Shown: one piece after another, positions 1 through 64,000 of the stretch
Layout of the letters: every line of letters starts with the position of its first letter
Numbering within the stretch: position 1 is the first letter of the stretch
Origin: Paragordius varius
Lineage: Eukaryota; Animalia; Nematomorpha
Direction of reading: 5' to 3'
DNA length: 64,000 nt
Assembly: GCA_964247055.1 (NCBI GenBank)
Contig: OZ176057.1
Coordinates: 4,278,001-4,342,000 of the forward strand
The notes under the pieces: generated by a model
The model's input: the letters and a program-made list of their open reading frames with translations, nothing else
Databases searched by the model: none
Told to the model about the DNA's origin: nothing
Position numbers and translations under genes: made by a program

Positions 1-3000
1 TGTTTGATTGTTGGAAACATTTAAAAGTTTTTGGGCAACATATTTTGTTTGTTGGAAAAATTATTTGATTGTTGAATATATATGTTTGATTGTTGGAAAC
101 ATTTAAAAGGTTTTGGGCAACATATTTTGATTGTTGGAAAAATTATTTGATTGTTGAATATATATGTTTGATTGTTGTAAACATTAAAAAGTTATTGGGC
201 AATATATTTTGATTGTTGGAAAAATGTTTTGATTGTTGAAAATATATGTTTGATTGTTGGAAACATTTAAAAGTTTTTGGGCAACATATTTTGATTGTTG
301 GAAAAATGTTTTGATTGTTGAAAATATATGTTTGATTGTTGGAAACATTTAAAAGTTTTTGGGCAACATATTTTGATTGTTGGAAAAATGTTTTGATTGT
401 TGAAAATATATGTTTGATTGTTGGAAACATTTAAAAGTTTTTGGGCAACATATTTTGATTGTTGGAAAAATTATTTGATTGTTGAATATATATGTTTGAT
501 TGTTGGAAACATTAAAAAGTTATTGGTCAACATATTTTGATTGTTGGAAAAATTATTTGATTGTTGAATATATATGTTTGATTGTTGGAAACATTTAAAA
601 GTTTTTGGGCAACATATTTTGATTGTTGGAAAAATTATTTGATTGTTGAAAATATATGTTTGATTGCTGGAAACATTTAAAAGTTTTTGGGCAACATATT
701 TTGATTGTTGGAAAAATTTGATTGTTTAAAATATATGTTTCATTGTTGGAAACATTAAAAAGGTTTTGCGCAACATATTTTAATTGTTGGAAAAATTATT
801 TGATTGTTGAATATATATGTTTGATTGTTGGAAACATTAAAAAGTTATTGGGCATCATATTTTGATTGTTGGAAAAATTATTTGATTGTTGTATATATAT
901 GTTTGATTGTTGGAAACATTAAAAAGTTATTGGGCAACATATTTTGATTGTTGGAAAAATTATTTGATTGTTGAAAATATATGTTTGATTGTTGGAAACA
1001 TTTAAAAGTTTTTGGGCAACATATTTTGATTGTTGGAAAAATGTTTTGATTGTTGAAAATATATGTTTGATTGTTGGAAACATTAAAAAGTTATTGGGCA
1101 ACATATTTTGATTGTTGGAAAAATTATTTGATTGTTGAATATATATGTTTGATTGTTGGAAACATCTAAAAGTTTTTGGGCAACATATTTTGATTGTTGG
1201 AAAAATTATTTGATTGTTGAAAATATATGTTTGATGGCTGGAAACATTTAAAAGTTTTTGGGCAACATATTTTGATTGTTGGAAAAATTTGATTGTTGAA
1301 AATATATGTTTCATTGTTGGAAACATTAAAAAGGTTTTGCGCAACATATTTTGATTGTTGGAAAAATTATTTGATTGTTGAAAATATATGTTTAATTGTT
1401 GGAAACATTTAAAATTTGGTCAACATATTTTGATTGTTGTAAAAAATATTTGATTGTTGAAAATATATGTTTCATTGTTGGAAACATTAAAAAGGTTTTG
1501 CGCAACATATTTTGATTGTTGGAAAAATTATTTGATTGTTGAATATATATGTTTGATTGTTGGAAACATTTAAAAGTTTTTGGGCAACATATTTTGATTG
1601 TTGGAAAAATGTTTTGATTGTTGAAAATATATGTTTGATTGTTGGAAACATTTAAAAGTTTTTGGGCAACATATTTTGATTGTTGGAAAAATTATTTGAT
1701 TGTTGAATATATATGTTTGATTGTTGGAAACATTAAAAAGTTATTGGGCAACATATTTTGATTGTTGGAAAAATTATTTGATTGTTGAATATATATGTTT
1801 GATTGTTGGAAACATTTAAAAGTTTTTGGGCAACATATTTTGATTGTTGGAAAAATTATTTGATTGTTGAATATATATGTTTGATTGTTGGAAACATTAA
1901 AAAGTTATTGGGCAACATATTTTGATTGTTGGAAAAATTATTTGATTGTTGAATATATATGTTTGATTGCTGGAAACATTTAAAAGTTTTTGGGCAACAT
2001 ATTTTGATTGTTGGAAAAATTATTTGATTGTTGAATATATATGTTTGATTGTTGGAAACATTTGAAAGTTTTTGGGCAACATATTTTGATTGTTGGAAAA
2101 ATTATTTGATTGTTGAATATATATGTTTGATTGTTGGAAACATTAAAAAGTTATTGGGCAACATATTTTGATTGTTGGAAAAATTATTTGATTGTTGAAT
2201 ATATATGTTTGATTGTTGGAAACATTTAAAAGTTTTTGGGCAACATATTTTGATTGTTGGAAAAATTATTTGATTGTTGGATATATATGTTTGATTGTTG
2301 GAAACATTAAAAAGTTATTGGGCAACATATTTTGATTGTTGGAAAAATTATTTGATTGTTGAATATATATGTTTGATTGTTGGAAACATTAAAAAGTTAT
2401 TGGGCAACATATTTTGATTGTTGGAAAAATTATTTGATTGTTGAATATATATGTTTGATTGTTGGAAACATTTAAAAGTTTTTGGGCAACATATTTTGAT
2501 TGTTGGAAAAATGTTTTGATTGTTGAAAATATATGTTTGATTGTTGGAAACATTTAAAAGTTTTTGGGCAACATATTTTGATTGTTGGAAAAATGTTTTG
2601 ATTGTTGAAAATATATGTTTGATTGTTGGAAACATTTAAAAGTTTTTGGGCAACATATTTTGATTGTTGGAAAAATGTTTTGATTGTTGAAAATATATGT
2701 TTGATTGTTGGAAACATTTAAAAGTTTTTGGGCAACATATTTTGATTGTTGGAAAAATTATTTGATTGTTGAATATATATGTTTGATTGTTGGAAACATT
2801 AAAATGTTATTGGTCAACATATTTTGATTGTTGGAAAAATTATTTGATTGTTGAATATATATGTTTGATTGTTGGAAACATTTAAAAGTTTTTGGGCAAC
2901 ATATTTTGATTGTTGGAAAAATTATTTGATTGTTGAAAATATATGTTTGATTGCTGGAAACATTTAAAAGTTTTTGGGCAACATATTTTGATTGTTGGAA

Positions 3001-6000
3001 AAATTTGATTGTTTAAAATATATGTTTCATTGTTGGAAACATTAAAAAGGTTTTGCGCAACATATTTTAATTGTTGGAAAAATTATTTGATTGTTGAATA
3101 TATATGTTTGATTGTTGGAAACATTAAAAAGTTATTGGGCATCATATTTTGATTGTTGGAAAAATTATTTGATTGTTGTATATATATGTTTGATTGTTGG
3201 AAACATTAAAAAGTTATTGGGCAACATATTTTGATTGTTGGAAAAATTATTTGATTGTTGAAAATATATGTTTGATTGTTGGAAACATTTAAAAGTTTTT
3301 GGGCAACATATTTTGATTGTTGGAAAAATTATTTGATTGTTGAATATATATGTTTGATTGTTGGAAACATTAAAAAGTTATTGGGCAACATATTTTGATT
3401 GTTGGAAAAATTATTTGATTGTTGAATATATATGTTTGATTGTTGGAAACATTTAAAAGTTTTTGGGCAACATATTTTGATTGTTGGAAAAATTATTTGA
3501 TTGTTGAAAATATATGTTTGATGGCTGGAAACATTTAAAAGTTTTTGGGCAACATATTTTGATTGTTGGAAAAATATGATTGTTGAAAATATATGTTTCA
3601 TTGTTGGAAACATTAAAAAGGTTTTGCGCAACATATTTTGATTGTTGGAAAAATTATTTGATTGTTGAAAATATATGTTTAATTGTTGGAAACATTTAAA
3701 ATTTGGTCAACATATTTTGATTGTTGTAAAAAATATTTGATTGTTGAAAATATATGTTTCATTGTTGGAAACATTAAAAAGGTTTTGCGCAACATATTTT
3801 GATTGTTGGAAAAATTATTTGATTGTTGAATATATATGTTTGATTGTTGGAAACATTTAAAAGTTTTTGGGCAACATATTTTGATTGTTGGAAAAATGTT
3901 TTGATTGTTGAAAATATATGTTTGATTGTTGGAAACATTTAAAAGTTTTTGGGCAACATATTTTGATTGTTGGAAAAATGTTTTGATTGTTGAAAATATA
4001 TGTTTGATTGTTGGAAACATTTAAAAGTTTTTGGGCAACATATTTTGATTGTTGGAAAAATTATTTGATTGTTGAATATATATGTTTGATTGTTGGAAAC
4101 ATTAAAAAGTTATTGGGCAACATATTTTGATTGTTGGAAAAATTATTTGATTGTTGAATATATATGTTTGATTGTTGGAAACATTTAAAAGTTTTTGGGC
4201 AACATATTTTGATTGTTGGAAAAATTATTTGATTGTTGAAAATATATGTTTGATTGCTGGAAACATTTAAAAGTTTTTGGGCAACATATTTTGATTGTTG
4301 GAAAAATTTGATTGTTGAAAATATATGTTTCATTGTTGGAAACATTAAAAAGGTTTTGCGCAACATATTTTGATTGTTGGAAAAATTATTTGATTGTTGA
4401 ATATATATGTTTGATTGTTGGAAACATTAAAAAGTTATTGGGCATCATATTTTGATTGTTGGAAAAATTATTTGATTGTTGAATATATATGTTTGATTGT
4501 TGGAAACATTAAAAAGTTATTGGGCAACATATTTTGATTGTTGGAAAAATTATTTGATTGTTGAATATATATGTTTGATTGTTGGAAACATCTAAAAGTT
4601 TTTGGGCAACATATTTTGATTGTTGGAAAAATTATTTGATTGTTGAAAATATATGTTTGATTGCTGGAAACATTTAAAAGTTTTTGGGCAACATATTTTG
4701 ATTGTTGGAAAAATTTGATTGTTGAAAATATATGTTTCATTGTTGGAAACATTAAAAAGGTTTTGCGCAACATATTTTGATTGTTGGAAAAATTATTTGA
4801 TTGTTGAAAATATATGTTTGATTGTTGGAAACATTTAAAATTTGGTCAACATATTTTGATTGTTGTAAAAAATATTTGATTGTTGAAAATATATGTTTCA
4901 TTGTTGGAAACATTAAAAAGGTTTTGCGCAACATATTTTGATTGTTGGAAAAATTATTTGATTGTTAAATATATATGTTTGATTGTTGGAAACATTAAAA
5001 AGTTATTGGGCAACATATTTTGATTGTTGGAAAAATGTTTTGATTGTTGAAAATATATGTTTGATTGCTGGATACATTTAAAAGTTATTGGGCAACATAT
5101 TTTGTTTGTTGGAAAAATTATTTGATTGTTGAATATATATGTTTGATTGTTGGAAACATTTGAAAGTTTTTAGGCAACATATTTTGATTGTTGGAAAAAT
5201 GTTTTGATTGTTGAATATATATGTTTGATTGTTGGAAACATTTAAAAGGTTTTGGGCAACATATTTTGATTGTTGGAAAAATTATTTGATTGTTGAATAT
5301 ATATGTTTGATTGTTGTAAACATTAAAAAGTTATTGGGCAATATATTTTGATTGTTGGAAAAATGTTTTGATTGTTGAAAATATATGTTTGATTGTTGGA
5401 AACATTTAAAAGTTTTTGGGCAACATATTTTGATTGTTGGAAAAATGTTTTGATTGTTGAAAATATATGTTTGATTGTTGGAAACATTTAAAAGTTTTTG
5501 GGCAACATATTTTGATTGTTGGAAAAATTATTTGATTGTTGAAAATATATGTTTGATTGCTGGAAACATTTAAAAGTTTTTGGGCAACATATTTTGATTG
5601 TTGGAAAAATTTGATTGTTGAAAATATATGTTTCATTGTTGGAAACATTAAAAAGGTTTTGCGCAACATATTTTGATTGTTGCAAAAATTATTTGATTGT
5701 TGAAAATATATGTTTGATTGTTGGAAACATTTAAAATTTGGTCAACATATTTTGATTGTTGGAAAAATTTTTGATTGTTGAAAATATATTTTTGATTGCT
5801 GGATACATTTAAAAGTTATTGGACAACATATTTTGTTTGTTGGAAAAATTATTTGATTGTTGAATATATATGTTTGATTGTTGGAAACATTTGAAAGTTT
5901 TTGGGCAACATATTTTGATTGTTGGAAAAATGTTTTGATTGTTGAATATATATGTTTGATTGTTGGAAACATTTAAAAGTTTTTGGGCAACATATTTTGA

Positions 6001-9000
6001 TTGTTGGAAAAATTATTTGATTGTTGAATATATATGTTTGATTGTTGGAAACATTAAAAAGTTATTGGGCAATATATTTTGATTGTTGGAAAAATGTTTT
6101 GATTGTTGAAAATATATGTTTGATTGTTGGAAACATTTAAAAGTTTTTGGGCAACATATTTTGATTGTTGGAAAAATGTTTTGATTGTTGAAAATATATG
6201 TTTGATTGTTGGAAACATTTAAAAGTTTTTGGGCAACATATTTTGATTGTTGGAAAAATTATTTGATTGTTGAAAATATATGTTTGATTGCTGGAAACAT
6301 TTAAATGTTTTTGGGCAACATATTTTGATTGTTGGAAAAATTTGATTGTTGAAAATATATGTTTCATTGTTGGAAACATTAAAAAGGTTTTGCGCAACAT
6401 ATTTTGATTGTTGGAAAAATTATTTGATTGTTGAAAATATATGTTTGATTGTTGGAAACATTTAAAATTTTATCAACATATTTTGATTGTTGTAAAAAAT
6501 ATTTGATTGTTGAAAATATATGTTTCATTGTTGGAAACATTAAAAAGGTATTGCGCAACATATTTTGATTGTTGGAAAAATTATTTGATTGTTGAATATA
6601 TATGTTTGATTGTTGGAAACATTAAAAAGTTATTGGGCAACATATTTTGATTGTTGGAAAAATGTTTTGATTGTTGAAAATATATGTTTGATTGCTGGAT
6701 ACATTTAAAAGTTATTGGGCAACATATTTTGTTTGTTGGAAAAATTATTTGATTGTTGAATATATATGTTTGATTGTTGGAAACATTTGAAAGTTTTTGG
6801 GCAACATATTTTGATTGTTGGAAAAATGTTTTGATTGTTGAATATATATGTTTGATTGTTGGAAACATTTAAAAGTTTTTGGGCAACATATTTTGATTGT
6901 TGGAAAAATTATTTGATTGTTGAAAATATATGTTTGATTGTTGGAAACATTTAAAAGTTTTTGGGCAACATATTTGGATTGTTGGAAAAATGTTTTGATT
7001 GTTGAAAATATATGTTTGATTGTTGGAAACATTTAAAAGTTTTTGGGCAACATATTTTCATTGTTGGAAAAATGTTTTGATTGTTGAAAATATATTGGAA
7101 ACATTTAAAAATTTTGGGCAACATATTTTGATTGTTGGAAAAACTTGATTGTTGAAAATATATGTTTCATTGTTGGAAACATAAAAAAGGTTTTGCGCAG
7201 CATATTTTGATTGTTGGAAAAATTATTTGATTGTTGAAAATATATGTTTGATTGCTGGAAACATTTAAAAGTTTTTGGGCAACATATTTTGATTGTTGGA
7301 AAAATTATTTGATTGTTGAATATATATGTTTGATTGTTGGAAACATTAAAAAGTTATTGGGCAACATATTTTGATTGTTGGAAAAATGTTTTGATTGTTG
7401 AAAATATATGTTTGATTGCTGGATACATTTAAAAGTTATTGGGCAACATATTTTGTTTGTTGGAAAAATTATTTGATTGTTGAATATATATGTTTGATTG
7501 TTGGAAACATTTGAAAGTTTTTGGGCAACATATTTTGATTGTTGGAAAAATGTTTTGATTGTTGAATATATATGTTTGATTGTTGGAAACATTTAAAAGT
7601 TTTTGGGCAACATATTTTGATTGTTGGAAAAATTATTTGATTGTTGAATATATATGTTTGATTGTTGGAAACATTAAAAAGTTATTAGGCAATATATTTT
7701 GATTGTTGGAAAAATGTTTTGATTGTTGAAAATATATGTTTGATTTTTGGAAACATTTAAAAGTTTTTGGGCAACATATTTTGATTGTTGGAAAAATGTT
7801 TTGATTGTTGAAAATATATGTTTGATTGTTGGAAACATTTAAAAGTTTTTGGGCAACATACTTTGATTGTTGGAAAAATGTTTTGATTGTTGAAAATATA
7901 TGTTTGATTGTTGGAAACATTTAAAAGTTTTTGGGCAATATATTTTGATTGTTGGAAAAATTATTTGATTGTTGAATATATATGTTTGATTGTTGGAAAC
8001 ATTAAAAAGTTATTGGGCAACATATTTTGATTGTTGGAAAAATTATTTGATTGTTGAAAATATATGTTTGATTGTTGGAAACATTAAAAAGGTTTTGCGC
8101 AACATATTTTGATTGTTGGAAAAATTATTTGATTGTTGAATATATATGTTTGATTGTTGGAAACATTAAAAAGTTATTGGGCATCATATTTTGATTGTTG
8201 GAAAAATTATTTGATTGTTGAATATATATGTTTGATTGTTGGAAACATTAAAAAGTTATTGGGCAACATATTTTGATTGTTGGAAAAATTATTTGATTGT
8301 TGAATATATATGTTTGATTGTTGGAAACATCTAAAAGTTTTTGGGCAACATATTTTGATTGTTGGAAAAATGTTTTGATTGTTGAAAATATATGTTGATT
8401 GTTGGAAACATTTAAAAGTTTTTGGGCAACATATTTTGATTGTTGGAAAAATGTTTTGATTGTTGAAAATATAAGTTTGATTGTTGAAAACATTTAAAAG
8501 TTTTTGGGCAACATATTTTGATTGTTGGAAAAATGTTTTGATTGTTGAAAATATATGTTTGATTGTTGGAAACATTTAAAAGTTTTTGGGCAACATATTT
8601 TGATTGTTGGAAAAATGTTTTGATTGTTGAAAATATATGTTGATTGTTGGAAACATTTAAAAGTTTTTGGGCAACATATTTTGATTGTTGGAAAAATGTT
8701 TTGATTGTTGAAAATATAAGTTTGATTGTTGGAAACATTTAAAAGTTTTTGGGCAACATATTTTGATTGTTGGAAAAATGTTTTGATTGTTGAAAATATA
8801 TGTTTGATTGTTGGAAACATTTAAAAGTTTTTGGGCAACATATTTTGATTGTTGGAAAAATTATTTGATTGTTGAATATATATGTTTGATTGTTGGAAAC
8901 ATTTAAAAGTTTTTGGGCAACATATTTTGATTGTTGGAAAAATTATTTGATTGTTGAATATATATGTTTGATTGTTGGAAACATTAAAAAGTTATTGGGC

Positions 9001-12000
9001 AATATATTTTGATTGTTGGAAAAATTATTTGATTGTTGAATATATATGTTTGATTGTTGGAAACATTTAAAAGTGTTTGGGCAACATATTTTGATTGTTG
9101 GAAAAATTATTTGATTGTTGAAAATATATGTTTGATTGCTGGAAACATTTAAAAGTTTTTGGGCAACATATTTTGATTGTTGGAAAAATTTGATTGTTGA
9201 AAATATATGTTTCATTGTTGGAAACATTAAAAAGGTTTTGCGCAACATATTTTGATTGTTGGAAAAATTATTTGATTGTTGAATATATATGTTTGATTGT
9301 TGGAAACATTAAAAAGTTATTGGGCATCATATTTTGATTGTTGGAAAAATTATTTGATTGTTGAATATATATGTTTGATTGTTGGAAACATTAAAAAGTT
9401 ATTGGGCAACATATTTTGATTGTTGGAAAAATTATTTGATTGTTGAATATATATGTTTGATTGTTGGAAACATTAAAAAGTTATTGGGCAACATATTTTG
9501 ATTGTTGGAAAAATTATTTGATTGTTGAATATATATGTTTGATTGTTGGAAACATCTAAAAGTTTTTGGGCAACATATTTTGATTGTTGGATAAATGTTT
9601 TGATTGTTGAAAATATATGTTGATTGTTGGAAACATTTAAAAGTTTTTGGGCAACATATTTTGATTGTTGGAAAAATGTTTTGATTGTTGAAAATATAAG
9701 TTTGATTGTTGGAAACATTTAAAAGTTTTTGGGCAACATATTTTGATTGTTGGAAAAATGTTTTGATTGTTGAAAATATATGTTTGATTGTTGGAAACAT
9801 TTAAAAGTTTTTGGGCAACATATTTTGATTGTTGGAAAAATTATTTGATTGTTGAATATATATGTTTGATTGTTGGAAACATTAAAAAGTTATTGGGCAA
9901 CATATTTTGATTGTTGGAAAAATTATTTGATTGTTGAATATATATGTTTGATTGTTGGAAACATTTAAAAGTTTTTGGGCAACATATTTTGATTGTTGGA
10001 AAAATTATTTGATTGTTGAAAATATATGTTTGATTGCTGGAAACATTTAAAAGTTTTTGGGCAACATATTTTGATTGTTGGAAAAATTTGATTGTTGAAA
10101 ATATATGTTTCATTGTTGGAAACATTAAAAAGGTTTTGCGCAACATATTTTGATTGTTGGAAAAATCATTTGATTGTTGAATATATATGTTTGATTGTTG
10201 GAAACATTAAAAAGTTATTGGGCATCATATTTTGATTGTTGGAAAAATTATTTGATTGTTGAATATATATGTTTGATTGTTGGAAACATTAAAAAGTTAT
10301 TGGGCAACATATTTTGATTGTTGGAAAAATTATTTGATTGTTGAATATATATGTTTGATTGTTGGAAACATCTAAAAGTTTTTGGGCAACATATTTTGAT
10401 TGTTGGAAAAATTATTTGATTGTTGAAAATATATGTTTGATTGCTGGAAACATTTAAAAGTTTTTGGGCAACATATTTTGATTGTTGGAAAAATTTGATT
10501 GTTGAAAATATATGTTTCATTGTTGGAAACATTAAAAAGGTTTTGCGCAACATATTTTGATTGTTGGAAAAATTATTTGATTGTTGAAAATATATGTTTG
10601 ATTGTTGGAAACATTTAAAATTTGGTCAACATATTTTGATTGTTGTAAAAAATATTTAATTGTTGAAAATATATGTTTCATTGTTGGAAACATTAAAAAG
10701 GTTTTGCGCAACATATTTTGATTGTTGGAAAAATTATTTGATTGTTGAATATATATGTTTGATTGTTGGAAACATTAAAAAGTTATTGGGTTACATATTT
10801 TGATTGTTGGAAAAATGTTTTGATTGTTGAAAATATATGTTTGATTGTTGGAAACATTTAAAAGTTTTTGGGCAACATATTTTGATTGTTGGAAAAATTA
10901 TTTGATTGTTGAATATATATGTTTGATTGTTGGAAACATTAAAAAGTTATTGGGCAACATATTTTGATTGTTGGAAAAATTATTTGATTGTTGAATATAT
11001 ATGTTTGATTGTTGAAAACATTTAAAAGTTTTTGGGCAACATTTTTGATTGTTGGAAAAATTATTTGATTGTTGAAAATATATGTTTGATTGCTGGAAAC
11101 ATTTGAAAGTTTTTGGGCAACATATTTTGATTGTTGGAAAAATGTTTTGATTGTTGAAAATATATGTTTGATTGTTGGAAACATTTAAAAGTTTTTGGGC
11201 AACATATTTTGATTGTTGGAAAAATTATTTGATTGTTGAAAATATATGTTTGATTGCTGGAAACATTTAAAAGTTTTTGGGCAACATATTTTGATTGTTG
11301 GAAAATTTGATTGTTGAAAATATATGTTTCATTGTTGGAAACATTAAAAAGGTTTTGCGCAACATATTTTGATTGTTGGAAAAATTATTTGATTGTTGAA
11401 AATATATGTTTGATTGTTGGAAACATTTAAAATTTGGTCAACATATTTTGATTGTTGTAAAAAATATTTGATTGTTGAAAATATATGTTTCATTGTTGGA
11501 AACATTAAAAAGGTTTTGCGCAACATATTTTTGTTTGAAAAATTATTTGATTGTTGAAAATATATGTTTGATTGCTGGAAACATTTAAAAGTTTTTGGGC
11601 AACATATTTTGATTGTTGGAAAAATTATTTGATTGTTGAATATATATGTTTGATTGTTGGAAACATTAAAAAGTTATTGGGCAACATATTTTCATTGTTG
11701 GAAAAATGTTTTGATTGTTGAAAATATATGTTTGATTGCTGGATACATTTAAAAGTTATTGGGCAACATATTTTGTTTGTTGGAAAAATTATTTGATTGT
11801 TGAATATATATGTTTGATTGTTGGAAACATTTGAAAGTTTTTGGGCAACATATTTTGATTGTTGGAAAAATGTTTTGATTGTTGAATATATATGTTTGAT
11901 TGTTGGAAACATTTAAAAGTTTTTGGGCAACATATTTTGATTGTTGGAAAAATTTTTGATTGTTGAAAATATATGTTTGATTGTTGGAAACATTTAAAAG

Positions 12001-15000
12001 TTTTTGCGCAACATATTTTGATTGTTTGAAAAATTATTTGATTGTTGAAAATATATGTTTAATTGCTGGAAACATTTAAAAGTTTTTGGGCAACATATTT
12101 TGATTGTTGGAAAAATTATTTGATTGTTGAATATATATGTTTGATTGTTGGAAACATTAAAAAGTTATTGGGCAACATATTTTGATTGTTGGAAAATTTA
12201 TTTAATTGTTGAATATATATGTTTGATTGTTGGAAACATTTAAAAGTTTTTCGGCAACATATTTTGATTGTTGGAAAAATTATTTGATTGTTGAAAATAT
12301 ATGTTTGATTGTTGGAAACATTAAAAAGTTATTGGGCAACATATTTTGATTGTTGGAAAAATTATTTGATTGTTGAATATATATGTTTGATTGTTGGAAA
12401 CATCTAAAAGTTTTTGGGCAACATATTTTGATTGTTGGAAAAATTATTTGATTGGTGAAAATATATGTTTGATTGCTGGAAACATTTAAAAGTTTTTGGG
12501 CAACATATTTTGATTGTTGGAAAAATTTGATTGTTGAAAATATATGTTTCATTGTTGGAAACATTAAAAAGGTTTTGCGCAACATATTTTGATTGTTGGA
12601 AAAATTATTTGATTGTTGAAAATATATGTTTGATTGTTGGAAACATTTGAAAGTTTTTGGGCAACATATTTTGATTGTTGGAAAAATGTTTTGATTGTTG
12701 AATATATATGTTTGATTGTTGGAAACATTTAAAAGTTTTTGGGCAACATATTTTGATTGTTGGAAAAATTATTTGATTGTTGATTATATATGTTTGATTG
12801 TTGGAAACATTAAAAAGTTATTAGGCAATATATTTTGATTGTTGGAAAAATGTTTTGATTGTTGAAAATATATGTTTGATTGTTGGAAACATTTAAAAGT
12901 TTTTGGGCAACATATTTTGATTGTTGGAAAAATGTTTTGATTGTTGAAAATATATGTTTGATTGTTGGAAACATTTAAAAGTTTTTGGGCAACATATTTT
13001 CATTGTTGGAAAAATGTTTTGATTGTTGAAAATATATTGGAAACATTTAAAAATTTTGGGCAACATATTTTGATTGTTGGAAAAACTTGATTGTTGAAAA
13101 TATATGTTTCATTGTTGGAAACATAAAAAAGGTTTTGCGCAGCATATTTTGATTGTTGGAAAAATTATTTGATTGTTGAAAATATATGTTTTATTGCTGG
13201 AAACATTTAAAAGTTTTTGGGCAACATATTTTGATTGTTGGAAAAATTATTTGATTGTTGAATATATATGTTTGATTGTTGGAAACATTAAAAAGTTATT
13301 GGGCAACATATTTTGATTGTTGGAAAAATGTTTTGATTGTTGAAAATATATGTTTGATTGCTGGATACATTTAAAAGTTATTGGGCAACATATTTTGTTT
13401 GTTGGAAAAATTATTTGATTGTTTAATATATATGTTTGATTGTTGGAAACATTTGAAAGTTTTTGGGCAACATATTTTGATTGTTGGAAAAATGTTTTGA
13501 TTGTTGAATATATATGTTTGATTGTTGGAAACATTTAAAAGTTTTTGGGCAACATATTTTGATTGTTGGAAAAATTATTTGATTGTTGAATATATATGTT
13601 TGATTGTTGGAAACATTAAAAAGTTATTAGGCAATATATTTTGATTGTTGGAAAAATGTTTTGATTGTTGAAAATATATGTTTGATTTTTGGAAACATTT
13701 AAAAGTTTTTGGGCAACATATTTTGATTGTTGGAAAAATGTTTTGATTGTTGAAAATATATGTTTGATTGTTGGAAACATTTAAAAGTTTTTGGGCAACA
13801 TACTTTGATTGTTGGAAAAATGTTTTGATTGTTGAATATATATGTTTGATTGTTGGAAACATTTAAAAGTTTTTGGGCAACATATTTTGATTGTTGGAAA
13901 AATTATTTGATTGTTGAAAATATATGTTTGATTGCTGGAAACATTTAAAAGTTTTTGGGCAACATATTTTGATTGTTGGAAAAATTTGATTGTTAAAATA
14001 TATGTTGATTGTTGGAAACATTTAAAAGTTTTTGGGCAACATATTTTGATTGTTGGAAAAATTATTTGATTGTTGAATATATATGTTTGATTGTTGGAAA
14101 CATTTAAAAGTTTTTGGGCAACATATTTTGATTGTTGGAAAAATTATTTGATTGTTGAAAATATATGTTTGATTGCTGGAAACATTTAAAAGTTTTTGGG
14201 CAACATATTTTGATTGTTGGAAAAATTATTTGATTGTTGAATATATATGTTTGATTGTTGGAAACATTTGAAAGTTTTTGGGCAACATATTTTGATTGTT
14301 GGAAAAATGTTTTGATTGTTGAATATATATGTTTGATTGTTGGAAACATTTAAAAGTTTTTGGGCACAACATATTTTGATTGTTGGAAAAAATATTTGAT
14401 TGTTGAATATATATGTTTGATTGTTGGAAACATTAAAAAGTTATTAGGCAATATATTTTGATTGTTGGAAAAATGTTTTGATTGTTGAAAATATATGTTT
14501 GATTTTTGGAAACATTAAAAAGTTATTAGGCAATATATTTTGATTGTTGGAAAAATGTTTTGATTGTTGAAAATATATGTTTGATTTTTGGAAACATTTA
14601 AAAGTTATTGGGCAACATATTTTGATTGTTGGAAAAATGTTTTGATTGTTGAAAATATATGTTTGATTGTTGGAAACATTTAAAAGTTTTTGGGCAACAT
14701 ACTTTGATTGTTGGAAAAATGTTTTGATTGTTGAAAATATATGTTTGATTGTTGGAAACATTTAAAAGTTTTTGGGCAACATATTTTGATTGTTGGAAAA
14801 ATTATTTGATTGTTGAATATATATGTTTGATTGTTGGAAACATTAAAAAGTTATTGGGCAACATATTTTGATTGTTGGAAAAATTATTTGATTGTTGAAT
14901 ATATATGTTTGATTGTTGGAAACATTTAAAAGTTTTTGGGCAACATATTTTGATTGTTGGAAAAATTATTTGATTGTTGAAAATATATGTTTGATTGCTG

Positions 15001-18000
15001 GAAACATTTAAAAGTTTTTGGGCAACATATTTTGATTGTTGGAAAAATTTGATTGTTGAAAATATATGTTTCATTGTTGGAAACATTAAAAAGGTTTTGC
15101 GCAACATATTTTGATTGTTGGAAAAATTATTTGATTGTTGAATATATATGTTTGATTGTTGGAAACATTAAAAAGTTATTGGGCATCATATTTTGATTGT
15201 TGGAAAAATTATTTGATTGTTGAATATATATGTTTGATTGTTGGAAACATTAAAAAGTTATTGGGCAACATATTTTGATTGTTGGAAAAATTATTTGATT
15301 GTTGAATATATATGTTTGATTGTTGGAAACATCTAAAAGTTTTTGGGCAACATATTTTGATTGTTGGAAAAATGTTTTGATTGTTGAAAATATATGTTGA
15401 TTGTTGGAAACATTTAAAAGTTTTTGGGCAACATATTTTGATTGTTGGAAAAATGTTTTGATTGTTGAAAATATAAGTTTGATTGTTGGAAACATTTAAA
15501 AGTTTTTGGGCAACATATTTTGATTGTTGGAAAAATGTTTTGATTGTTGAAAATATATGTTTGATTGTTGGAAACATTTAAAAGTTTTTGGGCAACATAT
15601 TTTGATTGTTGGAAAAATTATTTGATTGTTGAATATATATGTTTGATTGTTGGAAACATTAAAAAGTTATTGGGCAACATATTTTGATTGTTGGAAAAAT
15701 TATTTGATTGTTGAATATATATGTTTGATTGTTGGAAACATTTAAAAGTTTTTGGGCAACATATTTTGATTGTTGGAAAAATTATTTGATTGTTGAAAAT
15801 ATATGTTTGATTGCTGGAAACATTTAAAAGTTTTTGGGCAACATATTTTGATTGTTGGAAAAATTTGATTGTTGAAAATATATGTTTCATTGTTGGAAAC
15901 ACTAAAAAGGTTTTGCGCAACATATTTTGATTGTTGGAAAAATTATTTGATTGTTGAATATATATGTTTGATTGTTGGAAACATCTAAAAGTTTTTGGGC
16001 AACATATTTTGATTGTTGGAAAAATTATTTGATTGTTGAATATATATGTTTGATTGTTGGAAACATTACAAAGTTATTGGGCAACATATTTTGATTGTTG
16101 GAAAAATTATTTGATTGTTGAATATATATGTTTGATTGTTGGAAACATCTAAAAGTTTTTGGGCAACATATTTTGATTGTTGGAAAAATTATTTGATTGT
16201 TGAAAATATATGTTTGATTGCTGGAAACATTTAAAAGTTTTTGGGCAAAATATTTTGATTGTTGGAAAAATTTGATTGTTGAAAATATATGTTTTATTGT
16301 TGGAAACATTAAAAAGGTTTTGCGCAACATATTTTGATTGTTGGAAAAATTATTTGATTGTTGAAAATATATGTTTGATTGTTGGAAACATTTAAAATTT
16401 GGTCAACATATTTTGATTGTTGTAAAAAATATTTGATTGTTGAAAATATATGTTTCATTGTTGGAAACATTAAAAAGGTTTTGCGCAACATATTTTGATT
16501 GTTGGAAAAATTATTTGATTGTTGAATATATATGTTTGATTGTTGGAAACATTAAAAAGTTATTGGGCAACATATTTTGATTGTTGGAAAAATGTTTTGA
16601 TTGTTGAAAATATATGTTTGATTGCTGGATACATTTAAAAGTTATTGGGCAACATATTTTGTTTGTTGGAAAAATTATTTGATTGTTGAATATATATGTT
16701 TGATTGTTGGAAACATTTGAAAGTTTTTGGGCAACATATTTTGATTGTTGGAAAAATGTTTTGATTGTTGAATATATATGTTTGATTGTTGGAAACATTT
16801 AAAAGTTTTTGGGCAACATATTTTGATTGTTGGAAAAATTATTTGATTGTTGAAAATATATGTTTGATTGCTGGAAACATTAAAAAGGTTTTGCGCAACA
16901 TATTTTGATTGTTGGAAAAATTATTTGATTGTTGAATATATATGTTTGATTGTTGTAAACATTAAAAAGTTATTGGGCAATATATTTTGATTGTTGGAAA
17001 AATGTTTTGATTGTTGAAAATATATGTTTGATTGTTGGAAACATTTAAAAGTTTTTGGGCAACATATTTTGATTGTTGGAAAAATGTTTTGATTGTTGAA
17101 TATATATGTTTGATTGTTGGAAACATTTGAAAGTTTTTGGGCAACATATTTTGATTGTTGTAAAAAATATTTGATTGTTGAAAATATATGTTTCATTGTT
17201 GGAAACATTAAAAAGGTTTTGCGCAACATATTTTGATTGTTGGAAAAATTATTTGATTGTTGAATATATATGTTTGATTGTTGTAAACATTAAAAAGTTA
17301 TTGGGCAATATATTTTGATTGTTGGAAAAATGTTTTGATTGTTGAAAATATATGTTTGATTGTTGGAAACATTTAAAAGTTTTTGGGCAACATATTTTGA
17401 TTGTTGGAAAAATGTTTTGATTGTTGAAAATATATGTTTGATTGTTGGAAACATTTAAAAGTTTTTGGGCAACATATTTTGATTGTTGGAAAAATGTTTT
17501 GATTGTTGAAAATATATGTTTGATTGTTGGAAACATTTAAAAGTTTTTGGGCAACATATTTTGATTGTTGGAAAAATTATTTGATTGTTGAAAATATATG
17601 TTTGATTGCTGGAAACATTTAAAGTTTTTGGGCAACATATTTTGATTGTTGGAAAAATTTGATTGTTGAAAATATATGTTTCATTGTTGGAAACATTAAA
17701 AAGGTTTTGCGCAACATATTTTGATTGTTGCAAAAATTATTTGATTGTTGAAAATATATGTTTGATTGTTGGAAACATTTAAAATTTGGTCAACATATTT
17801 TGATTGTTGTAAAAAATATTTGATTGTTGAAAATATATGTTTCATTGTTGGAAACATTAAAAAGGTTTTGCGCAACATATTTTGATTGTTGGAAAAATTA
17901 TTTGATTGTTGAATATATATGTTTGATTGTTGGAAACATTAAAAAGTTATTGGGCAACATATTTTGATTGTTGGAAAAATTTTTGATTGTTGAAAATATA

Positions 18001-21000
18001 TTTTTGATTGCTGGATACATTTAGTTATTGGACAACATATTTTGTTTGTTGGAAAAATTATTTGATTGTTGAATATATATGTTTGATTGCTGGAAACATT
18101 TAAAAGTTTTTGGGCAACATATTTTGATTGTTTGAAAAATTATTTGATTGTTGAATATATATGTTTGATTGTTGGAAACATTAAAAAGTTATTGGGAACA
18201 TATTTTGATTGTTGGAAAAATGTTTTGATTGTTGAAAATATATGTTTGATTGCTGGATACATTTAAATGTTTTTAGGCAACATATTTTGATTGTTGGAAA
18301 AATGTTTTGATTGTTGAAAATATATGTTTGATTGTTGGAAACATTTAAAAGTTTTTGCGCAACATATTTTGATTGTTTGAAAAATTATTTGATTGTTGAA
18401 AATATATGTTTAATTGCTGGAAACATTCAAAAGTTTTTGGGCAACATATTTTGATTGTTGGAAAAATTATTTGATTGTTGAATATATATGTTTGATTGTT
18501 GGAAACAATAAAAAGTTATTGGGCAACATATTTTGATTGTTGGAAAAATTATTTGATTGTTGAATATATATGTTTGATTGTTGGAAACATTTAAAAGTTT
18601 TTGGGCAACATATTTTGATTGTTGGAAAAATTATTTGATTGTTGAAAATATATGTTTGATTACTGGAAACATTTAAAAGTTATTGGGCAACATATTTTGA
18701 TTGTTGGAAAAATTATTTGATTGTTGAAAATATATGTTTGATTGCTGGAAACATTTAAAAGTTTTTGGGCAACATATTTTGATTGTTGGAAAAATTATTT
18801 GATTGTTGAAAATATATGTTTGATTGCTGGAAACATTTAAAAGTTTTTGGGCAACATATTTTGATTGTTGGAAAAATTATTTGATTGTTGAATATATATG
18901 TTTGATTGTTGGAAACATTAATAAGTTATTGGGCAACATATTTTGATTGTTGGAAAAATTATTTGATTGTTGAATATATATGTTTGATTGTTGGAAACAT
19001 TAAAAAGTTATTGGGCAACATATTTTGATTGTTGGAAAAATTATTTGATTGTTGAATTATATGTTTGATTGTTGGAAACATTAAAAAGTTATTGGGCAAC
19101 ATATTTTGATTGTTGGAAAAATTATTTGATTGTTGAATATATATGTTTGATTGTTGGAAACATCTAAAAGTTATTGGGCAACATATTTTGTCTGTTGGAA
19201 AAGTTATTTGATTGTTGAATATATATGTTTAATTGTTGGAAACATTTGAAAGTTTTTGGGCAACATATTTTGATTGTTGGAAAAATGTTTTGATTGTTGA
19301 ATATATATGTTTGATTGTTGGAAACATTTAAAAGTTTTTGGGCAACATATTTTGATTGTTGGAAAAATTATTTGATTGTTGATTATATATGTTTGATTGT
19401 TGGAAACATTAAAAAGTTATTGGGCAATATATTTTGATTGTTGGAAAAATGTTTTGATTGTTGAAAATATATGTTTGATTGTTGGAAACATTTAAAAGTT
19501 TTTGGGCAACATATTTTGATTGTTGGAAAAATGTTTTGATTGTTGAAAATATATGTTTGATTGTTGGAAACATTTAAATGTTTTTGGGCAACATATTTTG
19601 ATTGTTGGAAAAATGTTTTGATTGTTGAAAATATATGTTTCATTGTTGGAAACATTAAAAAGGTTGGGCGCAACATATTTTGATTGTTGGAAAAATGATT
19701 TGATATTTGAAAATATATGTTTGATTGTTGGAAACATTAAAAAGTTATTGGGCAACATATTTTGATTGTTGGAAAAATGTTTTGATTGTTGAAAATATAT
19801 GTTTGATTGTTGGAAACATTAAAAAGTTATTGGGCAACATATTTTGATTGTTGGAAAAATGTTTTGATTGTTGAAAATATATGTTTGATTGTTGGAAACA
19901 TTTAAAAGTTTTTGGGCAACATATTTTGATTGTTGGAAAAATTATTTGATTGTTGAAAATATATGTTTGATTACTGGAAACATTTAAAAGTTATTGGGCA
20001 ACATATTTTGATTGTTGGAGAAATTATTTGATTGTTGAATATATATGTTTGTATGTTGGAAACATTAAAAAGTTATTGGGCAATATATTTTGATTGTTGG
20101 AAAAATGTTTTGATTGTTGAAAATATATGTTTGATTGTTGGAAACATTTAATTTTGGGCAACATATTTTGATTGTTGGAAAAATGTTTTGATTGTTGAAA
20201 ATATATTTTGATTGCTGGAAATATTTAAAAGTTTACGCAACATATTTTGATTGTTGGAAAAATTATTTGATTGTTGAAAATATATGTTTGATTGCCTGAA
20301 ACATTTAAAAGTTATTGGGCAACATATTTTGATTGTTGGAAAAATTATTTGATTGTTGAAAATATATGTTTGATTGTTGGAAACAAAAACAAGTTTTTGG
20401 GCAACATATTTTGATTGTTGGAAAAATGTTTTGATTGTTGAAAATATATTGGAAACATTTAAAAATTTTGGGCAACATATTTTGATTGTTGGAAAAATTT
20501 GATTGTTGAAAATATATGTTTCATTGTTGAAACATAAAAAAGGTTTTGCGCAGCATATTTTGATTGTTGGAAAAATTATTTGATTGTTGAAAATATATGT
20601 TGGATTGTTGGAAACATTTAAAAGTTTTGGGCAACATATTTTGATTGTTGTAAAAACTATTTGATTTGAAAATATATTTTTGATTGTTGGAAACATTAAA
20701 AAGTTATTGGGCAACATATTTTGATTGTTGGAAAAATGTTTTGATTGTTAAAAATATATGTTTGATTGCTGGAAACATTTAAAAGTTTTTGGGCAACATA
20801 TTTTGATTGTTGGAAAAATTATTTGATTGTTGAAAATATATATTTGATTGTTGGAAAGATTATAAATTTATTGGGCAACATATTTTGATTGTTGGAAAAA
20901 TGTTTTGATTGTTGAAAATATATGTTTGATTGTTGGAAACATTTAAAAGTTTTGCGCAACATATTTTGATTGTTTGAAAAATTATTTGATTGTTGAAAAT

Positions 21001-24000
21001 ATATGTTAGATTGCTGGAAACATTTAAAAGTTTTTGGGCAACATATTTTGAGTGTTGGAAAAATTATTTGATTGTTGAAAATATATGTTTGATTGCTGGA
21101 AACATTTAAAAGTTTTTGGGCAACATATTTTGATTGTTGGAAAAATTATTTGATTGTTGAATATATATGTTTGATTGTTGGAAACATTAAAATTTTGAAG
21201 CAACATATTTTGATTGTTGTAAAAATTTGATTGTTGAAAATATATGTTTCATTGTTGGAAACATTAAAAAGGTTTTGCGCAACATATTTTGATTGTTGGA
21301 AAAATTATTTGATTGTTGAAAATATATGTTTGATTGCTGGAAACATTTAAAAGTTTTGGGCAACATATTTTGATTGTTGTAAAAACTATTTGATTTGAAA
21401 ATATATTTTTGATTGTTGGAAACATTAAAAAGTTATTGGGCAACATATTTTGATTGTTGGAAAAATTATTTGATTGTTGAAAATATATGTTTGATTGTTG
21501 GAAACATTAAAAATTTATTGGGCAACATATTTTGATTGTTGGAAAAATGTTTTGATTGTTGAAAATATATTTTGATTGCTGGAAATATTTAAAAGTTTAC
21601 GCAACATATTTTGATTGTTGGAAAAATTATTTGATTGTTGAAAATATATGTTTGATTGCCTGAAACATTTAAAAGTTATTGGGCAACATATTTTGATTGT
21701 TGGAAAAATTATTTGATTGTTGAAAATATATGATTGTTGGAAACAAAAACAAGTTTTTGGGCAACATATTTTGATTGTTGGAAAAATGTTTTGATTGTTG
21801 AAAATATATTGGAAACATTTAAAAATTTTGGGCAACATATTTTGATTGTTGGAAAAATTTGATTGTTGTAAATATATGTTTCATTGTTGGAAACATTAAA
21901 AAGGTTGGGCGCAACATATTTTGATTGTTGGAAAAATTATTTGATTGTTGAAAATATATGTTTGATTGTTGGAAACATTTAAAAGTTTTGGGCAACATAT
22001 TTTGATTGTTGTAAAAAATATTTGATTGTTGTAAATATATGTTTGATTGTTGGAAACATTAAAAAGTTATTGGGCAACATATTTTGATTGTTGGAAAAAT
22101 GTTTTGATTGTTGAAAATATATGTTTGATTGTTGGAAACATTAAAAAGTTATTGGGCAACATATTTTGATTGTTGGAAAAATGTTTTGATTGTTGAAAAT
22201 ATATGTTTGATTGTTGGAAACATTTAAAAGTTTTGGGCAACATATTTTGATTGGTGGAAAAATTATTTGATTGTTGAAAATATATGTTTGATTGTTTTAA
22301 ACAAAAACAAGTTTTTGGGCAACATATTTTGATTGTTGAAAAAATGTTTTGATTGTTGAAAATATTATATTGGAAACATTTAAAAATTTTGGGCAACATA
22401 TTTTGATTGTTGGAAAAATTTGATTGTTTAAAATATATGTTTCATTGTTGGAAACATTAAAAAGGTTTTGCGCAACATATTTTGATTGTTGGAAAAATTA
22501 TTTGATTGTTGAAAATATATGTTTGATTGCTGGAAACATTTAAAAGTTTTTGGGCAACATATTTTGATTGTTGGAAAAATTATTTGATTGTTGAATATAT
22601 ATGTTTGATTGTTGGAAACATTAAAAAGTTATTGGGCAACATATTTTGATTGTTAGAAAAATTATTTGATTGTTGAATATTTATGTTTGATTGTTGGAAA
22701 CATTAAAAAGTTATTGGGCAACATATTTTGATTGTTTGAAAAATTATTTGATTGTTGAAAATATATGTTTGATTGCTGGAAACATTTAAAAGTTTTTGGG
22801 CAACATATTTTGATTGTTGGAAAAATTATTTGATTGTTGAATATATATGTTTGATTGTTGGAAACATTAAAAAGTTATTGGGCAACATATTTTGATTGTT
22901 GGAAAAATTATTTGATTGTTGAAAATATATGTTTGATTGTTGGAAACATTAAAAAGTTATTGGGCAACATATTTTGATTGTTGGAAAAATGTTTTGATTG
23001 TTGAAAATATATGTTTGATTGTTGGAAACATTTAAAAGTTTTGGGCAACATATTTTGATTGTTGGAAAAATTATTTGATTGTTGAAAATATATGTTTGAT
23101 TGTTTTAAACAAAAACAAGTTTTTGGGCAACATATTTTGATTGTTGAAAAAATGTTTTGATTGTTGAAAATATTATATTGGAAACATTTAAAAATTTTGG
23201 GCAACATATTTTGATTGTTGGAAAAATTTGATTGTTTAAAATATATGTTTCATTGTTGGAAACATTAAAAAGGTTTTGCGCAACATATTTTGATTGTTGG
23301 AAAAATTATTTGATTGTTGAAAATATATGTTTGATTGCTGGAAACATTTAAAAGTTTTTGGGCAACATATTTTGATTGTTGGAAAAATTATTTGATTGTT
23401 GAATATATATGTTTGATTGTTGGAAACATTAAAAAGTTATTGGGCAACATATTTTGATTGTTAGAAAAATTATTTGATTGTTGAATATTTATGTTTGATT
23501 GTTGGAAACATTAAAAAGTTATTGGGCAACATATTTTGATTGTTAGAAAAATTATTTGATTGTTGAATATTTATGTTTGATTGTTGGAAACATTAAAAAG
23601 TTATTGGGCAACATATTTTGATTGTTAGAAAAATTATTTGATTGTTGAATATTTATGTTTGATTGTTGGAAACATTAAAAAGTTATTGGGCAACATATTT
23701 TGATTGTTTGAAAAATTATTTGATTGTTGAAAATATATGTTTGATTGCTGGAAACATTTAAAAGTTTTTGGGCAACATATTTTGATTGTTGGAAAAATTA
23801 TTTGATTGTTGAATATATATGTTTGATTGTTGGAAACATTAAAAAGTTATTGGGCAACATATTTTGATTGTTGGAAAAATTATTTGATTGTTGAATATAT
23901 ATGTTTGATTGTTGGAAACATTTAAAAGTTTTTGGGCAACATATTTTGATTGTTGGAAAAATTATTTGATTGTTGAAAATATATGTTTGATTGCTGGAAA

Positions 24001-27000
24001 CATTTAAAAGTTTTTGGGCAACATATTTTGATTGTTGGAAAAATTTGATTGTTGAAAATATATGTTTCATTGTTGGAAACATTAAAAAGGTTTTGCGCAA
24101 CATATTTTGATTGTTGGAAAAATTATTTGATTGTTGAAAATATATGTTTGATTGTTGGAAACATTTAAAATTTGGTCAACATATTTTGATTGTTGTAAAA
24201 AATATTTGATTGTTGAAAATATATATTTCATTGTTGGAAACATTAAAAAGGTTTTGCGCAACATATTTTGATTGTTTGAAAAATTATTTGATTGTTGAAA
24301 ATATATGTTTGATTGCTGGAAACATTTAAAAGTTTTTGGGCAACATATTTTGATTGTTGGAAAAATTATTTGATTGTTGAATATATATGTTTGATTGTTG
24401 GAAACATTAAAAAGTTATTGGGAACATATTTTGATTGTTGGAAAAATGTTTTGATTGTTGAAAATATATGTTTGATTGCTGGATACATTTAAAAGTTATT
24501 GGGCAACATATTTTGTCTGTTGGAAAAATTATTTGATTGTTGAATATATATGTTTGATTGTTGGAAACATTTGAAAGTTTTTGGGCAACATATTTTGATT
24601 GTTGGAAAAATGTTTTGATTGTTGAATATATATGTTTGATTGTTGGAAACATTTAAAAGTTTTTGGGCAACATATTTTGATTGTTGGAAAAATTATTTGA
24701 TTGTTGATTATATATGTTTGATTGTTGGAAACATTAAAAAGTTATTGGGCAATATATTTTGATTGTTGGAAAAATGTTTTGATTGTTGAAAATATATGTT
24801 TGATTGTAGGAAACATTTAAAAGTTTTTGGGCAACATATTTTGATTGTTGGAAAAATGTTTTGATTGTTGAAAATATATGTTTGATTGTTGGAAACATTT
24901 AAATGTTTTTGGGCAACATATTTTGATTGTTGGAAAAATGTTTTGATTGTTGAAAATATATGTTTGATTGTTGGAAACATTTAAAAGTTTTTGCGCAACA
25001 TATTTTGATTGTTTGAAAAATTATTTGATTGTTGAAAATATATGTTTAATTGCTGGAAACATTTAAAAGTTTTTGGGCAACATATTTTGATTGTTGGAAA
25101 AATTATTTGATTGTTGAATATATATGTTTGATTGTTGGAAACAATAAAAAGTTATTGGGCAACATATTTTGATTGTTGGAAAAATTATTTGATTGTTGAA
25201 TATATATGTTTGATTGTTGGAAACATTTAAAAGTTTTTGGGCAACATATTTTGATTGTTGGAAAAATTATTTGATTGTTGAAAATATATGTTTGATTGTT
25301 GGAAACAAAAACAAGTTTTTGGGCAACATATTTTGATTGTTGGAAAAATGTTTTGATTGTTGAAAATATATTGGAAACATTTAAAAATTTTGGGCAACAT
25401 ATTTTGATTGTTGGAAAAATTTGATTGTTGAAAATATATGTTTCATTGTTGAAACATAAAAAAGGTTTTGCGCAGCATATTTTGATTGTTGGAAAAATTA
25501 TTTGATTGTTGAAAATATATGTTTGATTGTTGGAAACATTTAAAAGTTTTGGGCAACATATTTTGATTGTTGTAAAAACTATTTGATTTGAAAATATATT
25601 TTTGATTGTTGGAAACATTAAAAAGTTATTGGGCAACATATTTTGATTGTTGGAAAAATGTTTTGATTGTTAAAAATATATGTTTGATTGCTGGAAACAT
25701 TTAAAAGTTTTTGGGCAACATATTTTGATTGTTGGAAAAATTATTTGATTGTTGAAAATATATGTTTGATTGTTGGAAAGATTAAAAATTTATTGGGCAA
25801 CATATTTTGATTGTTGGAAAAATGTTTTGATTGTTGAAAATATATGTTTGATTGTTGGAAACATTTGAAAGTTTTGCGCAACATATTTTGATTGTTTGAA
25901 AAATTATTTGATTGTTGAAAATATATGTTTCATTGTTGGAAACATTAAAAAGGTTTTGCGCAACATATTTTGATTGTTGGAAAAATTATTTGATTGTTGA
26001 AAATATATGTTTGATTGTTGGAAACATTTAAAAGTTTTGGGCAACATATTTTGATTGTTGTAAAAACTATTTGATTTGAAAATATATTTTTGATTGTTGG
26101 AAACATTAAAAAGTTTTGGGCAACATATTTTGATTGTTGTAAAAACTATTTGATTTGAAAATATATTTTTGATTGTTGGAAACATTAAAAAGTTATTGGG
26201 CAACATATTTTGATTGTTGGAAAAATTATTTGATTAAAATATATGTTTGATTGTTGGAAACATTAAAAATTTATTGGGCAACATATTTTGATTGTTGGAA
26301 AAATGTTTTGATTGTTGAAAATATATTTTGATTGCTGGAAATATTTAAAAGTTTACGCAACATATTTTGATTGTTGGAAAAATTATTTGATTGTTGAAAA
26401 TATATGTTTGATTGTTTTAAACAAAAACAAGTTTTTGGGCAACATATTTTGATTGTTGAAAAAATGTTTTGATTGTTGAAAATATTATATTGGAAACATT
26501 TAAAAATTTTGGGCAACATATTTTGATTGTTGGAAAAATATGATTGTTTAAAATATATGTTTCATTGTTGGAAACATTAAAAAGGTTTTGCGCAACATAT
26601 TTTGATTGTTGGAAAAATTATTTGATTGTTGAAAATATATGTTTGAAAATTGGAAACATTTAAAAGTTTTGGGAAACATATTTTGTGGTGTAAAAAATAT
26701 TTGATTGTTGAAAATATATGTTTCATTACATTAAAAAGGCTTTGCGCAACATATTTTGATTGTTTGAAAAATTATTTGATTGTTAAAAATATATGTTTGA
26801 TTGCTGGAAACATTTAAAAGTTTTTGGGCAACATATTTTGATTGTTGGAAAAAATATTTGATTGTTGAAAATATATGTTTGATTGTTGGAAACATTAAAA
26901 AGTTATTGGGCAACATATTTTGATTGTTGGAAAAATGTTTTGATTGTTGAAAATATATGTTTGATTGTTGGAAAGATTAAAAATTTATTGGGCAACATAT

Positions 27001-30000
27001 TTTGATTGTTGGAAAAATGTTTTGATTGTTGAAAATATATGTTTGATTGTTGGAAACGAAAACAAGTTTTTGGGCAACATATTTTGATTGTTGGAAAAAT
27101 GTTTTGATTGTTGAAAATATATTGGAAACATTTAAAAATTTTGGGCAACATATTTTGATTGTTGGAAAAATTTGATTGTTGAAAATATATGTTTCATTGT
27201 TGAAACATAAAAAAGGTTTTGCGCAGCATATTTTGATTGTTGGAAAAATTATTTGATTGTTGAAAATATATGTTTGATTGTTGAAAACATTTAAAAGTTT
27301 TGGGCAACATATTTTGATTGTTGTAAAAACTATTTGATTTGAAAATATATTTTTGATTGTTAAAAACATTAAAAAGTTATTGGGCAACATATTTTGATTG
27401 TTGGAAAAATGTTTTAATTGTTAAAAATATATGTTTGATTGCTGGAAACATTTAAAAGTTTTTGGGCAACATATTTTGATTGTTGGAAAAATTATTTGAT
27501 TGTTGAAAATATATGTTTGATTGTTGGAAAGATTAAATTTATTGGGCAACATATTTTGATTGTTGGAAAAATGTTTTGATTGTTGAAAATATATGTTTGA
27601 TTGTTGGAAACATTTAAAAGTTTTGCGCAACATATTTTGATTGTTTGAAAAATTATTTGATTGTTGAAAATATATGTTTGATTGCCTGAAACATTTATAA
27701 GTTATTGGGCAACATATTTTGATTGTTGGAAAAATTATTTGATTGTTGAAAATATATGTTTGATTGTTGGAAACAAAAACAAGTTTTTGGGCAACATATT
27801 TTGATTGTTGGAAAAATGTTTTGATTGTTGAAAATATATTGGAAACATTTAAAAATTTTGGGCAACATATTTTGATTGTTGGAAAAATTTGATTGTTGAA
27901 AAAATATATGTTTCATTGTTGGAAACATTAAAAAGGTTGGGCGCAACATATTTTGATTGTTGGAAAAATTATTTGATTGTTGAAAATATATGTTTGATTG
28001 TTGGAAACATTTAAAAGTTTTGGGCAACATATTTTGATTGTTGTAAAAAATATTTGATTGTTGAAAATATATGTTTGATTGTTGGAAACATTAAAAAGTT
28101 ATTGGGCAACATATTTTGATTGTTGGAAAAATGTTTTGATTGTTGAAAATATATGTTTGATTGTTGGAAACATTAAAAAGTTATTGGGCAACATATTTTG
28201 ATTGTTGGAAAAATGTTTTGATTGTTGAAAATATATGTTTCATTACATTAAAAAGGCTTTGCGCAACATATTTTGATTGTTTGAAAAATTATTTGATTAT
28301 TAAAAATATATGTTTGATTGCTGGAAACATTTAAAAGTTTTTGGGCAACATATTTTGATTGTTGGAAAAATTATTTGATTGTTGAAAATATATGTTTGAT
28401 TGTTGGAAACATTAAAAAGTTATTGGGCAACATATTTTGATTGTTGGAAAAATGTTTTGATTGTTGAAAATATATGTTTGATTGTTGGAAAGATTAAAAA
28501 TTTATTGGGCAACATATTTTGATTGTTGGAAAAATGTTTTGATTGTTGAAAATATATGTTTGATTGTTGGAAACATTTAAAAGTTTTGGGCAACATATTT
28601 TGATTGTTGTAAAAAATATTTGATTATTGAAAATATATGTTTTATTGTTGGAAACATTAAAAAGGTTTTGCGCAACATATTTTGATTGTTTAGAAAATTA
28701 TTTGATTGTTGAAAATATATGTTTGATTGCTGAAAACATTTAAAAGTTTTTGGGCAACATATTTTGATTGTTGGAAATATTATTTGATTGTTGAAAATAT
28801 ATGTTTGATTGTTGGAAACATTAAAAAGTTATTGGGCAACATATTTTGATTGTTGGAAAAATGTTTTGATTGTTGAAAATATATGTTTCATTACATTAAA
28901 AAGGTTTTGCGCAACATATTTTGATTGTTTGAAAAATTATTTGATTGTTGAAAATATATGTTTGATTGCTGGAAACATTTAAAAGTTTTTGGGGAACATA
29001 TTTTGATTGTTAAAATTATTTGATTGTTGAAAATATATGTTTGATTGTTGGAAACATTAAAAAGTTATTGGGCAACATATTTTGATTGTTGGAAAAATGT
29101 TTTGATTGTTGAAAATATATGTTTGATTGTTGGAAACATTAAAAAGTTATTGGGCAACATATTTTGATTGTTGGGAAAATGTTTTGATTGTTGAAAATAT
29201 ATGTTTGATTGTTGGAAACATTACATATTGGGCAACATATTTTGATTTTTGGAAAAATGTTTTGATTGTTGAAAATATATGTTTGATTGTTGGAAACATT
29301 TAAAAGTTTTGGGCAACATATTTTGATTGTTGTAAAAAATATTTGATAGTTGAAAATATATGTTTCATTGTTGGAAACATTAAAAAGTTTTTGGGCATCA
29401 TATTTTGATTGTTTGAAAAATTATTTGATTGTTGAAAATATATGTTTGATTGCTGGAAACATTTAAAAGTTTTTGTGCAACATATTTTGATTGTTGGAAA
29501 AATATTTGATTGTTGAAAATATATGTTTGATTGTCGGAAACATTAAAAAGTTTAGACAACATATTTTGATTGTTGAAAACATTATTTGATTGTTAATAAT
29601 ATATGTTTGATTGTTGGAAACATTAAAAAGTTATTGGGCAACATATTTTGATTGTTGAAAAAATATTTGATTGTTGAAAATATATGTTTGATTGTTGGAA
29701 GCATTAAGTTTAGGCAACATATTTTGATTGTTGGAAAAATTATTTGATTGTTGAAAATATATGTTTGATTGTTGGAAAGATTAAAAAGTTTAGACAACAT
29801 ATTTTGATTGTTGGAAAAATGTTTTGATTGTTGAAAATATATGTTTGATTGTTGAACATTAAAAAGTTTTGGGCAACATATTTTGATTGTTAGAAAAAAT
29901 ATTTAATTGTGTTGGAAACATTAAAAAATTTTGGGCAACATATTTTGATTGTTGGAAAAAATATTTGAATGTTGAAAATATATGTTTGATTGTTGGAAAC

Positions 30001-33000
30001 ATTTAAAAGTTATTGGGCATCATATTTTGATTGTTGGAAAAATTATTTGATTGTTGAAATTATATGTTTGATTGTTGGAAACATTAAAAAGTTATTGGGC
30101 AACATATTTTAATTGTTGAAAAAATTATTTGATTGTTGAAAATATATGTTTGATTGTTGAAAACATTAATTTTGGGCATCATATTTTGATTTTTGGAAAA
30201 ATGTTTTGATTGTTGAAAATATATGTTTGATTGTTGGAAACATTAAAAAGTTATTGGCCAACATATAATTGTTGGATTATTTGATTGTTGAAAATATATG
30301 TTTGATTGTTGGAAACATTTAAAAGTTATTGGGCAACATATTTTGATTGTTGGAAAAATTATTTGATTGTTGAAAATATATGTTTGATTGTTGGAAACAT
30401 TAAAAAGTTATTGGTCAACATATTTAAATTGTTGGATTATTTGATTGTTGAAAATATATGTTTGATTGTTAGAAGCGTAAACAGTTTTTGGGCATCATAT
30501 TTTGATTGTTGGAAAAATGTTTTGATTGTTGAAAATATATGTTTGATTGTTGGAAACATTTAAAAGTTATTGGGCATCATATTTTGATTGTTGGAAAAAT
30601 TATTTGCTTGTTGAAAATATATGTTTGATTGTTGGAAACATTAAAAAGTTTTGAAGCAACATATTTTGATTGTTGGAAAAATGTTTTGATTGTTGAAAAT
30701 ATATGTTTGATTGTTGGAAACATTAAAAAGTTATTGGGCAACATATTTTGATTGTTGGAAAAATGTTTTGATTGTTGAAAATATATGTTTGATTGTTGGA
30801 AACATTTAAAAGTTTTGGGCAACATATTTTGATTGTTGGAAAAATTATTTGATTGTTGAAAATATATGTTTGATTGTTGGAAACAAAAACAAGTTTTTGG
30901 GCAACATATTTTGATTGTTGGAAAAATGTTTTGATTGTTGAAAATATATTGGAAACATTTAAAAATTTTGGGCAACATATTTTGATTGTTGGAAAAATGT
31001 TTTGATTGTTGAAAATATATCGGAAACATTTAAAAATTTTGGGCAACATATTTTGATTGTTGGAAAAATTTGATTGTTGAAAATATATGTTTCATTGTTG
31101 GAAACATTAAAAAGGTTGGGCGCAACATATTTTGATTGTTGGAAAAATTATTTGATTGTTGAAAATATATGTTTGATTGTTGGAAACATTTAAAAGTTTT
31201 GCGCAACATATTTTGATTGTTGTAAAAAATATTTGATTGTTGAAAATATATGTTTGATTGTTGGAAACATTAAAAAGTTATTGGGCAACATATTTTGATT
31301 GTTGGAAAAATGTTTTGATTGTTGAAAATATATGTTTGATTGTTGGAAACATTAAAAAGTTATTGGGCAACATATTTTGATTGTTGGAAAAATGTTTTGA
31401 TTGTTGAAAATATATGTTTCATTACATTAAAAAGGCTTTGCGCAACATATTTTGATTGTTTGAAAAATTATTTGATTATTAAAAATATATGTTTGATTGC
31501 TGGAAACATTTAAAAGTTTTTGGGCAACATATTTTGATTGTTGGAAAAATTATTTGATTGTTGAAAATATATGTTTGATTGTTGGAAACATTAAAAAGTT
31601 ATTGGGCAACATATTTTGATTGTTGGAAAAATGTTTTGATTGTTGAAAATATATGTTTGATTGTTGGAAACATTTAAAAGTTTTGGGCAACATATTTTGA
31701 TTGTTGTAAAAAATATTTGATTATTGAAAATATATGTTTTATTGTTGGAAACATTAAAAAGGTTTTGCGCAACATATTTTGATTGTTTAGAAAATTATTT
31801 GTTTGTTGAAAATATATGTTTGATTGCTGAAAACATTTAAAAGTTTTTGGGCAACATATTTTGATTGTTGGAAAAATTATTTGATCGTTGAATAAATATG
31901 TTTGATTGTTGGAAACATTAAAAAGTTTTGAAGCAACATATTTTGATTGTTGGAAATATTATTTGATTGTTGAAAATATATGTTTGGTTGTTGGAAACAT
32001 TAAAAAGTTTTTGGGGAACATATTTTGATTGTTAAAATTATTTGATTGTTGAAAATATATGTTTGATTGTTGGAAGCATTAAGTTTAGGCAACATATTTT
32101 GATTGTTGTAAAAAATATGATTGTTGAAAATATATGTTTCTTTACATTAAAAAGGTTTTGCGCAACATATTTTGATTGTTTGAAAAATTATTTGATTGTT
32201 GAAAATATATGTTTGATTGCTGGAAACATTTAAAAGTTTTTGGGGAACATATTTTGATTGTTAAAATTATTTGATTGTTGAAAATATATGTTTGATTGTT
32301 GGAAACATTAAAAAGTTATTGGGCAACATATTTTGATTGTTGGAAAAATGTTTTGATTGTTGAAAATATATGTTTGATTGTTGGAAACATTAAAAAGTTA
32401 TTGGGCAACATATTTTGATTGTTGGGAAAATGTTTTGATTGTTGAAAATATATGTTTGATTGTTGGAAACATTACATATTGGGCAACATATTTTGATTTT
32501 TGGAAAAATGTTTTGATTGTTGAAAATATATGTTTGATTGTTGGAAACATTTAAAAGTTTTGGGCAACATATTTTGATTGTTGTAAAAAATATTTGATAG
32601 TTGAAAATATATGTTTCATTGTTGGAAACATTAAAAAGTTTTTGGGCATCATATTTTGATTGTTTGAAAAATTATTTGATTGTTGAAAATATATGTTTGA
32701 TTGCTGGAAACATTTAAAAGTTTTTGTGCAACATATTTTGATTGTTGGAAAAATATTTGATTGTTGAAAATATATGTTTGATTGTCGGAAACATTAAAAA
32801 GTTTAGACAACATATTTTGATTGTTGAAAACATTATTTGATTGTTAATAATATATGTTTGATTGTTGGAAACATTAAAAAGTTATTGGGCAACATATTTT
32901 GATTGTTGAAAAAATATTTGATTGTTGAAAATATATGTTTGATTGTTGGAAGCATTAAGTTTAGGCAACATATTTTGATTGTTGGAAAAATTATTTGATT

Positions 33001-34932
33001 GTTGAAAATATATTAATTGTTGGAAACATTTAAAAGTTTTGCGCAACATATTTTGATTGTTTTAAAAAATATTTGATTGTTGAAAATATATGTTTGATTG
33101 TTGTAAACATTTAAAAGTTTTGAAGCAACATATTTTGATTGTTGTAAAAAATATTTGATTGATGAAAATATATGTTTGATTGTTAGAAACATTAAAATGT
33201 TTTGGGCAACATATTTTTATTGTTGAAAAAATATTTGATTGTTGAAAATATATGTTTGATTGTTGAACATTAAAAAGTTTTGGGCAACATATTTTGATTG
33301 TTAGAAAAAATATTTGATTGTGTTGGAAACATTAAAAAATTTTGGGCAACATATTTTGATTGTTGGAAAAAATATTTGAATGTTGAAAATATATGTTTGA
33401 TTGTTGGAAACATTTAAAAGTTATTGGGCATCATATTTTGATGTTGGAAAAATTATTTGATTGTTGAAAATATATGTTTGATTGTTGGAAACATTAAAAA
33501 GTTATTGGGCAACATATTTTAATTGTTGAAAAAATTATTTGATTGTTGAAAATATATGTTTGATTGTTGAAAACATTAATTTTGGGCATCATATTTTGAT
33601 TTTTGGAAAAATGTTTTGATTGTTGAAAATATATGTTTGATTGTTGGAAACATTAAAAAGTTATTGGCCAACATATAATTGTTGGATTATTTGATTGTTG
33701 AAAATATATGTTTGATTGTTGGAAACATTTAAAAGTTATTGGGCAACATATTTTGATTGTTGGAAAAATTATTTGATTGTTGAAAATATATGTTTGATTG
33801 TTGGAAACATTAAAAAGTTCTTGGTCAACATATTTAAATTGTTGGATTATTTGATTGTTGAAAATATATGTTTGATTGTTAGAAGCATTAACAAGTTTTT
33901 GGGCATCATATTTTGATTGTTGGAAAAATGTTTTGATTGTTGAAAATATATGTTTGATTGTTGGAAACATTTAAAAGTTATTGAGCAACATATTTTGATT
34001 GTTGGAAAAATTATTTGATTGTTGAAAAATATGTTTGATTGTTGGAAACAAAAAAAAGTTATTGGCCAACATATTTAAATTGTTGGATTATTTGATTGTT
34101 GAAAATATATGTATGATTGTTGGAAACATTTAAAAGTTATTCGGCATCATATTTTGATTGTTGAAAAAATTATTTGTGAAAATATATATTTGATTGTTGG
34201 AAACATTAAAAAGTTTTTGGGCATCATATTTTGATTGTTAGAAAAACGTTTTCATTGTTGAAAATATATGTTTGATTGTTGGAAACATTTAAAAGTTATT
34301 GGGCATCATATTTTGATTGTTGAAAAAATTATTTGATAAAATGTATGTTTGATTGTTGGAAACATTAAAAAGTTATTGGGCAACATATTTTGATTGTTGG
34401 AAAAATGTTTTGATTGTTGAAAATATATGTTTGATTGTTGTAAACATTTAAAAGTTTTGAAGCAACATATTTTGATTGTTGGAAAAATTATTGTTTGTTG
34501 AAAATATATGTTTGATTGTTGGAAACAAAAAAAAGTTTTTGGGCAACATATTTTGATTGTTGGAAAAATCTTTTGATTGTTGAAAATATATGTTTCATTG
34601 TTGGAAACATTAAAAAGTTTTTGGGCATCATATTTTGATTTTTGGAAAAATGTTTTGATTGTTGAAAATATATGTTTGATTGTTGGAAACATTAAAAAAT
34701 TATTGGCCAACATATTTTCATTGTTGGAAAAATTATTTGATTGTTGAAAATATATGTTTGATTGTTGGAAATATAAAAAAGTTATTGGGCAACGTATTTT
34801 GATTTTTGATTTATGAAAATATATGTTTGATTGTTGGAAACATTAAAAAATTATTGGGCAGCATATTTTGATTGTTGGAAAAATTATTTTATTGTTGAAA
34901 ATGAAACATTAAAAATTATTGGCAACATATTT
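1..34932 (+). repeat. Satellite DNA array, ~82-bp monomer, ~430 head-to-tail copies, open at the left window edge
   Basis: Typical monomer TTTTGATTGTTGGAAAAATTA-TTTGATTGTTGAATATATATG-TTTGATTGTTGGAAACATTAA-AAAGTTATTGGGCAACATA (21+21+21+19 = 82 bp). It is continuous from base 1 to the last GGCAACATA at ~34921-34929. Repeated ORF offsets of 82 and 164 bp (8412/8494, 6581/6745) confirm the period. This monomer has 16 G versus 3 C on the + strand. Confidence 0.98.
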
Positions 34933-36800
34933 CTGTTTTCATTATTATTTTTTCCACGGTGGCCGTTTTTAAAAAGATAAATTGGGGAAGGGGGGTATCT
35001 ACTTTATTTGCAAAATGACATGCTCAAATTCAATTTTGTGAAACCAAAGCAAATATAATTAAAATATCAAACGATAAAAGTGAGTGGTTGTAATTATATT
35101 TAATATGGTTCATTAAGGGTTATTTAAAAAAATTTCAATTTTAAGTTTAAAGATATTTTTTAATTGATGAAATACACTATTAAATTTTTTAAATTTTAAA
35201 CATTTTATTAAATATGTAAAATTATATAACGGGATTATAGTTTCCATTTTAAATTTTTTACTTGTTTTTAAGCAAAAAAACGAAAATCATTAATTGAGCG
35301 TATCAAACAAAAAATTATATATGATTTACACACACTTTTGAAATTCTAGTTTCTCTGTTGATGTAATAATTCCGTGTTATCCAATATTGATTATCAAACA
35401 ACTTTATTACGGGTGACGCTTTAACCCCTGTAATCTTTAGTGATTATACGGAACTCAAAATTCTAACATTGAAAGGAAATAAAATTAACTCTCTTTACTA
35501 GCAACCTTTTGCTGAGCGCTAAAATTTTTAGCTATTTAGATAATCCAGACAATGGGTTTATTTACAAATTTACCTAATTTAAACTTCCTTGATCTGAGTT
35601 AAATAATATAAAAAATGTATCCAACACATGGGTCACATAACACCAATTTGCAAAGACTAAATTTGGGAAACAGTATAGAAAAATTTAAATAACACCTATA
35701 TGTCAATGATGATGGCAATATCTTTGAAAAAAATAAACTTTCACAGTACCCTTTTCGATCTTTTTGAAGCAAAACATCTTTCACTGATTTACTTGAACGA
35801 CAATGACATCAAAAGCATTATGGTTTATTAAAACTCATCAAGGCAAATCCATAAAGAATTATCGATCTTGCGGGTATTTATTTTTATAAATTGAATAATG
35901 CATAAATTATGACAATTCTTTGAAAAAACTAAAATATCATAGCGGTTTTTAGCAATCGCATAAAAGAATAAGGAAATATAGTAAAAACTTAATAAAATAT
36001 TAATAATAAAACTACAATGGTAAAAAAGAGATTTTTTTTAATCAATTTATTTGAAAAATGCGTAAATTACTAAAATTTTATTTTTATAAAAAAATATAAT
36101 GCGCTTTCTTCTTAGCGAAAGTTAAATGTAATTTTAAATAGGATTTAATTAAACCTAACAATCACAACACTCTTTTACTTTTCTGGCGATGACATATTGG
36201 AGTAATATCTAGCTATATCTTTATAAAGTACTATTGTGAGTTATTTTAGTTAAAATTCATCATTTTCTTTTTTATTTGATCAAAAAGCTCTATTTTTCAG
36301 TTTTGTAACATATTAAGTGTAAAATTGTAACAGCTCTAAAACATGATTGAACTAAACAGCCGATTTTAAAATCATATGAGGTTTTTGCTGGTGAAACCTG
36401 AAAGCTACTTAGGCTGGTAAACATTTCTACCTATAATATACATTGATTTGCGTATTAGATATTTAAAAAAATATAAAGAATGGCGGAAAAAAAGTTTGAG
36501 AGGATATTTTTTTCGCAACAGGCATAATTTTAAAATCGGGTTAATATCTAATATATTTAAGATATTCTAATTATAAAGCTTTCTGGGCTCTAAAACTACA
36601 CAAGGTCATAAATATAAATATAATAAATCATTTTTTTTAAATTATTTACCATAACTCAAAAACTATCGTTAGCCTAATATAAATTTTGAAAAGGCACTTG
36701 TGGCCCATTAAAATATGTTTAACACTCCATTACCTTTTGGGAAGCTTTATGTCCCAAAGTGATTTGAAATTTGAATAACTTAAAAAGTGTTAAAGGTATC

Positions 36801-36898
36801 ACTTATTAAAAAATAGGCTTTCTTAATCTTTATGGCGGATTATACAATTACTTATTAAAAAATAGGCTTTCCTAACCTTCATGGCGGATTATACAATT
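36801..36898. repeat. 49-bp direct tandem duplication (2 copies)
   Basis: ACTTATTAAAAAATAGGCTTTC(T/C)TAA(T/C)CTT(T/C)ATGGCGGATTATACAATT starts at 36801 and again at 36850, with three substitutions. Confidence 0.9.
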
Positions 36899-37224
36899 TT
36901 TTTTAAAATGTAAAATTGTGAATAAATCATCATCTGAATCTATGGCACCGTTTTTATATTAAAAAATCTCTAATGCAACAGGCAAATAAATGTATTTATG
37001 GTTAAAAAATAATAATATTTAACTTTAAATCAGGCTGGATTCCTGCAAAACTTGATTAATATCAGCTGTGCATTCCAATTGTGTGCTAGATATCCTAATC
37101 TCTAGAAGTAACAAACCTGTAAAAAACTGAGGTTTAATTTAATACATAAGAATGAATGTATACTAAAATAACTTTCAAAATTAAGTTTATTTACATGAGC
37201 ACTTGTATTGTTAAGGACAAAATG

Positions 37225-37258
37225 AATAGGTAATTAAGGTTATATATAATTACCTATT
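37225..37258. other. Perfect 12-bp stem / 10-nt loop hairpin abutting foldback element A
   Basis: AATAGGTAATTA (37225-37236) and its exact reverse complement TAATTACCTATT (37247-37258), ending 4 bp before the TATACCATTT terminus at 37263. Confidence 0.75.
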
Positions 37259-37285
37259 TATATATACCATTTTTCATGCAAAAAC

Positions 37286-37465
37286 ATCATTTTTTCAACC
37301 AAATGCAACATTTTTTCAACCAAACTCAACATTTTTTCAAGCAAACGCAACATTTTTTCAAGCAAAGACAACAATTTTTCAAGCAAACGCAACATTTTTT
37401 CATCCAAACGCAACATTTTTTCAACCAAAGACAACATTTTTTCAAGCAAAAACAACAATTTTTTA
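37286..37465 (+). repeat. 21-bp minisatellite in left arm of element A (AACATTTTTTCAAGCAAACGC-type, ~8 copies)
   Basis: Direct repeats of AACATTTTTTCAA(G/C)CAAAnnC at 21-bp spacing. Confidence 0.9.
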
Positions 37466-38265
37466 AAAATAAAAAACCATTTTTTTTATTTTAAGACATA
37501 TTAAATTTAAAGTTAGCGTAAATTAATTTTAGCGTAGAATTATGATTTTTATTGTTTTATTTTCAATATTTGATGGTATGATTGATTTTCAAACATTTTA
37601 ATTTAGCCCATAAATTGCATTAATTATTTATAAATATTTTTTTTTATCAATCAATACAATTTGCGCTTTAAGACTCTAAATTTAAAGTTATCATTCGCTT
37701 AAAATTCCTTACATTTTTTGCAGTTTCCATACAACCCTATTTTTTAAATTTAAACTAATATCTCTATTTATTAGTTTTTGAATCAAAATTAATATTTTCA
37801 TAGTAAAACAACCTTGTTTGAAAATTTTCTTTAATTTATCAATATTATAATTAAATTATTGTTTTAAACTAGATATTACCCTCAATAACCCACAAAACGT
37901 AGATATTTTTTAATATTAATTTATAGAGAATAATAAGGATATACGGTTCTTATGAAAGAAATGTATTCACTTAGTTTAGGTTAAATATAAAAATTAGGTT
38001 TAAATGATTGAATAATGAATATTTTATTGTCTCATAAATAAACGTTATAATCAAAATTAAAATTGAAGGATCAACTTGAAGTGAAAGAAAAAAATAATTA
38101 ATATAAATAAATAATGCAATTTATGGGATAAATTAAAATGTTATCAATCATACCATCAAATATCGATGATAAAACAATAAAAATCATAATTCTAGTTTAA
38201 AATTAATTTACATTAACTTTAAATTTAATATGTCTTAAAATAAAAAAAATGGTTTTTTATTTAAA

Positions 38266-38465
38266 AAAAATTGTTGTTTTTGCTTGAAAAAATGTTGTCT
38301 TTGGTTGAAAAAATGTTGTGTTTGGGTGAAAAAATGTTGCGTTTGCTTGAAAAAATGTTGTGTTTGCTCGAAAAAATGTTGTCTTTGCTTGAAAAAATGT
38401 TGCGTTTGCTTGAAAAAATGTTGAGATTGGTTGAAAAAATGTTGCATTTGGTTGAAAAAATGATG
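38266..38465 (-). repeat. 21-bp minisatellite in right arm of element A (~9 copies, inverted)
   Basis: TTGAAAAAATGTTG recurs every 21 bp; it is the reverse complement of the left-arm unit. Confidence 0.9.
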
Positions 38466-38959
38466 TTTTTGCATGAAAAATGGTATAACATTTATTAATT
38501 GTGGATAAATTTATAATCAGATTTAACCTTTTAAAGTATTAAAATTCATTCAATTACTGAATAAAAATTTTGCAATCAGAAAACCAAGTGAAGGTCAAAA
38601 AATAGATTTTTCAAATCACGGTTTACATAGGATAAAAAAGAAAATACTAAATCATGTAGTGGCTTCCAAATAACTTGGATTTAATAAATTATGGCTTCGA
38701 AACTCAGAATATTTTTTAAAATAAATTTTATAAAAAATGAAACTTGTATTATAAAATGTCATTAAATCTAATATCATGTTTGTCAAAAAACTAAAACATT
38801 TAAAATTAAAAACATTGGATTGACTTATTAAAAAAAGGAATATCGATACTAAGAGTTTATAAATTTATTGCGAATTATGTCCAATTTTTTGAGGGCCGCA
38901 TTGTCACCCGTTGTAATTCATATATCCTCTTTTTATACCATTTACTTATATATTTATGT

Positions 38960-39800
38960 CTTAAATAATGCCAGTTCAGATGGTCACTGTTCTGTCAATT
39001 AATACATGCAAGCGAAGCCTTTATTCCATGCCGCATTTTAAATATGAAAACAAAATGCTTATACCTGATGAAGATCTTTCATTATACTACCTGATAATTT
39101 GGGATTTTCCGCCATCTTGCATTCATTATTGAGAAAGTCTTCATAATCCTTCTAATTGTCGTCGAAATTCTTTGTTATAAATTTTAGTCATATTAATATC
39201 CCCCCTTAATTTAGCTTTTCTGTGCTTTTCTGCTTTTTTGACATCCAATTATTATCTTTCCTCTTTACCCTTTACACTTTTTGCCACTTTATTAATATTT
39301 ATCGTTCCTCATAGTAAAACTGCATTCATTGTCTCATCTAACTAATCCATCTTCTCTTTGGAATGTTCCGGGTGTCATATCTATATATCTTTTTTAGAAT
39401 TTTAATGATTTTAAGTTTGATTTTTATTAAAAGCTTATGATCGTTATTCCCGTAACGAGTATAGAGCTTTTCCATTTTTATGAAGATATTATATAATCGA
39501 TTTAATTGCGTTGTATAGCCCTTTTATTGTTTGGTTATCATCATCTCGTTTTCCTGGCACAAATCAATCAATGTTTCCCCCGTCGTATCATTTTCCCAAT
39601 CCATATGGCCCTATTTGATCTACTCTACCTATTTATATTTTTACGTCCGTATAATCTAATGGATTCTGAGAGCTGAGTAATATTTTATTTTAAATAGGAC
39701 TGAAGATTATTATAAATAATTAACACATCTTATTATTGTCTTCTTTTGTTAATTTATTATCATTCTTGCTTTTTTTTGATAAATTATTAATTTTTTCGAT
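38960..39800 (-). pseudogene. Degenerate non-LTR retrotransposon fragment (RTE-clade-like; APE endonuclease C-terminal half plus linker)
   Basis: Hand translation of the minus strand across stops and frameshifts gives IGPYGLGK, GETLIDLCQENEMMIT, RLYT, N*IDYI, KWKSSI and NNDHKLLI. These follow the order of RTE-type APE motifs (GxYGLGxRN, LIxFCxEN, RLYTW, NQIDYI, SDH). A linker-like KEFRRQL...YEDFLNNEC segment follows. Confidence 0.7.
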
Positions 39801-41913
39801 ATTAAGATGAACTTTTGTTATGAATAGAATTCGCTTTTATTTCTCTGTTTTTGAGTATAATTCTTATCAATTTTTAGTCATAATTTAAAAAATCAAAAAT
39901 TTTTAAATCTTAGTCAAAATATAATATTCACTCAAACAAAATGAAAATAAAAAAAGAGTCAATATTCGGAATTTCTCTTCAAAAATAATAATTTTTAATC
40001 AATAATTTTGATAGTATAAAAAGTTAAGGTAGTATAATTCAGTAAAAAAGAGAAACTTAAAATTAGATATATACATATTCCATATAAATCGAAAATGTTC
40101 AAATATATCTATCTTTAAGAATTGTTGAAAAAGCTTGCCTCACTGTTTAAAGAAAGTGTCTTCACCCTTAGTATATGGTATAACTGATTATACAAACAGT
40201 AAAAAAATAAATACATTTCGAATCTCATTTTTTTAATAAATATTACTCTAATTGTTTAAAATGGTAGTGTGAAAAAGAAATATATGTTACTAACACAAAA
40301 AATTCTATATTTTAAAATTGAAATGGCTTATATAGGAAAAATTAAATGTAAAAAAGTATTGTTGTCTTTTTGATAAAATTGTCTTTATAATTTTACGTTT
40401 TGTCTGTATATTTTTTTATGTACTTATTATAATCTCAATGAATGAACCCCTCTTAATATCCTACTCACTGTATACTCAGCAAGACCTACTTAAACAACAA
40501 TTAACAACATAATATTCGTCTTTTAGAGTCAATGTAATTATTTAAAGAGCTAGTATATATTACATTAGTAAAAGTGCCCTCTAATTATTAATCAATAATT
40601 ATTTTTGATATTATTTTTGATGATTTTGGTACATTTTACTGTTGTTACTCTCATAAATTTTGATAAAATTTGTAATTTAATTGATTTATATTTTTTTAAC
40701 CAATTTAATTTCTCGTATACATATAACTGTAATTATTTTAATATATGGCAGGATTTATTAATTGGATGAAGAACTAAAAACAAACGAAATATAATTTGAT
40801 AATATATAATTTAAGCAAATTATAATAATTATTATTCTTTTTTATTTTAGGTTATATTCAAATCCATTTTTTCATTTATTTCAGTTTAATAAATAAAAAA
40901 CCTTATCTCGATTCTCTCCATTTTTTCTGATTAATTTTAGAAACCTGACTCATTTTTTCAAAATGTAAATTATAAACTCTAATTCAATCTATACATACAG
41001 ATAACATATAATAACAAAATTATTTTTGAAGCAAAATTTTTTAATTTAAAATTAAAAGGAATATCAATTTACATTAATAATTAACGTTTGTCATTTAATA
41101 CATATTGTGTTATAAGCCTAAAACTATAACGGCTTTTGAAAATCAAATATTATGTTTTATCATCGTCTGTATAATTCTTTTACTGCAGAGATATAAATGA
41201 TAATTTAACAATACATTAAATTATTATGATTTTAATTAACCAACTTGAAATTAAATGAGCCATTTAATTTATTTAATTTAAGGATATATAAAATATTAGT
41301 AATTTTGTAAAATTTATATTCAAATTCTTACTTAATAAAAAATAATTTTGTATTAATTATTAATCTTTATGATTGTTAACTATTTAATGTTTAAGAAGGA
41401 CTTAATATGTAGGCGGAACATAGATTATTTACCATATTTTATCATTAAATTGTTTTAAACTAATCAATATTTTTGAAATATATCTTAAGGCTGATTCCAA
41501 TTTATTTGCACCATATACAACTATTTCACCTTGAATAATTTGAATCATCCTAAATATGTTAGTCAATATAAAAAATTATTTACATTATTTATATTTTTAA
41601 AAATGAAATATTAATATTTATATAATGCTTAAAAATAATGGCTATAAGTAAATAAATTATATGAATTATGAGTATGTTAGCCCAAAAACACAATTTATTT
41701 TTAGGGTGAATATGAATTGGAAAGAGGCGATATGAATGCTTAAGGGTAAATTTGAAGTGTAAATGGTCAGTCAATCCTTCATTTGCCCAGTCTGAATGTT
41801 TGTTAGTATTATACCATTTTTTAATTGTATAATTTGGCTAACTATAAAGTGAGTTGGCACACATTAAAATGCAATTATGATACCAATTTTATTAGTATAA
41901 AAAAATATTTTTT

Positions 41914-42455
41914 TAACACTTTGAATCAAATTGTGGTATCTAAATGTCCCAGACTGTATTTAAGTTAAAGTTTTTAAAAAACTACTAAAAGAAACGGTCC
42001 CAATTTAAATTTATGCTTCTATCCTAATAAAAATTATATAAATAAGCCGAAATCTAAATAAAATTTAGTTTAAGTTTCATATCAAACTACTTCGACGCCA
42101 TTTTTATTTTACATTAATGCAAAATATCGTGTTTATTTGATTTTAAAGCAAAAATAAAAGCTTATTTATATCACATCTAACATTGATAGAAACAGAAAAA
42201 GTGGTTTATTTTGTATTATTTTTTAATTTAGCTAATGCACACATGTCATGTTTACTAGATTTTTACCTTGAGGTTTTTAAAAATAAGTAATATCAACTAT
42301 TTTTGAAAAGTTTTATCATTTCGGTTCATTAATGTTATAAATCTGCAAATTTTTGCCATGGTTTAAATTCATTCCATATTTTTTAAATTATTTCATTTTA
42401 AACAGGCCTGGGAATTTGAATCAAAGGACTAAAATGAATTTGTTGTATCCTGTTA
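41914..42455. mobile_element. ~540-bp MITE-like element, left member of an inverted pair
   Basis: Starts TAACACTTTGAATCAAATTGTGGTATCTAAATGTCCC and aligns along its length with the reverse complement of 42771-43326, with visible divergence. Confidence 0.7.
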
Positions 42456-42574
42456 ATTACGTTTTATCAAATTAAATTTTACTCTGATCCTAACTTGCAG
42501 CCAAGATGAGAAAATTTTAAATTTTTAGGATATTCGCATTCTTTTTTTTATGTTTGGTCATAATGTTACAGTAG

Positions 42575-42577
<3 letters not shown>

Positions 42578-42626
<49 letters not shown>
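42578..42626. repeat. (TA)n microsatellite, ~24 units
   Basis: Uninterrupted TA run. Confidence 0.97.
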
Positions 42627-42630
<4 letters not shown>

Positions 42631-42770
42631 TATTGTCAACAACAATAACTATGATATTTATTGCATATCAAATATATTTTCAACTCACTGAGTAATAAAA
42701 ATAATAATTTAGAAAAATATTTCATAAAATATGTTATCAAGCTGATGAAAATGCCACAAAGAACTCGCAT

Positions 42771-43326
42771 TAACACTTGGATACAAAGCATTCATTTCAG
42801 TCCTTAGATTCAAATGGTCGTTAGATACCCCAGGCTTATTTAAAATTAAATATTTCGAGAAATGGAATAACAACCATTGCAAATACTTCCACTTATATAA
42901 CATTACTGAACCGAAATATAATAAAAGAATTATTAAAAAATACTTGATATTATTTATTCAGAGGCAAAACCGAGAAATTTAGCCAACAAGCACAAGCTAC
43001 ATTTAAAAATAATGCAAAATATACCACTTTTTCTGTTTCTATCAATGTTAGATGTGATTTAAATAAAAAATTAGCTTTTATTTCACCTTTAAAGTTAAAT
43101 AAAGATGATATATTGCAAAAAGGCTGTAAAATAAAAATGGCGCCGAAGTAGGATATGGATTTATTTTTTCAAAAACTAAATTTAATTTAGCTATTTTGGT
43201 TTATTTAAATTATAAATTTTATTTGGATAGAAGCATAAATTTAAATTGAAACCGTTTATTTCACTAGTTTTTTAAATATATCAACTTCTGGGGCATTTAG
43301 ACACCCCAATTTGAATCTAAGTGTTA
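42771..43326. mobile_element. ~555-bp MITE-like element, right member of an inverted pair
   Basis: Begins TAACACTT...TTAGATTCAAATGG and ends ...CCAATTTGAATCTAAGTGTTA, so it has its own imperfect terminal inverted repeats. It is the reverse complement homologue of 41914-42455. Confidence 0.7.
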
Positions 43327-43714
43327 GATATATATTTTGTTATAAAACGAAAAATAGATAAACTCTGCGCATCCGGGTGTATAAAAAATATCCTGATTAA
43401 ATATACTACAGTATGCATTTACATGCTGGCTTTTGCACACTTATGTTGATCAATTGGACACAGAAATTTACAGAAAATAGCAAGAAAATGTTAAATAAGC
43501 AATTTTTTTGATCTTACATTACATTGCTTATTTAATACTATCGTAAATCTCGTGCTGCTACGCTGCCCGAGGAAGTCCTTCGGATTTCTGGAGGGGGGAG
43601 GGGGGCTATTTGAAAAAAAGGGATCAATAAAATGATCCATATATGTGGATTATTTCGAAACATTATTTAATAGCTATGATCTCATAGGATTTTCTAAATG
43701 TTGCATTCATACTA

Positions 43715-44660
43715 ATAAATTGTTTACTGGTGTAAAGGCCGCAAATTGACGGCTAACGGAAAAAACCGCTATACTAACCTTTTTATGCGTAATATATAAA
43801 GCCTTTTATGAACTCGTATGGCTCCTTAAGTGTTTTGAAAATTATCTCCAAAGCCACGCCATTTTTGTATGGCGTCTCAGTTTTAAACCGGTAGACCCCT
43901 ACCCACAGCCCTATATGGAAAAAGCTCTGAGACCATCCACTCATGGGTTATTCGAAAAAATACCTCAACACTAAATAATCGTTGTATGATGGCGTATTTT
44001 TAGGGCATAAAGGCCACAAATTAACGGCTAATTAAAAAAGGCCTGACCTTTATTTTTACCTAGTTACGGGTAATATTTCGAACTTTGAATGAGCTCATAT
44101 GGCATAATTTTCTATGGCTCCAAAACAACGTAATTTGTATATAGTGGCGCTGTTTTTGGCGGGTAGCTCCCTACCCAGAGGCGGATACTAAAAAAGCGCT
44201 TGATTAAAATTATTGCCTTTATACGGAGAATACCTGGGATCATGATTGATTCAATATGCTTTTATTAGTTTTTGGAAAAATTGCCTCAAAATTAAAAAAT
44301 CATTCTATGGTGGCGCATTTTCCAGTGCGAGGGCCTAATTAACGGCTAATTGTAAAAAACCGCACAATCTAGATTTTGCCTTGTTACGGGTAATATTAAG
44401 CAACTATTGAACTCATATGGCCTGATAGGTTTTTTCAGCCCCAAAAGCACGCTATTTCAATATGACGAGTCACTTTTTCGCGGGTAGTTCCTTGCTCAGC
44501 AGCTATCATCAAAGAAACACTTGAATAAAATTTTTGCCTTTTAACAGGGAATACCAGTAGTCCTTATTGAATTTTTACGGTCTCATATCTTGGGCGAAAA
44601 ATAAAAAAAAATGGCATTTTACGGGGGGAGCGGGTAAAAAGAGGGCCTAAACTAAAAAAG
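43715..44660. repeat. Diverged tandem repeat, ~275-320-bp unit, about 3 copies plus a partial
   Basis: Co-linear anchors: ACGGCTAA at 43749/44024/44342; TTACGGGTAATATT at 44064/44384 (TTATGCGTAATAT ~43783); CTC(A/G)TATGGC and GGTAGnnCC motifs recur at the same spacings. GC is higher than in the flanks. Confidence 0.75.
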
Positions 44661-46380
44661 CGAGACTTCTATGTTCGGCATCGAAAATAAGTAAACAAAA
44701 ATCATATTTGAAGTTGAATGGTCCAACACGTTCTCCGGAAAATTGTCTCAAAGACACGATTTTTTTGGACTAGTGTTTTAAAAAAGAACCGTTTTTTGCA
44801 CCGGATGGGCCCGAACTGGGGACCTAATTCAAGCTATTGTCGGCATTCATTAATGATTATATTTTTTCGACATTTGGATTTGAATCGGTCTACCGGTTTT
44901 CCGGAAACAGATCACAAAGCCAGCTTTCATTTTTATAGATATATAGAAAACAGTTATTTTTTCATACCTTATATTGTTTTTACCAAATATAACATGAATC
45001 CACCATCAAAGTGCGTACTTTATATGTGTTTTATTGGATAATATTAGGATGCTTGAAATATTTGGGCTGAGTCATGTATAATTATTTTCCTAATTTTAAG
45101 ATTGCTCAAAACTGTAAAATAATAGGATTAATTAGGCACATCATGTTAATTAATTTACCACATAAAATATTTTATCATTTTAAAACATTGAATATATGTA
45201 TTTATATATGCTATTTCGACATAATTATTATGCATTTATTCATAATTGAAAAAAATTAACGGTAAAAAAGAACATAAAGTAACAAAATCTATTCCGTATA
45301 TTTAAGAAAATGTGTTATATTAATTAAAGAGGTTTGTATATCGTTATCATTCTACAAATCATCTTAAAAATGCTTTCCAACATTTTAAAGATTAAAATAA
45401 TAAATTTCCATTTTTCGACAATATTTTTTTGTGGTATATAGCATGATTTATCTCGGCATTCTTGCGTTTATTTTAACAAAAATAGCTCATTTTGTGGGAA
45501 GGGGTGGCGACATATTCATAAATAAAATTTTAAAATGGTTATTATTTATGTGTTATACTTTAATGATATATGACATAAGCTATATTTTTTGATATGGTTA
45601 CCAGAATAGTGAATATTATTACGCTTGTAAAACTCTAACTAATGATTTTTTTATTTTATATTAGGACAGTAAGCACGCTTAATAAAAAAAATCATAAATG
45701 CATCATTGATTTATTTAACCCTTAAGTTCTCCCAAGCACCATTTAAACAAAGGTTATAGTTTACACTAGATAACATAAAAAAATAATTAAACTCTAGTTT
45801 TGAAAATAGGTCATAAAAATATAACGGTGTTACTTACGTAAAAATACTAAATTATATTATTAAATGCAAATATTATGCGATTATGTTTCGTGATTCTTTG
45901 GTAAAATAATAGTTGATTTAATTAACCAATCCCTGCAAATGTTAATTAGAATTTGGGTTTGGGTGAAAAATTTGATTTTGAAATACTAAAAACGAATCCG
46001 TCAAAATTTTGAGAAAAAACTATCGAATCATAACATTTTCCGGGGACACTTAATCTTAGTTTTACATACTATTTATTATTATATACAGTAAAATATAAAT
46101 TATACATAAAACTAAATATTAAGACAAATATGTTTTTAATTTTTTTAATATATTGTTTTAAACTGTTATATAAAATAGAAATGTATATTGATAGCACACA
46201 ATGAAATATGTATTTTCGATTGTATTGATTTAGATTAATTAGGGTTCAAATCACAATGATTGTCATTTGTAAAGCAAATTTTGTTTTTATATTATTACGT
46301 TTTGTCCGTATAAATTCAATTTTTACTATATTTATTTATGTATTATGAAAATACTTACTGGCTAAGAAAACTATAAAAAT

Positions 46381-46381
<1 letters not shown>

Positions 46382-46456
<75 letters not shown>

Positions 46457-46458
46457 GT

Positions 46459-46505
<47 letters not shown>

Positions 46506-46547
46506 TAATAATAATAATAATATAATAATAATAATAATAATAATAAT
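46382..46547. repeat. (TAA)n microsatellite, ~55 units with a few interruptions
   Basis: Long AAT/TAA run. Confidence 0.97.
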
Positions 46548-46679
46548 GTTAAAATATATTTTACAGAAGAGGATATCTAAAATTAATTTAAAATATAATA
46601 AGTTACTATTGGCACATTCAAGTATATAATATGTTAAAAGGTGTAACCTTCGAGGCCAACTAAATACGTAATTAATATG

Positions 46680-46685
<6 letters not shown>

Positions 46686-46726
<41 letters not shown>
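46686..46726. repeat. (TA)n microsatellite
   Basis: Pure TA run. Confidence 0.95.
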
Positions 46727-46733
<7 letters not shown>

Positions 46734-49700
46734 ATAAATTAGAAAAAATATTTACTTTCCGCTGCTACCTCGGCTATATATGATAATTTATAATTTTTTA
46801 TATATAATTAAATATATTATATGGCCTAGAAATATAATTGGGATAATCTGTAATCTTCTTCAGTTTGTTGACAATTGTATACAAAATAGTTTAATAGTTC
46901 ATGCTGTAATTTAAATTAATAAAAAATGACAATAGGTAAGGATACATATTATAAAAAGTTTTAAATTAAAACTATTTTTTAAAATTTGTTTAAACTTGGC
47001 ACATTATCTGCTAAAAGCAGTGTGGACATTTATTTATAATGGCTTAATTTACATTATTCTTGGTAACATATAATAAAGCATGTGTTAAACAAATTTAACC
47101 CCAATTAGATAAACAAATCAATGTTACAAGATAATTAAGATTGTTTAATTTTAATATTCTGTTGTTTTTACACTATTGTGTGCCAATTATATAATGTGAA
47201 TAAGCAGCAATATGCATCCTATATACATATGTAACATACCGCCAGCCTCTATAATATATAATAAGAATAAAAATTTTAGATACATAACGCCAAAATTAGA
47301 ATAATTTTTTTGGATATTTTTTTTATGTTGCTAGGTTATTGCTAAATTTTTACATTGCTAATACATTATATAATAAAAATTTCCCTTCATCTCCTTTTCA
47401 ATTTATTGTCCTAGTTTTTGGGCTAGTAATATCTCTCAGAGCTAAATTTTGAAAATTACTTATGGTTTTGAAAGTTATTTAGTAAAATTTATCATCAAAC
47501 AATGTTCTAACTTATTGAATAGCAAAGATTTTATTTTTACAAGAGAGCCTCCAAAACATGATTGAAATGGTTGATATTAAAATTATATATTAAGTATTTG
47601 CTGGTTAAATGTAGCCAGAAAATTTAGAATTAATTAATTACATTTAACCATAATATATATTTATTTGTTGCATAACCTTTTTAAAAAATTTATAAATGGG
47701 GGCAAAAAAATATGAGATAAAAAAATTACAATTTTACATTTTGTAGAAAAAATATTTAGTATAATCCTCGCTGAAGAAAGCATTTTTAAATTTGTCTTAA
47801 TACCTTAAATACTTTATAAAATATATGATTTTCAAATCGCTCTATATAAAACTACCCAAAAATGTAATGGAGTAAATTTCTAGCATTTAAATATATTAAA
47901 AACTGTTATTATGGAATGAATGATTCTACCTCAATTTAAAAGATTTATATATTAAAGTTTGAACGAGGGATATCCAACACAGATATCGCTGTGATAATTT
48001 TTGTTATTTTTATTTATTTTTCTTAATTTTGGATTATACATACTAAATAATTAGTTTTTGATTGGAATCAATATTTTATTTTGACATCTTTAAGAGCATT
48101 TTTGCCTACCAAAAAACGTGCTTGAAACTCATGGTCTGAACGCGTAATCGGTTGTGTTAAAATATTAAATAAATTATATAAAATACCAGCAACGGCTTCT
48201 AACATGTAAATTATTTATTCATTAAGTATTTCGTAAAAATTTTGCATATAATATATATTATAAAATTACCTGCTATTGCTGTAAATTAAATAAATATATA
48301 TTATTTTAAATATATATCTTTTTCATATATAAAATTATTTAATTTTTAGTGGTACATATATATAGGATGTAAAACAATGAATAACTTATCTTCAAACATT
48401 TTATCTTAAATATATTTCAAAATTCAAAAACAAAATAATGAGGTTTTCTAATCGAGAACGGCAAAAATAATTTTCAAATATTACTTGAAACTATTTATTT
48501 TCTCTTGTTAAATAAAAATGAACTCATGTTTCCACTGCAAATTGGGAAAAAGGTTATAAAAAAGTGAGACCATTAATGTAAAGAATATAATTTTAATGAA
48601 TGTGCTAAATATTTTTAACTAGCTAGTCATTAAAAAATACAGAAGGACGCTTTATTTGTTCCTACAAACCATAATATCAGGGTGATACTTTTGTTTAGTA
48701 ATCCGTAACTGTTTTTATGATACCACCGTTAAAATTTTTGATCCATATTAGATGTTATAAATTTGATGTGGAAATTAAGGAGAATCGATTTTAAAAAATT
48801 GTTTTACATTATCAATTTTAAAAGAACGTATTTAGTTATCTCATTCGATATTTAGCTACAATATATAGCAATTTCCGTATAGATTGATTAGTTATGATTA
48901 TAGTTGCATTATGTAGTCAGTCCAGGTAATTTTTTTGAAAGCAATTTAAACCAATTTTTAAATCAGAAGGGTGAAAATATTTAGAAGGGGGAGAGGTCAC
49001 GTCGAATTGAGGATATATTATAGCATAATGTTTGATATCATTATTAAACATTTGTTGAACCGCGGTTGGACTGCTTTTTTACCGAAAATAACTATCGTTA
49101 AATCATGATAATTATAATATTGTATAACATAATTAAATTATTTTTTATTTTAAATATACCTTCTCCGGCAGCGGCCCCTTAAGATTAAAAAATTGTTAGT
49201 ATTCGGAAAAAAGTATAAATACAAATTACGTCTTTATGTTTTAAATACCTGTTTCAGTCGCTACATCTAAAATCATAAAATTGTTATTACATTAGTAAAA
49301 TAATAAGCGAACTATGTTTAACATATTTTATTCATCAAAACTAACGATATAATACATATTATTTTCTATTTAAAAATATTTTTTTAGGTACGTTTTTATG
49401 TGATTTACCTATCATTTTCATTTTTTTGAAGATATTTTTAGTTTTTGCCCAAAGCCTATATTTTCGATTTAATGACCCTAATCCTATCAAGATAAAATAC
49501 AAATAGGGCACTTTAATTGCACCAAAATATATAAAGGATTTAATCATAAAAACTTGATATTACTTAATAATCAGAAAAATAGATTTTAGCCAATATGACA
49601 TGTGTCAAAGAAAGCATTTTATGTTTATATTTATAAGAAATAAATTTTAAATATACCGTAAAAAACACGATAATTTGCAAGTGTGAAAGGAGCTTTCTGT

Positions 49701-49955
49701 AAACTATAACTATTTATGTATTTTAGTTTTTTTACTTATATTTGGGGAAAGCTTGATTTTAATTATAACTCTCCTTTTCGGTTTAGTAAAAATGAATTTT
49801 ATAGGGTCTGGTAACCCAATTTTGATTCCTTGATTATAATTCAATAATGATACTCTTATAGTATGCAATAAAATTGATTATGATTTTTTATAAAAATGAT
49901 TTAATTCGAGCTTAAAATTTACTCGAAAATTGAGGGAAAAAATATTCTGTTAATA

Positions 49956-50617
49956 TATACCATTTGCACTTCAAGAGTGTCCTTGAACACTTCAAGTTGG
50001 TCCTTGAACATTTCAAGTTGGTCCATGAACAATTCAAGCTGGTCCTTGAACAGTTTAAGTTGGTCTTTGAACAGTTCAAGTTGGTCCTTGAAAACTTCAG
50101 GTTGGTCCCATGACTTTTTTGTTTTGTTTTTAACTTTTATCAATCAAATCGTAAATAATTCATTTATTTTATTGTTTTTAACCCATTTTCTATTATTTAA
50201 CATAAATTTTAGTTCGATATCAACTTTTAATGTTTGAGAAACCGTATATCTTTATTAATTTCTTATAATAATTTTGGATAATTATAAGATTTTTTGAAAA
50301 AATATATAAGTTTTCTGGGTTATTAATTAAAATTTTTCAAAAACATTTAAAAGTCAATAATTTTGTACAATTAAAAAAATAGTTTGAAACAAAAAAGTGG
50401 TTTTCCAATAAAAAATTTTATTTTTAAAAGAATACATATATAATAAATAAAGAAAATTAGGTTAATAAATAATAAAATAAAAAAAATAAAAATTTATAAA
50501 TTTTAAGGACCAACTTGAAGTGTTTAAGGACCAACTTGAATTGTTCAAAGACCAACTTGAACTGTTCAAGGACCAACTTGAAGTGTTCAAGGACACTCTT
50601 GAAGTGCAAATGGTTTA
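49956..50617. mobile_element. Foldback-like element B: inverted arms with 21-bp GTCCTTGAACAnTTCAAGTTG repeats
   Basis: Left: TATACCATTTGCACTTCAAGAGTGTCC plus ~6 units (49956 to ~50108). Right: ~4 inverted units plus GGACACTCTTGAAGTGCAAATGGTTTA (~50504-50617). The AT-rich spacer is ~400 bp. Confidence 0.85.
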
Positions 50618-50689
50618 TATACATATGTATGTTGGAAAAACCTATCAAAATTTTCTTGGTATTTTTGGTTATAGGGCTATAATATCAGA

Positions 50690-52500
50690 AAGTCACACTT
50701 TTATAATTGCTTTTTATTATAACAAGTTAGGGCATATTATGCTTGATATAATTTTTTTGGTAAAAACAGAATGCTTTGTTTCCTCTACTGTTATTTTTTC
50801 TGCTGCCCAATACTTTAGCTTTTTATCACATATTTTTTAACCAATGATACTTCATTAAAAAGATCATTTTCAGAAATACTATTATTTGAGAATTTTAGAA
50901 AAATAAAATCAAAAGACTTTTGAACGTCGCACCAAGTTAATTCTGGATTTAATGTAATCCAATAACAATCATCAGTATCGTTGTACCGCCCAGTTTTCTA
51001 ATAAAACCTTTTTACAAGGTTCATGATATCCTGACGGGTTATTACACCTTGCACTTTGCGTTTATACTATTGCAAATAGGTAGAAATTATTTCTAACCTC
51101 TCTTGACATTGGTATTTTAAATTATTAACTTCATTTGCTACTTCAATCGCAGATAATTTGTTACCTTCAATAAGTTTAATGATATTGAAACAAAGCAGCT
51201 TGTTTTTTAGCCATATTTTTGAAGATTTTTTCCAAAAACATTTCTAATATTGCAGGACATTTGTCTTGCAATAGAAAGTAGGATTTTAAGGGATCATACA
51301 TTTTCGAAATTCTTTTACCTGGCAGAAGAGCTAACCTATGCGTTTTACAGTATCCAAGTATTTTGATATTTAACTTCCGCATTTTTACAATATCTTTTAA
51401 GCATTTTAACGCGTACAATGTATGTATAGAAATAATATATATTGTAACAACAATGTTTTCCACAACTATTGGTAACAAGTCAGCCGCTCTTTTAATAGCG
51501 TTGTGTTTTATATGCCCTGTACAGCCAACACCAATAATATTTTGATTCAGATCTTTCGCTAATTTATATAAAAAAATTATTTGTGCCTCTTGCCGCTTCT
51601 CCGAAATAAGCATTCGTATTGACAGCATCGTATGGGATAATTTTTTGTTTTAAATTATTTTTTTCCAAAATATCAATAATAGAACTAAAAATTATTTTAC
51701 TGAAAGAAATAAAATCTAAAATTTTTATTTAAACCTCAATATCTGTATCAAAATATCCTATGAAGGCTGAAAATAATTTTATTATTTTATGAGATGCGTC
51801 AGAATTTATAAATATAAAATTACTTTTTTGTAAATTTATTTTTATTTTCGAAAATGCTTATGGAGAAAGCACATTACATACTGTTGCCTCCGCCTTTGTT
51901 CTAGAAAAGTTTTTAATAGCCTTCTGATTACTTGTGATGTACAATCAATAGATCTGAAGGAATAATTGTGATTAACAGCGTGAAATGATTTAAGTCCTTC
52001 TGATAATGTAAATTATTTTCTTCATCTCCATAAGTTGTTTTTTATAAAAAATCTGGCATTTTAGAATATGATGCAGCAGTATTAAACATCTTTTATGTTT
52101 CTGTTTCTCCAAATCCTTTGATATATCATTCTTTCCGCCGAGCGAAATCCTGAATTCGCCGTTACATGTTTGACATTTAACTATGTAATCTTAGATTTTT
52201 TTAATAAAAGGAGATTCCCTTCGAAAATCATCGGTAAGTTTACATCCCTTTTTCCTAGTCATTTTGTTAAAAATGTTAAATAAATTATAACAATCTACAA
52301 TAATTTTCAATGATGAGCGTAAATAGCAGACATGATTGACTATTCAGTTAGCAGTACGAACACAAAAGCACCAAACAATGAGTTGAATAAAAAGTTAATC
52401 TGGATTCTAAAAATCGGGACTTATAAAAAATAGCGGGACGCGGGACAAATGGTATATAATCGCGACTGTCCCGTCAAAAGCGGGACGTCTGGTCACCCTA
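50690..52500 (-). mobile_element. Decayed hAT DNA transposon (Blackjack-like end), second end not found
   Basis: The minus strand starts TAGGGTGACCAGACGTCCCG at 52500, with clustered CGGGAC/GTCCCG subterminal motifs at 52415-52490, followed by a transposase relic. TAGGGTGACCA-type termini are recalled as typical of hAT-Blackjack elements. The left boundary is approximate. Confidence 0.75.
50700..52262 (-). pseudogene. hAT transposase pseudogene (multiple stops and frameshifts)
   Basis: ATG at 52262 gives MTRKKGCKLTDDFRRESPFIKKI*DYIVKCQTCNGEFRISLGGKNDI (N-terminal CxxC zinc-finger-like). ORF 51176-51628 carries GVGCTGHIKHNA (CxxH motif), KILGYCKTHRLAL (degenerate TRW motif) and KMYDPLKSYF. 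A further fragment near 50800-50880 reads ENDLFNEVSLVKKYV. Confidence 0.8.
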
Positions 52501-52706
52501 TGTATACCCAATATTCCCCAATCCCATTTTACCATTTTTATTAGATTTTGAATATTGTTTAAAGTACAAAAAACTTTTTTATAATCTTAATTATTTAATA
52601 ATAAATAAGTTTTTAAAAAAGAAAACTTAAATGTCAATATAGTTTTACCGGTTTAATGTTTATGGATTTTGGTTTTTGAGTCATTGTATTAAAATATGTT
52701 TCAAAA

Positions 52707-53291
52707 CAGGGGTGTTCCACACAAAGAGGCAAACGGGATGGAGTTTTTACTCAAAAAATCTGGCGGGCCGCATTTAAATACATGAGGATTTATAAATATT
52801 TTTTTAGATTTAATTATAAGAAAAAAATTACGAGGACAATGTAGTATTTGTTATCTAACCGATTTTTGCTTGTTCGCTGCCAAATTTGAAAAAAAACTAA
52901 ACGAAAATATGCGAAATTATAAATTTTGTAATAATTATGTAAATTATGGAGTTTCAGTTTGTTAATTTTTCAAAACTTTCGGGGGCCACACATACTATCT
53001 CAGTGAGCCATTCCGACCTAATAAAATAGGCAGCGCTCCAAAATACTTCTGCTCCTGATAAATTTTAAACATAAAATTTAAGAAATGAAGGTGAAATTAA
53101 TTTTCTTAAAACAATTTTTTAACCTTATTTTGGCACTAAAGAAAAATTTTAGAGCAAATAATTTTTTACAGCGTATGCTGAAATTCAATAAAATTTTAGA
53201 TTAGTTAATGGCCATATTTTTGCGAATGCGGCCCGGCAGATTTTTTGATCCAAAGATGCGGCCTGCAAAGCCATTGTGTCGAAGACCCCTG
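52707..53291. mobile_element. hAT (Charlie/Buster-like) MITE, 585 bp
   Basis: Imperfect TIRs CAGGGGTGTTCCACACAA / TTGTGTCGAAGACCCCTG. Subterminal inverted pair AAAAAATCTGGCGGGCCGCATT / AATGCGGCCCGGCAGATTTTTT. The 8-bp flanks TTTCAAAA vs GATTAAAA match at only 5/8, so the TSD is degraded or absent. Confidence 0.7.
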
Positions 53292-54339
53292 GATTAAAAT
53301 ATCGTTAATGAACAATATTTTATAAAAAATCTTTTTAATTTAAAGATATAACAACAAAAAATATAATAAAACCAAAGATGAAAACCATAAATTAAAATCT
53401 TAAGCATTATATTTTTTATCTTAAACATTTACTATCATTGTATGAAAAAAAGGCAGAGTAAAAAATATACCTGCAACCACTAAATACGATTTATATTATA
53501 AAACATAGGAATAAATTAAATGTATCAGGCTTAAACCTCTTAAAAATGGTAAGTGCCCATTAGTTAAATATATATTTTTTAGCAAAAGCTAAATCAATAA
53601 ATGTTTCCAATAATAATATAGATATAATGCAAAACAATATAATTTGAAATTATTTTGATAAATTGTCTCAAATTTTTACCGTTTATAATAAAAAAAATTC
53701 TCAAATTTAACGCAATTCCCATTTATACTGCTGACCACTTTTATATATGGGGTATATTTTCACATCAAAAATGAATATTTCCTAAAATTAGTTATATAAA
53801 CAAATTTAAAACCGGGATGAGTTATGGTAGGTAATATGAAAACACTTAGTTGTTGAAAACCCAATTTTATGATGTCAAACAATACCTCATCATTTTGTCA
53901 ACAATAAAATTTAAATTGTTGACAAACATTTAAAAAATTTACGGAAAAAATTTAAAATCGAAGATCCATGGTGATAGAAATATATAGCATATCTAATGTA
54001 TTTTCATATATTTTAAAATGCTTTATGCTGTTTTTATAATGTTTAGAACTTGCTTAAAATTCTGCAAAAATTATATAGTAAAAAAATTTTTAATAATTTA
54101 GTATTTATTATTTAATAGGCGGCAAATTTGCGTTATTGTCCATTTTAGACGCGTCCAGGAATCTGAGTTTTCAGAGGTCATATTTTAAATTTATTCATTG
54201 AATTTTTATATTTTTTCCTATAGTTGTTGATATATAATAATTTTTTGTAAAACATTTAGCTTTAAAAAAAAAATAAAAATTATAAACTCATTTTTTTTTC
54301 AATTTTCGGATAAAACCGTTATAAAATTTGCAGAATACC

Positions 54340-54586
54340 CAGAAGCGTAGCATGCATTTCTGGCGCCCCCCTCCCTCTGAATGCTATCTCTTGCATTTTA
54401 CAAAAAAATAATTAAAAATTAAACCCTGGTCATGACCACTCAGAAATGGGGGAATTTATATGTATTTTAAATAATAACCTTTGTACCTATTTTTTTGAAA
54501 TAAAATTATTTTTTTAAATCCGGCGCCCTCTCAATTATGGCGCCCGTGCATCAGCCCCGCTTTCCTCCCCCCTAGCCACGCCTTTG
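54340..54586. mobile_element. Small GC-enriched MITE-like element (CAGRRGCGTAGC-type ends), probably hAT-derived
   Basis: Ends CAGAAGCGTAGC / GCCACGCCTTTG are imperfect inverted repeats. Three internal GGCGCCC motifs. No clear TSD. Confidence 0.45.
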
Positions 54587-57500
54587 CAAACTACTAACCT
54601 ATATATTATATTACTTATGTACTCTATTTTCATAAATGCTTTTACAACAATAACGAGAACTATTATTCATCATATATATTTTTTATGGCGTGTTGAGAGT
54701 GATAACAGTGGCTCTTGTTCGAAACAATAATTTATGTTAGCAATTTAATCCAAATATAAAAATGAATAATTATACACATGATAACCAATATATAACACTT
54801 TATTACCTTTTGTGTTACTTTTAAAGTCCATAAACCATATAAATTCGATTGTCTTAATAAGTGTTTTAGTATTGCAACAAATTTAAAAATATAATTTTAT
54901 TAGCATTAAACAAATCTTGCAAAAAGGTTCTCAAACTTTTTGCTGCTATTTCCCTATTTAAATAATACAACAAGCAAATAAATGCATATTAATATACAAA
55001 ATACACTCTTTATATTTACTTATTATAATCAGCTTACTTATTTTCTGCAGCTAAATTAAGAATTTTAGGAGTCAAGAAACTGTAAAAACTATCCTATTTC
55101 AAGAATGGATTGATAATTATATTTTAACTAAAATAATTTTTTAATAAGCTATGATAAAGTTTTAACCCAAAAGAAATCATCTACAAACGTAAGATTAATA
55201 AAGTCTTAAGTCCCATTTTAGCCATTTAATATTCATACATGATTAATTTCAGCTCTCATTAATAAATTGTCCCCTATAAAGAGTTTTTTATAGGGCATTA
55301 TGTAAATCATATAATGTTTTAAATTTCTATAATACCTTCTCCACCAACAGCCCCTATCATATAAAGGTTAATTCAAACACTGATTTTATTTGTTAACATA
55401 AAAAAAGATTTAGGTAAAATTTTTTACCTTCTTCAGTTGCCACTGTAATGAATATTAAATAATTATGATGTAAATTTATTAACTGTATTCACGAATTAAC
55501 GATTATCATTAAACCCAGTTTATGTTTGAAGGCAGCTAGCTAGCGCATAGCTATAACCTTTACTAAATTAAAAATTTAAAAAATTGTTATCAAATTTAGA
55601 TATACAAATTTGCGCTATTCATAAAACATTTAGTAAGTCATTAGAAAAGAGGAAGATTAAACAATATAATTTTGAATACAAAAATAAGTTTGAAAAAGGC
55701 GAAAAAATATCAAGTTGTGGTGTAAAAAACTTTAAATTATAGTCGATTTCTGTTAACGATTTTTGGTTTTATGTTATGATTCGTTTTAATATATATCCTA
55801 TAAATGTTTGGGCTTCAAACCGAGATCTATAATGAAATAAAACCAGGATATAGAGCAAATGGAACCAGCTTGGTTTTTAAGTACAGTTTCGCAACCGGTT
55901 TTGTACAAGGAACCGGTTTCCTTTCTGACTATTATGATTATATTTTATTCATAATTATTTCATAAACCACTTATTTTGGAGTGTATATGAAAATTGAGCT
56001 GGGGGATCCAACTATTTATAATTTAAACCAGGGTCTTTCCTTGAATTTTGAAACTAAAATCGATTGTTTTTAAGAAAGTAGAAACTTGATTTATAATAAC
56101 CTGAAGGTTCCTAAATTTAGTAGCGGATTCTTATTCCGTATGTTCCGTTTACGATTCAAATCCCTGATTAAAATTTCAAGGTTAAATTACTTTAAAATGC
56201 AAAATTTTTGTCTATGGGCCTTTCAAAATTTGATTAAGATTAACTTAACTTAACCTTCATTTTGAAATTTCACATAATCTTTTAATAGAGAATTAATGCT
56301 TAGTTGGGTTGGATTTTAATATGAAATAAAATATTATTAAATATCTTTTTTATATCAATTAATGTTAGTATAATAATTTCAAAAATACGGCAATTTTTAA
56401 TTTTATTAACACCCCTAGAAAAACATTTAACCTGAAAAAAATCTGGTATATTAAATATTAAAAAATTCTTTTCCACGCATGTCGACCAAATTTTAACTAA
56501 CGCGATTCTCGAGATAATTTAAAATTTGTAATGGTACAAATAAAAGACATAACAAATATAAATATTATTTTAAAAGACAGTTCTATATAATTAAAAAATA
56601 ACATATATATTATTAAATTATATTAAATATAATTAAAATTAAATTATTACTAGTTTCTTGGTAAAAATGTAAAAGCGATATATTTAATGCATACCTGCGG
56701 CAGCTAAATAACAATTTTTTGAATTATTACTAAACATGTAAAAATATTCTAACATTAGTATTCATCAATAATTTCCCCTATTTTTATTTATATTAAAACA
56801 TATATTATTCAAAAATATGGATCCTCTTATACAAATAAGAAAAAACCCGCTAATATTTATTTCAAAGCAAGCCAACAAAAACCTCAAATATAAAACAAAA
56901 TCATAGATTAAAATTTAAAGACAGAACGTATGGTGTTAGGGTAGCCATGAGAATTTGTTCATCCAACAACTTTTATATCTGTATTAATTTTAGCCTAAAA
57001 AAGTTCATTCTATGTTATACACCTAATATTTACCCCTAGACATGATAATGTTTTGATATTTTTAAATCTAGCCAAAATATGTGCATAATGCAACCTGTGT
57101 ACCGCTGTTAAAATACCCCATATATATGATTTATTTTTTTCTTTAAAGGGAAGTTGTAGGGTTTTGTTTTTTTACATTCTTAAATTAGAATAAAAAATCT
57201 ACGTCCGAGTGTTATTAATATAGTTAACAAAGTATTCATTTCGATTCGATTGGATGTTACTATATGATCATTTTTTTAAAATATCTTATTCAACAAATTA
57301 TCATAATATGACAGCTTTTTTGTTTCGTGAGCTAAGATGTAATTATACAATACATCCTAAATAAAAATTAATAAATTTTATTTTTTATAAACAAAACCAT
57401 ATGGGACTTCTTTTGGAAGTAGAACCGAAGCTAAAATATTTTCTGAACGGTTAAAACGATGACCCTGATTCTAAAACATAAATTTGAAACCGAGGTGGTT

Positions 57501-58948
57501 CTTAAAATTTAAAACCGAAATTCGGTTGCAGACCTAACTGAACAGGTTCTATTAAAATATCAGAAACAAATTATTTACTCAATTAATCTTGCCTATAAGT
57601 TTAATGAAAAATTTTTCACGCATAGTTTCATACGAGAACTATATGGCCTTTAACTGTATCATAATATTTGTATTTTCATATATACTTATTCATTTTTACT
57701 ATAAAAAATTTAAGTATTTAAAAAAGATGGCTAGCTCTAATTACATTATCAATACGTGTTTAATTATCAAAAAATATGATGTATAGCAAAAACCTTCTTA
57801 TTACCAATAAATTTTATTAAGGTATAAAATTACATCATCCAAATAAAAAATAAATACAATAAATATTCATTATAATATTTTTATATATTTTTTACCTGTA
57901 TCGGCTACAAATTAATTAATTAAAATTACAAATAAATTTTGGATCGAAAGAGCGAAACATGAATGTATCCATTAGTAAAAAGTTTAAATTTTTAAATTTT
58001 TGATTTTATATTTCTATAATTTATAATATTAAACAAACACTAATAATATAATGATAAATTTTGTAAGTAATTTATCAATAATCCAAGTTGTATGAAAAAT
58101 TTTAAAAATCTTCATAATATTAGTTAATTTTTCCATATAAAATTGGCATTTTTACACCTTTCTTTGAAATTCTGTTTTTTTATATTATTCACTAAGAGTA
58201 ATTAATTTAAGTGTAGGAGAACTAAAGATGTGCAATGACAAATTTTAGGTGATTTAATTTAAAATGATAAAGCCTTAGTTCGTAAAATTTTCTATTTTTC
58301 TAATTAATTTAAGAAGCTTTCAGAGAAGAACCGGAAAAACACATTTTAGTGATATTGTAAGATATTAGTAAACGCACAAGGTAAATATATTTAAATCCAA
58401 AAATACACCATATAAAGTTGTTTTTAATTGTGTTTAAAAATTGAATGTACGGACAAAAGGCAACATAAATGAACATTTTTTTATAACCATTTTTAATCGT
58501 GATTCAATATAAATCATTGTGTAAGAAAATATGACTTAGAGATGTATATGGCAACGCAATAAATTATTTTACAGATGTAATTAAATAATTTAATGGGAAA
58601 TTTAGGTTAAAAAAGTTTGGATGGTTTTTAGAAACAATTATTATATTTATTTATATTTTGTCGAAATAATTTAAATTTTGTAATTAGTTAAATGATTTCC
58701 CATCTATTTAAATGCAAGCTCTTTATTTCATTTTTGATTTTTTTAAATTCAAAATAAATTACCGTCAAAGAAAAGATCTGGGTCAGATTCGGCATCAAAA
58801 AAAACAGATTCTAATCAAATGATTTATAAATATAAAAATATAAGTGGTGCTTATAATGATTTATGTCTAATCCATGTTGAATAAACCAAACAAAAATGTT
58901 TATGAATAAAATATAAGGTTTTGATATTTAAAGTTTATCTGTTAAAAA

Positions 58949-58956
<8 letters not shown>

Positions 58957-59003
<47 letters not shown>
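58957..59003. repeat. (TA)n microsatellite
   Basis: Pure TA run. Confidence 0.95.
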
Positions 59004-59004
<1 letters not shown>

Positions 59005-59269
59005 TTTGTTAAATAACCGTGATTAAATTAACAACTAATGATAAGTATTTTAGGACAGCGCATGCAATAAATATGTTAGTTATTCATGATTCATAATCAA
59101 ACTCTATTTACATTTTTTTATAAAAAATTGTTTAAAAATATAGTTAAATAGCAGGTGTTGCTATATGTTCGGTTTTAGTAAAAAAAATAGTTTTATAAAA
59201 TTATAAATTGATAGGCTTCCCCCTAAAAATACTCTTTAATTATATATATGCCAAAAATAATCGTTATTT

Positions 59270-61000
59270 GCGACAAACCATTAGCCATTATACTTCCGAT
59301 TTCATTTAAGTACTTCTCTGCAAAGGCATTGGTGCGAAGAAAAATAGATTAAACCAGTGGTACTCACCAAAAAAATTTGACGGGCCAAATAAAACATATT
59401 CTTTTTTTGAATGCCATAAACCTTATAATGGCAAATATTCCAGAGCTATTTGACACATATGCACATATTTATACTCTGAGTCAGCACAATAATTTTTTTT
59501 CGGAGCGCATAAATCCAGCTAAAAACTCTTTTGACCATTTCGTTTAAAAAATTAAAATATTTTGATAACATCATTTAATTTTGATATTACATAATTTTTG
59601 ACATTTGATTTCGTCTCATGACAGGCCACGTCGTCCATATGATCATCGGTTAAGCGATTTTTGTTATTCTTGACATTTATTTTTGAATATGCCGTCTCAC
59701 ATGTTTAAATTGAGGGAAAAACAGTTAGGATAACTGGAGCACTTTTTTAATATTTTCATATTTATTTGGCACATCATGCCAAAATACATTTTCTTCTCTA
59801 CGATTCTCATTGAATATAGCCCCCGAATTGGAATCTATAATCATTGAATTCTTCAATGATTATAACCTGATCGAAACCAAAATGTTCAAGTTGCCTAAGA
59901 TTAGATAAATCCATACGCCATGGATTTTCAACGAGTTCTAAGCAATTTTAAATATTTTTTAATTCCTTAAATCTGAGTTTCATCTCATTGGATAAAAATG
60001 TTAGATGATTGTTTATTATTAAATTAATCTGCGCGGGAAATTCCATATTTTCTCATTAATCGTTTTGATGGGTGAAAGGCTTGCTTAAACACAAAAAAGG
60101 AATGCAACAAACATTTCAAAATAGAAAACAAATCAGAATACATTAGCAAAAACAACATGTGCCAAAATTTTAAAATCATTTTAATGTAGGGAAAATTTTC
60201 TACATTTGGGTAATAAAAATTAAGGAAAATAATTTAATATTAAATATACCAAAATTCGTTTATGAGTATTTTATTACAATAAAATTATAATTTAAGTATT
60301 AATATGGTCATAGGGCAATTTTAAATCACTTTTAGGGCCGCATGCGGCCCGCGGGCCGCGGTTTGAGTACCACTGGATTAAACGGTTGCATGTCAAGAGA
60401 GTGCAGCGAATGCTTAAAAACTTCCATTGAAACATTAGGGGTTTCACTGATTTTGCTGTTGTAGAACGGATGTAATACAGCAGAATTATTCCTTAGTTAT
60501 AGCTCATTTCCCCCAGTTTACATCAATGCTTGATTTAATATAATCCTCAGTTGGCGATCGATTGGTGTTTCAGTTCCGGGCTTGAATAATTTATACAGCG
60601 CTTGTTTCTACTAAACATTAAGCATTAACCACCTGCCAAATCGATCCTAGTTTGATGAACCATAGCAGCTTGTGATTACCAATATAACGCTCATATCATC
60701 CAACACAATAAAATAGAATAATGAATTGCTTTCGTAACGTTGAACCAGAAATCTGCACAAGCCCCTTTGCAATTTTTGGTTTAACTTTAAATTGTGTGGA
60801 TATTTCTTATTTTAAACTCTCGTAGACGTTATTTAAATATAGTAAACGCCTATTGCTGATGAAATAAGTTTATCCTTCATTTGTTATTGAGTCTTGGCTT
60901 TGATCGTGTTTACATTATTTCATCCAAAGCGCCCACGGACTTTTTTAAAATAACAATTATTTTTCAACGATTAATCATACGTAGTAATTGACGCATGCTT
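59270..61000 (-). pseudogene. Possible pogo/Tigger-like DDE transposase relic, interrupted by the hAT MITE at 59355-60375
   Basis: Removing the MITE and one TSD copy and reading the minus strand gives HSLHSLDMQPFNLFFFAPM, resembling the pogo-family PHxxHxLQPLDxxFFxPxK motif. Upstream lies KPKIAKGLVQISGST, resembling pogo-family PKVIAxKGxKQVG. The match is heavily degenerate and the boundaries are approximate. Confidence 0.4.
59355..60375. mobile_element. hAT (Charlie/Buster-like) non-autonomous element, 1021 bp, with perfect 8-bp TSD
   Basis: Perfect 12-bp TIR CAGTGGTACTCA / TGAGTACCACTG. TSD GATTAAAC at 59347-59354 and 60376-60383. Subterminal GGCCGCATGCGGCCCGCGGGCCGC is typical of this group. 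Confidence 0.92.
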
Positions 61001-63442
61001 ACAATTCTCTATCAGCAAATGATTTTTTTATAATAGAATAAGGTAAGTGCGATTAATATGTGCTTGTATTTTAATATCTAATAAATAAACTGATTTGTGT
61101 CAAATGTATGATCAGCGTAATTTCTTGAAACACCTGGTAATATTAAACATTTTTAAATGTATGATTCCTGTATAAACTGTTAGTTTTGATAACATTACCA
61201 TCGTTATAATAGGTAATCTATATCCATCGCATTTGTTGTTTCCAAAAATTCTTATGTTTACCAAAAAGCTTTACAAATATATTGGAAAAAATGGTAATTA
61301 AAACTTGTAAAATATTTTATATAAGGATTGTGATGTTTGGTTTTGGAATAAGTCAGGAATCCGGCTTTGTTGCACCATATAAAAAAGCTGCAAGATATGC
61401 ACACATTTGCCCAACAAATAAATTTTTTTTAAGAAGCTATTAATTTTTCCAAAAATATTAACAATATCTTAACCTAAAAATATTATATTTAATTTAATTA
61501 AAAGTGAGCTTAAAGGTTTCAATATTTTGATTCATATTTTGATAGGCAAGTATATGCTTAAACGCTAAGCCAGATTGTTATATAAAAATTTATGTATATG
61601 GTATGGAAATGTATGACGTCAATGGATATTTTGTATTTAAACTTAATTTATTAAAAAAACTTAAAGGAAAATTTTTGTGACAAATTATAATATAAATAAA
61701 TATAATCCATCTAACATATTCTCCTGTTGGCTCAAAGATTTCGCTATTAATTTAAAAAAGAGGTTATAAATAATTTTTAAATCCTGCTTCAACCTTTCCG
61801 TGTAAAATAACATAATAAATTACAAAATTTAATATAGCAAATATAAATAAAATATGATGCTTTCTTTAAAAAAGTTAGTTTAGTATATATAAAATTATTA
61901 TCAAGCATAGTTTTAATTAAGGCATTTTTCCATGATGCTTAGGGTTTTGAGCTTTGGAGTTTCGGTAATTAATAATTAGTAATTTGTTTGAGAATATATA
62001 AAGTTTATAAAATTATGTAATATTTTATGGAATAAGGCATTTGTTTTTTCTCGAAAATTTTTACAGCAAAATTTCAATTTAATCATTGTCTGATATAGAC
62101 CGGATCTAATGGTAACCTCTTTTGCAAACCTACAATTTGCACATAATCCTATGTAAAATACATAATATATATGAATGGTGTTTTAGGTGGAATGTGTGAT
62201 ACTACAAGAAAATAAATTTAAATTATGGTTAAAAAAGACAATTGTATTCATTTTAAAATTATTTTTAAGTTTGATTAAGTCAAACCCTTATTCTGGCCTT
62301 TGAATTCAATTGTATGATATATGATTAATACATTTCCTATAATCCCGTTTAATCAAATATATATTAAATTTTCGCAAGTAACTTTAAAATCTAAAATTAT
62401 TTCAAATGTAATCGATAAAATAGTAAATAAACCTTTGCTATATAAAATAAATTATTAGTTTTATTAGATTATTTTATTTTAAATTATCTCTAGATCAATG
62501 TGCTTCAGTATATTTTGGTCTTAAAATAAAACTAATATTTAAAAGCTTAATTATCATAAAAAAGTATAAATTTTAACCAAAAATAGGTAAAAAAATGGAT
62601 ATATATATATATACAAAACCCCAAGTAGTCAAATAGTTGTGTGGTACTGTTGAGTGTTAACAAGCAAGAAAAATGTGGATGACGACACGAAAAGTTACAC
62701 ATATCATTTATAATTTTAGTATATAACTATAATTTTCAATCAATATTTTAATTAATTTTCGGTTATCATTAAATTACGGATATAACTACTATACATTATC
62801 AATTCGTCATTTACCTTTATAAAGTTAACTTTGTTTTAATTAAAAATTTATTTTAAACACGAGTTAAATTACTAAAAAAAGATTTGGATTTCAGGTGAAG
62901 ACACAGCTATAACAAGTAATGCCGTTTATAGTTATCCTTTAACTATTTGTTAATGATTGAAAACTAAAAAAATATTACCACTTTCGCTTATTTCGCTTTC
63001 AGACACTTCTAAATTTTTAAATTATTTTATATGATGAAAAAAATTGATAAATATTCAAAAAAATATTAATGCATATTTTACCACTGATTATTTCTTCGTC
63101 CTCTACAATATTAATTATTTACATATATTACATTGAACATAAAATTACGCGCACAAAATGTAAAAACTAAAGCTTATATATAATATTTTTTAGACTATTT
63201 ATTTAGACTTAACTTAAAGTCTTAAAATTAGGAGTGTCCAACAAGTGCCCCAAACTCTCTTTGCGAACTAAATTTAGGAAATATATAATTTGCTAAAATA
63301 TGCCCAAAAATCTTAATAAAATTGATATTCTCAAACAATATTTTAAATAAGTGTATACTTGGCGTTGAGATGGAGAAAATTGTTATATTGTGTACTTAAA
63401 GTCTTATGTTTAAATTTTATTAATAATTTATAAATGTCTATA

Positions 63443-63683
63443 TATACCATTTACAGTTCTAATTTACCCTTATACAATTCAAACTCACCCTCGAACAATA
63501 CATTCACTTATAACAATATAAATTCACTCATGAAAAATTCAAATTCACCTTAAATATCTTATGCGTTTCCGAACTAATGTAACTATTTATTTTTATTAAA
63601 AATATATAAAAATATAGGTAATTTTAATTTTTAATGTATTTTATTTAAAGGTGAATTTGAATTGTTTGAGGGTGAATTTGAAT
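63443..63683. mobile_element. Foldback-like element D (third 21-bp module type), right arm cut off by element C
   Basis: Starts TATACCATTTACAG. The left arm has ~21-bp AATTCAAACTCACCCTCGAAC-type units to ~63553. The inverted arm TATTTAAAGGTGAATTTGAATTGTTTGAGGGTGAATTTGAAT runs ~63642-63683 and stops abruptly. Confidence 0.65.
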
Positions 63684-64000
63684 TATACCATTTACACTTC
63701 AAGAGTGTCCTTGAACAATTCAAGTTGGTCCTTGAACAATTCAAGTTGGTCCTTGAACAGTTCAAGTTGGTCCTTGAACAATTCAAGTTGGTCCTTGAAC
63801 AGTTCAAGTTGGTCCTTGAACAATTCAAGTTGGTCCTTAAACAATTAAGTTGGTCCTTTAACTTTTTTGTTTTGTTTTTAACTTTTATCAATCAAATCGA
63901 TAATAATTCGTCTATTTTATTGTTTTTAACCTATTTTTTATTATTTAACATAAATTTTAAATCGATATCAACTATTAATCTTTGAAAAACCGTATATTTT
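63684..64000 (+). mobile_element. Element C: second copy of the element-B family (left arm and inner segment), running off the window
   Basis: TATACCATTTACACTTCAAGAGTGTCC plus ~7 very uniform GTCCTTGAACA(A/G)TTCAAGTTG units, then a unique segment homologous to 50110-50270 (TTTTTTGTTTTGTTTTTAACTTTTATCAATCAAATCG...AAACCGTATAT). Confidence 0.85.

Follow-up and report, generated by a model that had tools for sequence, protein, structure and literature searches.

The window, by which we mean the whole 64,000-nucleotide stretch of Paragordius varius DNA analyzed here, carries four related elements, A, B, C and D, all of which begin with the 10-mer TATACCATTT. This motif occurs eight times in the window against an expectation of 0.75, and none of 100 shuffles reached that count. 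The arms of element A are about 317-320 bp long and 91% complementary, and each opens with TACC and 9-10 units of 21 bp. In element B, the arms are about 119 bp long and 92% complementary, with TACC and 7 units on the left and 5 units on the right. The right terminal base of B is mutated, giving GGTT where GGTA is expected, and copies of B elsewhere are 85-88% identical. Elements C and D are nested: C has inserted at the TA of 63684-63685, which lies in the right arm of D, and the last 23 bp of D, with its closing TA, lie beyond the window end (L025 2465-2489). C ends at L025 position 2462, which corresponds to 64396 in window numbering, and the duplicated TA comes next. This TA duplication restores the register of D exactly; without a duplication, D is 2 bp short. 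The only open reading frames (ORFs) of at least 90 amino acids in the four elements, 50520-50840 and 63662-63985, are both read-throughs of the arrays. Two other ORFs of the window, 51176-51628(-) and 44718-45041(+), matched no Pfam family.

Table 1. Features of the window
Feature	Position	Strand	Remarks
TATACCATTT sites	37263(+), 38478(-), 38934(+), 41810(+), 49956(+), 52447(-), 63443(+), 63684(+)
Period-21 arrays (TRF)	37270-37464, 38266-38480, 49967-50108, 50505-50606, 63445-63548, 63707-63862
TA target-site duplication, left of A	37263..37264
Element A, 1,221-bp non-autonomous Tc1-like element (large MITE)	37265..38485	+	inner unit TTTTTTCAAGCAAACGCAACA
TA target-site duplication, right of A	38486..38487
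Bare 10-mer	38934..38943	+	no array, no partner; background, outside the family
Bare 10-mer	41810..41819	+	no array, no partner; background; unrelated inverted-repeat element about 100 bp away
TA target-site duplication, left of B	49956..49957
Element B, 658-bp MITE	49958..50615	+	inner unit TTGAACAATTCAAGTTGGTCC
TA target-site duplication, right of B	50616..50617
Bare 10-mer	52447..52456	-	no array, no partner; background; short CGGGAC repeats on either side
TA target-site duplication, left of D	63443..63444
Element D, left part; decayed MITE of about 264 bp	63445..63685	+	unit TTGAACAATTCAAATTCACCC
Element C, second B-family MITE, nested in D	63686..64000	+	continues past window end

The first-pass annotation had given the positions of these elements, their common start and the inverse motif that closes A and B, in B with one mismatch. 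All of this held up, and each element carries exact 21-bp arrays. All six arrays found by TRF adjoin the 10-mer motif; those of A, B and C are free of indels, and two short D arrays have about 3%. The only other 21-bp arrays in the window are a satellite (1-34.9 kb) and a pair of weaker TRF rows over the arms of A. We considered the 35-kb satellite as an expanded array of the transposon clade described below, but this was not supported. It has a sub-period of about 20.5 bp and resembles the four unit types of the clade no more than shuffles do, and no terminus was found at its edges.

We then looked at the ends of these elements across the genome. Of 83 array-bearing termini, 82 have TA in front of TACCATTT; the bases further out are variable, apart from an insertion-site preference for A at position -3 (63 of 83). 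The first TA is thus the target-site duplication, and the true terminus is TACCATTT. Every end consists of TACC and then n × 21 bp, head to tail, in a register fixed from the cleavage site. There are 3 to 22 units per arm. The outermost is a conserved variant starting ATTT, and the inner units are nearly uniform within a family, varying at 1-3 positions. Copies of A, B and D throughout the genome have the same true terminus and TA duplication, and the arrays are tightly linked to the motif both in the window and in the genome; these were two checks that the first-pass annotation had proposed.

The 110.5-Mb genome has 9,805 matches to TATACCATTT and 2,090 to the reversed control, an excess of about 7,715. 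A census of termini gave 231 for A, 1,497 for B, 5,627 for D and 346 for a new family, E, with a sum of 7,701. Essentially all of the genomic excess consists of termini of these four families, which, in terms of annotation, explains some 7,700 repeat termini, or roughly 3,800 elements. A large additional family would not fit into these counts. We also searched for further unit types among 29 "TA + TACCATTT" sites without a recognized array and found none that was new; these sites are decayed or indel-bearing copies of A, B and D, an E-internal site, or isolated matches. The three bare 10-mers of the window, already noted as lacking repeats, were rejected as relic ends given the absence of arrays and partners and a count that fits background, about 1.2 per 64 kb from the control count.

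The enzyme behind these elements had been called unknown, and a search for long transposase-coding copies had been suggested. Such copies exist, and they encode Tc1/IS630 DD34E transposases. An E-type element (L061) is 2,475 bp long including its TA duplications, with a single gene, a 316-amino-acid ORF, between arms of about 240 bp. The D type departs from this pattern in having two inverted genes. Its elements are 3.2 kb long, occupy three TA-flanked sites and are 98.6-99.5% identical; the D unit flanks this twin-gene element in L038-L044. Locus L050 carries an A-type element, and the arms of element A match it over 370-430 bp at 74-77%, with an unrelated interior. For B, the link to an enzyme comes from a single decayed locus, L046, where a B-type remnant lies beside a B arm that is about 91% identical to the array of element B. 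No intact B-type gene was found among the loci examined, only decayed ones. A copy at 68% identity is located at C4:3436947. The MITEs and their long partners have only the arms in common.

All protein searches were run on single open frames with exons unjoined; to obtain an ATG, the A-type and D-type frames require a first exon, placed by inference, and an intron of 22-24 nt. The transposases match Pfam DDE_3 (E 1e-22 to 1e-17). All of 34 sequences share D161, D245 and E280, and 34 residues separate the second aspartate from the glutamate. An AF2 model (pLDDT 85) shows two three-helix bundles (residues 14-56 and 71-115) and an RNase-H-like core. The best structural matches by Foldseek are full-length Mos1 (E 2.9e-13) and the catalytic domain of Sleeping Beauty (E 5.5e-9), and a sequence search of solved structures with the transposase returned nothing significant. 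At the N terminus, HTH_32 and HTH_Tnp_1 match under the Pfam cut-off, and relatives outside this genome have precomputed PF00292/PF13518 matches. Together with the model, this points to a bipartite (paired-like) helix-turn-helix domain, predicted to bind DNA, as is characteristic of Tc1/mariner transposases. The remaining hallmarks of that superfamily, a TA duplication, an RNase-H-like DD34E transposase and inverted repeats around a single gene, are all found here. Elements A, B/C and D are almost certainly Tc1-like MITEs with cognate transposase-bearing partners. That they are non-autonomous elements sharing one terminus and an exact 21-bp spacing, as first proposed, is supported, and they are cut-and-paste elements as well.

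The first-pass annotation had compared them with Foldback and Galileo elements of Drosophila, and this holds as an analogy only. Those elements also have long, internally repetitive inverted arms, and the tandem repeats of Galileo hold additional transposase binding sites (PMC3688188). If A to D belonged to that type (P or MULE superfamily), or were otherwise not Tc1 elements, the Tc1 genes nearby would be coincidental. Such membership is hardly credible, however: the duplication is TA rather than 7-9 bp, the enzyme is a DDE_3 transposase of Tc1 type, neither P/THAP, as in Galileo, nor an FB-specific protein, and Tc1-type genes lie between matching arms at many independent loci here and in metagenome contigs. 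No other type of transposase was found inside any copy.

The transposases fall into four lineages. Identities are 61-62% between D and B, 46-49% between A and E and 43-47% for the other pairs. Other Tc1 families of the genome are 23-29% identical to this clade and are without the terminus. The clade is monophyletic, with support of 100/98 when compared with protein-database relatives and of 98 when compared with metagenome elements; within it, (D,B) has support of 100/99 and (A,E) a moderate 92/77. The arms of each transposase-bearing element hold only the unit of its own lineage, A, B, D or the new E. We next compared the units in register. B and D agree at 17 of 21 positions, A and E at 14 of 21, and the others at 7-10, whereas shuffles give 5.7±2.0. 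For 5 of 6 unit pairs, no cyclic shift gives a better alignment than the register dictated by the terminus. Units and transposases thus show the same pairing, B with D and A with E, although with four lineages both pairs match by chance 1 time in 3. Within the protein, the second helix-turn-helix region (33-51%) is more diverged than the catalytic core (48-71%). The fact that unit similarity tracks the enzyme tree argues for descent with co-divergence rather than swapping. Elements A, B/C and D are non-coding derivatives of three of the four sister lineages of one DD34E clade.

This differs from the original proposal of a single non-autonomous family with interchangeable cassettes, in which one enzyme reads the terminus, spacing and core. 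A single enzyme would fit with the TA+TACCATTT and the register common to all four families, and with the small core conserved in phase. It would also fit with the B elements, which have 1,497 termini although only decayed B-type genes were found; the related D enzyme is both intact and young, and cross-mobilization of B by D is thus plausible. Given that no intact B-type gene was found, the B MITEs may either be dead or be moved by the D enzyme, whose units are 17/21 alike. But the single-enzyme proposal has to contend with four transposase lineages, 43-62% identical and each flanked solely by its own unit, with an enzyme tree mirrored by unit similarity, and with a second helix-turn-helix region that diverges faster than the catalytic core. 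No mixed-arm element was seen among the approximately 83 termini examined. We consider a single enzyme quite improbable.

Relatives outside this genome retain the same design. Their flanks were taken from a metagenome scan, and their proteins are 25-43% identical to the clade; the nearest named relative of the transposase has at most 42% protein identity. The relatives include some from Strongyloides, microsporidia and Hermetia. Arrays of 21 bp with quite different units are present in 29 of 45 relatives (on both sides in 18), and 41 of 80 arrays near relatives have period 21. The exact 10-mer is found in 11 of the 45, mostly at the array edge. Over 12 unit types, the phase-locked unit positions 1-4, 9-10, 13, 15 and 20 are conserved. 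These relatives indicate that the terminus, the period and a small core are conserved while the unit sequence turns over, as had been proposed from the window.

The arrays could nonetheless be passive, a slippage-prone 21-bp repeat handed down from the common ancestor and drifting by concerted evolution, with about the terminal 25 bp (terminus and outermost unit) sufficing for transposition. The number of copies per arm ranges from 3 to 22, and the most numerous family consists of short D MITEs with 2-3 units. Slippage clearly acts on the arrays, and many units may therefore be dispensable. Passivity, on the other hand, does not readily account for an exact 21-bp period in phase with the cleavage site in relatives of 25-43% identity with unrelated units, for inner units that are strongly conserved within a family save 1-3 positions, or for the rarity of array indels. 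Furthermore, the direct repeats in the arms of characterized Tc1-like elements are transposase binding sites (PMC4120734). Passive arrays thus appear unlikely.

We favor a role for the arrays in transposition. The conserved period, phase and core make it somewhat likely that the 21-bp units, as candidates judged from sequence, are transposase docking sites. Each unit would dock the bipartite DNA-binding domain, with its two helix-turn-helix motifs, of the cognate transposase, and the conserved catalytic part would read the common TACCATTT. As 21 bp is about two helical turns, all bound molecules would be placed on one face of the DNA, and the array may in this way recruit and align many transposases beside the cleavage site. 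The variable unit positions would confer lineage specificity, having co-diverged with the DNA-binding domain, and this co-divergence would have turned one transposon into a number of enzyme/end pairs, each largely private. MITEs would persist by retaining the arrays. We are less confident, and only tentatively suggest, that mobilization is private to each lineage. The idea that phased docking platforms with repeated specificity switching amount to transposon "speciation" into private, coexisting pairs is more speculative still; if true, this genome holds a natural set of orthogonal Tc1 transposase/end systems with one common catalytic terminus. Taken as a whole, the reading of A to D as MITEs of Tc1/IS630 DD34E sister lineages, with arrays that act in transposition, is a probable explanation of the data.

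No eukaryotic cut-and-paste transposons are better understood than Tc1/mariner elements, which underlie tools of the Sleeping Beauty type, but the role of repeated sites within their arms is still debated. An end built as a 21-bp array is unusual for this well-known superfamily. The clade is an extreme case, with up to 22 contiguous candidate sites at two-turn spacing, phase-locked to the cut site, and the design has been kept over deep divergence despite the changing site sequence. Four sister enzyme/site pairs in one genome, and many more in environmental DNA, make a natural experiment. These pairs could show how the DNA specificity of a transposase shifts without loss of function, whether sister lineages avoid cross-mobilization and how array ends seed satellite DNA.

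Among known systems, Foldback/Galileo elements resemble ours in their inverted arms of tandem repeats, and related elements have seeded satellites (Tetris, PMC4079207). They belong to another superfamily, and the 21-bp units here are far shorter and more regular than their repeats. The "unusual MITEs" of corals were considered as relatives and rejected, because they are piggyBac-type with TTAA duplications (PMC2872659). Stowaway-like MITEs, which derive from Tc1/mariner, are closer. They too are short, non-coding and high-copy, duplicate TA and share arms with a transposase-bearing partner while the interior is unrelated; correspondingly, our elements are non-coding, have 231 to 5,627 termini per family (A, B, D) and match their partners in the arms only. 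In contrast to Stowaway-like MITEs, whose inverted repeats are simple and short, our elements have tandem arrays as arms. Element A (1.2 kb) is also big by MITE standards, and several sister families with different arm units coexist.

A further comparison is with the IR-DR group of Tc1-like transposons (Sleeping Beauty, Bari1/Bari3, Minos, S, Paris and Tc3), in which the transposition complex assembles in an order governed by the layout of inverted and direct repeats (PMC5224488). Like these, the elements described here duplicate TA, encode a DD34E transposase with a bipartite helix-turn-helix N terminus (here predicted), have long arms (here about 100-320 bp) with repeated candidate sites and a distinct outer site, and have arms-only non-autonomous copies. 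The transposase is tied to Mos1 and Sleeping Beauty by fold comparison only, and the terminus is TACCATTT rather than the CAGT type usual in the group. Each arm of a known IR-DR member contains two or three direct repeats with spacers between them (PMC4120734), whereas here 3-22 units abut head to tail at exactly 21-bp intervals, the first of them 4 bp in from the end. Set against the IR-DR layout, with arms of about 200-250 bp and 2-3 separated repeats, the arm length fits and the arrangement of repeats does not. By this analogy, the elements probably work like IR-DR elements, though without the IR-DR layout.

The elements placed in the window by the first-pass annotation were confirmed on rereading the sequence: A, B, D and C (a second copy of the B family), together with the single mismatch at the right end of B. 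We counted eight copies of the 10-mer TATACCATTT in the window, at the positions that annotation listed, where 0.75 would be expected. TRF found period-21 arrays only at these four elements, besides a satellite filling the first 34.9 kb. The satellite (35 kb) has an 82-bp unit made of four sub-repeats of ~20.5 bp, a 246-bp higher order and a strong GC skew (+0.64). It has no significant similarity to the 21-bp units described here, and TACCATTT was not found at its 3' edge. Another inverted-repeat element of ~1.4 kb has a bare TATACCATTT ~100 bp outside it. Between element B and another bare 10-mer at 52447 lies a 150-aa ORF, for which Pfam gave no match.

The terminus proposed as common to A, B and D is indeed shared, and can be refined. 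Pooling the window with the fetched loci gives 83 distinct termini with an array, and in 82 of these TA directly precedes TACCATTT; flanking positions beyond TA vary, except that A is favoured at -3 (63/83). C is nested in the right arm of D. Beyond the window end, C closes with GGTA, followed by TA, the remainder of D and D's own closing TA, and the 21-bp register of D is restored only when one TA is counted as duplication. The target-site duplication is therefore TA, and the real terminus is TACCATTT. Each end reads TACC + n x 21 bp. The outermost unit is a variant starting with ATTT, of which each family has, and conserves, its own version.

Positions of features in the window (G000:C8:4278001-4342000), in retrieved loci (L) and on host contigs (G000:C)
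Feature	Position	Remark
Satellite	1-34930	extends upstream beyond the window
Element A	37263-38487	arms ~317 bp
Inverted-repeat element	41917-43325	(AT)28 tract mid-element
Its arms	41962-42038/43211-43287 and 42145-42238/42990-43083	
Element B	49956-50617	right terminus with one mismatch
150-aa ORF	51176-51628 (-)	
Element D	63443 (start)	
Element C	63684 (start)	
D-type palindrome	L041 892 to L042 2517	G000:C9:1405919-1409167
Putative tiny 5' introns (22 and 24 nt)	L041 2376-2440 (minus); L050 2376-2410 (minus)	
Broken copy	G000:C4:3436947-3437675	68% identity to D-type protein
Broken copy	G000:C5:11824647-11825462	59% identity to D-type protein

The annotation had assigned these elements to one non-autonomous family moved by an unknown enzyme. 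A Pfam DDE_3 profile scan of the genome (110.5 Mb, AT-rich, eukaryotic) gave 135 matches. In several of the 30 fetched loci, an open frame is enclosed by the 10-mer and its inverse, which lie a few kb from each other. One belongs to a fourth type, E, met outside the window: a 2,475-bp element including TA duplications, with arms of ~240 bp (eleven 21-bp units) and a 316-aa ORF (L061). D-type arms flank a 341-codon frame (L038-L044), and A-type arms flank a different 341-codon frame (L050). At L046 a decayed B-type frame is followed by a B-type arm that does not run on into the interior of the B MITE; the link between B-type enzyme and arm rests on this one locus. MITEs, the non-coding short copies, have only the arms in common with their long partners.

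These proteins match DDE_3 at E ~1e-22 and keep D161, D245 and E280. The 34 residues between D245 and E280 make them DD34E transposases. In an AlphaFold model (pLDDT 85), two three-helix bundles precede an RNase-H-like core; structurally the model comes closest to the full-length Mos1 transposase and to the catalytic domain of Sleeping Beauty. The partners thus encode DDE_3/DD34E Tc1-type transposases, and it is barely conceivable that the elements, for all their long repetitive arms, belong to another superfamily. The D-type and A-type frames have no in-frame ATG. An upstream ATG exon and a 22- or 24-nt GTAT...TAG intron would bring both into frame, a putative gene structure that would suggest very short introns in the host; all searches used unjoined exons.

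The D-type transposase-bearing element (3,249 bp, ~3.2 kb) is a near-perfect palindrome. Its arms, 1,583 bp or longer, differ by one mismatch, and two identical transposase genes point away from the centre. This twin-gene form is found at each of the four D-type gene loci seen. Long copies from three sites show 98.6-99.5% identity, so the D lineage has moved recently. An unrelated Tc1 family of this genome, 24-28% identical to the clade and with a 339-codon frame (313 aa counted from its first Met), likewise comes as inverted gene pairs, ~3.1 kb apart (L047/L048, L051/L052, L056/L057).

Protein identity is 61-62% between D and B, 46-49% between A and E, and 43-47% for the remaining cross pairs. 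Other Tc1 families of the host genome are 23-29% identical to these proteins and lack the terminus. In a tree with 34 outside relatives, the four types form one clade (100/98) containing (D,B) (100/99) and (A,E) (92/77). The clade is retained when metagenome elements are added (98), and its sister group consists of outside elements likewise with a TACC terminus. Two broken copies (C4 and C5 in the table) may be extra sub-lineages between B and D.

Units of the four types, register set by the terminus
Type	Inner unit	Units per arm	Termini genome-wide
A	TTTTTTCAAGCAAACGCAACA	3-22	231
B	TTGAACAATTCAAGTTGGTCC	3-12	1,497
D	TTGAACAATTCAAATTCACCC	3-9	5,627
E	TTTTCCCAGTCAATCGAAACG	10-12	346

The units follow the same pattern. 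B and D have 17 of 21 in-register positions in common, A and E 14 of 21, and other pairs 7-10, against 5.7+-2.0 for shuffled units; the terminus-set register is the best cyclic alignment for 5 of 6 unit pairs. Unit similarity thus tracks the tree of the enzymes. Divergence is greater in the second helix-turn-helix region (33-51% identity) than in the catalytic core (48-71%). One enzyme serving all families might be read from their common terminus; with four transposase lineages at 43-62% identity and units that track them, we consider this improbable, and the idea of one family with one enzyme is not supported. Between the closest pair, the D enzyme may cross-mobilise B elements.

The A, B and D types are each multi-copy across the genome, and MITE copies of types B and A show 75-90% identity. 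The genome has 9,805 copies of TATACCATTT, compared with 2,090 of its reversed control. Termini were counted with 27-mer probes (terminus plus outermost unit, up to 3 mismatches), whose controls gave zero. Together the four types have 7,701 termini, matching the 10-mer excess of ~7,715, a loose comparison since the 27-mers tolerate mismatches. The census leaves no room for a large fifth family.

Identity to the nearest proteins in a large collection is only 37-42%; among these are proteins of Strongyloides papillosus, three microsporidia and Hermetia illucens, and unnamed ones from metagenomes. A metagenome scan gave 80 loci, and 41 of the 80 arrays found there have period 21. Among 45 relatives whose gene is largely present, 20-22-bp arrays stand on both sides in 18 and on one side in 11; many of these contigs terminate within an array. 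Exact TATACCATTT is present in 11 of the 45, mostly at the array's outer edge, TATAGCATTT in six, and the canonical Tc1-like TACAGGG in six, some also with 21-bp arrays. In one environmental sample, Ga0307474 (L067-L095), related Tc1-like elements number more than 30 and carry a wide variety of 21-bp units, so that similar lineage splitting seems to have taken place in another organism or community.

Twelve distinct unit types aligned in phase share a core (T at 1-4, TT at 9-10, A at 13, T at 15, C at 20), with A13 in all 12 and positions outside the core free. Conserved spacing and core amid unit turnover, as first proposed, are thus upheld by these units and by period 21 in the metagenome; the single enzyme behind them is not. 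The arrays could instead be passive and slippage-prone, in line with their variable unit number; given the period and core kept across divergent relatives, we find this unlikely.

We favor the units as candidate docking sites. Each arm of a Tc1-like element has two or three direct repeats, to which the transposase binds (PMC4120734), and complexes assemble in an order imposed by the IR/DR layout (PMC5224488); Galileo has extra binding sites within the tandem repeats of its long arms (PMC3688188). One 21-bp unit would fit one bipartite DNA-binding domain, and with a period of exactly two turns all bound proteins would sit on the same face of the DNA. The catalytic part, itself conserved, may act on the conserved terminus, and lineage specificity may come from those unit positions that vary.

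In the searched literature (Repbase and Dfam being outside its scope), we found no prior description of such 21-bp array ends in the Tc1/mariner superfamily. The clade has every feature of that superfamily that we tested. It departs from the IR-DR layout of Tc1-like elements, because its units are contiguous rather than separated and number far more than three.
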